A stretch of DNA of 64,000 nt from Botryllus schlosseri (Eukaryota). The translations under genes were made by a program, and so were the position numbers. Where the stretch lies: assembly GCA_051294905.1 (NCBI GenBank), contig CM119371.1:24430001-24494000 (forward strand), read 5' to 3'. Under the pieces are notes generated by a model, which worked only from the letters and a program-made list of their open reading frames with translations, was not told where the DNA came from and searched no databases. Shown one piece after another: positions 1 to 64,000 of this stretch (positions within the stretch are counted from its first letter, which is position 1; every line of letters starts with the position of its first letter).

Positions 1-184
1 GATAAAAGCTTCTCATTTCATGCTATCTGTGTAAAACGCCGATGAAATTATTATGGTTACCTAATAGGGAGTACCGGCATTCAATGTTGTATGCTATTGA
101 AAGAGGCATTCCATTTGGTATGTGGAACGCGCCAATGAAATTTGTATGTTTGGCTAGGGAGATCGGCATTCACTGTCATATGCT

Positions 185-620
185 AGGGTTACCATATTCC
201 TGTGGTACAAATTCCTGACACTCAAGCCAACTAGCTTTACGAAATAAAGTGTGTCATTTTCCAAATCGGTATGGTACAATCCGATTCACTTGTACGAATT
301 ACAAGCTAAATAATACAATATGTTAACACACGTTGACAACACAATACTTCAGTTTTCGATTTTAATGCAGTAGGGCCCTTCTTAATCGGCGCTGGAATTG
401 GAATCGTCAAGAAATAACAATTCATTCGCGGCTCTGAACAATCTTCCTGCCCCGCGCATCAATATGCACCCACAGTAGCTATTCATAACATTGCCACTCG
501 CGATTTCGGTGCGTACAATAGGCCGTTGCGAAAAGTAGAATGGTCCGGAGTTCACTGGAAATGGATATGTACCGTTTACCATATGCATTATGCGTCCATA
601 TAGCTCACTGCGGCTAGGCC
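185..620. mobile_element. Decayed hAT-like DNA transposon fragment (repeated in every unit)
   Basis: Begins TAGGGTTACCATA, a typical hAT terminus. The minus-strand peptide AGRLFRAANELL weakly resembles the hAT dimerisation motif (ERLFSxA). No partner end or TSD was identified. Confidence 0.3.
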
Positions 621-1734
621 CTAGAATGCGGCCTTAGGTTACATAAATAATCGAAATGCGGCCATGATCAGCAAAAATGTTGCCCACCTCTGTATTAGAT
701 GATGTGCTAGTTTTGACATAACGATAAATGCAAGGGGGGGGGGGGGGGGCAGGTGGCGCGATTGTATGACCATCGCCATAGGGGCCGAAGGTCATAAAAG
801 GTTGAGAACCGCTGTGATAGACAAAAGTGCGAAACAGTAGATGCCAATTTCTAGGAATGCAATTTCACTAAATAGTTCGTATGTCATTATCTTAAAGATA
901 TGTCGAAATACCGAAATTTCTGCGTTGGCCACACAAAGTCATGTCGTCGCGAAAATAAGTTGAGCCCTGCCTTTCGTATAGAATATGCAAGTACAGAATG
1001 GCGAAAATTTGATAATCACTAAGACTGTCCATTGGAGAGACCTGGCGAAATCAACGAATATTTTGAATGGCAACAGATAAATGTACCTAGGGAATGTATT
1101 TCGTACTCAAAATCTCCACATTTGTCAGAAATGTGCTGGATAATACGGCAATTTTTCAATAATCACTTCGCGGATTGGATGAAATCGTCAGGCGGGCCGT
1201 ATGTTTGAACCCACTGCTGTACATCGTCGACTCCAATACTACTTCAATATTAGCGAGACGTACAAATTAACAGCATCTCAGCAAATAAGAATTGATCATA
1301 TCTACGACAGCGTGTGCAAAATAAGGCAGCGTAATAATTACATAAACAGTGATTACTAACAGCACACTGTGTCATTGCGTTGATACAAAAGGGTGCTGGA
1401 TTTCGGTCAAGTGATAGTTTGACATCGTGTTGTTCCAATTGCTGTACATCTTCTCGACTATGTCCATGATTTGGAAGGAGCTGGGCAATTGAAATTTGCA
1501 ATACACAAGAGTGACTTCATGCAATCGCAGAGGCATTTGAATTCAAATGACGTTCCATTATTTGCTTGTTCGTTGCATTTACTTGCCGTAAATACATTGT
1601 GGGCTAACTTCAATTATAAAGATTTACCAGTTACCGATTTTTTTTTTAAACGTACTGATGGTCTTCAAGCTCGAAAAGGTTAAGAACCACTGATTTATAT
1701 CATCATCGCGATTCAAAGGTTAATTATTATTCAG

Positions 1735-1902
1735 CTTTCCAAACTGTCGATATGGGATGGTACGATGACATCAGAAATTTACTGTGACGTTGCGAATATT
1801 ACTAGTATGACGGGATGTCGAACGCTATTTTTGGGAGACTGCGATTTGACGGTAGAGAAGTTGAGATGTTTCGCGACAACCGGGAAAGAAAATCAGATGT
1901 CG
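1735..1902 (+). CDS. LRR exon A, copy 1 (internal coding exon of an NLR-like LRR gene)
   Basis: ttattcag|CTT...TCG|gttagt; 168 nt, phase 0/0, open frame LSKLSIWDGTMTSEIYCDVANITSMTGCRTLFLGDCDLTVEKLRCFATTGKENQMS. Two ~28-aa repeats with LxxLxI and xxLxLxxCxL motifs. Confidence 0.85.
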
Positions 1903-2162
1903 GTTAGTTGTGAAATATGTATGAATTGCAGTAATATGAATATTTCTCTTTCCGATATCAAGACAGGAAGATTGGTCTTAGCAATAATAAGGTGATTGCG
2001 TCTCAAGCGTCGTCAAATAAATGCGGAAAATCGTAACCCTCGTCAAGTCACTATGTAATGTATATTATTATTAGGGATGGTATAGACGTGAGGTTCACTC
2101 TCGCGTTCTGTGTGTGAACCTCAGATATTTGGAGGTTCACGTTCACAAACGAAGCTAGTTAG

Positions 2163-3114
2163 TAGGGATGGTGTGAACCTCCAAAAGGTTCAGGTTCGTG
2201 TGAACGCGAACTTTTTTGAAAAGTTCTGTGTGAACGCGAACGTGAACCTCATGACGTCACGGGACGTCATATTGCTCATTACAATCCTACATTCAAGTGA
2301 AGTGATATATAGCGACGATTCGGGCCACATAATCCACAATGCTGAAGTACATACTGACTTTCTAAACGTCGCCAAATGCATCAACTGCAGCAATGAAATG
2401 ATGTAATAATACCATAAAATCAATATCTTCCGTCGCGTCACCAGCAATTTCGACGAGGACTTGCAAGGGAATATAAGGTTACGCATAAAGGGTATAGGCC
2501 AGACTGGTCAATGCATTCGGCGTCTGAGTGTTGCTACGTTGATATTCAGCAGAGTGTAATCGGTGTTTACGCCATTGACAAGTTATACAGCAGTAGCCAA
2601 CACCCCAATCGCACCGATTTGGTTTTTATGATACAATAAACATATGAAATCGAGATGGAACCCGTACGCTTGCTAGATTATTTACATTAGACAACGATAT
2701 CAATTTCATTCATTGGTTGAATAAGCATCATTCGCTGACTACCGACATGTAGCGTATTTCGCTCTTAATGTTGTGTGATTGCGGGTCAAGCTCACTGCAG
2801 AGAGTCACTAAATATTCAGAAACAGTAAGGTGGATATTTCGAGCAAACTTTTGTAACTAAGCAGATACAATTTTTGAGATTATGAAGGAGCATGCTCGTT
2901 TAGTGTTGATTTTTGATGCTGCCAGCGCCATGCATAGAGTTTTGTATTGCAATTAATTTCAACCAAAGATGTCATCATGACGTGGAAATCGTAATATGCG
3001 AAAAAGGTTCACAGTGCAGAAACTACCAAGGCTCGTTGGGTGAACATGAACCTCTAAATTTCCGAGGTTCACACACAGAACGCGAACGTGAACCTCACGT
3101 TCACACCATCCCTA
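2163..3114. mobile_element. ~950-bp non-autonomous hAT-type MITE (copies also at 7813-10787, 15482-16433, 21118-22069, 26766-27717)
   Basis: TIR TAGGGATGGTGTGAAC...GTTCACACCATCCCTA, subterminal GTGAAC repeats, 8-bp TSD ctagttag/gtagttag. The empty site (gaagctagttaggttt) is visible in the A' intron near 30580. Confidence 0.85.
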
Positions 3115-4004
3115 GTAGTTAGGTTCTGCACTGCGAACATTTTTCATGTGCTACAATTTTCGCGTCACCAGAACGTGTCTTTGATTGGGAATCTCTGCTC
3201 CTCAACACCGGACCACTCTCTGCGATGCGCTGGCAGCATTAAAAGAAACTCAGCAGTAATCGAATATGCACCTTTCAAATTTCATAAAAATCCTTGAAAG
3301 TTTGCTCGGAATATTCAGCTGCCTGTTCGTCAATATTTCTCCGCTGGGAGCTCAGCCAACAATTGAACAATAGGGAGGACAAAACACATCACATGTAGGA
3401 AGTCAGCGAATTGTGTTTTATCAGCCAATGCATAGATAATTATTGTGAAAATTATATCATGCGTACGGGAGCCATATTGATTTGAAATCCTTATTGAAAA
3501 CCCGATTGGGGTGTTGGTTAATGTATAGCTTGTTTTCGATACAATATCTGGCGCAAGTATATAAACCGGTGTTTCACTATTAACAAAACACCTGTCCGGT
3601 GGAAGTGGTACCTCGTTGAAATTGTTGCAAAGCAACAGAAGTTATTGATTTTGCCGGATTATTATCACACGTGACTGTTTGAATTCATTGAGTGACGTTT
3701 CGGATATCAGCATATACTTCAGGATTGTAACAAGGTGACCGAGTCGTCTTTAGTTATCGTATACTTTACCGACACGTATGGTTAGAATTGAAAATTTGAC
3801 GTCACGTGACCACATTGGCTCACGTCCGCGTTCAAACAGATCCATTCAAAATGGTTCGAGTTCACACGATGCAGACTCAAAATATGATAAAATGATAACT
3901 CATGTTTCCCTTTTTTTCTCTCGAAAAAAACTAAATCATACCCAATTTAATGTAAGTGACTTCTATAAAGCAATCGGCTATTGTCATAAATTTTTGTTTT
4001 ACAG

Positions 4005-4172
4005 CTCTCAGATCTGGAAATACGTGATGTCAAAATGCCAGCAGAAAGTTACCGCGAAATTCCAATTACACTCAAATCCGTTAAATGCAAAAATGTAATA
4101 TTCACTAAATGCGAATTGACGAGAATGAAGATCTCTGAATTCAAAAATGGATGTAAAGACAACCATGTATCG
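4005..4172 (+). CDS. LRR exon B, copy 1
   Basis: ttttacag|CTC...TCG|gtaagg; 168 nt, phase 0/0, LSDLEIRDVKMPAESYREIPITLKSVKCKNVIFTKCELTRMKISEFKNGCKDNHVS. Same length and register as exon A. Confidence 0.85.
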
Positions 4173-7100
4173 GTAAGGTCTACTAATGTACCGGGACGTG
4201 CATCGTGTAGATTGGTATTTGTTGTTGTTGTTTGTGGTATTCATGGTTTTTATCGGCTAAGATCGTCATTTAGACCAAGCCGATATTCCCTATTTTTTCA
4301 TTCCGAAACTGCCGACTTGTCGCATGGCCCAATTCTTGGCTTGTTAACATACCACATACGCGGATGAGATGACCAAGGTCCAAGAATAATCTAGAGAGGG
4401 AATGCGCTTCAGGGCATTCCAGAGCGAACTGTAGATTTCGAGATAAAATCTAACCTTTGTACCGTGTACCAATATTAATCATAACGGCTCACTGTATTCT
4501 GGCTACAGCTTACCTTCCATTTCACCAAAGTGAACTTTACGTCCATTTTTGACCAGCTTGCCGAGCGCTAAATTCGATAAAACGGCCATTGATTGGAAGC
4601 TGCTGCCATACTAATTACGAAAATATGAAATTTATTCTGCTCGTGGACCTGGTACCCCCAAAATCAGCCACGAAATTTACATTTAGATCGAGATTGGAAT
4701 TGTGATGCAACAGTGCTGTCTGGCTCTTTGTTCTTACCTTCACTTTCGTTTTTCCACACATAATTGTTGCGTCAGAATGCCAAATCCGATCTCAATGCAA
4801 ATTTCGAGGCAGATTTTGGGAGGTTCCATGTCTATGAGCACATTAAAATTTATATTTTTATAATCAGTACAACAATAGCTCTTCATTGATACCCGTTTCC
4901 TGGAATGTAGCGGTTGGGAAGCAGGTCAAATATGACAGTAAAGTAGCCTTTGGTCATATCGAAAGTATGGAGTAACCCGAATGCAGTGAGCTATTGAGTT
5001 TCGCTGTGTCCACGCCGTATAGGACACTATTGTCAAACTGTCTGATAGTTGACATGCGTATATTTCATTACGAGAAGCAAACGTACCAGAGTTCTCCCAT
5101 TCGTCAGACGCCTGCGATTTTAAGCTGGTTTCTTCATGGAACGCATCATTTTCATCGGCAGTTCGCATTTATACGGCGGGGGTCACATTGACATGGTACC
5201 ATTATAATAAATACGAAAAGATTGTAAGAAATTTTTAGGTTTATTGAAAAACCCCAATGATATTTCAACGAATTCTTAAATTCAAATAGCATATTGACGC
5301 TAGCCAACAACCGCTAGTTTAATTATGTGTAGAAGACCGCATAATTATGGTTTTACGTCTGAATGCGCATCAATCAATTCATATTAGTTGGTTGCTAGTA
5401 TCAACGATTCTTCTCAATCTCAATTACTCAGCATAGGCACAGCAAGCAAACTCAAATTCCTTTTTGTTTTGTTCTGTAAATACACTATCCTGATGTGGAT
5501 CTAGTGAGTTTAATCTCATCATAAATGAAATCAAAGTTCTATATATTTTGTTATGTTTGAAATTTATTTACCAATTTGACCAGTGACATGAAAAATACAG
5601 ATTGAAATAAGGATAGGTTATAACTTAACTTCATAATAAAAATTGAAGATCAAGATAAAATCTTCTCATTTCATGCTATCTGTGTAAAACGCCGATGAAA
5701 TTATTATGGTTACCTAATAGGGAGTACCGGCATTCAATGTTGTATGCTATTGAAAGAGGCATTCCATTTGGTATGTGGAACGCGCCAATGAAATTTGTAT
5801 GTTTGGCTAGGGAGATCGGCATTCACTGTCATATGCTAGGGTTACCATATTCCTGTGGTACAAATTCCTGACACTCAAGCCAACTAGCTTTACGAAATAA
5901 AGTGTGTCATTTTCCAAATCGGTATGGTACAATCCGACTCACTTGTACGAATTACAAGCTAAATAATACAATATGTTAACACACGTTGACAACACAATAC
6001 TTCAGTTTTCGATTTTAATGCAGTAAGGCCCTTCTTAATCGGCGCTGGAATTGGAATCGTCAAGAAATAACAATTCATTCGCGGCTCTGAACAATCTTCC
6101 TGCCCCGCGCATCAATATGCACCCACAGTAGCTATTCATAACATTGCCACTCGCGATTTCGGTGCGTACAATAGGCCGTTGCGAAAAGTAGAATGGTCCG
6201 GAGTTCACTGGAAATGGATATGTACCGTTTACCATATGCATTATGCGTCCATATAGCTCACTGCGGCTAGGCCCTACAATGCGGCCTTAGGTTACATATA
6301 CAATCGAAATGCGGCCATGATCAGCAAAAATGTTGCCCACCTCTGTATTAGATGATGTGCTAGTTTTGACATAACGATAAATGCAAGGGGGGGGGGGGGG
6401 CAGGTGGCGCGATTGTATGACCATCGCCATAGGGGCCGAAGGTCATAAAAGGTTGAGAACCGCTGTGATAGACAAAAGTGCGAAACAGTAGATGCCAATT
6501 TCTAGGAATGCAATTTCACTAAATAGTTCGTTTGTCATTATCTTAAAAATATGTCGAAATACCGAAATTCCTGCGTTGGCCACACAAAGTCATGTCGTCG
6601 CGAAAATAAGTTGAGCCCTGCCTTTCGTATAGAATATGCAAGTACAGAATGGCGAAAATTTGATAATCACTAAGACTGTCCATTGGAGAGACCTGGCGAA
6701 ATCAACGAATATTTTGAATGGCAACAGATAAATGTACCTAGGGAATGTATTTCGTACTCAAAATCTCCACATTTGTCAGAAATGTGCTGGATAATACGGC
6801 AATTTTTCAATAATCACTTCGCGGATTGGATGAAATCGTCAGGCGGGCCGTATGTTTGAACCCACTGCTGTACATCGTCGACTCCAATACTACTTTAATA
6901 TTAGCGAGACGTACAAATTAACAGCATCTCAGCAAATAAGAATTGATCATATCTACGACAGCGTGTGCAAAATAAGGCAGCGTAATAATTACATAAACAG
7001 TGATTACTAACAGCACACTGTGTCATTGCGTTGATACAAAAGGGTGCTGGATTTCGGTCAAGTGATAGTTTGACATCGTGTTGTTCCAATTGCTGTACAT

Positions 7101-7384
7101 CTTCTCGACTATGTCCATGATTTGGAAGGAGCTGGGCAATTGAAATTTGCAATACACAAGAGTGACTTCATGCAATCGCAGAGGCATTTGAATTCAAATG
7201 ACGTTCCATTGTTTGCTTGTTCGTTGCATTTACTTGCCGTAAATACATTGTGGGCTAACTTCAATTATAAAGATTTACCAGTTACCGATTTTTTTTTAAA
7301 CGTACTGATGGTCTTCAAGCTCGAAAAGGTTAAGAACCACTGATTTATATCATCATCGCGATTCAAAGGTTAATTATTATTCAG

Positions 7385-7552
7385 CTTTCCAAACTGTCGA
7401 TATGGGATGGTACGATGACATCAGAAATTTACTGTGACGTTGCGAATATTACTAGTATGACGGGATGTCGAACGCTATTTTTGGGAGACTGCGATTTGAC
7501 GGTAGAGAAGTTGAGATGTTTCGCGACAACCGGGAAAGAAAATCAGATGTCG
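7385..7552 (+). CDS. LRR exon A, copy 2
   Basis: Same peptide and splice sites as exon A copy 1. Confidence 0.85.
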
Positions 7553-8187
7553 GTTAGTTGTGAAATATGTATGAATTGCAGTAATATGAATATTTCTCTT
7601 TCCGATATCAAGACAGGAAGATTGGTCTTAGCAATAATAAGGTGATTGCGTCTCAAGCGTCGTCAAATAAATGCGGAAAATCGTAACCCTCGTCAAGTCA
7701 CTATGTAATGTATATTATTATTAGGGATGGTATAGACGTGAGGTTCACTCTCGCGTTCTGTGTGTGAACCTCAGATATTTGGAGGTTCACGTTCACAAAC
7801 GAAGCTAGTTAGTAGGGATGGTGTGAACCTCCAAAAGGTTCAGGTTCGTGTGAACGCGAACTTTTTTGAAAAGTTCTGTGTGAACGCGAACGTGAACCTC
7901 ATGACGTCACGGGACGTCATATTGCTCATTACAATCCTACATTCAAGTGAAGTGATATATAGCGACGATTCGGGCCACATAATCCACAATGCTGAAGTAC
8001 ATACTGACTTTCTAAACGTCGCCAAATGCATCAACTGCAGCAATGAAATGATATAATAATACCATAAAATCAATATCTTCCGTCGCTTCACCAGCAATTT
8101 CGACGAGGACTTGCAAGGGAATATAAGGTTACGCATAAAGGGTATAGGCCAGACTGGTCAATGCATTCGGCGTCTGAGTGTTGCTAC

Positions 8188-10202
8188 CAGGGCTGTGGAG
8201 TCGGTAAATTTTACCACCGACTCCGGCTCCGACTCCGACTCCACACATTTTCAAAATACCGACTCCGACTCCGACTCCGACTCCGACTCCCGACTCCGAC
8301 TCCGACTCCAGCATTATTACCAATTTACCTCGAAAATTATATGCTACATTGTCGGTTGAATGACTATCATACAACCATTAAACATATGTAAACATATGAT
8401 TAACTGTGGCATGCTGAATTGTTTCATTGTGGCACAGCTCGAATTATCCACTATGCAATTAACATGAAATAAAGATTTGCTAAATATCCTTCCTCATTCA
8501 AGTTTTTATAACATGGACTCTCTAACATCCTGAAATGTATGAATCATTCAAATATGGCAGATATCCAATCCTGTATAATAAAAATGTAGATAAAAAATCC
8601 AAGTGTAGCTCTTGTGTATGACCTAGCAACTAATAAGGAAATTGAACTTACTAATTTTGTCATTACACACTATCCTGATTACAAGCACAAACACTCTTAC
8701 TACTAGTAATAGACATCGGTCATAAATGGAATTTAGTTAAGTAGTCAAAGACCATAGCCTATGTCTAGTCTACATGTACTTAATCAAGTATTCAAGGATT
8801 GGGACTTGCAGTCTTTCTTAATCATTTGTTCGACCCAAACAGCTAAGCTACACTACAAATATTTTCAATTTTGTCAAATGAGAAGCATCGTTTGGTCATA
8901 TTTACATATTTTTACAAATTTACAAAACCAGCCGATGCATTTTCTCTGTCACAGTATCATGGTATAATTCCAAAAATTGCATCAATTTTGACTGCATCGC
9001 GAAAACGCATCTTGCGGTTTTCTTCCCCTCTGCAACTGAGTTGTAATTTGCAAGTAATGTCTTTTATCTATATCAGGTGTGGGCAACTTTTTCGGCGAAA
9101 GGGACACCTGAGATTTACGAACCATTGCGCGGGCAACGGGAATGTTGGTAACCTTTTTTCAGTCGTCGATAGGAGCGAACCGAATTATGAAACATTGCAA
9201 ACAAGACTTATATTACTACGCTCTAAAATTGATAACATTATGACATCCAACTGTGCAGTGCGCAATGAGGCCCTGGTCGCGCGAAGCGCGAAATTTTTTT
9301 GGAAGATAACGACTGAATTAGGCTATAGCTAGCTATATCAATAAATATGTCGCTAACATACATTGGGGGTCACATCTGTATACCACTGGGCTCATTTTGC
9401 AAGGACAGGATTATTCAACGTTAAGACATAGCAAAATCGACGGTATCAGTGAACATGCCTCTATCATTTTGTGCAAATGTTTTGTCGACGATCTCGCTGC
9501 GAGTGCACAAGCGAAGCCGTATCTCCTAATTGCGAATATAGTTAGACTCAATTCTGTGAAGAATATGTATTTATAATTTTCAAAAGGGGGCTCAAATACT
9601 GAATGCAAGAAATCTAGTGACAATGAATCATGCGAAGTACCGAGAAAAATTTCAAGTCAAATAAATCTGCTATGAAATATTCTACTTCATGGTCATATAC
9701 GAAGATCTGGGATAAATGTGGCTGACTGCTGTCAGAGCTGTTGTTTTAGTCATCATCAAATTTCGCGGTCATGCTAACCAAATTTTAGTTGGCCTTGCAA
9801 TTGTACCTGGTGTCATAATTAATTTCGAGAATTACCTCGCAGGCCACACCTAACCTTCTCGTCTGCCAAATTTGGCCTGCGTGCCACGGGCTGGCCGCAC
9901 CTGATTTGTATGGTTAATAATAACAGTGATTGGTGGTACATAAAAATTATATTGAAAATTCTTTGAAAGCAAATGTTTTCATGATAGAGAAGTTGGAGTC
10001 GGAGTCGGAGTCGAAATCATAGTCATTCTCACAAACTCCGACTCCGACTCCAGTCAGTATTTTCCCACCGACTCCGACTCCGACTCCGACTCCCGCTATT
10101 ATAGTTTTCACGACTCCGACTCCGACGCCGACTCCATCAAGCGAAAATTACCCCGACTCCGACTACGACTCCACCGACTCCGACTCCGACTCCACAGCCC
10201 TG
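8188..10202. mobile_element. 2015-bp non-autonomous hAT element present only in unit 2
   Basis: TIR CAGGGCTGTGGAGTCGG...CCGACTCCACAGCCCTG, perfect 8-bp TSD gttgctac (8180-8187, 10203-10210), (CCGACT)n subterminal arrays. The other four units show the empty site. Confidence 0.95.
9074..9903. mobile_element. Older hAT-type MITE embedded within the 8188-10202 element
   Basis: Ends CAGGTGTGGGCAAC...GGCTGGCCGCACCTG, degenerate 8-bp flanks atctatat/atttgtat. Related internal sequence occurs at 50853-51558 and 57.0-57.4 kb. Confidence 0.6.
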
Positions 10203-11677
10203 GTTGCTACGTTGATATTCAGCAGAGTGTAATCGGTGTTTACGCCATTGACAAGTTATACAGCAGTAGCCAACACCCCAATCGCACCGATTTGGTTTTT
10301 ATGATACAATAAACATATGAAATCGAGATGGAACCCGTACGCTTGCAAGATTATTTACATTAGACAACGATATCAATTTCATTCATTGGTTGAATAAGCA
10401 TCATTCGCTGACTACCGACATGTAGCGTATTTCGCTCTTAATGTTGTGTGATTGCGGGTCAAGCTCACTGCAGAGAGTCACTAAATATTCAGAAACAGTA
10501 AGGTGGATATTTCGAGCAAACTTTTGTAACTAAGCAGATACAATTTTTGAGATTATGAAGGAGCATGCTCGTTTAGTGTTGATTTTTGATGCTGCCAGCG
10601 CCATGCATAGAGTTTTGTATTGCAATTAATTTCAACCAAAGATGTCATCATGACGTGGAAATCGTAATATGCGAAAAAGGTTCACAGTGCAGAAACTACC
10701 AAGGCTCGTTGGGTGAACATGAACCTCTAAATTTCCGAGGTTCACACACAGAACGCGAACGTGAACCTCACGTTCACACCATCCCTAGTAGTTAGGTTCT
10801 GCACTGCGAACATTTTTCATGTGCTACAATTTTCGCGTCACCAGAACATGTCTTTGATTGGGAATCTCTGCTCCTCAACACCGGACCACTCTCTGCGATG
10901 CGCTGGCAGCATTAAAAGAAACTCAGCAGTAATCGAATATGCACCTTTCAAATTTCATAAAAATCCTTGAAAGTTTGCTCGGAATATTCAGCTGCCTGTT
11001 CGTCAATATTTCTCCGCTGGGAGCTCAGCCAACAATTGAACAATAGGGAGGACAAAACACATCACATGTAGGAAGTCAGCGAATTGTGTTTTATCAGCCA
11101 ATGCATAGATAATTATTGTGAAAATTATATCATGCGTACGGGAGCCATATTGATTTGAAATCCGTATTGAAAACCCGATTGGGGTGTTGGTTAATGTATA
11201 GCTTGTTTTCGATACAATATCTGGCGCAAGTATATAAACCGGTGTTTCACTATTAACAAAACACCTGTCCGGTGGAAGTGGTACCTCGTTGAAATTGTTG
11301 CAAAGCAACAGAAGTTATTGATTTTGCCGGATTATTATCACATGTGACTGTTTGAATTCATTGAGTGACGTTTCGGATATCAGCATATACTTCAGGATTG
11401 TAACAAGGTGACCGAGTCGTCTTTAGTTATCGTATACTTTACCGACACGTATGGTTAGAATTGAAAATTTGACGTCACGTGACCACATTGGCTCACGTCC
11501 GCGTTCAAACAGATCCATTCAAAATGGTTCGAGTTCACACGATGCAGACTCAAAATATGATAAAATGATAACTCATGTTTCCCTTTTTTTCTCTCGAAAA
11601 AAACTAAATCATACCCAATTTAATGTAAGTGACTTCTATAAAGCAATCGGCTATTGTCATAAATTTTTGTTTTACAG

Positions 11678-11845
11678 CTCTCAGATCTGGAAATACGTGA
11701 TGTCAAAATGCCAGCAGAAAGTTACCGCGAAATTCCAATTACACTCAAATCCGTTAAATGCAAAAATGTAATATTCACTAAATGCGAATTGACGAGAATG
11801 AAGATCTCTGAATTCAAAAATGGATGCAAAGACAACCATGTATCG
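11678..11845 (+). CDS. LRR exon B, copy 2
   Basis: tttacag|CTC...TCG|gtaagt; same peptide as copy 1. Confidence 0.85.
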
Positions 11846-14800
11846 GTAAGTTCTACTAATGTACCGGGACGTGCATCGTGTAGATTGGTATTTGTTGTTG
11901 TTGTTTGTGGTATTCATGGTTTTTATCGACTAAGATCGTCATTTAGACCAAGCCGATATTCCCTATTTTTTCATTCCGAAACTGCCGACTTGTCGCATGG
12001 CCCAATTCTTGGCTTGTTAACATACCACATACGCGGATGAGATGACCAAGGTCCAAGAATAATCTAGAGAGGGAATGCGCTTCAGGGCATTCCAGAGCGA
12101 ACTGTAGATTTCGAGATAAAATCTAACCTTTGTACCGTGTACCAATATTAATCATAACGGCTCACTGTATTCTGGCTACAGCTTACCTTCCATTTCACCA
12201 AAGTGAACTTTACGTCCATTTTTGACCAGCTTGCCGAGCGCTAAATTCGATAAAACGGCCATTGATTGGAAGCTGCTGCCATACTAATTACGAAAATATG
12301 AAATTTATTCTGCTCGTGGACCTGGTACCCCCAAAATCAGCCACGAAATTTACATTTAGATCGAGATTGGAATTGTGATGCAACAGTGCTGTCTGGCTCT
12401 TTGTTCTTACCTTCACTTTCGTTTTTCCACACATAATTGTTGCGTCAGAATGCCAAATCCGATCTCAATGCAAATTTCGAGGCAGATTTTGGGAGGTTCC
12501 ATGTCTATGAGCACATTAAAATTTATATTTTTATAATCAGTACAACAATAGCTCTTCATTGATACCCGTTTCCTGGAATTTAGCGGTTGGGAAGCAGGTC
12601 AAATATGACAGTAAAGTAGCCTTTGGTCATATCGAAAGTATGGAGTAACCCGAATGCAGTGAGCTATTGAGTTTCGCTGTGTCCACGCCGTATAGGACAC
12701 TATTGTCAAACTGTCTGATAGTTGACATGCGTATATTTCATTACGAGAAGCAAACGTACCAGAGTTCTCCCATTCGTCAGACGCCTGCGATTTTAAGCTG
12801 GTTTCTTCATGGAACGCATCATTTTCATCGGCAGTTCGCATTTATACGGCGGGGGTCACATTGACATGGTACCATTATAATAAATACGAAAAAATTGTAA
12901 GAAATTTTTAGGTTTATTGAAAAACCCCAATGATATTTCAACGAATTCTTAAATTCAAATAGCATATTGACGCTAGCCAACAACCGCTAGTTTAATTATG
13001 TGTAGAAGACCGCATAATTATGGTTTTACGTCTGAATGCGCATCAATCAATCCATATTAGTTGGTTGCTAGTATCAACGATTCTTCTCAATCTCAATTAC
13101 TCAGCATAGGCACAGCAAGCAAACTCAAATTCCTTTTTGTTTTGTTCTGTAAATACACTATCCTGATGTGGATCTAGTGAGTTTAATCTCATCATAAATG
13201 AAATCAAAGTTCTGGATATTTTGTTATGTTTGTGATTTATTTACCAATTTGACCAGTGACATGAAAAATACAGATTGAAATAAGGATAGGTTATAACTTA
13301 ACTTCATAATAAAAATTGAAGATCAAGATAAAAGCTTCTCATTTCATGCTATCTGTGTAAAACGCCGATGAAATTATTATGGTTAGCTAATAGGGAGTAC
13401 CGGCATTCAATGTTGTATGCTATTGAAAGAGGCATTCCATTTGGTATGTGGAACGCGCCAATGAAATTTGTATGTTTGGCTAGGGAGATCGGCATTCACT
13501 GTCATATGCTAGGGTTACCATATTCCTGTGGTACAAATTCCTGACACTCAAGCCAACTAGCTTTACGAAATAAAGTGTGTCATTTTCCAAATCGGTATGG
13601 TACAATCCGACTCACTTGTACGAATTACAAGCTAAATAATACAATATGTTAACACACGTTGACAACACAATACTTCAGTTTTCGATTTTAATGCAGTAAG
13701 GCCCTTCTTAATCGGCGCTGGAATTGGAATCGTCAAGAAATAACAATTCATTCGCGGCTCTGAACAATCTTCCTGCCCCGCGCATCAATATGCACCCACA
13801 GTAGCTATTCATAACATTGCCACTCGCGATTTCGGTGCGTACAATGGGCCGTTGCGAAAAGTAGAATGGTCCGGAGTTCACTGGAAATGGATATGTACCG
13901 TTTACCATATGCATTATGCGTCCATATAGCTCACTGCGGCTAGGCCCTACAATGCGGCCTTAGGTTACATATACAATCGAAATGCGGCCATGATCAGCAA
14001 AAATGTTGCCCACCTCTGTATTAGATGATGTGCTAGTTTTGACATAACGATAAATGCAAGGGGGGGGGGGCAGGTGGCGCGATTGTATGACCATCGCCAT
14101 AGGGGCCGAAGGTCATAAAAGGTTGAGAACCGCTGTGATAGACAAAAGTGCGAAACAGTAGATGCCAATTTCTAGGAATGCAATTTCACTAAATAGTTCG
14201 TTTGTCATTATCTTAAAAATATGTCGAAATACCGAAATTCCTGCGTTGGCCACACAAAGTCATGTCGTCGCGAAAATAAGTTGAGCCCTGCCTTTCGTAT
14301 AGAATATGCAAGTACAGAATGGCGAAAATTTGATAATCACTAAGACTGTCCATTGGAGAGACCTGGCGAAATCAACGAATATTTTGAATGGCAACAGATA
14401 AATGTTCCTAGGGAATGTATTTCGTACTCAAAATCTCCACATTTGTCAGAAATGTGCTGGATAATACGGCAATTTTTCAATAATCACTTCGCGGATTGGA
14501 TGAAATCGTCAGGCGGGCCGTATGTTTGAACCCACTGCTGTACATCGTCGACTCCAATACTACTTTAATATTAGCGAGACGTACAAATTAACAGCATCTC
14601 AGCAAATAAGAATTGATCATATCTACGACAGCGTGTGCAAAATAAGGCAGCGTAATAATTACATAAACAGTGATTACTAACAGCACACTGTGTCATTGCG
14701 TTGATACAAAAGGGTGCTGGATTTCGGTCAAGTGATAGTTTGACATCGTGTTGTTCCAATTGCTGTACATCTTCTCGACTATGTCCATGATTTGGAAGGA

Positions 14801-15053
14801 GCTGGGCAATTGAAATTTGCAATACACAAGAGTGACTTCATGCAATCGCAGAGGCATTTGAATTCAAATGACGTTCCATTATTTGCTTGTTCGTTGCAGT
14901 TACTTGCCGTAAATACATTGTGGGCTAACTTCAATTATAAAGATTTACCAGTTACCGATTTTTTTTAAACGTACTGATGGTCTTCAAGCTCGAAAAGGTT
15001 AAGAACCACTGATTTATATCATCATCGCGATTCAAAGGTTAATTATTATTCAG

Positions 15054-15221
15054 CTTTCCAAACTGTCGATATGGGATGGTACGATGACATCAGAAATTTA
15101 CTGTGACGTTGCGAATATTACTAGTATGACGGGATGTCGAACGCTATTTTTGGGAGACTGCGATTTGACGGTAGAGAAGTTGAGATGTTTCGCGACAACC
15201 GGGAAAGAAAATCAGATGTCG
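15054..15221 (+). CDS. LRR exon A, copy 3
   Basis: Same peptide and splice sites as exon A copy 1. Confidence 0.85.
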
Positions 15222-17311
15222 GTTAGTTGTGAAATATGTATGAATTGCAGTAATATGAATATTTCTCTTTCCGATATCAAGACAGGAAGATTGGTCTTAG
15301 CAATAATAAGGTGATTGCGTCTCAAGCGTCGTCAAATAAATGCGGAAAATCGTAACCCTCGTCAAGTCACTATGTAATGTATATTATTATTAGGGATGGT
15401 ATAGACGTGAGGTTCACTCTCGCGTTTTGTGTGTGAACCTCAGATATTTGGAGGTTCACGTTCACAAACGAAGCTAGTTAGTAGGGATGGTGTGAACCTC
15501 CAAAAGGTTCAGGTTCGTGTGAACGCGAACTTTTTTGAAAAGTTCTGTGTGAACGCGAACGTGAACCTCATGACGTCACGGGACGTCATATTGCTCATTA
15601 CAATCCTACATTCAAGTGAAGTGATATATAGCGACGATTCGGGCCACATAATCCACAATGCTGAAGTACATACTGACTTTCTAAACGTCGCCAAATGCAT
15701 CAACTGCAGCAATGAAATGATATAATAATACCATAAAATCAATATCTTCCGTCGCTTCACCAGCAATTTCGACGAGGACTTGCAAGGGAATATAAGGTTA
15801 CGCATAAAGGGTATAGGCCAGACTGGTCAATGCATTCGGCGTCTGAGTGTTGCTACGTTGATATTCAGCAGAGTGTAATCGGTGTTTACGCCATTGACAA
15901 GTTATACAGCAGTAGCCAACACCCCAATCGCACCGATTTGGTTTTTATGATACAATAAACATATGAAATCGAGATGGAACCCGTACGCTTGCTAGATTAT
16001 TTACATTAGACAACGATATCAATTTCATTCATTGGTTGAATAAGCATCATTCGCTGACTACCGACATGTAGCGTATTTCGCTCTTAATGTTGTGTGATTG
16101 CGGGTCAAGCTCACTGCAGAGAGTCACTAAATATTCAGAAACAGTAAGGTGGATATTTCGAGCAAACTTTTGTAACTAAGCAGATACAATTTTTGAGATT
16201 ATGAAGGAGCATGCTCGTTTAGTGTTGATTTTTGATGCTGCCAGCGCCATGCATAGAGTTTTGTATTGCAATTAATTTCAACCAAAGATGTCATCATGAC
16301 GTGGAAATCGTAATATGCGAAAAAGGTTCACAGTGCAGAAACTACCAAGGCTCGTTGGGTGAACATGAACCTCTAAATTTCCGAGGTTCACACACAGAAC
16401 GCGAACGTGAACCTCACGTTCACACCATCCCTAGTAGTTAGGTTCTGCACTGCGAACATTTTTCATGTGCTACAATTTTCGCGTCACCAGAACGTGTCTT
16501 TGATTGGGAATCTCTGCTCCTCAACACCGGACCACTCTCTGCGATGCGCTGGCAGCATTAAAAGAAACTCAGCAGTAATCGAATATGCACCTTTCAAATT
16601 TCATAAAAATCCTTGAAAGTTTGCTCGGAATATTCAGCTGCCTGTTCGTCAATATTTCTCCGCTGGGAGCTGAGCCAACAATTGAACAATAGGGAGGACA
16701 AAACACATCACATGTAGGAAGTCAGCGAATTGTGTTTTATCAGCCAATGCATAGATAATTATTGTGAAAATTATATCATGCGTACGGGAGCCATATTGAT
16801 TTGAAATCCGTATTGAAAACCCGATTGGGGTGTTGGTTAATGTATAGCTTGTTTTCGATACAATATCTGGCGCAAGTATATAAACCGGTGTTTCACTATT
16901 AACAAAACACCTGTCCGGTGGAAGTGGTACCTCGTTGAAATTGTTGCAAAGCAACAGAAGTTATTGATTTTGCCGGATTATTATCACACGTGACTGTTTG
17001 AATTCATTGAGTGACGTTTCGGATATCAGCATATACTTCAGGATTGTAACAAGGTGACCGAGTCGTCTTTAGTTATCGTATACTTTACCGACACGTATGG
17101 TTAGAATTGAAAATTTGACGTCACGTGACCACATTGGCTCACGTCCGCGTTCAAACAGATCCATTCAAAATGGTTCGAGTTCACATGAAAATAATAAAAT
17201 GATAACTCATGTTTCCCTTTTTTTCTCTCGAAAAAAACTAAATCATACCCAATTTAATGTAAGTGACTTCTATAAAGCAATCGGCTATTGTCATAAATTT
17301 TTGTTTTACAG

Positions 17312-17479
17312 CTCTCAGATCTGGAAATACGTGATGTCAAAATGCCAGCAGAAGGTTACCGCGAAATTCCAATTACACTCAAATCCGTTAAATGCAAAAA
17401 TGTAATATTCACTAAATGCGAATTGACGAGAATGAAGATCTCTGAATTCAAAAATGGATGCAAAGACAACCATGTATCG
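17312..17479 (+). CDS. LRR exon B, copy 3
   Basis: AG/GT bounded, 168 nt; S->G change (PAEGY). Confidence 0.85.
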
Positions 17480-20400
17480 GTAAGTTCTACTAATGTACCG
17501 GGACGTGCATCGTGTAGATTGGTATTTGTTGTTGTTGTTTGTGGTATTCATGGTTTTTATCGACTAAGATCGTCATTTAGACCAAGCCGATATTCCCTAT
17601 TTTTTCATTCCGAAACTGCCGACTTGTCGCATGGCCCAATTCTTGGCTTGTTAACATACCACATACGCGGATGAGATGACCAAGGTCCAAGAATAATTTA
17701 GAGAGGGAATGCGCTTCAGGGCATTCCAGAGCGAACTGTAGATTTCGAGATAAAATCTAACCTTTGTACCGTGTACCAATATTAATCATAACGGCTCACT
17801 GTATTCTGGCTACAGCTTACCTTCCATTTCACCAAAGTGAACTTTACGTCCATTTTTGACCAGCTTGCCGAGCGCTAAATTCGATAAAACGGCCATTGAT
17901 TGGAAGCTGCTGCCATACTAATTACGAAAATATGAAATTTATTCTGCTCGTGGACCTGGTACCCCCAAAATCAGCCACGAAATTTACATTTAGATCGAGA
18001 TTGGAATTGTGATGCAACAGTGCTGTCTGGCTCTTTGTTCTTACCTTCACTTTCGTTTTTCCACACATAATTGTTGCGTCAGAATGCCAAATCCGATCTC
18101 AATGCAAATTTCGAGGCAGATTTTGGGAGGTTCCATGTCTATGAGCACATTAAAATTTATATTTTTATAATCAGTACAACAATAGCTCTTCATTGATACC
18201 CGTTTCCTGGAATTTAGCGGTTGGGAAGCAGGTCAAATATGACAGTAAAGTAGCCTTTGGTCATATCGAAAGTATGGAGTAACCCGAATGCAGTGCGCTA
18301 TTGAGTTTCGCTGTGTCCACGCCGTATAGGACACTATTGTCAAACTGTCTGATAGTTGACATGCGTATATTTCATTACGAGAAGCAAACGTACCAGAGTT
18401 CTCCCATTCGTCAGACGCCTGCGATTTTAAGCTGGTTTCTTCATGGAACGCATCATTTTCATCGGCAGTTCGCATTTATACGGCGGGGGTCACATTGACA
18501 TGGTACCATTATAATAAATACGAAAAGATTGTAAGAAATTTTTAGGTTTATTGAAAAACCCCAATGATATTTCAACGAATTCTTAAATTCAAATAGCATA
18601 TTGACGCTAGCCAACAACCGCTAGTTTAATTATGTGTAGAAGACCGCATAATTATGGTTTTACGTCTGAATGCGCATCAATCAATTCATATTAGTTGGTT
18701 GCTAGTATCAACGATTCTTCTCAATCTCAATTACTCAGCATAGGCACAGCAAGCAAACTCAAATTCCTTTTTGTTTTGTTCTGTAAATACACTATCCTGA
18801 TGTGGATCTAGTGAGTTTAATCTCATCATAAATGAAATCAAAGTTCTGGATATTTTGTTATGTTTGTGATTTATTTACCAATTTGACCAGTGACATGAAA
18901 AATACAGATTGAAATAAGGATAGGTTATAACTTAACTTCAGAATAAAAATTGAAGATCAAGATAAAAGCTTCTCATTTCATGCTATCTGTGTAAAACGCC
19001 GATGAAATTATTATGGTTAGCTAATAGGGAGTACCGGCATTCAATGTTGTATGCTATTGAAAGAGGCATTCCATTTGGTATGTGGAACGCGCCAATGAAA
19101 TTTGTATGTTTGGCTAGGGAGATCGGCATTCACTGTCATATGCTAGGGTTACCATATTCCTGTGGTACAAATTCCTGACACTCAAGCCAACTAGCTTTAC
19201 GAAATAAAGTGTGTCATTTTCCAAATCGGTATGGTACAATCCGATTCACTTGTACGAATTACAAGCTAAATAATACAATATGTTAACACACGTTGACAAC
19301 ACAATACTTCAGTTTTCGATTTTAATGCAGTAGGGCCCTTCTTAATCGGCGCTGGAATTGGAATCGTCAAGAAATAACAATTCATTCGCGGCTCTGAACA
19401 ATCTTCCTGCCCCGCGCATCAATATGCACCCACAGTAGCTATTCATAACATTGCCACTCGCGATTTCGGTGCGTACAATAGGCCGTTGCGAAAAGTAGAA
19501 TGGTCCGGAGTTCACTGGAAATGGATATGTACCGTTTACCATATGCATTATGCGTCCATATAGCTCACTGCGGCTAGGCCCTAGAATGCGGCCTTAGGTT
19601 ACATAAATAATCGAAATGCGGCCATGATCAGCAAAAATGTTGCCCACCTCTGTATTAGATGATGTGCTAGTTTTGACATAACGATAAATGCAAGGGGGGG
19701 GGGGGCAGGTGGCGCGATTGTATGACCATCGCCATAGGGGCCGAAGGTCATAAAAGGTTGAGAACCGCTGTGATAGACAAAAGTGCGAAACAGTAGATGC
19801 CAATTTCTAGGAATGCAATTTCACTAAATAGTTCGTATGTCATTATCTTAAAGATATGTCGAAATACCGAAATTTCTGCGTTGGCCACACAAAGTCATGT
19901 CGTCGCGAAAATAAGTTGAGCCCTGCCTTTCGTATAGAATATGCAAGTACAGAATGGCGAAAATTTGATAATCACTAAGACTGTCCATTGGAGAGACCTG
20001 GCGAAATCAACGAATATTTTGAATGGCAACAGATAAATGTACCTAGGGAATGTATTTCGTACTCAAAATCTCCACATTTGTCAGAAATGTGCTGGATAAT
20101 ACGGCAATTTTTCAATAATCACTTCGCGGATTGGATGAAATCGTCAGGCGGGCCGTATGTTTGAACCCACTGCTGTACATCGTCGACTCCAATACTACTT
20201 TAATATTAGCGAGACGTACAAATTAACAGCATCTCAGCAAATAAGAATTGATCATATCTACGACAGCGTGTGCAAAATAAGGCAGCGTAATAATTACATA
20301 AACAGTGATTACTAACAGCACACTGTGTCATTGCGTTGATACAAAAGGGTGCTGGATTTCGGTCAAGTGATAGTTTGACATCGTGTTGTTCCAATTGCTG

Positions 20401-20689
20401 TACATCTTCTCGACTATGTCCATGATTTGGAAGGAGCTGGGCAATTGAAATTTGCAATACACAAGAGTGACTTCATGCAATCGCAGAGGCATTTGAATTC
20501 AAATGACGTTCCATTATTTGCTTGTTCGTTGCATTTACTTGCCGTAAATACATTGTGGGCTAACTTCAATTATAAAGATTTACCAGTTACCGATTTTTTT
20601 TTAAACGTACTGATGGTCTTCAAGCTCGAAAAGGTTAAGAACCACTGATTTATATCATCATCGCGATTCAAAGGTTAATTATTATTCAG

Positions 20690-20857
20690 CTTTCCAAACT
20701 GTCGATATGGGATGGTACGATGACATCAGAAATTTACTGTGACGTTGCGAATATTACTAGTATGACGGGATGTCGAACGCTATTTTTGGGAGACTGCGAT
20801 TTGACGGTAGAGAAGTTGAGATGTTTCGCGACAACCGGGAAAGAAAATCAGATGTCG
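20690..20857 (+). CDS. LRR exon A, copy 4
   Basis: Same peptide and splice sites as exon A copy 1. Confidence 0.85.
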
Positions 20858-22959
20858 GTTAGTTGTGAAATATGTATGAATTGCAGTAATATGAATATTT
20901 CTCTTTCCGATATCAAGACAGGAAGATTGGTCTTAGCAATAATAAGGTGATTGCGTCTCAAGCGTCGTCAAATAAATGCGGAAAATCGTAACCCTCGTCA
21001 AGTCACTATGTAATGTATATTATTATTAGGGATGGTATAGACGTGAGGTTCACTCTCGCGTTCTGTGTGTGAACCTCAGATATTTGGAGGTTCACGTTCA
21101 CAAACGAAGCTAGTTAGTAGGGATGGTGTGAACCTCCAAAAGGTTCAGGTTCGTGTGAACGCGAACTTTTTTGAAAAGTTCTGTGTGAACGCGAACGTGA
21201 ACCTCATGACGTCACGGGACGTCATATTGCTCATTACAATCCTACATTCAAGTGAAGTGATATATAGCGACGATTCGGGCCACATAATCTACAATGCTGA
21301 AGTACATACTGACTTTCTAAACGTCGCCAAATGCATCAACTGCAGCAATGAAATGATATAATAATACCATAAAATCAATATCTTCCGTCGCTTCACCAGC
21401 AATTTCGACGAGGACTTGCAAGGGAATATAAGGTTACGCATAAAGGGTATAGGCCAGACTGGTCAATGCATTCGGCGTCTGAGTGTTGCTACGTTGATAT
21501 TCAGCAGAGTGTAATCGGTGTTTACGCCATTGACAAGTTATACAGCAGTAGCCAACACCCCAATCGCACCGATTTGGTTTTTATGATACAATAAACATAT
21601 GAAATCGAGATGGAACCGGTACGCTTGCTAGATTATTTACATTAGACAACGATATCAATTTCATTCATTGGTTGAATGAGCATCATTCGCTGACTACCGA
21701 CATGTAGCGTATTTCGCTCTTAATGTTGTGTGATTGCGGGTCAAGCTCACTGCAGAGAGTCACTAAATATTCAGAAACAGTAAGGTGGATATTTCGAGCA
21801 AACTTTTGTAACTAAGCAGATACAATTTTTGAGATTATGAAGGAGCATGCTCGTTTAGTGTTGAGTTTTGATGCTGCCAGCGCCATGCATAGAGTTTTGT
21901 ATTGCAATTAATTTCAACCAAAGATGTCATAATGACGTGGAAATCGTAATATGCGAAAAAGGTTCACAGTGCAGAAACTACCAAGGCTCGTTGGGTGAAC
22001 ATGAACCTCTAAATTTCCGAGGTTCACACACAGAACGCGAACGTGAACCTCACGTTCACACCATCCCTAGTAGTTAGGTTCTGCACTGCGAACATTTTTC
22101 ATGTGCTACAATTTTCGCGTCACCAGAACGTGTCTTTGATTGGGAATCTCTGCTCCTCAACACCGGACCACTCTCTGCGATGCGCTGGCAGCATTAAAAG
22201 AAACTCAGCAGTAATCGAATATGCACCTTTCAAATTTCATAAAAATCCTTGAAAGTTTGCTCGGAATATTCAGCTGCCTGTTCGTCAATATTTCTCCGCT
22301 GGGAGCTGAGCCAACAATTGAACAATAGGGAGGACAAAACACATCACATGTAGGAAGTCAGCGAATTGTGTTTTATCAGCCAATGCATAGATAATTATTG
22401 TGAAAATTATATCATGCGTACGGGAGCCATATTGATTTGAAATCCGTATTGAAAACCCGATTGGGGTGTTGGTTAATGTATAGCTTGTTTTCGATACAAT
22501 ATCTGGCGCAAGTATATAAACCGGTGTTTCACTATTAACAAAACACCTGTCCGGTGGAAGTGGTACCTCGTTGAAATTGTTGCAAAGCAACAGAAGTTAT
22601 TGATTTTGCCGGATTATTATCACACGTGACTGTTTGAATTCATTGAGTGACGTTTCGGATATCAGCATATACTTCAGGATTGTAACAAGGTGACCGAGTC
22701 GTCTTTAGTTATCGTATACTTTACCGACACGTATGGTTAGAATTGAAAATTTGACGTCACGTGACCACATTGGCTCACGTCCGCGTTCAAACAGATCCAT
22801 TCAAAATGGTTCGAGTTCACACGATGCAGACTCAAAATATGATAAAATGATAACTCATGTTTCCCTTTTTTTCTCTCGAAAAAAACTAAATCATACCCAA
22901 TTTAATGTAAGTGACTTCTATAAAGCAATCGGCTATTGTCATAAATTTTTGTTTTACAG

Positions 22960-23127
22960 CTCTCAGATCTGGAAATACGTGATGTCAAAATGCCAGCAGA
23001 AGGTTACCGCGAAATTCCAATTACACTCAAATCCGTTAAATGCAAAAATGTAATATTCACTAAATGCGAATTGACGAGAATGAAGATCTCTGAATTCAAA
23101 AATGGATGCAAAGACAACCATGTATCG
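22960..23127 (+). CDS. LRR exon B, copy 4
   Basis: AG/GT bounded, 168 nt; shares the S->G change with copy 3. Confidence 0.85.
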
Positions 23128-26100
23128 GTAAGTTCTACTAATGTACCGGGACGTGCATCGTGTAGATTGGTATTTGTTGTTGTTGTTTGTGGTATTCATG
23201 GTTTTTATCGACTAAGATCGTCATTTAGACCAAGCCGATATTCCCTATTTTTTCATTCCGAAACTGCCGACTTGTCGCATGGCCCAATTCTTGGCTTGTT
23301 AACATACCACATACGCGGATGAGATGACCAAGGTCCAAGAATAATTTAGAGAGGGAATGCGCTTCAGGGCATTCCAGAGCGAACTGTAGATTTCGAGATA
23401 AAATCTAACCTTTGTACCGTGTACCAATATTAATCATAACGGCTCACTGTATTCTGGCTACAGCTTACCTTCCATTTCACCAAAGTGAACTTTACGTCCA
23501 TTTTTGACCAGCTTGCCGAGCGCTAAATTCGATAAAACGGCCATTGATTGGAAGCTGCTGCCATACTAATTACGAAAATATGAAATTTATTCTGCTCGTG
23601 GACCTGGTACCCCCAAAATCAGCCACGAAATTTACATTTAGATCGAGATTGGAATTGTGATGCAACAGTGCTGTCTGGCTCTTTGTTCTTACCTTCACTT
23701 TCGTTTTTCCACACATAATTGTTGCGTCAGAATGCCAAATCCGATCTCAATGCAAATTTCGAGGCAGATTTTGGGAGGTTCCATGTCTATGAGCACATTA
23801 AAATTTATATTTTTATAATCAGTACAACAATAGCTCTTCATTGATACCCGTTTCCTGGAATTTAGCGGTTGGGAAGCAGGTCAAATATGACAGTAAAGTA
23901 GCCTTTGGTCATATCGAAAGTATGGAGTAACCCGAATGCAGTGCACTATTGAGTTTCGCTGTGTCCACGCCGTATAGGACACTATTGTCAAACTGTCTGA
24001 TAGTTGACATGCGTATATTTCATTACGAGAAGCAAACGTACCAGAGTTCTCCCATTCGTCAGACGCCTGCGATTTTAAGCTGGTTTCTTCATGGAACGCA
24101 TCATTTTCATCGGCAGTTCGCATTTATACGGCGGGGGTCACATTGACATGGTACCATTATAATAAATACGAAAAGATTGTAAGAAATTTTTAGGTTTATT
24201 GAAAAACCCCAATGATATTTCAACGAATTCTTAAATTCAAATAGCATATTGACGCTAGCCAACAACCGCTAGTTTAATTATGTGTAGAAGACCGCATAAT
24301 TATGGTTTTACGTCTGAATGCGCATCAATCAATTCATATTAGTTGGTTGCTAGTATCAACGATTCTTCTCAATCTCAATTACTCAGCATAGGCACAGCAA
24401 GCAAACTCAAATTCCTTTTTGTTTTGTTCTGTAAATACACTATCCTGATGTGGATCTAGTGAGTTTAATCTCATCATAAATGAAATCAAAGTTCTGGATA
24501 TTTTGTTATGTTTGTGATTTATTTACCAATTTGACCAGTGACATGAAAAATACAGATTGAAATAAGGATAGGTTATAACTTAACTTCAGAATAAAAATTG
24601 AAGATCAAGATAAAAGCTTCTCATTTCATGCTATCTGTGTAAAACGCCGATGAAATTATTATGGTTAGCTAATAGGGAGTACCGGCATTCAATGTTGTAT
24701 GCTATTGAAAGAGGCATTCCATTTGGTATGTGGAACGCGCCAATGAAATTTGTATGTTTGGCTAGGGAGATCGGCATTCACTGTCATATGCTAGGGTTAC
24801 CATATTCCTGTGGTACAAATTCCTGACACTCAAGCCAACTAGCTTTACGAAATAAAGTGTGTCATTTTCCAAATCGGTATGGTACAATCCGATTCACTCG
24901 TACGAATTACAAGCTAAATAATACAATATGTTAACACACGTTGACAACACAATACTTCAGTTTTCGATTTTAATGCAGTAGGGCCCTTCTTAATCGGCGC
25001 TGGAATTGGAATCGTCAAGAAATAACAATTCATTCGCGGCTCTGAACAATCTTCCTGCCCCGCGCATCAATATGCACCCACAGTAGCTATTCATAACATT
25101 GCCACTCGCGATTTCGGTGCGTACAATAGGCCGTTGCGAAAAGTAGAATGGTCCGGAGTTCACTGGAAATGGATATGTACCGTTTACCATATGCATTATG
25201 CGTCCATATAGCTCACTGCGGCTAGGCCCTAGAATGCGGCCTTAGGTTACATAAATAATCGAAATGCGGCCATGATCAGCAAAAATGTTGCCCACCTCTG
25301 TATTAGATGATGTGCTAGTTTTGACATAACGATAAATGCAAGGGGGGGGGGGGCAGGTGGCGCGATTGTATGACCATCGCCATAGGGGCCGAAGGTCATA
25401 AAAGGTTGAGAACCGCTGTGATAGACAAAAGTGCGAAACAGTAGATGCCAATTTCTAGGAATGCAATTTCACTAAATAGTTCGTATGTCATTATCTTAAA
25501 GATATGTCGAAATACCGAAATTTCTGCGTTGGCCACACAAAGTCATGTCGTCGCGAAAATAAGTTGAGCCCTGCCTTTCGTATAGAATATGCAAGTACAG
25601 AATGGCGAAAATTTGATAATCACTAAGACTGTCCATTGGAGAGACCTGGCGAAATCAACGAATATTTTGAATGGCAACAGATAAATGTACCTAGGGAATG
25701 TATTTCGTACTCAAAATCTCCACATTTGTCAGAAATGTGCTGGATAATACGGCAATTTTTCAATAATCACTTCGCGGATTGGATGAAATCGTCAGGCGGG
25801 CCGTATGTTTGAACCCACTGCTGTACATCGTCGACTCCAATACTACTTTAATATTAGCGAGACGTACAAATTAACAGCATCTCAGCAAATAAGAATTGAT
25901 CATATCTACGACAGCGTGTGCAAAATAAGGCAGCGTAATAATTACATAAACAGTGATTACTAACAGCACACTGTGTCATTGCGTTGATACAAAAGGGTGC
26001 TGGATTTCGGTCAAGTGATAGTTTGACATCGTGTTGTTCCAATTGCTGTACATCTTCTCGACTATGTCCATGATTTGGAAGGAGCTGGGCAATTGAAATT

Positions 26101-26337
26101 TGCAATACACAAGAGTGACTTCATGCAATCGCAGAGGCATTTGAATTCAAATGACGTTCCATTATTTGCTTGTTCGTTGCATTTACTTGCCGTAAATACA
26201 TTGTGGGCTAACTTCAATTATAAAGATTTACCAGTTACCGATTTTTTTTTAAACGTACTGATGGTCTTCAAGCTCGAAAAGGTTAAGAACCACTGATTTA
26301 TATCATCATCGCGATTCAAAGGTTAATTATTATTCAG

Positions 26338-26505
26338 CTTTCCAAACTGTCGATATGGGATGGTACGATGACATCAGAAATTTACTGTGACGTTGCGAAT
26401 ATTACTAGTATGACGGGATGTCGAACGCTATTTTTGGGAGACTGCGATTTGACGGTAGAGAAGTTGAGATGTTTCGCGACAACCGGGAAAGAAAATCAGA
26501 TGTCG
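26338..26505 (+). CDS. LRR exon A, copy 5
   Basis: Same peptide and splice sites as exon A copy 1. Confidence 0.85.
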
Positions 26506-28607
26506 GTTAGTTGTGAAATATGTATGAATTGCAGTAATATGAATATTTCTCTTTCCGATATCAAGACAGGAAGATTGGTCTTAGCAATAATAAGGTGATT
26601 GCGTCTCAAGCGTCGTCAAATAAATGCGGAAAATCGTAACCCTCGTCAAGTCACTATGTAATGTATATTATTATTAGGGATGGTATAGACGTGAGGTTCA
26701 CTCTCGCGTTCTGTGTGTGAACCTCAGATATTTGGAGGTTCACGTTCACAAACGAAGCTAGTTAGTAGGGATGGTGTGAACCTCCAAAAGGTTCAGGTTC
26801 GTGTGAACGCGAACTTTTTTGAAAAGTTCTGTGTGAACGCGAACGTGAACCTCATGACGTCACGGGACGTCATATTGCTCATTACAATCCTACATTCAAG
26901 TGAAGTGATATATAGCGACGATTCGGGCCACATAATCTACAATGCTGAAGTACATACTGACTTTCTAAACGTCGCCAAATGCATCAACTGCAGCAATGAA
27001 ATGATATAATAATACCATAAAATCAATATCTTCCGTCGCTTCACCAGCAATTTCGACGAGGACTTGCAAGGGAATATAAGGTTACGCATAAAGGGTATAG
27101 GCCAGACTGGTCAATGCATTCGGCGTCTGAGTGTTGCTACGTTGATATTCAGCAGAGTGTAATCGGTGTTTACGCCATTGACAAGTTATACAGCAGTAGC
27201 CAACACCCCAATCGCACCGATTTGGTTTTTATGATACAATAAACATATGAAATCGAGATGGAACCGGTACGCTTGCTAGATTATTTACATTAGACAACGA
27301 TATCAATTTCATTCATTGGTTGAATGAGCATCATTCGCTGACTACCGACATGTAGCGTATTTCGCTCTTAATGTTGTGTGATTGCGGGTCAAGCTCACTG
27401 CAGAGAGTCACTAAATATTCAGAAACAGTAAGGTGGATATTTCGAGCAAACTTTTGTAACTAAGCAGATACAATTTTTGAGATTATGAAGGAGCATGCTC
27501 GTTTAGTGTTGAGTTTTGATGCTGCCAGCGCCATGCATAGAGTTTTGTATTGCAATTAATTTCAACCAAAGATGTCATAATGACGTGGAAATCGTAATAT
27601 GCGAAAAAGGTTCACAGTGCAGAAACTACCAAGGCTCGTTGGGTGAACATGAACCTCTAAATTTCCGAGGTTCACACACAGAACGCGAACGTGAACCTCA
27701 CGTTCACACCATCCCTAGTAGTTAGGTTCTGCACTGCGAACATTTTTCATGTGCTACAATTTTCGCGTCACCAGAACGTGTCTTTGATTGGGAATCTCTG
27801 CTCCTCAACACCGGACCACTCTCTGCGATGCGCTGGCAGCATTAAAAGAAACTCAGCAGTAATCGAATATGCACCTTTCAAATTTCATAAAAATCCTTGA
27901 AAGTTTGCTCGGAATATTCAGCTGCCTGTTCGTCAATATTTCTCCGCTGGGAGCTCAGCCAACAATTGAACAATAGGGAGGACAAAACACATCACATGTA
28001 GGAAGTCAGCGAATTGTGTTTTATCAGCCAATGCATAGATAATTATTGTGAAAATTATATCATGCGTACGGGAGCCATATTGATTTGAAATCCGTATTGA
28101 AAACCCGATTGGGGTGTTGGTTAATGTATAGCTTGTTTTCGATACAATATCTGGCGCAAGTATATAAACCGGTGTTTCACTATTAACAAAACACCTTTCC
28201 GGTGGAAGTGGTTCCTCGTTGAAATTGTTACAAAGCAACAGAAGTTATTGATTTTGCCGGATTATTATCACACGTGACTGTTTGAATTCATTGAGTGACG
28301 TTTCGGATATCAGCATATACTTCAGGATCGTAACACGGTGACCGAGTCGTCTTTAGTTATCGTATACTTTACCGACACGTATGGTTAGAATTGAAAATTT
28401 GACGTCACGTGACCACATTGGCTCACGTCCGCGTTCAAACAGATCCATTCAAAATGGTTCGAGTTCACACGATGCAGACTCAAAATATGATAAAATGATA
28501 ACTCATGTTTCCCTTTTTTTCTCTCGAAAAAAACTAAATCATACCCAATTTAATGTAATTGACTTCTATAAAGCAATCGGCTATTGTCATAAATTTTTGT
28601 TTTACAG

Positions 28608-28775
28608 CTCTCAGATCTGGAAATACGTGATGTCAGAATGCCAGCAGAAAGTTACCGCGAAATTCCAATCACACTCAAATCCGTTAAATGCAAAAATGTA
28701 ATATTCACTAAATGCGAATTGACGAGAATGAAGATCTCTGAATTCAAAAATGGATGCAAAGACAACCATGTATCG
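28608..28775 (+). CDS. LRR exon B, copy 5
   Basis: AG/GT bounded, 168 nt; K->R change (DVRMPAESY). Confidence 0.85.
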
Positions 28776-30210
28776 GTAAGTTCTACTAATGTACCGGGAC
28801 GTGCATCGTGTAGATTGGTAGTTGTTGTTGTTTTTTGCGGTATTCATGGTTTTTATCGACTAAGATCGTCATTTAGACCAAGCCGATATTCCCTATTTTT
28901 TCATTCCGAAACTGCCGACTTGTCGCATGGCCCAATTCTTGGCTTGTTAACATACCACATATGCGGATGAGATGACCAAGGTCCAAGAATAATCTAGAGA
29001 GGGAATGCGCTTCAGGGCATTCCAGAGCGAACTGTAGATTTCGAGATAAAATCTAACCTTTGTACTGTGTACCAATATTAATCATAACGGCTCACTGTAT
29101 TCTGGCTACAGCTTACCTTCCATTTCACCAAAGTGAACTTTACGTCCATTTTTGACCAGCTTGCCGAGCGCTAAACTCGATAAAACGGCCATTGATTGGA
29201 AGCTGCTGCCATACTAATTACGAAAATATGAAATTTATTCTGCTCGTGGACCTGGTACCCCCCAAAATCAGTCACGAAATTCACATTTAGATCGAGATTG
29301 GAATTGTTACGCAACAGTGCTGTCTGGCTCTTTGTTCTTACCTTCACTCTCGTTTTTCCACACATAATTGTTGCGTCAGAATGCCAAATCCGATGTCAGT
29401 GCAAATTTCGAGGCTGATTTTGGGAGGTTCCATGTCTATGAGCAGATTAAAATTTATACTTCTATAATCAGTACAACAATAGCTCTTCATTGATACCCGT
29501 TTCCTGGAATTTAGCGGTTGGGAAGCCGGTCAAAAATGACAGTAAAGTAGCGTTTGGTCATATCGAAAGTATGGAGTAACCCGAATGCAGTGAGCTATTC
29601 AGTTTCGCTGTGTCCACGCCGTATAGGACACTATTGTCAAACTGTCTGATAGTTGACATGCGTATATTTCATTACGAGAAGCAAACGTACCAGAGATCTC
29701 CCATTCGTCAGACGCCTGCGGTTTTAGGCTGATTTCTTCATGGAACGCATCATTTTCATCGGCAAGTTATTGCGGAGATAGATTACACGTGCTATGGAAA
29801 CGTAGTCTAATGGTGATTCTGATAATGTTGTCGCTGATAAAGCATCTTTTCCTGCAAGCTGACCGGCTGTGTCATTGCGTGGTTTTCAAACAAGTTCTAG
29901 TCTGACATCGTCATGCCCCAATTGCTGTACAGGTGTACATCTTCTCGACTATCTCCATGATTTGGCAGGAGCTGCGCAATTGGAGAGTGACGTCAAGCAA
30001 TCGCATAGGCATCTGATTTTAAATGACGTTCCAATTTTGCTAGTTTGTTGCATTTACTTGCCGTAAATACATTGTGGGCTAACTTAAATTTTGAAGACTT
30101 ACCAGTCCCCAAGATTTTTTTTGGACGTTTTATTTATCCGCAAGCTTCAAAAAGTTAAGAACCACTTATTTATATAATCATCCCGACTAAAAGGGTTGAT
30201 AATTATTCAG

Positions 30211-30378
30211 CTCTCCAAACTGTCGATATGGGATGGTACGATGACTTCGGATGTTTTCTGTGACGTTGCGAATATTACCAGTATCACGGGATGTCGAACG
30301 CTATTATTGGGAGACTGCGATTTGACAAAAGAGAAGATGGGTTGTTTCGCGACAACCGGGAAGGAAAATCAGATGTCG
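30211..30378 (+). CDS. Diverged LRR exon A'
   Basis: ttattcag|CTC...TCG|gttagt; LSKLSIWDGTMTSDVFCDVANITSITGCRTLLLGDCDLTKEKMGCFATTGKENQMS. 8/56 residues differ from A; frame, length and splice sites are intact. Confidence 0.85.
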
Positions 30379-31028
30379 GTTAGTTGTAAAATATGAATGA
30401 ATTGCGATTATATAAATATTTCTCTTTCCGATATCAAGACAGGAAGATTGGTCTTAGGAATAATAAGGTGATGGCATCACTACCGTTGTCGAATAAATGT
30501 GGAATAATCGTAGACGTGAGGTGCACCTTCGCTTTCTGTGTGTGAGCCTCAGAAATTTGGTGGTTCACGTTCTCAAACGAAGCTAGTTAGGTTTCGCACT
30601 GCAAACCCTTTTCATGTAAATTTCTGTAAATTTTACAACGAAATACCGGTCGCAGCCAATACCTGCGTGTAGCTTGTGAATTTTACATTTTGATATGGAA
30701 TATTAACTTAATTTATCTGCAAATTTAAGTTACCAGAATTCCTACGCAAGATTACTGCCCGTTACTCGCTACTGCCGTTTACCAGGATACTGGCAAAATT
30801 GATTAGCTTCTATACACTTAAGCAGCCAATGTATACGTCGAATTGAATGTCCCTGTAATATTATTCTCGTTTCGATTTGACCTGATTCAACCTCGCTCGC
30901 GAGACAAGGGAAGGTCATACCAGACTTTGACAACTAGATTATTCTAGTTGTCTAATTTGGCTAAATTAGAGCAAAATGTCAGTAATCTAATTCTAATCTA
31001 ATTTGTGAAATGTTTCCATGCTCTATTA

Positions 31029-31900
31029 CAGAGGTGGGCAAACTTTTGAGCTCGCGGGCCGCATTCAACATCTGAATCCATTCGCGGGCCGCACTATATC
31101 AAATTGGGATCATAAACCAAAACGAAATATTGCTGGTATTTGATTATATAGTGAGGACACGGAGATAATAATATGCTTATTTGAAACAAACCAAACATTG
31201 CTATGATGATATCGTACACGTGCCAGAAACAATGGCGAGATTTCATAGGCCGGTCGACCTCAATAACCAATTTGGCAAAACTATAGAGATGAAAGTCTGT
31301 TGTCCCGATTCTTAGAACAGGATTGAAATTTAAATCTGTGAGCAATGATCTGTTCATATATTTACTAATTCCGCTTTAGGTTCAGTTCCAGGACCAACAA
31401 TGCTGACAGCATCATAACCATGTTAGCTTCAAACACGCTTCTACTATATGTGCAGATTTCGCGCCCCCTTATCGTCATATCACAAAACGCAACCAGGATG
31501 CTATAGCAAACCTAACGGATACTTTGGTGGCATGGGAGGTTACGACAATTGATGAGAGATTTTTAAATATGAAATTCATACTGAATACAGAGCAATAATT
31601 ATGAATTGAAAGTAAATCGCGCGAAGCGCGAAAAAAATTTTCAGTTGAGCTCAGCTTCGCGATCCCTTCAGATGCTTTCATGACCCCAAGGGGCACGCGT
31701 CCTACAGGTTGAGACCCACTGCCTTAGAATTATCATGGTGGAATATACTAAGAAAAAGTTTAATCAAGTCCCTGCATTAATTCGATTTTTAGTACGCATT
31801 TTATCAATATTTTTAATAATTTTCTTTAGACTCTCGCGGGCCGCACAGAACGGTGTTGCGGGCCGCATGCGGCCCGCGGGCCGTAGTTTGCCCACCCCTG
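31029..31900. mobile_element. Non-autonomous hAT MITE
   Basis: TIR CAGAGGTGGGCAAAC...GTTTGCCCACCCCTG, perfect 8-bp TSD ctctatta, subterminal GCGGGCCGC motifs. Confidence 0.9.
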
Positions 31901-34900
31901 CTCTATTATAATTATATTCTAATTTTTCAAATGCTTATATGCTCTAATTTTACTTCTAATTATCGAATATATTGTTTTCCTGAAAACGCCTCAAATTGGT
32001 CCGCGGACTCAGGAGCGCGTTAACAATAATACCACTCTCGGGAAATCCATTGTTAAGCCGCCATCGCTTTACATAGATCGTACCGCACAGTCATAGTGGT
32101 CATTGTCATGTAGGAGAACTGTACATATACATGAACACTTTTCGTGGTGGCCGCGAACCTTAAAAATGCAATATCGAGACAAATAGGCCACACAGTTGAG
32201 AAACCACCAGAGGTGGTCAAAGTAGTCAAGAAAGCTACTCAAGTAGAAGTAGAAGTAGTGACGAAAAAAATCCACTCAGGTACGAGGAGAAGTATTTCTT
32301 CCATAAGCAACCTAAAACTACTTGAAGAAAAAGTAGAATTAACTGACTTTAAATCTACTCAAGTAAGTAAGTAGTTGTGAAAACGATGGTACTTTGTTCG
32401 CATGGATTGTCAAAAGATGCAAATTGAGCTATGCGAAAGGTGCCGAGCTTAATTCAAATTGATACATACCAGGAGGTATTCAATTTTCGACAGCATAAGC
32501 AAAAGCATTCTTCAGCTTCATGAGATGAAAATGATAGTATTGATATGGAAATCAGATACTAATCCTCTGTTTAATCGAACACCACGTTTTAGAAAATATG
32601 ATGGTATCGCGCAATCTCCCATATTCTAAGGCCCGTAGTTTAGTCGAAGAGCATTACGGCGAAGTTGTATCGGATACGGTGTAAACACTTTGCGCGTTTA
32701 GTAAAAAAGATAGTGGATCGTAAAAATGCCATATTGTGTAGCTTTATTTCCGGAAATTAAAGGCATTACTACACTTGCTTTTATACTTCAACATGTATGT
32801 TACCAGACAAAAGAACTGATATTAATTAGAGCTCAAAGTATATGATACTGGGGATTGAAAAAGCGGAAAATGTATTTTATGTCTTTAGTTCAGAAAGTTT
32901 CAAAGGTGGTATGTTAAACAGCTCTGAAACTAAAAAACGTCTGAGTTCACATTTCCAGATTAGGAAACGCCATGGACTGCTAGATCAATGGTTCTCAATC
33001 TTTTTCATTTCGCGGAACGGAAAAATTTCAAAAAATATTCGGCGGACCGATGGACTTTCAAAAATTGAAATCAACTCAAAACGTGCAGTACGCAACTGTT
33101 TTATGCAAGTATATGGTGCTGCAGTGGTTCTCAACCGGGGGTTCGCGGACCCCTAGGGGTCCGCGAAGCAATTTCAGGGGGTCCGCGAGACTTCCAAATT
33201 TTTAAAATGGTTGATAACGTAATTTTTATTTTATTTATTAATTTGAGAAAGCATGAGGCAGTTTCGCACAACAACTGCTATAACCTCATGACTCATATCA
33301 TCATAAACTATCGTAGTGTGGAAATTCATTTTCATTGCCAATTTTCCAATAACAAGGGGGACTTCGTTATGTCTTCTCGATTTGAAGTTGTCAGTCTCAT
33401 CAAATTAGTGAACAGTCGTTTGAAATAAAAATTTCCGAAGTATTTACCCAATTTGTACCAATGCAGGGATTAAAACCTCGCCACGAAATCCATTTTATCC
33501 TGCGATAGACATAACCACTATTTGAACAGCTTCTTGGAGGTACAGAACTTCAATATAAAATTGAATAGTATATTCATATTGAAAGGAACCCGAATACTGT
33601 CGGCTGAATGTCGTCATAAATCGAACGATGCTGCTTTTGAAGCTCGACTATCAGATTTGACGCATTCTTATTGCGGATGTCCTATCTACAAAGCTGTCGT
33701 AGGTTCACCTGAATCATTCAGAGGTTCGCACCCCCCCTACTATGAATACAATGAGCCACACGAAAACACCAGACAACAGCTATACCTGGCCATCCACAAA
33801 ATCAGCGCCGATCGTCAGCCTAGCTGTCAAAAACGGTGGTCATGGGCCCCAAAAGGCGATAAAAGAAATTTTTAGGGGCATTGCGCCCGACCCCAAAGTT
33901 GGTTGCTTGTTTTCACCAGTACTTGTTCAATCTACTGAGTGAAGGCAGAGAGTTTTCTATAATTCATGACTGAATCGGTAAATAAATTTTTAATTGCATA
34001 TATATTGCTGAAAATTTTAATACTCTCAGAATAATCAGATTTTCCGGTAGAGTTGATTGAGATGTCGTGTTGGAAAATTTAGGGCACGTAGTTGATAATA
34101 ATTAAACATATTCGGCTGGGCCTGTTGAAATAATTACTTCACTGCATGTTAATATTTCGTCATCTACTGTCTGTTATATAGGATCTAGATATTGAGGTCA
34201 TCCACGCGTACTAAACCAAAGTGCGCACACGATTCCAAATTGATATTTCTTCACTGGCAAATAATTTTTCTCTTTGTTTTGGCATTTGTGCTGTGGGTTA
34301 CAGATTGCCAGAACAGTGAGATTAGGCGCCAGCCATTGTGGAGCCTTTATCAAAGTTTTTGGTCAGTAAGGGCAGTCTTTTTTGGCCGAGGTTATCCCAC
34401 TGGTAAGTAAATTTTATTTAAGTATGTTGTTCGCATACTTTTTGGATTCCTATGCTAGCTTAAACTTCATTACGTGATGGCGCGTCGTGGTGGGGCATTT
34501 CTATAATTCGTGAGTATTTCTTGGGGAAAAGACGCATAATTATCAAGACTTTCAAAACATTCAGTGACACTAAACCGCGTTAGTGGTAGTGTGAATGCAC
34601 CTCACAAATTAAAAAAAAAATCTTGAAAGTTTGCTCGGAATATTCAGCTGTGCGTTTGTCAACATTTCTCCGCTGCGAGCTTTTCCAATAATTAAACAAT
34701 AGAGAGAACGAAACACATTACATGTAAGAGGTCAATGCATTGTATTTTGTCAACCAATGCATCGATGCAGGGCCGTAACTGCCGCACCCCACGCCCCACG
34801 CCCCACCCCCATATGGGAGGCCAAGACTCATTTTTCCTTTGTTACGAATTGCTTTTTCGTTCCTGCCAACGGGTATGCACCCGGACATGTTGAATTAATA

Positions 34901-35555
34901 TTGAGGGGTTCTACCTTTTCAAACACACCTCACTCACCTCTACCGGTGAATCAGATTACGTGAGCAGAGGGAGATGATAAAAAGTGATAGCAATATATAT
35001 GCAATTCCCGATGATATTGCACGATTGAGTCATGAGTTATCGGAAAATTCTCGGGCTTCGCGAGTTAAGCCGAAAAAAGCTGACTCATTAAACGGACACC
35101 GAATGTAGATGATAAGTAGCGGTAAACAGCATAAAGCCGATGGGGGTTCGATTTATCACTCAATACCTTGCTTTTAAGATAATATCTGGCGCAAGTATGT
35201 AAACCGGTTTTCCCTCTTACGAATACTCCTGTCCGGCCAAGGAGATTCCTCGTTGAAATTGTGGCAAAGTGACGAAATTTTGTTGGATTATTATCAGTTT
35301 TGATTGTTCCTGTGGATACAATTAGTGAAGTTTAAAATATCAGCATATACATCACCATTGTGGCATAAGGTGTCCCGAGTAGTCGCTAGTTATATACTTC
35401 ACGGAAACGTACACTGAAAAAAAATTTACCTCGATTTACCGCGATATGTCTGGAACCAGGGTGGCCAGCCACTTGGCAGTAATATAACATTACCTTACAC
35501 TCGTCCGGTAATCTAACTTTACACGCCAGACTGTAATGTTATAGTCACCTTTGGT

Positions 35556-37057
35556 CAGGGCTGTGGAGTCGGTAAATTTTATCACCGACTCCGGCTCCGA
35601 CTCCGACTCCACACATTTTCAATATACCGACTCCGATTCCGATTCCGACTCCGACTCCTGAGTCTTTAAACGTACCCACTCCAACTCCTGGGTCTTTAAA
35701 CGTACCGACTCCGACTCCAGCATTATTACTACAATTTACTTACATGCCACATTGTCAGTTAAATCACTATCATACAACCATTAAACATATGCAAACATGT
35801 GATTAACTGTGGCATGCTAGATTGTTTCATTGTGGCACAGCTCGAATCATCCATTATGCAATTAACTTGAAAGGCTAAAGATCCTTTCTTTTTCAAGTTT
35901 TTATAACTTGGACTCTCTAATATATTGAAATTTATGAATCATTCAAATAAAGCAGATGTCCGATACTGTATAATAAAAATGTAGATAAAAAATCCAAGTG
36001 TAGCTCTTGTGTATGATTCAGCAACTAATAAAGAGTTTGAACTTACTAATTTTGTCATTGCACACTATCCTGATTACAAGCACACACACTCTTACTACTA
36101 ATAGGCATTGGTCATAAATGGAATTTAGTTAAGTAGTCAAAGACCATAGCCTATGTTTAGTCTACATGTACTTAATCAAGTATTCAAGAATTGGGACTTG
36201 CAGTCTTTCCTAATCATTTGTTCGACCCAAACAGCTAAGCTACACTACAAATATTTGTAATTTTGTCAAGTGGGAAGCATCGTTTGGTCATAATTACATC
36301 ATTTTTACAATTTGACAAAACCAGACGATGCATTTGCTCTGTCACAGTATCATGGTATAATTCCAAAAATTGCATCAATTTTGACAGCATCGCGAAAACC
36401 CATGTTGGACGACACGTTATCTCCTAATTGCGAAAATAGTTAGACTCAATTCTATGATTAATAGGTATTTATCATTTTCAGAAGGTGGTTCAAATACTGA
36501 ATGCAAGAAATCTAGTGACAATGAATCATGCGAAGTACCGAGAAAAATTTCAAGTCAAATAAATCTGCTATGAAATATTCTACATTATGGTCATATACAA
36601 AGATCTGGGATAAATGTGGCTGGCCCCTGGATACGCTAATGCGTCAGAACTGTTGTTTTAGTCATCATCAAATTTCGCGGTCATGCTAATCAAATTTTCG
36701 TTGGCGTTGCAATTGTACCTGATGTCATAAATAATTTCGAGAATTACCTCGCAGGCCACACCTAACCTTCTCGTGTGCCAAATTTGGCCTGCGTGCCACG
36801 GGCTGGCCGCACCTGATCTGTATGGTCATTAATAACAGTGATTGTTGGCACATAAAAATTTTATTAAAAATTCTTTGAAAGCAAATGTTTTCATGATAGA
36901 GAAGTTGGAGTCGGAGTCGAAGTCACGTTCATTCTCACAAACTGCGACTCCAAATCCAGTCAGTATTTTCCCACTGACTCCCCCTCAAGCTATTATAGTT
37001 TTCACGACTCCGAATCCATCAAGCGAAAACTACCCAGACTCCGACTCCACAGCCCTG
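35556..37057. mobile_element. Second, internally deleted and more diverged copy of the 8188-10202 hAT family
   Basis: Same TIR (CAGGGCTGTGGAGTCGG), TSD cctttggt/cctctggt, collinear internal sequence with a deletion. Confidence 0.9.
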
Positions 37058-37960
37058 CCTCTGGTATTTTCAATCTACATTTCCTTCTGTACATTTACGA
37101 CCGAGACTGTAATTTTATGGCCTTACCTACCTATACCTACCTACCTACCTATCTACCTACAACTCTACCCGCGGTCCTTGTAAATCAGGATTACATGCCA
37201 GCTTGTAAATTCACGTAGCCTACATCCACTCCTATCCCAAAGCAACGCGATTCCAAAATACCGCAAAAGTTTCTTCACGCTCTCAAGACGATATTGGGAC
37301 CACTGTATATTCATTCGTGATTCACGATGAAAAAGTATTGCTACTGGAGGTCTAATTCTTGTTTAGGAGGCATGCAAATACAGCACGGGTGGTCCCAAGA
37401 AAATGTGAATTAATTCCACTGCCCGATAAACTTCCAATTAATTCTTTTTCTCGTCTTCATTCCTCCTGTGTGACTAGTATCTTGCAGTTCCACTAAAAAT
37501 AATTCATGCGTAAGTCGCTATACTAACCTAAGTTGATAACTCAGACATGATTTATACAGACTACGACAAATAGGCTAACAAAAATAGAACAATTTTGAAG
37601 TACCGGTACTGGTGCATTGTGAGTTGATGACTCCTCATTTGACATGATATGGCAGAGATTCATGAATTAAATGATCAATGCATTGAGAGAAAAGGTGCGT
37701 CATTTGATGCGGCATGTGAGCCAAACCTATCGGGCAGTGGATGAAAACATATCTAAGCTATGACCCGATAAATGTCAATACCAAGCAAACAGTTTTAACT
37801 ACTCCGCGGCAGAGTATGTGGTGTCGCAGGTCATTATACATGTCGACTAATATCCCAAAATAGAACAGAGAATGGGGCGACTGAAATATTTAAATCATGA
37901 AACCAAAGCCATCCGGGTCGTGTGCACAGTCGTAGATATTCACGGTAACTAATACTATAC

Positions 37961-39477
37961 CAGAGGTCTCAAACTCAAATGTGCTCGCGGGCCATTTCCT
38001 CGTTTTTGATGACGCCGTGGGCTGCATCAACAATCTTCGGGATATTCATTGTATAATTCCAAGTAGGCCTTATTTGACGGGACCTTGCAGACAGGCATTC
38101 CACAAACATCGTGGAAATGTAATTTATTATTGCATTATTCACGCGGACACGGAACAAAAATCACATTTTCAAATATTTGAAGAAAATTGCTTTTGCGCCG
38201 GGCATAATTTTACAAATTAATGAGTTATAGACATCATACGACAGGATGCATCATGACATCGTAAAACTGTCGGGTTATAATATTGCAGCTAGTGGACCTT
38301 TGACGTGCCACAAGTTTATGTAGAATATTTCGAAATCTACTGGAGATTGATTTGATATCAGAGCATTTGAGCGCTATAGCCTAATCCTGGTTTTGATAAA
38401 GTCGTGATAAGTATAGGCCATTGTTAAAGTCAAATTAAATCAGCGTTAGATTTTGCCCTCGATTATTATCAATAACAACTTTAATATAATCATTTTTGAG
38501 CCATAGCAATATCATTGATTCTTGACCTTTTTAGCGATTGTACCCCTTGTGCTTCCAATGAGATTTCTCCTAGCCACTGTCCATTTTCAACACAATTTCT
38601 GGTGGTACCTATATTAAAATCAGAAAGCCCATTCACATAAAATCGCTCGTAGCGCGAAGACTATTTTCCAGTTGAATAAATTGGCCAAGAAAATATTCCA
38701 CAGCATATAGGCCTAATTCCACAATGCATCTCCCACACCCTGATGTGGTGCTTTCGTACCCCGATGGGGTCTACGGACCCTGGTTAAAAACCCCAGCAAT
38801 AGAAATGTCCAATCGGCGAATAATTTATTGGTGTTACTAGTTACAGCTGTAGAGCGTACTACTATCCTAATCGCCACCGAGAACAAACAACACCCAACAT
38901 GTAACCAACTATAAGTCACGGGTGTCATAGAATGCCAATGGTTGCCATACTGACCTGATTAGATAGCTATATACATACCATACGCAACGCACTCTAAGAC
39001 CTTTTGATATATTACTACTCCCCATGACAGTTGCGTAGATTGTTGCGACCGTAGGATTAACAAGTCACCGTTCCGACTCGCAAGTCCCTCTCTGATTTTA
39101 ACGTTAGACCCTACTCAACTCGAGTCATTTTTATTTAATCACCCAGTCAATCCGAAATCGAGTAATTTCACGGGAAGGTCGCCCTAAACCAAATCACAAT
39201 TTTCAGTCACGAATTATCAACGGGTCATGTTTTATCGCCATGAACTAGAAATGTGACGTATTAGCTGATCTTCTACCGTATGATAGCTTTTAAAAGTGAT
39301 TTGAGTGAAGTTTGTTGAGATTTCAGTGATGTTTATAGTAGTTTCAGGGTGAACATCAAGTTCTTATATCTAAAAATGATATATAGCACTTGAATGTATT
39401 GTTGAATACTTGAAATTCCGAAATGCCGTCGCGGGCCGCACAAAATGCTCTCGCGGGCCGCGTGTTTGAGAGCTCTG
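37961..39477. mobile_element. Non-autonomous hAT element
   Basis: TIR CAGAGGTCTCAAAC...GTTTGAGAGCTCTG, perfect 8-bp TSD tactatac. Confidence 0.9.
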
Positions 39478-39945
39478 TACTATACAGTACTGTACCTTTT
39501 ACGATGCGCATCCCATTCATCAGTCCTGGGAATCTTCAACGAAAGTCTCAACTTTCTTCAATCACAAGTCACAAGCTTCGCACTGTCAGCCTTTGCATGC
39601 TCAAAGCTCAATATTAATGACCGACCACGACCAGTCGGCTCGACACGCAGACGACTTTGAAATAAGTGATATTCATCGGCTCACATATGCCACCAATACT
39701 ATTTACTGTCCACGTTATAATGTTCAATCTATAGGTTGGTTTTTCCTACAGAAACATCTATCAACACATGTAGTCCTTTTCTTTCGCATCTAATTTCGTC
39801 AATATTGATATTTATTCCTCCATGTGTGGTTTCCTACTTACTTACCTAACCGGACGCTGCCTGTGATGCCACAGCTGCACGTAGGTTGTTTACTATGAAT
39901 CTCAGAAAAACCCGCAACGCGTAACCCAAGGTAATCTATTATAGG

Positions 39946-41022
39946 TAGTGGTGCCACTCCTAATGTTTTATCGCTAGATCAAGTGTTTTGTCGGTCGTCC
40001 TAGTGTTCTAGTGTTTTTTTCGCACAATTTTGCTAATCTAGTGTTTTTCTGCAATTCTGCGAACAAGGAATATTCCAACATCAGACTACTAAATTATACG
40101 CTAAATTTATCGCTAATAAGGCGATTTGGTGTCTCTGGCTGTTTTAGTTTTCAACAATTCTATGTGGTGGTGCAGTAAGAAGCAATTATTACGTAACAGG
40201 GTGCGCTGTGAATCCGTATTCATGAGTGAATGTCACGGACAAAATAAAGAGCGATTTCGCTCTAATGCTCTGTCGTTTTTTGTTGAACTCACTCTGCAGA
40301 TTCGGGAAAGATTTTCATTTGCCGAGGACAGCATACTTTCTTACTTGAGGGTATTGAATCCGTTAACAGCCTTGTCAACACAAAGAAAAATAAAATGAAT
40401 CGTTCCTGTAGCTGTGCAATTTCTCTATGTGATATTATTTGATCAACTTAATGATTTGTCGGAAGAATGGGCTGCGTTGGCTAATTCGCAAAGTGAGCCG
40501 GAGGTTATCAGTCAATGCCATCCAACAGAATTTTGGAAAAAATTGAAATATGTGCACAATGGATTCGGTGAATCAAAATTCCCTTTGCTGGGGAAGCTCA
40601 TGACGAATCTCTTGGCATTGCCACATTCCGCAGCATGCATGGAAATTAAGTATGCTGCACATGGACACCTCCCCATTGTTTGAAAATGTACGGTAGTGAG
40701 CAAGTTGCCACACATAAGATACTTACGTTTGATCGATGGTGTACAATCGAAAGATAATTTTTATGATGCCGTACAATTCGAAAGCGACAATATTTGATTT
40801 TTTCCTACTCTGATGAACTCGTTTCATCAATTTTCGTTGAATAATCATGCAGTATATCATACATATGTATCGAATTGATGTGTGGAACACTTCTTATCAA
40901 TGGGTTTGTACCTTGGTCATCATGATTACTTGGAAACGGCAAATTTTTCCTGCAATTTTCTAATCTAGTGTTTTTCACGACACAATCTTGTGTTTTTCCA
41001 AGAACCTAGAGTGGCAACACTC
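39946..41022 (+). mobile_element. Deleted hAT element with transposase C-terminal remnant
   Basis: TIR-like AGTGGTGCCACTC...GAGTGGCAACACT. Broken ORFs at 40126-40683 include FWKKL...KFPLLGKLMTNLLALPHSAACME, matching the hAT dimerisation-domain pattern. No clear TSD. Confidence 0.75.
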
Positions 41023-41738
41023 ACCAGCCCTATCTGTGTCAACAAATCTAACCGCCGAGACCCACCATGTAGTCATAGCCTTATAATATGATGGTGTAGC
41101 CACATCGTCAGCTGTTTCTTGCACCCAACTATGCACTATACCGAAATTGGTACTTGGGTCAACCAGTTCCGTGTGACCTAGCCCGAACGAGGTTAAATCA
41201 GGTCAAATCGCAACGAGAATGATATCACAGTGACATGCACTTCCACGTATTAATTGGCTGCTGGGGCTTGGCAGCTAATCAATTTTGCCGATAGCTTGGT
41301 GAAATGCCGTAGCGAGTAACTGTCAGTAACCTTGCGAAGAAAATCTGGTAACTTGACTTAGCAGTTAAATTAATATAATATTACATATCGAAATGTAGAA
41401 TGACAAGCTATACACGCTGCTATTGGCTGCGGCCGGTAATTCTTTGTAAAATTTACAGAAATTTCTTTGTAAATCTACCTGATTTTTTGTGTATGGGGTT
41501 AGTATTGAAAATATAATGTCACGAGACGTTATTGGCTCACGTCCGCGTTCAAACAGAACCTTTCAAAATTGTTCGTGTTCCCACGAACCAGAGCCTTTCA
41601 AGAATTGACTCGATCACTAATATCAATGATAATTCGTGTTTACTTTCTTTTCTTGCGTAAGAAAGTAAATCATCCCCAATCTAATGTGAATGACTTCTGT
41701 AGAGCAATCGGCTATTGTCAAGAATTGTTGTTTTACAG

Positions 41739-41906
41739 CTCTCCAATCTGGTAATACGTGATGCCAAAATGCCACCGGAAAGTTACCGCGAAATCGCCAT
41801 TACACTCAAATCCGTCGATTGCGAAACGATAATGTTCGGTAACTGCGAACTGACCAGAATGAAACTCTCTGAATTCTACAATGGATGCAAAGACAACCAT
41901 CTATCG
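41739..41906 (+). CDS. Diverged LRR exon B'
   Basis: ttttacag|CTC...TCG|gtaggc; LSNLVIRDAKMPPESYREIAITLKSVDCETIMFGNCELTRMKLSEFYNGCKDNHLS. 15/56 residues differ from B; frame and splice sites are intact. Confidence 0.8.
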
Positions 41907-42731
41907 GTAGGCTCAATAAATTTACCCGAAACGTGCATTGTTTAGATTGGAAGTTGTTGTTTGGGGAATTCATGGTTTTTGTCGACTACAATAGTCATTT
42001 ACACCAAGCCGATATTCCTTATTTTTCTTTTTATTTCTGTCTTGTAACATGGCCCTATTCTGGGCATGTTAAGACATCGCTTACGCTGATGAGATGGCGA
42101 GGAGGAATCTAGATTGGGAATGCGCACCAGGGTATTCCCAGGCGAACGGTAGAATAAAATCTAATCTTTATAGCGAGCACCAATACTAATCATATGAGAT
42201 TGTCAAACAGTCTGGACTATTTACTATACGTATATTTTACTACGAGAAGCAAACGTCTTAGAAAACTCCCACTCACGAGACACCCGCGATTGTAAGTTTT
42301 TTTGATGGAACGCGTCGCTCTTTAATCAATATGATAAAAAACAATCACTAATCAGTACAAACTCTCCAAACCAAAAAGAGATACGAGCCAAAGCATGCAA
42401 AGTCCGCGACGCGATAGTTAAGCCAGCAATGATGTCTTTCGCACTAGGCCTATAGCAGATGCTATTGAGTAAACCAGCGATGATATCGTGAACACCAGGC
42501 CGAAGCCGCCACTGTAGATGCGATTGCCTAATGCATATGCGATTGTTCAAGCCAGCGGAAACAGGCTTGTTCGAGATGCGATAAATTAGGCTAGCGACGA
42601 TTGCCACGCGCACGGGAATGAATGACCGAATTTTGCGACCGTCTCAGCGGTAGATCATCACAGATTCTTCTCGCTTATTGACAACATGCTTCTCGCAAAT
42701 CGGCCATGCGGAACACTGATAACACAATTAA

Positions 42732-43252
42732 TAGGGTTGGTGTGAACCTTCAAAAGGTTCAGGTTTGTGAGAACGCGAACCTTTTTGAAAGGTTCTGTGT
42801 GAACGCGAACGTGAACCTCATGACGTCATATTGCTCATTCCAATCCTACATTCAAGTGAAGTGATATATAGTGACGATTCGGGCCACATAATACCACAAT
42901 GCTGAAGTACATACTGACTTTTTAAACGTTGCCAAATGCATTTACTGCAACAATGAAATGATATGATAATCCTATAAAATCAATATCTTCCGTCGCTTCA
43001 CCAGCAATTTCGACGAGGACTTGCAAGGGAATATAAGGTTACGAATAAAGGGTATAGGCCAGACTGGACAATGCACTCGGCGTCTGAGTGTTGCTACGTT
43101 GATATTCAGCAGAGTGTAATCGGTGTTTACGCCATTAACAAGTTATACAGCAGTAGCCAACACCCCAATCGCACCGATTTGGTTTTTATGATACAATAAA
43201 CATATGAAATCGAGATGGAATTTGTACGCTTGCTAGATTATTTACATTAGAC
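42732..43252. mobile_element. Left part of another copy of the 2163-3114 MITE, cut by a CAGTGGTTCTCAAC-ended hAT insertion
   Basis: Collinear with 2163-2691. Homology stops at attagac|cagtggttctcaacc. Confidence 0.8.
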
Positions 43253-44126
43253 CAGTGGTTCTCAACCTTTTTCACGTCGCGGACCGGTAAAATTTCACAA
43301 AATGTCTGGCGGACCGGTGGATTGTCAAAATTAAAATGAAGCCAGAATGTAAAGCAGGCCACCGTTTGTTTTGCAATTATATGGTGTTAAAGAGTGACAT
43401 TTAGAGGGTTTTGATCGTAATTAATAATATTCATGTGATTTTATAGTAGCCAGTCTGCCGAGTCGAGGTAACATTGCCTTGTCCAGATAAACGTGCTACC
43501 ACCGAGAGTCGTTTACTATTTTTTCGCGCCGAAAGCCGTGGGTTCAACCGACCAACGCTAAATTGAATATATTTCTTCTCTTTGGCAATATTGAGAGAAG
43601 AAGCATTTCTGAGTTGAACCAAGTACCTTGTTGTGTTACCTTGCTCATTGTCCACCGCCACCAGACGCAGGATACTCTGACAACTACGAACACAATGCGT
43701 GCAGCAAGAAAACACCTTACAGCAGCTATACGGACCATTCGCAAATCCTGGCCGAAAAAGCACTTCGTCTGCCCCCCTCCCCCCATCCGCAGACCCTACA
43801 GTTGGGTAGATGTTTTCACCTGTACTTGTGAGCACACTCATTCTACTCAATGTACGCAGAGCGTTTATGTAGTAGGAATGGTGTGAACCTTTGAAAGGTT
43901 CAGGTTTGTGTGAACGCGAACCTTTTTGAAAGGTTCTGTGTGAACGCTATCGTGAACCTCATGACGTCAAATTGCCAGTTCCACCCTTCATGAAAGTGAA
44001 GTGAGAGCCTATATTAATGAACGCGATACCTATCGACGACTAGGGCAACATATTTGCACTACGCTGAACTACATATTGACGTTTTAAAAGTCACCAAATG
44101 TATTAACTGGGGCAATTAACTGATAT

Positions 44127-44452
44127 GTTGTTGTTGTTGTTGTTGTTTTTATTAACGCATATAATTGGCGCTTGCAACTCGTGGTTATTTGCGCCCACAC
44201 AGTAAATTTCATAATCGCATAATGGCATGTCTTCATGAACTTCAGTCTTTTTTTCAGCTCATTTGCTGCCTCCTTTCACGAGTTCGGCTCTCTCTTCGTC
44301 TGGGCTTTTCAATGCGCTGTATTACAGCGGGATCGGCGATGAGGAGCCTAGATAAACCTCCGACACATAGAAACATGGCAGAGCCGAGACTCGAACCATC
44401 AACCATCGATGTCGTGACTACAGTGTTTAACCAACTGCGCCACTCGCTTCCC
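44127..44452 (-). mobile_element. tRNA-derived SINE
   Basis: Minus strand has an A box (TGGCGCAGTTGG) and a B box (GGTTCGAGTC), a (CAA)n tail and a 13-bp TSD aattaactgatat/aatcaactgatat. Confidence 0.85.
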
Positions 44453-45150
44453 AATCAACTGATATAATAATCCTATAAAGTCAATATTTTACGTCGTATT
44501 GCCTACAATTTCGACAAGGACTTGGAAGGGAATATCCGCTTACGCTTCCAGACCGGACAATATATGCGGTTTCTCGGTATTGCGACGTTCATATTGAGCA
44601 GAGTATAAGATGGGTTTCTATACTACCGATAGTCCCCAATTAACAAGTTATACAGTAGTAACCAACACCCCGATCCCACCGATTTGGGTTTTATGATATA
44701 AAAAACATATGAAGTACAGATTGACCCGTATACACATGCTTGATTTTTTACACCAGATAGAGCATCATACGTTGACTACAAATAGTGTAGTGTGGCGAGA
44801 AAGCATATTGGTATAATCCACGGCTGCAACACCAATGGGTTGTTGATTCGAGTCCGACCAAGGTCGACTCCAAAACTCCTTCCCAAGTTTTGGAGTTTTA
44901 TCTAGGCTCTTCCTCGACGTTTCATCCGTGTAAGGCAGTGGTCGGGAACCTTTTTCGTCTGAAGAGCCATGTTGGCCATATATTTTCCATTTTAACTCCC
45001 AAAGAGCCATACATGTCAATCAATTGTTACGTCACAATTGAAAATTCGTGACGTCATGGTAGTACTAATTCGAACTCACTACATGTACACATGGAATTCG
45101 TCGATGCCCTCGGGGGCGTCATATTTTCTCTGTAAAAAATCGTAGGCTAC

Positions 45151-46145
45151 CAGTGTTGGGATGACTCGAGTCAACTTTTTCGCATGACTTGACTTGACTC
45201 GAGTCACTTTGCAAAAATGACTTGACATGACTTGACTCGGCGCTTCAGAAATGTCGATTGACTCGTGACTCGGAGCAAAATTTACGAGTCAATTTCAAGT
45301 CATCAAAAAGTAAATGATGTCGACTAAATCGCTGTATCATTAGTGTATTCGGATAAGTCGCGACTCGCGATACGCCAGTGACACTCGTGAGAGCAACCAA
45401 TCTTTCACTTATTGTACCAGGGATATCTAGAACTCCTCTAGATATCTCTGATTGTACGTTCCACTTCCACTGGTCCTCCATTGTTACATCACAAATACAT
45501 TGGCCGCAAACGAAATGTTCACAGCTACGTTGCTGTGGTAGTAGTAGATTAATCTAATAGTTATGTTTCTTAAATGGCACAGTGTTTACATTGCGCAGTG
45601 CATCATTTAAATCGAAAGAATATAGTTTATGCGTTTATATTCTCACGGTTGTGTAGATGGCTTGTGTATTCTATCATATCAATCCGTTTAAACTTTTCGA
45701 GGCTTCGCATTTGGTCCTCTATTTTTTGCTGATAATAACAGACCGTAGCATGTATAACTATACAGTTACTCACGTATTGTATCACCAGTTCTACGTGTGC
45801 GTGTGCGATAAAACGCCTTTGTGCATGTATATTTAACTTTATATTCGTTATTTGATTCAAGATAAAGGCTAATTCATCCGTCTTTCACACAGCTTTCAAT
45901 ATTGTTATGACTTTGAATCAGCACTCATACTTCGAAAATTCAATTTGACTTGAATTGTGACTTGACTCGTGACTTGACTTGACTTGACTTGACTCGACTT
46001 GACTCGAGTCACCTCCAAAAATCGAGTGACTTGACTTGCCTCGAGTCACCTTCGAAAATCGATTGACTTGACTTGACTCGAGTCAAAATCTGCAATGACT
46101 CGAGATGACTCGTGACTCGAAGGTAGTGACTTGATCCCAACATTG
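45151..46145. mobile_element. Non-autonomous hAT element with (GACTT/GACTC)n subterminal arrays
   Basis: TIR CAGTGTTGGGAT...ATCCCAACATTG, perfect 8-bp TSD taggctac. Confidence 0.9.
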
Positions 46146-47639
46146 TAGGCTACTAACCATCATGTGATGGCGCAACTCATCGCGTAAATAGCTCAGGATT
46201 TATAAACTGATAGTAATCTAATATAACTATAGCACTGATTCCAAAAATATAAATATTGATCGACTTTTCAATTCTCAGAGTTCGGCGGTAACATAAATGT
46301 TGCACTACAAGCCTAAATTTTTACGATATTACTAGAAAGCCACTTAACAATCAAGAACGTGGATAGCTAAGCGTTGTGTGTAATTTAAATTTGTAATATG
46401 AATGTCACTTCCAAGGCAGTTCATTTCTCGGCGTATGGATCAGGAAGGCAATGCCAATCTATATGTGAAAACTAGATTGTCATATAGGCGTCTCTATGCC
46501 TCCTATTTTCTTTCATCAAATTCACGAGAGATGAGAAAAAAATGAGGAAAATTGGCCTGGTGTAAATGACCATTGTAGTCGATACCCCATACCATTAATA
46601 CATGGAAACAAACATGTAGTGTATTTCGCTCTTGGTGCTGTGTCATTGAGGCTTAAGCTCACAGCATAGAGAATCACCAAATATTCACAAACGGAAAGCT
46701 GGATATTTCGAACAAACTTTTGTAACATAGCAAGAAAAGTTTTTGAAATTGTCAATGTGCATGCTCATTGCTCATTTAGTGTTGATGTGTTATGCTTCTA
46801 GCGCCATACATAGAGGGGCCCGCAGTTGAAATGCAATAAATTTCAAACAAAGATGTTATGATGAAGTGAAAATTGTAATATATGAAGAAGGTTCACAGTG
46901 CAGAACCTTCCAAGGTTCGTTTGTGACCGTGAACCCTTAAATTTATGAAGTTCACACACAGAACGCGAACGCGAACCTCAGGTTCACACCATCCCGATTA
47001 TGTAGCTTAATCGCGCCAATAGCTAACATTTTCAATCATTATGACTGAATCGGTTTTCTCGCTGCCTAATTTTTGGCGCACCTTTGGGAGTCCCATATCA
47101 ACATAAACTCCATTATGTGGTGGTACGTCGTGGCGCGGTAATGGCTGCCGCCCTAATCCCGATTTTTATAAATCATACGTATTTATCAGACAAGGGCACC
47201 TAATAAGCGAGACATTTAGTGACACTAAATCGCGCGAAGCGCGAATAGAACCTTGAAAAAATTTGGGAAATGTTTCAAAAAATCCGATATGATTTATGTT
47301 CATTTGCAAAATAATTTTGGGCGCTTTTCAAGCTCGCCCCTCTCCCATTCTGCGGTTTGGGTTGCCCCAGTTACGATCCTGCACAAAATGAAGGAATCGA
47401 AAACGAATGATCGCGCAAGCTGCGCTGTTTAGCGATGAGACAGCTCGTATTCGTTCTGTACTTGTCGCTCGCATGTCGTCAAATGACACGTCTTAAACTG
47501 TAGGTCAAATCGAACGTGTTTCCAACCCTAATTTCACCTAACGAAGTTCTGAATCAGTTTAAAATATGATGCTGTTTTTATGTTATCAATGGACAAGCCT
47601 TAAACATTGCATCTTGAAAGTAAGTAGTGTAGTTGATCG

Positions 47640-48160
47640 GTCGTGATATGCGCTTTTTTGCATGGGCTCTTATGGGCGCGGTCGCACATCGTATGGAAAA
47701 CTCGTGGTGGCATATCGTACTTTTTGACCCCCCTCTCGGTCGCACATCGTAATGCGTTCTTATGGGTGCGCTCGCATGTCGTACTTTCAGGTATAGGCAT
47801 CTCTCGCATATCGTATTGAAAACTCGTGTTGGCACATCGTACTTTTAGGTATAGCCATCTCTCGCACGTCGTACTTTCGCATGTCGTACTTTCGCTTATA
47901 GTCTGTGGTGGTGATTCGCCATGTGTTCTTATGGATGCGTCGGCATATCGTACTTTCGGGTATAGACCGCGGTCGTGATTCGCCGTGAAAACTTGTGATC
48001 GTGACTCGCCTTTTTTGCTATAGGCGGTGGCGGTGATTCGCCTGTCATGTATTCTTACGGGATCTGTGGTGACTCACCATGTGTTCTTATGGGTGCGGTC
48101 GTGAATCGTACTTTTAGGTATAGACATCTCTCGCATATCGTACTTTCGGGTATAGACATC
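47640..48160. repeat. Degenerate tandem repeats (GCATATCGTACTTT / GTGATTCGCC motifs)
   Basis: The motifs recur about ten times; probably transposon-internal. Confidence 0.6.
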
Positions 48161-49049
48161 ACTAAACAGGAAATTCACTAATCCGCAGTGCATTGTGCGA
48201 TTTTGAAAACCAGATGTTGGCGGTTGTATTTTGACCTGTGTGACCCACTAAATACGTCCGTTTTGGAAATTCGGAGCGCGCACTATCGTATCGATTATTC
48301 CACTAATCCAGTCGGTGCTATTACATTCAGCAGTATTCAGTATTCAGCAGCGACACGAAAAGCGACCAACAAATAACCGCGCTCGTAAATTAACACTTCA
48401 AAAAGTGTAAAATAGATTGCAAATCCAGCGATCGCTGACAAGATAATGTCTCGGGCATAACCATTTTTAGTGACTTGGTGTTACAAACATACCGATCGCT
48501 CACGCGGTAAAATTTTAGTAATCAGTTTGTCACAGAACTTGATTTCGCTGGTAAGATTTAATAAATACCGACTAACAGAACCATCAGTGTGGGTAACTTG
48601 AATAGCAACAAATTGTCACTTATTTCCGCCCTAACCCTAATCCTTTGTGAGATTGCCACATACTCAAATAGATGCGAAATAATTGTAAAATCATACAATC
48701 TTTTTAGGAATATTACTTGACTTGACCAACTTTCGGCTCTGTTTTCGATTTCCACACAGTCGCTATAAGTTTCCACGCTTCTAGAATAGGATTGACTTTA
48801 GACACGTCATAAGAATCATGGTAATATTCAATCAATGTGTCAACCCAGCAAACACTCGATGTCCAGCTGACTCCCGGTGGAATAGCTGGCAGGATATCCT
48901 GTTACTTCCGGCCGTTACCTCCCTGGAGTGGGTTTGTCGACAACTAGAGACGTCCTGTCCACTCGCTGAGTACGTCCGCAATGACGTGCTGTGGACATGG
49001 AGAGACTCGTCATGGACGAGTCTGACCTAGCCTGGACGTCACGTGGTTC

Positions 49050-49180
49050 CCTATGGATGCGCCTGACGTACTGTGGACATGACGCCACTTCCTATGGACA
49101 CGCTTGACGTACTGTGGACATGACGTCACTCCCTATGGACACGCCTGACGTACTGTGGACATGACGCCACTCCCTATGGA
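49050..49180. repeat. 41-bp minisatellite (~3 copies), probably the subterminal array of an element beginning CCCAGCAAAC at ~48844
   Basis: CCTATGGA recurs at 49050, 49091, 49132 and 49173. Confidence 0.8.
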
Positions 49181-50852
49181 AGTGTCATTCGGCCCCTTTA
49201 TCATCTCTACTCCACACCTGGTTCAACGCCTCACGACTAACAACATGGGATACAACATCATATCTTCTCACACACAGCGTATATTGGGTGAGTGGGGAAT
49301 GAAACTGGCAAAATACAACTACGATATTGGTCATTATCAACGAAACTACAACTATCTAATTTACGAAACACAAAATGTGAAATAAGGCGAGAACTACTAC
49401 CCCTTAACACAGTCAAGGCTGAAGTAAAAAATCATATTGCGACAAGCAATCACAGAAAATGTGTCACAGGAGTTTAGCAAACAGCAACTGCTAATACCAC
49501 TCAAACTAATGACAAATAGTCAAAGTAAAAAAGCATTAATTACATAAAAAAGGTGTCACAGGAATATAAGACACTGCAACTGTTGGGACAACTCGAAGCT
49601 AATGGATCGGTCCATGTGCCTAAGATTGATGAAATGAAAGAATGGTATCGCAGGAATAAAGTAACCGCAACAATTTAAAACGAGCATTACAAAAAGCGTT
49701 CAGTAAAAATTCACTCTGCAAGAAGTAAATCAATGCACCGTTTGCAGATGTCGAGTGCCTATTCTTTTTCTTCGTCAATCACAAGTGGCTGCACCTAAAC
49801 GTTTTTTCTCGGCGCTTGTGGCTGAAATATATACAGGAATGTCAGTGAATTCCGTATGTTGCCTATTTCTGCTCGAAGTAGTTATACAACGCCTTGGAAA
49901 GTGCTACATATGCTTCACTACAGATTTACGTTACTTACCGGTACGTGTCTGCTTGAGAACTAACTCCTGTTCGACGAAGACCACTTCTCGAGTACTTATC
50001 AACTTATATTTCTACTTCCACTTGAAATAATCTTGACATGCCTTGAAAATTGCTACTTCTACTTCAGTTGAAATTTATGATGTTACTTCTACTTCAGCTT
50101 AAGTACCAAAAACGACTACTTTGACTTCGGCTACCCATGTTCGGACCATTACATGGTAAAAGAATGAAACATTACAACCCAATCTACCATTTTCAAACAA
50201 CTCGAGTACCTTTCAACTTCAATTTCAAATTGGAGTAGTTTTAATATACTTCGTAAATCATTACATACTCCAGTATAAATTCCTGTTACTTCTACTTCCA
50301 CTAGAGTCCCAACGTTGAATACTTTAATTTGTTAAATGCCACTTACGGTTATATGCAAAAATCAAGCGACACCTCGACCAAATTTACGACATCACACTAA
50401 CGGCTTCCTTGAGGTAGGTTTAACATGTCTTGTAAACCACTACATATACTTCACTAGAAATTATGTATTACTTGAGCAGTACTGACTACTTTTACTTCGG
50501 CTACCCATGTTGGCAAGAAGCCAAATTCCATTACATTAGGGCTGTCAAACATACAGACCGCCCAGCAATTCTGCATAGATTGAACAATGCTTGTTTGATG
50601 CAATGCAACGTTTGAAATTTCCGTGTGATGCAATGCAACGTTTGAAATTTCCGTAAGAAATACTTCCATTAAATAATCCCTCAACACTGCAAATATCGAT
50701 TGCGGAAAAAATGCATATTGCGTTCCGAGTTCTATGGAAAAATTACCAAAACGGAAGCACAAACGCCAAAACGGAACTGATACATGCAAGTTACATGGTG
50801 AAGACAATAGTTTCACAAAAATATAATTACAATATCTGTTGTCGCACTAGTG

Positions 50853-51558
50853 CAGGGCTGGACAACCTTTTCAGCCAAAGGGCCACATTCGAACGCCGAA
50901 ATATTGCGCGGGCTACTAGCCGCGCGAAGCGCGAAAAGTTTTCGAAGTTCATAGCTCAATAATATTGTCACTTGACTATATTGCGGGCCTGCAGTATATC
51001 GCTGGGCTCAGTTTGCCAGGATCGGACTATTCAGCGCCTGGACATATCAATTTCGAAAGCTTCGACCAACATGCATCAATCATTTTGTGCCTAGGTTTCA
51101 TAGTCGACGGTCTTTCTGCGAGCGCAAACGCTAGGTCGCATATGTTGAACGACACTTTGTCTCGTAATCGATAATATAGTTCGACTCAATCTGATACATT
51201 AGGCGTTCATTCATTTTCAAAAAGGGGTAACAATATTAAAAGCAAGAAATCGAATGACTACATGTTGCGCGAAGCGTGTAGAAAATATTTACTTTTCATA
51301 AAATTTATCGCAAATTATTCTGCTTTGTAGTGTACGAAGATCTACCAAAGTGTGACTGGCACATGGAAATGCCAATGCGTCGTAACTGATATTTTAGTCA
51401 TCACATCTCAAGTGTTGCGGCGAGACTAATCAAATATTTGGCTGGCCTTGCAAGTTCACAATCTGTGCAATTCATTTTTTTTATAACATTACCAAGTTCG
51501 GAAATTACCTCGCGGGCCACTCAAAACCTTCTCGCGGGCCACGGGTTGGCCGGCCCTG
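50853..51558. mobile_element. Non-autonomous hAT MITE
   Basis: TIR CAGGGCTGGACAACC...GGTTGGCCGGCCCTG, perfect 8-bp TSD cactagtg. Confidence 0.9.
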
Positions 51559-52101
51559 CACTAGTGCATCACAAAAGACTCAAATGATCCCTGGCCTTGA
51601 GGGAAACCTGAATCACTATTCAAGACGATGAAGAAATTTTCAACGTCCGCGTTTACAGTAACATACTTTGTCTACCTCAACGCATACTCAGGTTTGCCGC
51701 AGTGTTCGAGTAAATTATAGGTAGCATAGAAAAATACCGACTTACATCATTGTTAGAAGAGCTACTGTTTTATTGATTTTAACTGTATTTTTCCGCCAAA
51801 TCACCATATTATTGACAATTCCATTGTTTGCGAATATAGGTGCAGCTAGAATAGAACCTATATGATCCGAAATCGCGAAATTTTTACAAAGTTAATGAGT
51901 TATCAGCACACTGAAGGGATTTAAACAGATTTAAAAGCAAAACCAAAAAGGCACAGTATGACGCAAAAATGAAAATCACAGACCATGAAATTCGCAATGT
52001 ATCAATGGCAACAATAACAAACTACGAAGTATACGGACATACGGTACTCTGGTAGCAGCACAATTTGTAAATAAACAATTACACAAACGGAACAACACGC
52101 A

Positions 52102-52555
52102 CTAATGAGAAATTTGTAGGTTATAGAGGAAATCTTTCTGTCTGCATAAAATAGGTATGCTCAACTGAATAATAGTAGACTCCAACACTTTTAAATGAAA
52201 CACAGACCTACCACGCGCAATGACAGTGAACATATTGTCATCATAGTGCTGTGCACAGGCAAGGTTTTCGCTCAGATGCTGACCGATTGACGAAGCATAT
52301 GCTTGGTAATCATCATAGCAGTCTGTTTTTCCAGCCAATTTGCACCGACGTGCGAGCTCCGTGCGATCATTTGCGCATGTTTTTGACCGAATCAATTTTG
52401 GGATATGCTGCTTAATACGCTCAAACAATCTTTGAGATGTACGTCCTACATACCTACTATCACAGTGGCACTTGTATTGGTAAACAACATTACTTGCATC
52501 AAAGGCAGGAAGTACATCTTTTCGAGAGTTGGGTAACAAGGGTTTCGTCGTGTAC
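52102..52555 (-). pseudogene. Penelope-like GIY-YIG endonuclease remnant, left arm
   Basis: YTTKPLLPNSRKDVLP...VVYQYKCHCDSRYVGRT...SSIGQHL...LESTIIQ...LCRQ; separated from its upstream sequence by the LTR insertion. Confidence 0.85.
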
Positions 52556-52937
52556 TGTTTCTGCGCGGCAGTCTGAATCCTGCGCTGTCGATTAGAGGCG
52601 CAGAAGCCTGTCTATGGGGTTATCTACGGATGCTAATCGTTGTAATTCATACACGTGATCCATGACTTTAATAACACAATAGCACGCCCAACTTGATGAT
52701 GATAGCTGACACATAGCACAGCAACAGCAACAGCAACATACAGCCGGCGAACGTAACAGAATCAAGATAAACGTAACTAAAGTAAGATTTACAATTAATT
52801 TTGCGTCAACGTAAATAACCAACAAATGGTGGTTCGCAGATGCTTTATATAGCGGTAAGAACAGCCTATCTGAAAAGGCTTGATTACAAATGATTACTAA
52901 AATCAGGATTAACAAATGAATTGCGCAAGTGCAAACA

Positions 52938-52948
52938 CTCCCCCATTT
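52938..52948 (-). promoter_or_regulatory. Polypurine tract (second copy 54476-54486)
   Basis: Minus strand AAATGGGGGAG directly precedes the TG of the LTR. Confidence 0.8.
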
Positions 52949-55559
52949 GACTGATCCCAGTCAACAGAATTATAAATGTAATACACGGTCCGAATCACTC
53001 AAATCATCATCCACATAGGCAAAGTGAGATTGTACAAGGCAAAGTCAGATTGTACAATGACCAACATACAAAGAACTGCTGAACCTCCGATCCAAAATAC
53101 ATTCTATAGATATCACCCTAAATAGTAGAAAGGCGTTCACCAGCTCTACAAGCGATGAGAATGAATCACTTTTTAAATGGTAGGGTGGCGTTCGACATCT
53201 CTACAGGCGAGAAGAATAAATCATTTGGAATAAATATGGAAGCAGTCAGCAACTCTACACAAGCGATGATAATAGATCACTTTGAATTGGTAACGAGGCG
53301 TTCAGCATGTCTACAAGCGACGAGAATATATCACTATGAATGAACGCAGACAATCGAACGCGACTCAACTTGGACAGTTTCACTTAGGCGCGTGATGATG
53401 ACTCTCGATGTCGGATGAATCGTATCACACTCTGGAAAATTCGTCACCTTCAGAGAAGTCGAAATAATCTTAGAGGCGTCCCCGCAACGTGCAATAGCTC
53501 GAAATGAATATTCCGGAATCATAACAACATTTCTGGCATCGAAAGGTAGAAATTCTTCAAATAGCCGAATTCTCCTTTCGATGCGAGGTGCCGGACACAC
53601 ATCTTCTCGACCATCTGCTGCCTTGAATACCAATCCGCTTCATCGTCAGGTTCAGTTCTCAATCATCTCCGAGAGGCCGTTTCAATCTTCCGCATCCAAC
53701 GTTTGTGCATTTCTGTCGGCAACTGTGACTCAAGCACCCGAGTGAATATGGTCCCTGGTGATATCATCTGCAGAGAGAAGAATATACTCTCCACGCAGTT
53801 GCGCTGCCATCTTTGCAATGCTCATGAATGTGGCAGCCATGCAATTGATTCGACTTTCAGACAAACGGAGAATGCTGTAGACAAGATCAACGCGTTGTCG
53901 GAATCCGGAAACTGAACTGACGGAATGAAACTGAGCTCCTGATTGGCGAGACAGTGAACATAGACTGTGGAAACATCGCAATCGTCCGCTTCGTCCAAGA
54001 GGAAAACGACCTCTTCAATGTAGAGAACATTCGACGGCAATCTTCCATCAGCGAATTGATTGTAGATTGCAAATTAATTGTAAATTGTTTCTGCGCGGCA
54101 GTTTGAATCTTGCGCTGCCGATTATAGGCGCAGAAGGCTGTCTATGGGGTTATCTACGGATGCTAATCGTTGTAATTCATACACGTGATCCATGACTTTA
54201 ATAACACAATAGCTTGCGCAACTTGATGATAGCTGACACTCAGCACAGCAACAGCAACATACGGCCGACGAACGTAACAGAATTAAGATTAACGTAAGCA
54301 AGGAGCCAAAGTAAGTTAAGTAAGATTTACAATTAATTTTGCGTCAACGTGAATAACCAATGAATGGTGGCTCGCAGACGCTTTATATAGCGGTAAGAAC
54401 AGCCTATCTGAAAAGGCTTGATTACAAATGATTACTAAAATCAGGATTAACAAATGAAATGCGCAAGCGCGAACACTCCCCCATTTGACTGATCCCAGTC
54501 AACAGAATTGTCAATGTAATACACGTTCCGAATCACTCGAATCATCATCCACATTAGGCAAAGTGAGACTGTACAAGGCAAAGTCAGATTGTACAATGAC
54601 CAACATACAAAGAGCTGATGAACCTCCGATCCAAAATACATTCTATATATATCACCTTAAATAGTAGAAAGGCGTTCACCAGCTCTACAAGCGATGAGAA
54701 TGAATCACTTTTTAAATGGTAGGGTGGCGTTCGACATCTCTACAGGCGAGAAGAATAAATTATTTGGAATAAATATGGAAGCAGTCAGCAACTCTACACA
54801 AGCGATGATAATAGATCACTTTGAATTGGTAACGAGGCGTTCAGCATGTCTACAAGCGATGAGAATAAATCACTATGAATGAACGGATTGAACGCAGACA
54901 ATCGAACGCGACTCAACCCTGACACTATGGACAGTCTCACTTAGGCGCGTGATGATGACTGTCGATGTCGGATGAATCGTATCACAATCTCGAAAATTCG
55001 TCACCAACGGAGAAGTCGAAATAATCTTGGAGGCGTCCTCGCAACGTGCAACAGCTCGAAATGAATATTCCGGAATCATAACAATATTTCCGGCATTGCT
55101 CGGTAGAAGTTCTTCAAATAGCCGAATTCTCCTTTCGATGCGAGGTGCCTGACACAAATCTAACAGATGATGTGCGTCAATACCATAAGGGAACGGTAGC
55201 GAGGGCGAAACTGAAAGGACTGCGCAGAGGAATGAATGTCTGTGCAGATAAATTGCTCCGTCTTGACCCTCTGCTGCCTTGAATGCCAATCCGCTCGATC
55301 ATCTTCAAGAGGTTGTTTCAATCTTCCGCATCCCATGTTTGTGCATTTCTGTCGGCAACTGTGACTCAAGCACCCGAGTGAATACGGTCCCTGGTGATAT
55401 CATCTGGAGAGAGAAGAATATACTCTCCATGCAGTTGCGCTGCCATCTTTGCAATGATCCTGAATGTGGAAGCCATGCAATCGATGCGACTTTCAGACAA
55501 ACGGAGAATGCTGTAGACAAGATCAACGCGTTGTCGGAATATGGACTGAACTGACGGAA

Positions 55560-55602
55560 CCATTTGTTTGTTATTTACGTTGACGCAAAATTAATTGTAA
55601 AT
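55560..55602 (-). promoter_or_regulatory. Putative self-complementary primer-binding site
   Basis: Abuts the CA end of the 5' LTR. It is 42/43 complementary to LTR positions 55834-55876. There is no TGG-starting tRNA PBS. Confidence 0.7.
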
Positions 55603-56209
55603 TGTTTCTGCGCGGCAGTCTGAATCCTGCGCTGCCGATTAGAGGCGCAGAAGCCTGTCTATGAGGTTATCTACGGATGCTAATCGTTGTAATTCATACA
55701 CGTGATCCATGACTTTAATAACACAATAGCACGCCCAACTTGATGATGATAGCTGACACATAGCACAGCAACAGCAACAGCAACATACAGCCGGCGAACG
55801 TAACAGAATCAAGATAAACGTAACTAAAGTAAGATTTACAATTAATTTTGCGTCAACGTAAATAACCAACAAATGGTGGTTCGCAGATGCTTTATATAGC
55901 GGTAAGAACAGCCTATCTGAAAAGGCTTGATTACAAATGATTACTAAAATCAGGATTAACAAATGAATTGCGCAAGCGCAAACATGTACACTACATGCGT
56001 GTTAACGCTGTAATAGCAACGGTGAACAGCCGATTTAATAAGCTTTTCAAATCGGCTAAACACATTACCTAGCCAAGGTAGGTGTAAAAATGCCGGGCAT
56101 TTTTCTGGGCCATATTTTGGAGCTGTATCCGATTTTTTCAATACCCTAGAGATGGAGCATTTTAATATGTGGTCCGGATAGCCATTTTTGGAGAGAATCA
56201 AGTGGATAT

Positions 56210-56671
56210 CATGTAGTGTACACGACGAAACCCTTGTTACCCAACTCTCGAAAAGATGTACTTCCTGCCTTTGATGCAAGTAATGTTGTTTACCAATACA
56301 AGTGCCACTGTGATAGTAGGTATGTAGGACGTACATCTCAAAGATTGTTTGAGCGCATTAAGCAGCATATCCCAAAATTGATTCGGTCAAAAACATGCGC
56401 AAATGATCGCACGGAGCTCGCCTGTCAGTGCAAATTGGCTGGAAAAACAGACTGCTATGATGATTACCAAGCATATGCTTCGTCAATCGGTCAGCATCTG
56501 AGCGAAAACCTTGCCTGTGCACAGCACTATGATGACAATGTGTTCACTGTCATTGCGCGTGGTAGGTCTGTGTTTCATTTAAAAGTGTTGGAGTCTACTA
56601 TTATTCAGTTGAGCAAACCTATTTTATGCAGACAGAAAAATTTCCTCTATAACCTACAAATTTCTCATTAG
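56210..56671 (+). pseudogene. Penelope-like GIY-YIG endonuclease remnant, right arm
   Basis: 151-aa ORF nearly identical to the left arm, followed by 3' UTR, hammerhead motif and AATAAA. Confidence 0.85.
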
Positions 56672-56857
56672 TGCGTGTTGTTTCGTTTGTGTAATTGTTT
56701 ATTTACAAATTGTGCTGCTACTATAGTACCGTATGTCCGTATACTTCGTAGTTTGTTATTGTTGCCATTGATATGGTCTGTGATTTTGAGTGTTGCGTCA
56801 TACTGTGCCTTTTTGGTTTTGCTTTTAAATCTGTTTAAATCCCTTCAGTGTGCCGAT

Positions 56858-56894
56858 AACTCTTGAAAAGAGGCACCCGAAAAGTCTTCGAGTT
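56858..56894 (+). ncRNA. Minimal type I hammerhead ribozyme motif (U3-A8 core variant)
   Basis: AACTC-TTGAAAA-GAGGCACCC-GAAA-AGTCT-TC-GAGTT: stem I, core, short stem II, GAAA, vestigial stem III, UC site, stem I'. It lies in the PLE 3' UTR just before AATAAA (56896). Confidence 0.7.
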
Positions 56895-58032
56895 TAATAA
56901 ATATACTGCTACAATGGATGTTGTATTGAAAGCTATATTCAAGTTCTGTACCACGTACAAGCTATTAAAGTTAATGAATGAATTCTGGCAATAATAATGT
57001 TGCATATATTGTGGGTCACCTCTGTATACCGCTGCCCGCTGGGCTCAATTGACCAGATCTGTGTACCGCAGGGCTTAATTGACCAAGACACGAATAATCG
57101 AAGATTTCAGTGAACATGTGTCTATCATTTTGCGCAAAGGTTTCATCAACGACTATTTTTCAGCGAGTGCAGGCGCGAAGTCGCATGTGGGACAGCAAGT
57201 TCTTACATAATTGCGAATATAGTTGAGCTCAATTCCGTAGATTGGGCGCATATTTAATTTTCATGAGAGGGAAACAATACTATAAAAGCTAGAAATCGAG
57301 TGACAATATATCGCGCGAAGAGCTAAGAAAAATATCAAGTCAAATAAATATGCGACAAAATATTCTACTTTATGTTCATATACGAAAATGTGGATGGCCC
57401 CTGGCTACGCCAATGCGTCGGAACTGATATTTTCGTCATCAACATCTTAAAGTTTGCGGGCAGGACAGTAGTGTAATGATCCGTTTTTGGTAAGCACCAA
57501 TCAGAGAACGCCACGTCATCCTAATTGCCACGCCTATATGCCGCCCATTGTCACGCCTACAGGATGCCCATTGCCACGTCACCTGCCACTGCCACATCGT
57601 GTGTATTTATGAGCAAATTTCATTGTTTTGTGAATTTCAATACCGGTTTTCCATGTATATTTAGCAATATGTATTGAATAACTTGAAATGTATCATCACT
57701 AATTAATTAATATAAAATGCGATTTTAAGCGCTGCGACTTGAAAATATTAATATAATAACTTACTTTTTTGGATATAAATAACATTCAGATTACACATAA
57801 ATTTCGAAAACTATGATGTCAATAGAATACTATATTTGCCAGATATTCACAGATAACACTCATCAACGTTGAACTAGGCGCGGGGTTCTATGATGATATA
57901 TCAAAATTCTACACATCGTCACTAATTTATTAATTCATATAAAATGCGATTTTGAGCGCAGACAGATCGCGGTTTCGATTGCCGAGGTCTCCGCATTTCA
58001 TGACCTAATATGAACGCACACTACAACTGAAT

Positions 58033-58685
58033 TCATTCCAATACCTGCAAATTTACTTTGCATGTCGAGTATAAGGATAATTTAATCAGCGCTAAACGCC
58101 AACGGACTAGCCGTAGGCGCACAATTCTCGGCGTTACAATTAAACAAACTTTTCGCGGCAGGTACGCGATTCCTAACGGTTTCTACAGTTTCCACATTTT
58201 ACGACTTATTTTCTTTGGACGCATACAAGCGATTCCCAAGGTCGAGGCTATGGAAACAAATCAAGCATGAGTACGTAAATCTTAAGCTTAGATCTACGAG
58301 ATTCTTGTATGCAACTAACATTATAGACAACCATTCGACAATATTCAACCAGCAATAATGCTTTCGATAAAGTGCATCATGTACAGCGACACGCCGATCA
58401 ATTCAAATTCAACAATGGGATCCCCCGCACAATTATGAAGCCCGATTTGCGTTGAATATTAACGATACCAACAAATCGGAAGATCTCTTTTCCCTCTACA
58501 TCTATGATAGAGGTACCATTCCATTGACCACGAATAACTTGAGATTCTGTGGGATCGAAATCGCAATCAAATAATATGAGAGTATCTTTTCCAGCTTTCA
58601 GAACTTGGACAATCGTGTCAGGACTATATCGCAACACCGCAGTATGTGTGCGTACAAAACGATACACAGTTATTTTTAGCGCCAT
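58033..58685 (-). pseudogene. Possible decayed LRR exons related to the 61.6-63.9 kb gene
   Basis: TLILFDCDFDPTESQVI resembles TLIMKGCDLTPEEIRAF. FHSLDLGN...RKVCLIVTPRI...LYSTCKV (one stop, one frameshift) resembles the terminal exon LKAIDLGD...RKVKLVLPRL...LFSPCKE. Confidence 0.35.
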
Positions 58686-59059
58686 CCGTACGACTTATGT
58701 TCAACTTGCAGTGCAACTGATGATTTAAAGACGGTAATATCTTTTTCGAGTGTGACAATGGCACTCGTAAAGGTTATACAAACATTACCTTAAACTACTA
58801 TTTACTTCATTGCAGAATTGATCGAAGTTACGATTGCAGCTGAAAAGAGTAAAGAGGTGGAAGCTAGTGATGATGACCTAACAATTACTGCTTGGGGCTG
58901 TCTATCCTTATTAAGGTACTTGGTAAGAACGTGGTAAAGCCATTAAACAGCAATTTTACACTCGCGGTTTTATTGTTATATATTAAAATTATACGTACAT
59001 TTCGCGCGATCAACTACGCATGATTTTATGTGAATTTCACCGATAGTGTCCGAGTTCTA

Positions 59060-59460
59060 TGTGACATAAGTACAATTTCAGCATCGGTATTTGCAATAAA
59101 GCCTAAAAATTAGAGTTGCACCTTTTCGCGATTTATGCAGCTATTCGCGCAGATTTGCCGCATTTGCTATATCTGAAGTAGAATTTCAGCGTCGTTATTC
59201 ACTATAAGCCGAGAAATGCACCTTCGCGCAATTTATATAGACAGACGCATTAACTTTGCTGCATCTGAAGTAGAATTTCAGCGTCGTTATTTGTTATAAG
59301 CCGAGAAATGTAAATTCCCGCAATTTTTACAGGCTCACACAGTTTGCTGCGTCTGAAGTAGAATTTCAGCGTCGTTGTTTGCTATAAGCCGGGAAATTAG
59401 AGTCGCTGCTTCGCGCAATTTTTACAGGCAGTCTCACACACTTTGCTGCATCTGAGCTTC
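59060..59460. repeat. ~90-bp degenerate tandem repeat (about 4 copies)
   Basis: TCTGAAGTAGAATTTCAGCGTCGTT...CTATAAGCCGAGAAAT recurs. Confidence 0.8.
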
Positions 59461-59967
59461 ATACTAATACATGCATAATTTTTGCATGACGAGAACACGG
59501 GTAATTAAATCATCAATAAACGCCGGAGGCGAGTCATTTAAACCTTGTTGCTAGATAATACCGCTTTCGGCTACAACAAAGTTGCCCTGCAACAAAAAAA
59601 TAGAAGCCCTAATGATCATGCAGAGAGTTCAAAAATGCTCCACAATTCTTGACATATAATATACTGAGCATATAATAAGCTGACAAAACCTATACTTGAG
59701 TACTCCGAAATTTTCAAGTACTTTACCTTCACACGACGTTTTTGTAAAATGAATACTAATTTTAATGAAAAAAGTAAAAATTATGTACTCAAGTAGGTTG
59801 TTGTCTACACGCACCAACTACTCGAGTGTTTATGACACAGGAATGATTCATTAAGTATAGCGCAAGCAGGCTAAACCTATACTTGAGTACTCTAAAATGT
59901 ACAAGAACTTCGCTATGTACTCCACGTAAAAAGTGACTAGATTTTAGACTACTTTATTGATTTTTGA

Positions 59968-61080
59968 AGTTGCGCAAATACCATAAACTTTGCTTGCTTT
60001 CAGAGCTGGCAACTAAATGCAACACGGAATTTACGCAAAAGTCTCTATTCTGAAAATTTTATCAAGGTAATAGTATAAAAACTTATACTTGAGCACTACG
60101 AAATGTACAAGTACTTTACCTTTACACGACGTTTTTGTAAAATGAATACTAATTTTATTGAAAAAATAAAAAAATAAAAAAGAGCGAAAAATTACATTTT
60201 ATCCCGGAACGCAACAAGAAAAATCGTATGAATTTGTAAACTACTTATTCATGACATAATAATAATTCTACTTGTATACTATTTCATATTTTGTAACAAT
60301 TTTAGTAGTACAAAATTCGGAATATAAACTAATCGAAAAATTCGGTAACCCATTTCGCATAGGCTATGCATACAAATGAGGAAAGTTACATCAACGCGTG
60401 TAAACTAATTGCATTATGTAGCTTGTAATTCATGCAAGTTTCGAAACTTCTACACCGACTCTTTTAAAGTAGATAGAATCGAAAAAACTAATCGAAAATA
60501 TTTACGAAGTTTGGATGCGGCATATTTGGGCTTTTAAAAATTATTCATACTCATGATTCGAAATACTTTTAACTAACTTATGTTTTCGACATAAGATAAG
60601 CGTGAAGTGTACAAATTTCGACGTTGCGCAAATACCACAAACTTTGCTTGCTTTCAGAGCCGGCACTAAATGCAAGACACACTTTACGCAAAACTTGCTA
60701 TTCTGAAAATTTTGACAGGGTAATGGTTTAAAAACTTATGCTTGAGCACTACGAAATGTACAAGTACTTTATCTTTACACGACGTTTTTTGTAAAATAAA
60801 TACTAATTTTATTGAAAAAATAAAAAATAAAAAAGAGCGAAAAATTACATTTTATCCCGGAACGCAACAATAAAAATCGTATGAATTTGTAAACTACTTA
60901 TTCATGACATGATAATAATTCTACTTGTACACTTTTTCCCATTTTATAACACTATAAGTAGTACTTAACAGTTTCAGTTTTAAATAAAATACGGAATATA
61001 AACTAATCGAAAAATTCGGTAACCAATTTCGCGTAGGCTATGCATACAAATGAGGAAAATTACATCAACGCGTGTTAAAC
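59968..61080. repeat. Local direct duplication (~450-bp segments, ~655 bp apart)
   Basis: GTTGCGCAAATACCA...CATCAACGCGTGT occurs at about 59969-60401 and 60623-61075. Confidence 0.8.
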
Positions 61081-61637
61081 TAGTTGTATCGAGATATCGA
61101 ATGATTTTTTCCTTCATCAAAACAACTAGAATGTGTAACTACATTAAAAAACGTATCTAAATGAGCTCCAGCGAAGGATTGCCCCATATGGAAACCTTCT
61201 TTATACTTTTAATTTTTCAAATTTCTACAGCTACGTAAGGAAATTGTTAGGGTTACCCAGAATACATTGCAGGTCAAATTTGATTCGATTACGGGCATTA
61301 TAGCGACAGAGATTTACGATACTGTAAAATGACTTACCTTATGACATCAAATTTAGTCTTCTCTCCAAGTGGAAATATCATGTTCTATAATATTGTCCAT
61401 ACCGAACAAATATAAATTTGCCTGTGCTGTTGCTTTGCAAGAATACTTCGCTCACATAGTAACCAATTTCTGGTGGATTCCGAATCGATATAGACAGAAA
61501 TGCGGAAAGTTACATCGGCATGTCTTAACTTCTACCAATATGTAGGCCTACCTACCTATAATCTTATCAGGCCGTAGCGCTCACGCAAAGCATTATCAAG
61601 TAAAGGAAAATCTCCTAATTCTCATCTAGATACATAT

Positions 61638-61832
61638 TTATTCGGAAAATATCTCTTTACAGGGTGAGAACAGTTGTTTTCTCAGGGTCTTCATATCTTC
61701 CCCACTCAAGCGCGGTAAGACTAGTTTGACTTTGCGGCATTCAGGATTATATCTCACGAAGCTCTGAATGGAATTCACGTATTTCTCATCGATTCTCGTT
61801 CTATCGCTATCACCGAGGTCGATTGCCTTTAG
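61638..61832 (-). CDS. Terminal exon of minus-strand LRR (NLR-like) gene
   Basis: ttaacag|CTA; LKAIDLGDSDRTRIDEKYVNSIQSFVRYNPECRKVKLVLPRLSGEDMKTLRKQLFSPCKEIFSE then TAA. Confidence 0.8.
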   Translation of the reverse strand, partial: LKAIDLGDSDRTRIDEKYVNSIQSFVRYNPECRKVKLVLPRLSGEDMKTLRKQLFSPCKEIFSE

Positions 61833-61929
61833 CTGTTAATTGAATAATAGAAGATTTATATCAATTTAAAAATGCAGAAACGAACTACATCGCTATATCG
61901 AGATCTATGATTGAGCAGAAAGATCTTAC

Positions 61930-62097
61930 CGTATCGCATCGTTTTCCCATCTCTTCGCTCAGATTCCTGATTTGCATGGAAAGCATCTTGCAATTACACA
62001 GATTAAATTCTTCCACACGGGAATTGCACAGGACTTTAGTTACTGTTTTGTAGCAGGATGAAATGCCAGGATTTCTACTTAAATCCAGCGAATGCAG
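61930..62097 (-). CDS. 168-nt LRR exon of minus-strand gene
   Basis: ttttag|CTG...ACG|gtaaga; LHSLDLSRNPGISSCYKTVTKVLCNSRVEEFNLCNCKMLSMQIRNLSEEMGKRCDT. Not in the ORF track. Confidence 0.9.
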
Positions 62098-62627
62098 CTA
62101 AAACATGGTGTGATGTTCAGATAGTTTACGAGACTACAAACGGCTCGAAGGTCGTAATAGATTAGTCATAATATTATTTACCGACGGTTGAGCAATTTTT
62201 TGCGATTTCTACTCCTAATAGCAAAAACTTATTCAACACCGAAGAAGATAATGAAGCTCGTGATCAGAAACACTTTATTGATGATGAAAATTCTATCGAA
62301 CAATGAAATGTCATGCTCCAATATGACTAAAACTCACATAAGCATTACACTGTGATTGAATATTTCAGTTAGAAAACAAAACAGATCTAGTTCAAATGAT
62401 CACCTCATAAATTCCGAGACCATTATTTAACGAGATTAGTGAGTCTTCATCTAATTCGCAAGCTGAAAATCGAACTGTTTTCGTGTAATGCTTTCTTACG
62501 AAGCATCCAATTTCTTTCAAGCCCGCCGGTTCCATATCGGTATTGTAACTCAGATCAAGGCTTTCAACCTATAAATCCACCAATTTATATCAAAATGATC
62601 CACAAAACTATAGAAACGAGCGAGTAC

Positions 62628-62786
62628 CCCGATATCACCAAAACTTTCAAAAGCGCGAATTTCCTCGGGTGTAAGGTCACATCCTTTCATGATAAGAGTA
62701 ACCGCCTTGTCTTTACAAAGTAAGGCAGGCAGCGCGATCATACACTCTTCATCCGGCTGATTGTAACTAATGTCAAGATATTGGAG
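62628..62786 (-). CDS. 159-nt LRR exon of minus-strand gene
   Basis: ttttttag|CTC...GGG|gtactc; LQYLDISYNQPDEECMIALPALLCKDKAVTLIMKGCDLTPEEIRAFESFGDIG. Confidence 0.85.
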
Positions 62787-63001
62787 CTAAAAAATATGGG
62801 AAACTGTAAATTTACGATCAGCAATGATCAGCCATAAAAAATTCAAACTTATAACAGAAAAAAAATGTTGTTTAGTCACTCACGTCATATTATAGGCTAA
62901 ATGTGCTAAGATTAAACTAGAATTTTCCTCATTCATCTCTACACAGCTGCTCATACAGAATGTGATCATTAACAACTGTACCCAGCAATAATCGCGCAGA
63001 C

Positions 63002-63154
63002 CTTAATGTTTTTGAGCTGCATAGCAATGAAATCTGTTGACTGCAAGCGCGAGTTCACAACTGACAAATATGTTAGATCGCTCGAAATAATAGTCCCGAG
63101 TTGCGTGAAGTTAATGTTCTCCCTGTAGCTGAGATCGAGGTTTTTCAATTTCAC
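63002..63154 (-). CDS. 153-nt LRR exon of minus-strand gene
   Basis: ttccgtag|GTG...AAG|gtctgc; VKLKNLDLSYRENINFTQLGTIISSDLTYLSVVNSRLQSTDFIAMQLKNIK. Confidence 0.85.
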
Positions 63155-63235
63155 CTACGGAAATGAGGTATTAGGAAATATCACTTCGAGAGGCTCTATA
63201 CTAGATTAGCGCCTAGCTTTTTCCATCACCAATAC

Positions 63236-63403
63236 CTGATGGTGCTGGATAAGTTTACTCAAAATAATCAGAAAATCTTCGGATCCACCACTTTCTTGCA
63301 GATTGAGCTCTGTCGAAGCACACTGCTTCATCAGCTCGCAGATTAATGGGATGAGTTTTTCAATGTCGTTGTGTGCTGTAACGCTGAGTTTTCTTATTTC
63401 GAC
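63236..63403 (-). CDS. 168-nt LRR exon of minus-strand gene
   Basis: gttcag|GTC...CAG|gtattg; VEIRKLSVTAHNDIEKLIPLICELMKQCASTELNLQESGGSEDFLIILSKLIQHHQ. Confidence 0.85.
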
Positions 63404-63698
63404 CTGAACGAGCGCAAAACTTAACGCATAAAACGCTAAATGATCTATGAACAGCCTAACACTGATCAACTCTGACTATAGTCTATCTAGTAAGGCCATC
63501 GAGACTAATGCCTATACCAGTAGCAAATGAGCATTATTCGCTGCGATACCACCAATTCGCGCCTTAACACATTAGTAATACAGAACAATGCGATAACGAT
63601 AAAGCTGTATCTCGATATTTTACGGATAACATATACTGAAATAGAACGTGAATTTATAATGATCAATGACTACGAGCGGAATGTGCGAAGGCGTATAC

Positions 63699-63938
63699 CT
63701 CAGATTCAAATCCGCGAATTTTATCCAATAGAATCTTGACGAGGTTTTCATTGAGATGACATTGACGAAATTCTAACTCATACACGCGAGATTGGCGAAT
63801 AAGAGAATTCGCGATATTATTTATGTCCAATTCAGTCATAGTTTGGTGATAGAGCCCATAAGGAATTTTCACTTCATAATGATCCGTAAGTACTAATTCA
63901 TGGTACATCCTCTTTTCAGCTTGATGATGTAGATTATC
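63699..63938 (-). CDS. 240-nt exon of minus-strand gene (start of the LRR region; the gene continues beyond the window)
   Basis: ttttag|GAT...GAG|gtatac; DNLHHQAEKRMYHELVL...RVYELEFRQCHLNENLVKILLDKIRGFESE, phase 0/0. Confidence 0.8.
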
Positions 63939-64000
63939 CTAAAATTATTTACTTTTATAACTCTATATTCTATGATGTAAAAGTAGTATCATAAACGATA

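Follow-up and report, generated by a model that had tools for sequence, protein, structure and literature searches.

The window analysed here, a 64,000-nt stretch of DNA, contains a tandem array of five near-identical units, each carrying two 168-nt exons, and we consider it likely that the array is genuine and that it has expanded, very recently and in frame, the sensor region of a single Death-NACHT-LRR gene in an ascidian-like animal. In kind, the finding is ordinary: exon-modular LRRs are a familiar property of NLR sensors, and the lengthening of repeat proteins by tandem duplication of exons is textbook knowledge. Its added value lies in offering a datable snapshot, in which successive rounds of duplication of one cassette are placed side by side in what is probably one gene.

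The cassette array and its time markers

The array can be read directly from the assembled DNA. The block of high identity spans window positions -461 to 29764, or 4.99 periods once an insertion is removed, and is built of units of 5648-5650 bp, with unit 2 reaching 7669 bp owing to a 2015-bp insertion. Relative to unit 4, which served as the reference, identity is 99.4% for unit 1, 99.4-99.9% for unit 2, 99.6% for unit 3, and 98.9% for the truncated unit 5. The features of this region are listed below; the start of each exon A and exon B range is that of a 168-nt exon on the + strand, bounded by AG and GT.

1..1734, + strand: entirely intronic tail of the older unit 0 (unit positions 3920-5648), which matches the young units at 99.5% identity
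1735..7384, + strand: unit 1, 5650 bp; exon A 1735-1902, exon B 4005-4172
7385..15053, + strand: unit 2, 7669 bp; exon A 7385-7552, exon B 11678-11845; holds the transposon insertion
15054..20689, + strand: unit 3, 5636 bp; exon A 15054-15221, exon B 17312-17479 (Ser15Gly in B)
20690..26337, + strand: unit 4, 5648 bp, the reference; exon A 20690-20857, exon B 22960-23127 (Ser15Gly in B)
26338..29764, + strand: unit 5, truncated at unit position 3427; exon A 26338-26505, exon B 28608-28775 (Lys10Arg in B)
29880..42316, + strand: older A'-B' cassette, 12 kb, with unit remnants at 74-82% identity
30211..30378, + strand: exon A', an older paralogue of A (90.5% nucleotide identity, dN/dS 0.38 vs A)
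41739..41906, + strand: exon B', an older paralogue of B (83% nucleotide identity, dN/dS 0.45 vs B)
2162..3115, unstranded: dispersed repeat of ~950 bp (unit positions 428-1381)
8188..10202, unstranded: non-autonomous, hAT-like DNA transposon, 2015 bp, in unit 2 only

The sequence-only reading of the window had claimed two 168-nt exons per unit, in the order A-B five times and then A'-B', and all 12 of these exons are borne out, each being 168 nt long, with AG before it, GT after it, and no stop codon within. Their acceptors have pyrimidine-rich tracts, their donors read G/gtaagg, G/gttagt, or G/gtaggc, and frame 0 is the sole open frame in all four exon types, with one to five stops in each of the other frames. 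The pattern of AG, 168 open nucleotides, and GT is itself common in the window (22 instances on the + strand, 12 of them these exons, and five on the - strand), so the reality of the exons rests on their mutual homology and on their match to a family that has at least 95 members in the genome. The peptides of the five A exons are identical and those of the five B exons are at least 96% identical, with one or two residues changed, while A' retains 86% peptide identity to A, and B' 73% to B. Whole-exon dN/dS values range from 0.12 to 0.69; wherever dS exceeds 0, older copies compared pairwise all give values below 1. The exons are separated by introns of 2.1-3.2 kb (4.1 kb in the transposon-bearing unit 2), and, as had been proposed, the gain, loss, or skipping of any one of them would preserve the frame, which follows directly from their length of 168 nt and their 0/0 phase.

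Mobile elements place the duplications in time. The 2015-bp element is bounded by terminal inverted repeats (CAGGGCTGTGGAGTCGG...) and flanked by an 8-bp target-site duplication, GTTGCTAC (8180-8187 and 10203-10210), whose length leads us to class it as hAT-like; a second copy, 86% identical, lies at 35556-37046. Another such element, with the duplication CATGGTAC, marks the exact point in unit 0 at which identity rises from 94% to 99.5%. The ~950-bp repeat, with related copies at 42728-43252, 43870-44752, and 46612-47008, occupies the same place in all five young units and is absent from unit 0, and hence its insertion predates the amplification. The youngest round of duplication is bracketed, having occurred after one transposon insertion and before another. 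Further, the variants shared among units form a mosaic, grouping units 1 and 2 against units 3 and 4 in some stretches and units 4 and 5 against units 1-3 in others, with the unit 0 tail grouping with units 3 and 4. Together, the two transposon insertions and this mosaic speak for genuine copies that continue to recombine.

One might object that the unit count reflects misassembly, with a shorter array or a pair of haplotypes expanded or stitched together, given an identity of 98.9-99.9% over 5.65 kb and a 30-kb array that exceeds typical accurate long reads. We regard this as very improbable. The units are distinguishable by 91 variant events with structured sharing, the transposon and its target-site duplication are confined to one unit, and the edge unit is the more diverged, as a true array predicts. 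The 3' 1.5 kb of unit 5 has ~35 private differences. Near-identical internal repeats are, moreover, present in relatives from Styela clava.

The sequence-only reading held that the array probably continues upstream. Instead, the near-identical block stops at -461, and only older copies of the cassette lie beyond it. These, and others downstream, are as follows.

Window -19619, -16926, -13609, -5941, -5016, and -3742: six upstream LRR-type exons, 168 nt, AG/GT
113359, 115891, 137872, and 220295: four intact downstream LRR-type exons, 168 nt, AG/GT
217749-217895: downstream B-type exon, its 5' part lost to stop codons

The upstream exons at -5016 (A-type, 93% identical to A') and -3742 (B-type, 98% identical to B) belong to unit 0, and unit sequence persists in the A'-B' cassette as remnants at 29880-30590, 34595-35411, and 41497-42316, with inserted repeats between them. 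The cassettes fall into divergence classes of ~30% (old), 10-20% (intermediate, including A'-B'), 6-9% (unit 0), and 0.1-1.1% (the young five). With 12 exons in the window and 10 outside it, the predicted gene has 22 intact LRR-type exons, all 168 nt long and of phase 0/0.

We infer that the basic module is the cassette of A and B, which would have been duplicated repeatedly along the gene. The likeliest mechanism would be unequal crossing-over and gene conversion between adjacent paralogous cassettes, processes that could both add units and keep them alike. If every exon is spliced in, the young block would contribute 10 exons, 560 aa, and 20 LRRs, a gain of 448 aa over a single cassette, and the predicted gene as a whole would place 44 LRRs between its NACHT module and its C-terminal cap exon.

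Gene context from the Death exon to the cap exon

The sequence-only reading had looked to the upstream sequence for a NACHT exon, and one is present on the same strand, preceded by a Death exon. Both open reading frames (ORFs), together with the family-specific exon that would terminate the gene, are listed here.

L009:2525-2890, + strand: Death exon ORF, Pfam Death 31.3 bits (cut-off 22.6), 47 kb upstream of the window
L009:7569-8798, + strand: NACHT exon ORF, 410 aa without a stop, Pfam NACHT 47.6 bits (cut-off 26.7), 42 kb upstream of the window
223822-224001: cap (terminal) exon, family-specific, with an AG acceptor and a stop at its end, 182 kb downstream

When aligned with an S. clava relative, the NACHT exon exhibits the Walker A motif GEAGAGKST and the Walker B motif LLTIDGLD, and it is 33% identical over 365 aa to an S. 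clava Death-NACHT-repeat protein (E 2e-59); the Death exon weakly matches the Death region of the relative P0003 (E 1e-4). The claim of a two-exon, phase-0 cassette amplified in tandem within the repeat region of an NLR-type gene is supported.

The Death exon, NACHT exon, array, and cap exon probably belong to one Death-NACHT-LRR gene of ~271 kb, as judged from the arrangement of sequence on the chromosome, where eight NACHT and eight cap exons strictly alternate along 23.45-24.96 Mb of C1 on the + strand. Such a gene model requires introns of 71 and 80 kb, in which transposon ORFs abound (reverse transcriptase/endonuclease, integrase, and a polB-like ORF). The alternative, that the LRR exons in the window are separate from the upstream NACHT gene and form an LRR-only gene or a set of orphan cassettes, could draw on the 24 kb that lie between the last helical-domain exon found and the first LRR exon, on the lack of a linking transcript among reads that were mapped on window positions 26200-46199 only, and on the existence of S. 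clava relatives that have repeats and no NACHT, P0004 (445 aa) and P0002 (1383 aa). We nonetheless give it a low probability. A paralogue with an 88%-identical NACHT is collinear with this locus in its conserved blocks, which comprise, in order, the NACHT exon, two helical-domain exons, and the first LRR exons; in the paralogue these blocks lie within 10 kb, and the extra 17 kb here are an insertion. Further, neither the ORFs of at least 90 aa from window position -41 kb to +64 kb nor those of at least 100 aa from that point on to +124 kb gave another Death or NACHT match. Our placement of the NACHT and LRR exons in a single gene draws on this collinearity and on the 8:8 alternation.

Fold of the repeat and evidence from RNA

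That the repeat is an LRR, as first proposed, held at the level of structure and failed at the level of sequence models. Pfam LRR models had no match to the four exon peptides at E of 10 or below, a sequence-profile search of PDB returned nothing below E 0.1 (best E 0.14, with designed LRR proteins at E 0.3-1), and word-based database searches found no relatives. A profile of the exons matched only 39 proteins at E of 1e-3 or below among 1.84 billion, and the six best long matches that were checked by name (P0001-P0004, P0007, and P0012) are all from S. clava. P0001-P0004, with 8-31 repeat stretches each, are likewise without Pfam LRR matches, while the remoter matches P0013, P0037, and P0021 carry LRR_1 or LRR_6. 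The fold is approached by proxy. Specifically, P0004, which hhalign pairs with the exon profile (probability 94.8%, 35% identity), has an AlphaFold model (pLDDT 92.7) that forms a regular solenoid of 28-residue strand-helix repeats, with 16 strand-helix units in a horseshoe, and Foldseek places it nearest to NLRP2/5, ribonuclease inhibitor, NLRP3, and NLRP9 (E 1.8e-10 to 1e-6, TM 0.48-0.59). Exon A alone is predicted to fold as two strand-helix units (E3-6, H13-26, E30-33, H40-49; pLDDT 82.4). On this basis, we predict that the repeat belongs to the ribonuclease-inhibitor class of LRRs, the long solenoid being that of the S. clava relative, and that each exon encodes two such LRRs (strand-helix, strand-helix). 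As a descriptive observation, the columns that vary among the exons (3, 5, 7, 9, and 10) are located within the first strand and beyond it.

Four bulk RNA-seq runs with the same species label, out of 18 RNA runs listed, were mapped on window positions 26200-46199 (~5.0 billion letters, 6-13% of each run). The 15 joints listed, out of 90, include no predicted junction in this sample of four of 18 runs at 6-13% each. Across the same partial runs, depth was 0 at 29535-30201 and in the next bin, 30202-30868, to which A' belongs, and did not exceed 0.22, or about one read or none, in the bin of the collapsed B exons. The reads in the bins of A5 and B' show fixed differences at positions in repeats that lie outside the exons.

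These observations bear on two other accounts of the array. In the first, the array is real but the gene is silent or decaying, and the duplications are a neutral by-product of unequal crossing-over, at a locus rich in repeats and transposons, with no effect on a protein. Essentially no exon reads in all four runs, a locus of such length with transposon-rich introns, the downstream B-type exon broken at its 5' end, and a stop in two of the eight NACHT exons of the cluster (neither being the NACHT exon of this gene) are all in line with decay. Against this, the RNA sample is a small fraction of each run, from unspecified tissue; the 22 other LRR-type exons all retain an open frame and AG/GT borders; the NACHT ORF is intact, with both Walker motifs; dN/dS is below 1 among the older copies; and the cap exon departs from six paralogues at three of 16 invariant sites, inside the leave-one-out range of 0-4 for the paralogues themselves. 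We consider this first account rather unlikely on balance.

In the second, which takes up the isoform idea of the sequence-only reading, the cassettes are used combinatorially, by cassette or mutually exclusive splicing, to produce isoforms that differ in length or content. Any subset of the symmetric exons would remain in frame, four isoforms are annotated for an S. clava relative, with one lacking the last repeats and ending in a different tail, and the skipping of one 171-bp LRR exon in human NLRP3 provides a precedent, as described in the available part of Hoss et al. 2019 (PMC6642158). Yet, the listed joints offer no example in the partial runs, and the near-identity of the A and B peptides means that a choice among them would alter little beyond length. 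This account strikes us as improbable, and we retain that of a recent expansion of the sensor region.

Comparison with known repeat-bearing receptors

The closest relatives are four uncharacterised S. clava proteins, XP_077976001.1 (LOC120336943, 1650 aa), XP_039248824.1 (2508 aa), XP_077976009.1 (1383 aa), and XP_039259544.1 (445 aa). As here, Pfam Death, NACHT, and NOD2_WH domains are followed by 8-31 units of a 56-aa double repeat, the NACHT exon is alike at the 33% identity given above, and there is a C-terminal cap, with a GW(D/E)ID motif in S. clava and an NWEID-type motif here. Many repeats match another repeat of their own protein at 85% identity or more (12 of 31 in P0001, 15 of 22 in P0002). 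These proteins are, however, unstudied gene predictions from another species, at only 30-35% identity, whereas the array here is younger, with peptides 98-100% identical, and is read at the DNA level, introns included. Because near-identical internal repeats occur in S. clava and the present locus captures the process in a snapshot, our results point to LRR cassettes that evolve in concert within a lineage-restricted and uncharacterised subfamily of tunicate NLRs whose repeats escape standard LRR models.

In brown algae, the exons of ROCO and NB-ARC receptor candidates reportedly each encode a single LRR. These candidate immune receptors (PMC11378527, as far as the available text goes) resemble the present gene in having LRR exons that act as in-frame modules and are duplicated and reshuffled, and differ in belonging to another protein family and another kingdom. 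Vertebrate NLRs such as NLRP3 have exon-modular LRR domains of the ribonuclease-inhibitor class; for NLRP3, the accessible part of PMC6642158 describes one exon encoding two LRRs of ~28 aa, with the frame kept and the exon border at a fixed place beside the beta strand; the predicted fold of the S. clava relative matches NLRP3, as well as NLRP2/5, NLRP9, and ribonuclease inhibitor. Still, the exons here are of 168 nt (56 aa) vs 171 nt (28 + 29 aa) in that source, their sequence is too divergent for Pfam LRR models, and the predicted repeats, 44 in all, are far more numerous. For NLRP3, the same portion describes no five-fold array of near-identical cassettes, and alternative splicing of LRR exons, documented there, was not seen here among the joints listed in four partial RNA runs.

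A further comparison is with the fungal NLRs of high internal conservation (HIC), namely het-d, het-e, and nwd of Podospora, as described in parts of Paoletti et al. 2007 (PMC1805685), Dyrka et al. 2014 (PMC4986451), and PMC12222747. According to these excerpts, they are NACHT-type receptors with nearly identical C-terminal repeats, and Dyrka et al. 2014 (PMC4986451) define high internal conservation, in the text available, as repeats more than 85% identical across at least 100 aa; in the young array, 560 aa lie above 85% (A identical, B at least 96%). The mosaic here suggests exchange between repeats, of which variation in repeat number is the expected consequence. In the same fungal excerpts, the repeats are WD, ANK, or TPR and lie side by side within a single exon, with polymorphism in number and positive selection both demonstrated, whereas the LRR-like repeats here are split by introns and duplicate as a 5.65-kb DNA unit that includes them. 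It is a tentative and, at present, unlikely proposal that the tunicate subfamily is an animal counterpart of these receptors, with intron-containing, two-exon LRR cassettes continually duplicated, exchanged, and lost by unequal crossing-over and with alleles that differ in LRR number and order between individuals. If so, the subfamily would constitute a fast-evolving repertoire of non-self sensors, conceivably for pathogen recognition or allorecognition in ascidians, and, should unit number vary among individuals, the locus would offer a simple system for studying how an animal innate receptor changes in length and specificity. The five-unit array would then be a snapshot of this turnover of cassettes.

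The cassette array and its probable Death-NACHT gene

Self-comparison of the window set the units of the tandem array at start-to-start spacings of 5650, 7669, 5636, and 5648 bp. Relative to U4, the reference among the young units U1 to U5, identity was 99.4% for U1, 99.4-99.9% for U2, 99.6% for U3, and 98.9% for the truncated U5. All 12 exons proposed by the sequence-only reading, namely the A and B exons of the 5.65-kb cassette and their older paralogues A' (30211) and B' (41739), sit where that reading placed them and proved to be 168 nt long and stop-free, with AG/GT borders in good splice-site contexts; only frame 0 is open in all four exon types. At the peptide level, the five A exons are identical and the B exons vary at 1-2 residues, while A' and B' retain 86% and 73% peptide identity to A and B, respectively. 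Because the bare pattern of AG, 168 open nt, and GT is common in the window (22 times on the plus strand, including the 12 array exons, and five times on the minus strand), the case for these exons rests on homology: they match one another and also a set of similar 168-nt exons, at least 95 in number, from other parts of the 495.5-Mb genome. Scans for Rfam families and for tRNAs found nothing in the window. A conserved block (45163-46145), which recurs behind the downstream B-type exon, was rejected as coding, given stops in every frame.

We examined the window (G000:C1:24430001-24494000 of the genome) together with 50 kb of upstream and 220 kb of downstream sequence. The upstream NACHT exon that the sequence-only reading had suggested looking for is present on the same strand, and it shares 33% identity over 365 aa with XP_077976001.1, a Death-NACHT-repeat protein of Styela clava.

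Features assigned to the array's gene outside the array (window coordinates, negative values upstream; L009 is a fetched upstream stretch)
-47475 to -47110 (L009:2525-2890), plus strand: Death-domain ORF, by Pfam
-42431 to -41202 (L009:7569-8798), plus strand: NACHT-domain ORF of 410 aa, by Pfam
about -40842 to -40640: exon resembling the helical region of relatives
within -39765 to -39313: exon resembling the helical region of relatives
-19619, -16926, -13609, -5941, -5016, -3742: intact upstream LRR-type exons, AG/GT, 168 nt each
113359, 115891, 137872, 220295: intact downstream LRR-type exons, AG/GT, 168 nt each
217749-217895: damaged LRR-type exon, 5' part lost
223822-224001: cap exon, AG acceptor

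Conserved blocks are collinear from NACHT to the first LRR exons in a comparison with a paralogue (NACHT 88% identical), and a 17-kb insertion with a polB-like ORF in it accounts for the 24-kb gap before the first LRR exon. Within this insertion lie long ORFs of 499 and 307 aa (L010:6694-9014, a second upstream stretch; window about -33306 to -30986, plus strand), the shorter with a weak Pfam match to DNA_pol_B_2 (E 3.8e-4); the pair may belong to a Polinton/Maverick-like element.

The family's genes end in a characteristic, stop-terminated cap exon of ~60 aa. None was detected from 50 kb upstream of the window to +124 kb, either with S. clava caps or with an HMM of six caps from the genome; the cap at 223822 was located by a whole-genome search with a single cap peptide and then in sequence farther downstream. 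We considered whether this cap is degenerate, but its differences at 3 of 16 invariant sites fall inside the 0-4 leave-one-out range of its paralogues and are thus no evidence of decay. The main argument for the gene's extent is that eight NACHT exons and eight cap exons alternate strictly on the plus strand of C1 between 23.45 and 24.96 Mb, which argues that each NACHT-cap pair is one gene. The array's gene, presumed to yield a single transcript, would then cover ~271 kb, contain 22 intact LRR-type exons with 44 repeats in all, and have introns as long as 80 kb.

Predicted LRR structure of the repeats

Sequence models did not recognize the repeats as LRRs. Specifically, Pfam gave no LRR match on four single-exon peptides and also missed the repeats in the closest relatives, and a PDB sequence-profile search with the exon profile returned nothing significant. 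Word-based searches among longer proteins, with the NACHT exon and the exon alignment as queries, found no homologues. The exon profile itself, run against 1.84 billion representatives, matched just 39 proteins at E<=1e-3. Looked up by name, the six best long matches (P0001-P0004, P0007, and P0012) are all from S. clava, P0001-P0004 having 8-31 repeat stretches each, and some weaker matches bear Pfam LRR_1 or LRR_6.

Predicted structure, in contrast, supports the LRR identity put forward by the sequence-only reading. The model of P0004, a 445-aa relative to which the exon profile aligns with 94.8% probability and 35% identity, has a pLDDT of 92.7 and 16 regular units, each a five-residue strand and a 13-14-residue helix, and its best matches among solved structures are NLRP2/5, ribonuclease inhibitor, NLRP3, and NLRP9. 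Exon A alone, modeled from a 13-sequence alignment, folds as strand-helix-strand-helix (pLDDT 82.4). In the exon alignment, the columns that never vary (L1, L4, I6, M11, Y16; C36, L38, T39, F46) fit the LxxLxLxxCxLT pattern of the ribonuclease-inhibitor class. By proxy from the P0004 and exon A models, we infer a long LRR solenoid in the array's gene. Predicted structure and gene context together lend good support to the proposal that a two-exon cassette expands the LRR region of an NLR in frame; that the receptor varies in length between alleles or isoforms is a hypothesis.

Age, exchange, and constraint among the units

The sequence-only reading had guessed that the array continues upstream, but the near-identical block stops at -461. 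It runs from there to 29764, or 4.99 periods without the U2 insertion, and window positions 1-1734 are the tail of an older unit 0, with A-type and B-type exons at -5016 and -3742. Against the young units, unit 0 shows 87-94% identity as far as unit position 3467 and 99.5% from there on, and the switch coincides with a 2.08-kb transposon marked by an 8-bp duplication (CATGGTAC) along with terminal inverted repeats. A 2015-bp element with inverted repeats occurs only in U2; its 8-bp duplication (GTTGCTAC) suggests the hAT superfamily. Since all five young units share a 950-bp dispersed repeat that unit 0 lacks, and the U2 element is confined to one unit, these insertions bracket the amplification in time.

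The units are separated by 91 variant events, shared among them as a mosaic: U1 and U2 stand against U3 and U4 in places, U4 and U5 against U1-U3 elsewhere, and the unit 0 tail groups with U3/U4. The edge unit U5 has ~35 private changes in its 3' part. The unit count itself is taken from the assembly and could in principle reflect assembler stutter, yet such an artifact is hard to reconcile with the mosaic sharing and the private changes of U5. In a true array, unequal crossing-over or gene conversion produces just such a mosaic with a diverged edge unit.

Among older paralogous exons, dN/dS lies between 0.12 and 0.69, never reaching 1 in a pair whose dS exceeds 0, a reading of selection limited to the older copies, as the young ones are too alike to be informative. 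A-type exons are better conserved than their flanks (A versus A', 90.5% identity; flanks, 82-84%).

Related exons and other repeats were seen elsewhere. On the minus strand of chromosome C7 (G000:C7:28566679-28598233), related LRR exons with identical scores are spaced by 6619, 6258, 6258, and 12252 bp, a pattern that probably marks a second young array, in a different gene. On C3 (G000:C3:1.76-2.09 Mb), more than 12 related LRR-type exon matches each have one in-frame TAG, seemingly at the same place, and may be recently amplified pseudo-exon or broken-cassette copies. A 3.2-kb segment at 57467-60703, including a 92-bp tandem repeat (59163-59397), recurs inverted at 71489-74725 (L014, beyond the window's 3' end), about 11 kb away and with 99.4% identity; the two are probably copies of a young transposable element. 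A further block occurs twice, 1539 bp apart (53017-53341 and 54556-54880), each copy comprising a 20-bp duplication and a 54-bp tandem repeat of ~3.9 copies.

Expression and comparison with known systems

No RNA run containing the unit was found among the sequencing runs listed. We mapped four bulk RNA-seq runs on window 26200-46199; they come from two studies and carry the same species label. Because this stretch contains A, B, A', and B' once each, reads from all young units collapse onto it; ~5.0 billion letters were read (1.0-1.5 billion, or 6-13%, per run). In these samples, depth was 0 in bins 29535-30201 and 30202-30868 (the second containing A') and at most 0.22 in the bin containing B, and reads in the bins of A5 (exon A of U5) and B' showed fixed differences, located at repeat positions and not within the exons. 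No predicted exon junction appeared among the best 15 of 90 joints. In these samples, then, the array's gene is silent or expressed very weakly; with 6-13% of each run read and tissues unstated, this lowers the case for function but leaves it standing.

Two other RNA signals were observed. First, thousands of reads (more than 6000 junction reads in run X13) support a minus-strand splice from 39496 to 37492 (CT..AC, i.e., GT..AG on that strand) joining segments 37290-37492 and 39496-39618. Because all carry the same fixed differences from the window, this RNA comes from a paralogous copy or copies elsewhere. Its loose ends at 39609/39618 resemble a template-switch oligo, which would mark 5' ends, and it has no ORF of at least 35 aa standing out as coding and no Rfam match. 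Second, depth reached about 500-1000x in three runs on a ~240-nt segment (44209-44452), where many reads align only partly, the loose-end consensus is like a tRNA T-arm, and the putative 5' end is 44452 (minus strand). ARAGORN and Rfam returned nothing on this segment, which is probably an expressed SINE-like dispersed repeat.

The closest relatives, unstudied S. clava gene models, have the same Death-NACHT-repeat architecture, and in two of them 12 of the 31 and 15 of the 22 repeat units have a partner at least 85% identical in the same protein, which makes near-identical internal cassettes a family trait. We found no description of such an array in the literature on tunicates or animal NLRs within our search, outside which most subscription journals lie. 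Vertebrate NLRP3-type LRR domains are built of frame-preserving exons with two repeats each, as here (Hoss et al. 2019, PMC6642158), although their exons measure 171 nt rather than 168. In evolutionary behavior, the array is similar to fungal NLRs whose internal repeats are highly conserved (PMC1805685, PMC4986451); those differ in having WD, ANK, or TPR repeats in a single exon and in that polymorphism and positive selection are proven there. The array is a new and unusually young case of an evolutionary process already known, in an uncharacterized tunicate NLR subfamily, and offers an entry point for tests of whether the LRR cassettes of an animal evolve in concert and vary in copy number.

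Follow-up and report, generated by a model that had tools for sequence, protein, structure and literature searches.

Complementarity between primer-binding site and LTR points to probable self-priming in BEL/Pao elements of Botryllus schlosseri

What primes minus-strand DNA synthesis in an LTR retrotransposon whose 5' LTR is followed, with no intervening base, by a sequence complementary to that same LTR? The question is raised by a locus in a 64,000-nt stretch of the Botryllus schlosseri genome (assembly GCA_051294905.1, contig CM119371.1, positions 24,430,001 to 24,494,000), which we refer to as the window and whose positions are used throughout. A sequence-only reading of this stretch had described such an element, proposed that it primes itself through an unusually long duplex, and left its superfamily unassigned. 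The main interest lies outside the coordinates given in that reading, in a signature found across the BEL/Pao lineages that we sampled.

The array and the sequence beside its 5' LTR

The element is a defective LTR retrotransposon, a non-coding array of the form LTR, internal region, LTR, internal region, LTR that runs from 55984 to 52556 on the minus strand, with three direct repeats of approximately 382–390 nt and two non-coding internal regions of approximately 1.1 kb between them. LTR1, the 5' LTR (55603–55984), and LTR3, the 3' LTR (52556–52937), are each 382 nt long with the ends TGTT...AACA and are identical at 379 of 382 positions. The middle LTR, LTR2 (54086–54475), is of a diverged subtype, identical to LTR1 at 350 of 373 aligned positions and with 26 gap columns; with near-identical outer LTRs and a diverged, gapped middle one, the array is a mosaic. 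Internal region 1 (54476–55559) contains 54-nt tandem repeats at 54670–54880 and a polypurine tract at 54476–54486, while internal region 2 (52938–54070) contains the canonical leader, the tandem repeats at 53131–53341, and the polypurine tract at 52938–52948. The 54-nt repeat is present in 3.9 copies. The tract, AAATGGGGGAG, stands directly before LTR2 (54486 to 54476) and LTR3 (52948 to 52938), and the two internal regions are 98% alike near it and 92–93% alike elsewhere.

The array sits inside another repeat, its host repeat, an inverted second copy of which adjoins (inverted repeat I1). The sequence GTACA is found on both sides of the array, at 55985–55989 upstream and at 52551–52555 downstream (minus strand), and the empty target CATGTAGTGTACACGACGAAACCC is uninterrupted in the inverted host-repeat copy, near 56220–56245. 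Together, the duplicated GTACA and the empty target identify an integrated LTR element. Its structure is that of an LTR retrotransposon, with TG...CA direct repeats, a short target-site duplication, a polypurine tract, and a primer site flush with the 5' LTR. Within LTR1, the TATA box TATATAAA (55891–55898, minus strand) is conserved in 46 of the 46 family LTR segments listed. ATTAAA at 55714–55719 (minus strand) is a likely polyadenylation signal, which is found in a similar place in the window LTRs and in the elements F2_L040 and A92_L044 and was not scored in four of the remaining LTRs. An Rfam scan of 52400–56100 at E ≤ 1 matched no family, a Pfam scan of the ORFs in the flanking host repeat gave no match, and there is no tRNA gene in the window.

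The 43 nt that follow LTR1 without a gap (55602 to 55560, minus strand) are complementary at 42 of 43 positions to the LTR segment from 55876 to 55834. They are part of an inverted repeat (I4) with 44-nt arms at 55559–55602 and 55834–55877 that are 98% complementary. The sole mismatch of the 43-nt duplex sets A55569 against G55867, and no LTR copy that was examined has a base that would mend it. In this register, the LTR segment has its 3' end, T55834, paired with A55602, the first base past the LTR. The start of the segment lies 22 nt downstream of the first T of TATATAAA (55898). LTR2 is followed by a canonical primer-binding site of 15 nt (54071–54085, minus strand), which pairs perfectly with 54325–54339 (I5). 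In 1,000 dinucleotide shuffles of the LTR, neither the 33-nt nor the 15-nt run was ever equalled in length by a perfect complement, which excludes chance. The positions and counts in the sequence-only reading, including the 42 of 43 complementary nucleotides, the 22-nt spacing, the 15 nt after LTR2, and the priming geometry, were all reproduced.

The 43 nt fall into two parts that differ in their distribution. The 15 nt nearest the LTR (55588–55602, minus strand), ATTTACAATTAATTT, are a predicted primer-binding core that is carried by 21 further genomic junctions. Their partner within the complementary LTR segment (55834–55876, minus strand) is the family-wide 15-nt core AAATTAATTGTAAAT at 55834–55848 (positions 137–151 of the window LTR), which we propose to be the 3' part of a self-primer. 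The other 28 nt (55560–55587, minus strand) extend the complementarity in the window copy only and replace 145 nt of leader (compare 54070 to 53926). These distributions come from a search of the 495-Mb assembly (219 contigs), in which the family of the window element, family 1, has at least 40 LTR copies (40 LTR-length matches scored among 230 candidates). Among these 40 scored matches, the window copy is the only one in which the match extends through the LTR plus 43 nt, and 13 extend to precisely the LTR plus 15 nt and then end. A pattern spanning the junction between the LTR and the 43 nt occurred once in the genome, in the window copy, and the four matches to the 43-nt pattern at three mismatches were R segments of LTRs on the opposite strand. 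The 21 junctions with the 15-nt form were found by searching for GAAACA, ATTTACAATTAATTT, and GCAAT in succession with no more than three mismatches.

Only one of the 22 LTR/leader junctions of the family has the 43-nt form, which is an aberration of a single copy; the 21 others have the first 15 nt only. An unusually long duplex, which the earlier reading took to be a property of the system, is consequently a trait of one non-coding copy; the family duplex is 15 nt long and that of relatives 10–11 nt. The same reading had named a one-off inverted duplication as an outcome that would speak against it. The 43-nt form is indeed a one-off, but the 15-nt complementarity is found at 21 other junctions. 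Most family-1 copies are pairs of LTRs approximately 1.6 kb apart without an ORF. Two long LTR pairs, L031 and L032, were considered as coding copies of family 1 and rejected; their extra DNA consists of nested insertions with, as judged by eye, a hAT-like C-terminal ORF and a LINE-like ORF.

BEL/Pao relatives and their own sites

Sixty-two genomic occurrences of the polypurine tract together with the LTR start were found, and this motif revealed a second non-coding family, family 2, with an LTR of approximately 450 nt and a unit of approximately 1.65 kb. It also lies 30 nt downstream of a Pao ORF (Peptidase_A17, E 7e-44) at locus L039, in the form of the shared polypurine tract and family-2 LTR motif. 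A genome search with the L039 ORF returned many BEL/Pao copies with open frames of 1700–2100 aa. Four copies that are 91–92% identical to this ORF have LTR pairs of 308–407 nt at 99.7–100% identity and a single long ORF, and the 1907-aa ORF of L044 contains SAP, DUF1759, Peptidase_A17, Integrase_H2C2, rve, and DUF5641 domains. Coding copies and the window element share the LTR end ...GCCGCGCAGAAACA and, immediately past it, ATTTACAA..., and a 5-bp target duplication is likewise common to both. In a coding copy whose pol is 64% identical, A64_C7, the LTR matches the window LTR at 227 of 298 aligned positions. Blocks of conservation, TATATAAAGCGTCTG and AATTAATTGTAAATC among them, fall at the termini, the TATA box, the R segment, and the U5 end, and the site after the A64_C7 LTR is ATTTACAATTAATTA.

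The window element itself has no BEL/Pao gag-pol ORF (DUF1759, Peptidase_A17, integrase, DUF5641), and such domains are found only in its relatives. The homology of its cis elements (LTR, leader, and polypurine tract) to those of the coding copies makes it a non-autonomous relative of BEL/Pao, apparently a derivative or dependent of these elements and not a coding member, and its family depends on the BEL/Pao elements of the same genome. A search for autonomous copies and their classification, as the sequence-only reading had recommended, yields coding relatives with BEL/Pao domains and places the element in the superfamily that had been left unassigned. Some ORFs near these motifs have other identities. 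The ORFs of L038, which lie by a family-2 polypurine tract, belong to an unrelated non-LTR element (Exo_endo_phos, RVT_1) and were rejected, and L045, with a 1720-aa ORF, has no LTR pair in its locus. Insects, a coral, and a sponge yielded many homologues in a protein search, and a metagenome scan for relatives outside this genome found none; the complementarity is known from this genome only.

For all elements whose two LTRs could be identified, we determined the longest perfect complement between the element's own LTR and the sequence starting in an offset window of 0–5 nt past its 5' LTR. Nine of nine coding BEL/Pao copies (A92 L044/L048, L047, A64_C7, A64_C6, A45_C16, A33_C10, C11_33, C3_36, and C1_37) and both non-coding families have 10–15 nt complementary to their own LTR at an offset of 0–3 nt. 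The 10-nt match of C1_37 was read directly from its sequence, and the site of L046 is identical to that of L044. The offset is 0 in six of the nine coding copies and in both non-coding families and 2–3 nt in the remaining three copies; an offset of 2–3 nt in two of the deeper lineages counts against a self-priming reading. Between 0 and 8 of 1,000 shuffles per element reached the observed length. Complements to the LTRs of other lineages were shorter, close relatives excepted. No fewer than 11 different sites are present in this one genome, and each of them finds its match in the LTR of its own element. Self-primers have been predicted elsewhere from at least 10 complementary nucleotides starting 0–5 nt past the 5' LTR (stated in a passage of PMC6317226), and family 1 has 15 nt at offset 0.

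Compensatory changes between the primer site and the LTR, which the sequence-only reading had suggested looking for, occur between related lineages and are not seen among copies within family 1. Among sister lineages, the sites ATTCACAATA, ATTCGCAATA, ATTCGCGATA, and ATTCACAAGA are matched by the LTR segments TATTGTGAAT, TATTGCGAAT, TATCGCGAAT, and TCTTGTGAAT; likewise, ATTTACAACG and ATTTATAACAA are matched by CGTTGTAAAT and TTGTTATAAAT, GTAAATACAG and GTAGATACAG by CTGTATTTAC and CTGTATCTAC, and GTTAAAAAATC and GTTAAAAAATA by GATTTTTTAAC and TATTTTTTAAC. Covariation was assessed in 12 aligned leaders from six sub-lineages, using a structure of 23 pairs (15 between site and segment and 8 in a U5 stem) and thus 276 cells. 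Standard pairs occupy 91.3% of these cells, compared with 33–41% when the partner is slid by 1–3 columns, and 13 of the 23 pairs have changes on both sides, compared with 1–4 in the slid controls. The observed percentage paired and covariation score were not reached by any of 500 shuffles. The number of further standard pair types, 16, was reached by 414 of 500 shuffles and does not exceed chance. Of the 120 cells that belong to the ten pairs closest to the LTR, 119 are paired, and the base following the segment is C in 12 of 12 leaders. A covarying self-primer signature is present in all BEL/Pao lineages sampled in this genome. Within family 1, the single-base variants of site or segment (L016/L026, L013/L022, L004/L021, and L008) are uncompensated, as expected for mutations that arose after insertion, and they lend no within-family support.

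The U5 stem is formed by an inverted repeat at 55606–55652 (minus strand), in which TTCTGCGC (55652 to 55645) pairs with GCGCAGAA (55613 to 55606), ending 3 nt before the end of the LTR. In the 12-leader alignment, 99% of the cells of this 8-bp stem are paired and three of its eight pairs have changed on both sides; in family 2, for example, TTCGACGC/GCGTCGAA replaces TTCTGCGC/GCGCAGAA. An 8-bp stem was reached by 4–13 of 1,000 shuffles in the three related LTRs tested, and in distant lineages the stem is not above chance (30–908 of 1,000 shuffles). Covariation of the stem is a feature of the closer clade. In predicted folds of the leaders, the pairs of the 15-nt duplex have probabilities of 0.78–1.0. 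The 10-nt duplexes of F2_L040 and A92_L044 do not form in such folds (pair probabilities 0–0.05), which counts against self-priming.

Priming and the origin of the 43-nt form

A site that abuts U5, matches only the LTR of its own element, changes together with it, and is accompanied by a U5 stem points to Tf1-like self-priming of minus-strand synthesis. We consider this the probable mode, with no tRNA-type site, in the window family and in its coding BEL/Pao relatives. The lack of a tRNA-type site and the pairing with the element's own LTR in priming geometry, which had been described for a single array, hold as a family trait with compensatory changes, as far as a comparison with 20 tRNA genes goes. 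What we observe is the complementarity and its register, covariation that is specific to lineages, and the U5 stem of the closer clade, and from these we infer the priming itself, the cut in the RNA, and the position at which transcription starts. The 5' part of the transcript would fold back, and its R segment would pair with the primer-binding site, just upstream of which the U5 inverted repeat would form its stem. The RNA would be cleaved past the segment, between ...AAT and C, and the new 3' end would be extended into U5 from a primer with an unpaired 5' tail of approximately 20–50 nt. The plus strand would copy the primer, and the site would be re-made from the R segment in every cycle. 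Such re-making would lead to the perfect, sharply bounded complementarity of young copies. It would also account for L008, in which the two LTRs share a changed last base of the segment that the site does not yet match.

Transcription directed by a TATA box usually starts approximately 30 nt past it. The 15-nt segment of the window element lies 50–64 nt past the TATA box and approximately 115 nt before ATTAAA; being upstream of this signal, it lies in R if transcription starts upstream of it. Consequently, the complementary segment is probably within R and not at the first nucleotide of the RNA. Across elements, the 3' end of the segment is found 64–87 nt past the TATA box, at a distance that is not fixed, which implies either an unpaired 5' tail on the primer or a start of transcription elsewhere. 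The variable distance may reflect either a primer with a 5' tail of variable length or TATA boxes that are not promoters. As the 43-nt segment starts 6–9 nt upstream of the usual TATA-directed start, its beginning is not to be taken for a mapped RNA 5' end. The RNA data (one bulk run, one single-cell run, and two contig sets) provided only 36 and 79 reads, with no pile-ups of starts or ends. RNA contigs from two runs are interrupted at 55559 and 55588, past which they follow the canonical leader, and this is compatible with an allele that has the 43 nt or one that does not.

Priming could instead be the work of a host tRNA, a tRNA fragment, or another host RNA, with the match to the LTR being incidental. 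There is precedent in that tRNA sites are reported for some BEL/Pao elements (in passages of PMC4580426 and PMC2790888). The comparison of the primer site with host tRNAs, proposed in the earlier reading, gave longest complements of only 5–8 nt for 20 genes of four anticodon types (Lys-TTT, Ala-TGC, Arg-TCG, and Ser-GCT) among 63 candidates scored, a set that is far from complete. The family-1 site has a G+C content of 2/15 and does not start with TGG, and the 11 or more sites in this genome match their own LTR and not those of other lineages. A host primer shared between lineages cannot explain paired changes that are specific to each of them, which makes a host RNA primer very unlikely. Another explanation is that the complementarity is an RNA structure with a different role, such as packaging, dimerisation, translation control, or strand transfer, while some other primer is used. 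Covariation shows that the pairing is selected or copied and does not show its function, no unaided formation of the 10-nt duplexes is predicted, and the distance from the TATA box to the segment varies. However, the duplex always abuts the LTR end, a register that is needed for priming and not for a mere stem, and complementarity that is perfect and sharply bounded in all young copies agrees with recopying from a primer in each cycle. Nor does another primer suggest itself, as no alternative TGG-type site adjoins the LTRs in the sequences inspected and the best matches to the 20 tRNAs tested are 5–8 nt long. We therefore regard a structure with another role as improbable and retain Tf1-like self-priming as the preferred reading.

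The 43-nt form is a separate matter. In the window copy, 28 further nucleotides of R appear to have been copied, in inverted orientation, beside the 15-nt site, displacing 145 nt of leader, and two origins fit about equally well. Plus-strand strong-stop DNA may have copied the RNA primer past the 15 paired nucleotides to its 5' end, after which an irregular second transfer would have joined this DNA to the leader at a point 145 nt further in. On this view, the entire primer would be preserved as DNA in the 43 nt, and its 5' end would lie at 55876/55877. We give this origin a little less than an even chance. The title of one study reportedly states that the Tf1 self primer is not removed, which we counted in its favour, together with the exact register between the extension and the 15-nt site, a better fit of the extension to the outer-LTR subtype (43/44) than to the middle LTR (91%), and its end 22 nt past the TATA box, at CCATTT. 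These 22 nt, counted from the first T of TATATAAA, nevertheless fall short of the usual distance of approximately 30 nt, and a coding relative has an initiator-like TCAGTT 5–6 nt further downstream in the homologous place. Moreover, there is no read-through at the 21 canonical junctions, and the overlap at the far junction is 1 nt only. Copying of Tf1 primers into single-stranded DNA at cDNA ends, as described in a passage of PMC11042837, again speaks for this origin.

Alternatively, and with close to an even chance in our estimation, a DNA template switch between the 15-nt inverted repeats (a quasi-palindrome extension) may have occurred during replication or repair, possibly in the very recombination event from which the three-LTR array arose; the extension would then be uninformative on the length of the primer. 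Under a template switch, it would be a coincidence that the extension ends near the TATA-proximal CCATTT, and nothing else specific argues against this origin. It agrees with the position of the copy in a mosaic array (outer LTRs 379/382, middle LTR 350/373 with gaps), and a 145-nt loss combined with a 28-nt templated gain would be typical of repair junctions. Tandems of Tf1, hybrids included, form by single-strand annealing at resident primer-binding sites, according to another passage of PMC11042837, and the mosaic array is similar to such hybrids. The sequence-only reading was correct as to kind, self-priming without a tRNA site, while its emphasis on the long duplex was misplaced on an accident of one copy.

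Known self-primers and other BEL/Pao elements

Self-priming is best compared with that of Tf1, whose primer is reportedly the first 11 nt of the transcript and whose primer site is said, in the title of Lin & Levin 1998, to have a U5 inverted-repeat stem beside it. The elements described here are like Tf1 in having such a stem next to the site, and like both Tf1 and Tf2 in having no tRNA site and, directly past the 5' LTR, approximately 10–15 nt that can pair with what is probably R of the same element. They differ from Tf1 in that the segment ends 64–87 nt past the TATA box, where Tf1 is said to use nucleotides 1–11, and in that the family duplex is 15 nt long and known here from sequence alone. 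Membership in the Tf1/sushi group was considered and rejected, as the coding relatives carry BEL/Pao and not Ty3/gypsy pol domains; the likeness would be one of mechanism only. Tf1 also forms tandem arrays with a shared middle LTR (passage of PMC11042837), as at this locus.

Descriptions of self-priming exist for Tf1, Tf2, and several Ty3/gypsy elements from fungi and vertebrates (PMC6934838), and it has been predicted for plant Tcn1 and for the TAR lineage of Ty1/copia (in part of PMC6317226). The plant predictions used the same rule as applied above, at least 10 nt starting 0–5 nt past the 5' LTR. Plant Tcn1 and TAR belong to the other two superfamilies, and their survey had no BEL/Pao, which is a metazoan group. 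These predictions extend self-priming beyond a single superfamily.

Within BEL/Pao, sites for tRNAs have been reported for several elements. Achilles has a tRNA-Tyr site (passage of PMC4580426), Max-element and GATE have a Tyr-GTA site and diver an Ile site (entries in PMC2790888), and an Anopheles BEL/Pao family is reported with a tRNA site. Achilles, Max-element, and GATE thus share the superfamily of our coding relatives and differ from them in priming mode, whereas roo and 3S18, of the same superfamily, are listed without a tRNA site (entries in PMC2790888), as expected of self-primers. The window family also resembles non-autonomous LTR elements of Culex, which have tandem repeats and tRNA-complementary sites, are without a master copy, and are unclassified (in the passages cited from PMC3286476). 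Both are short and non-coding, with a sharp site past the 5' LTR, a polypurine tract, a target-site duplication, and tandem repeats, but the site here is self-complementary and coding relatives were found. In the open-access literature, to which our search was confined and which excludes older subscription papers on BEL, we found no report linking self-priming with BEL/Pao, and four BEL/Pao surveys checked in it mention primer site and tRNA nowhere. As far as we have seen, the mechanism is known, and what is new is its occurrence in the BEL/Pao superfamily and a primer segment inside R.

A wider reading would be that self-priming from within R is general in much of BEL/Pao, perhaps including roo and 3S18, and that the window copy preserves a primer of approximately 43 nt as DNA. 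We consider this rather doubtful. If it were true, the 5' end of the primer could be read from that copy without experiment. BEL/Pao has received less study than either of the other two LTR superfamilies. If its lineages self-prime, tRNA-independent elements would be present in all three, a situation relevant to the proposal (a passage of PMC3601003) that priming by hairpins came before priming by tRNAs. Self-complementary sites would also explain why primer-site annotation is missing where pipelines seek only tRNA sites, and they would provide a simple sequence rule that ties non-coding LTR families to their coding partners.

A mosaic array in a host repeat

The non-coding LTR-int-LTR-int-LTR retrotransposon on the minus strand (window positions 52556-55984) is a mosaic: it has outer LTRs (55603-55984 and 52556-52937) that are 99% alike and a middle LTR (54086-54475) of a different subtype. 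Its two internal regions are 98% alike close to the polypurine tract and 92-93% alike elsewhere, and there is a single target duplication for the entire array. By analogy with the tandems described in the literature for Tf1, a self-priming element of fission yeast, the array could be a recombinational tandem. Alternatively, it could have arisen from a read-through transcript that transposed.

An inverted repeat of 556 nt (98% identity) lies on either side of the array, at 52000-52555 and 56218-56773. This is a host repeat, present as two head-to-head copies, that was the target of the insertion. One example of its ORF spans 56150-56671 on the plus strand. The ORF holds a putative GIY-YIG-like motif, as in Penelope-like elements, but no family was matched for it in Pfam, so the name is provisional.

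Tandem repeats and tRNA candidates

Each internal region holds one 54-nt tandem repeat of 3.9 copies with 68-69% matches (53131-53341 and 54670-54880). For non-autonomous LTR elements of mosquitoes, internal tandem repeats have been reported as a hallmark (PMC3286476). Further arrays lie at 48982-49186, 59163-59429, and 59685-60964; these include units of 41 nt (at least 4 copies) and about 90 nt (3 copies), as well as direct repeats of 653-674 nt.

The tRNA model search of the assembly gave 36,083 first-look candidates, just 63 of which were scored; tRNA-derived repeats may be the source of this large number. One dense cluster of tRNA-Lys genes lies on contig C3 (34.49-34.51 Mb).

Coding BEL/Pao relatives

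On the same contig, the BEL/Pao polyprotein ORF of locus L044 (3166-8886) has a SAP domain at its N-terminus; this domain covers residues 28-62 and scores E 1.5e-07. PF02037 is also listed for several database homologues. At a second locus, L039, also on C3, a Pao-domain ORF (7282-8600) ends about 30 nt before the polypurine tract and an LTR of family 2, a second non-coding LTR family in this genome. L039 is an internally deleted derivative that bridges this non-coding family and the coding BEL/Pao elements.
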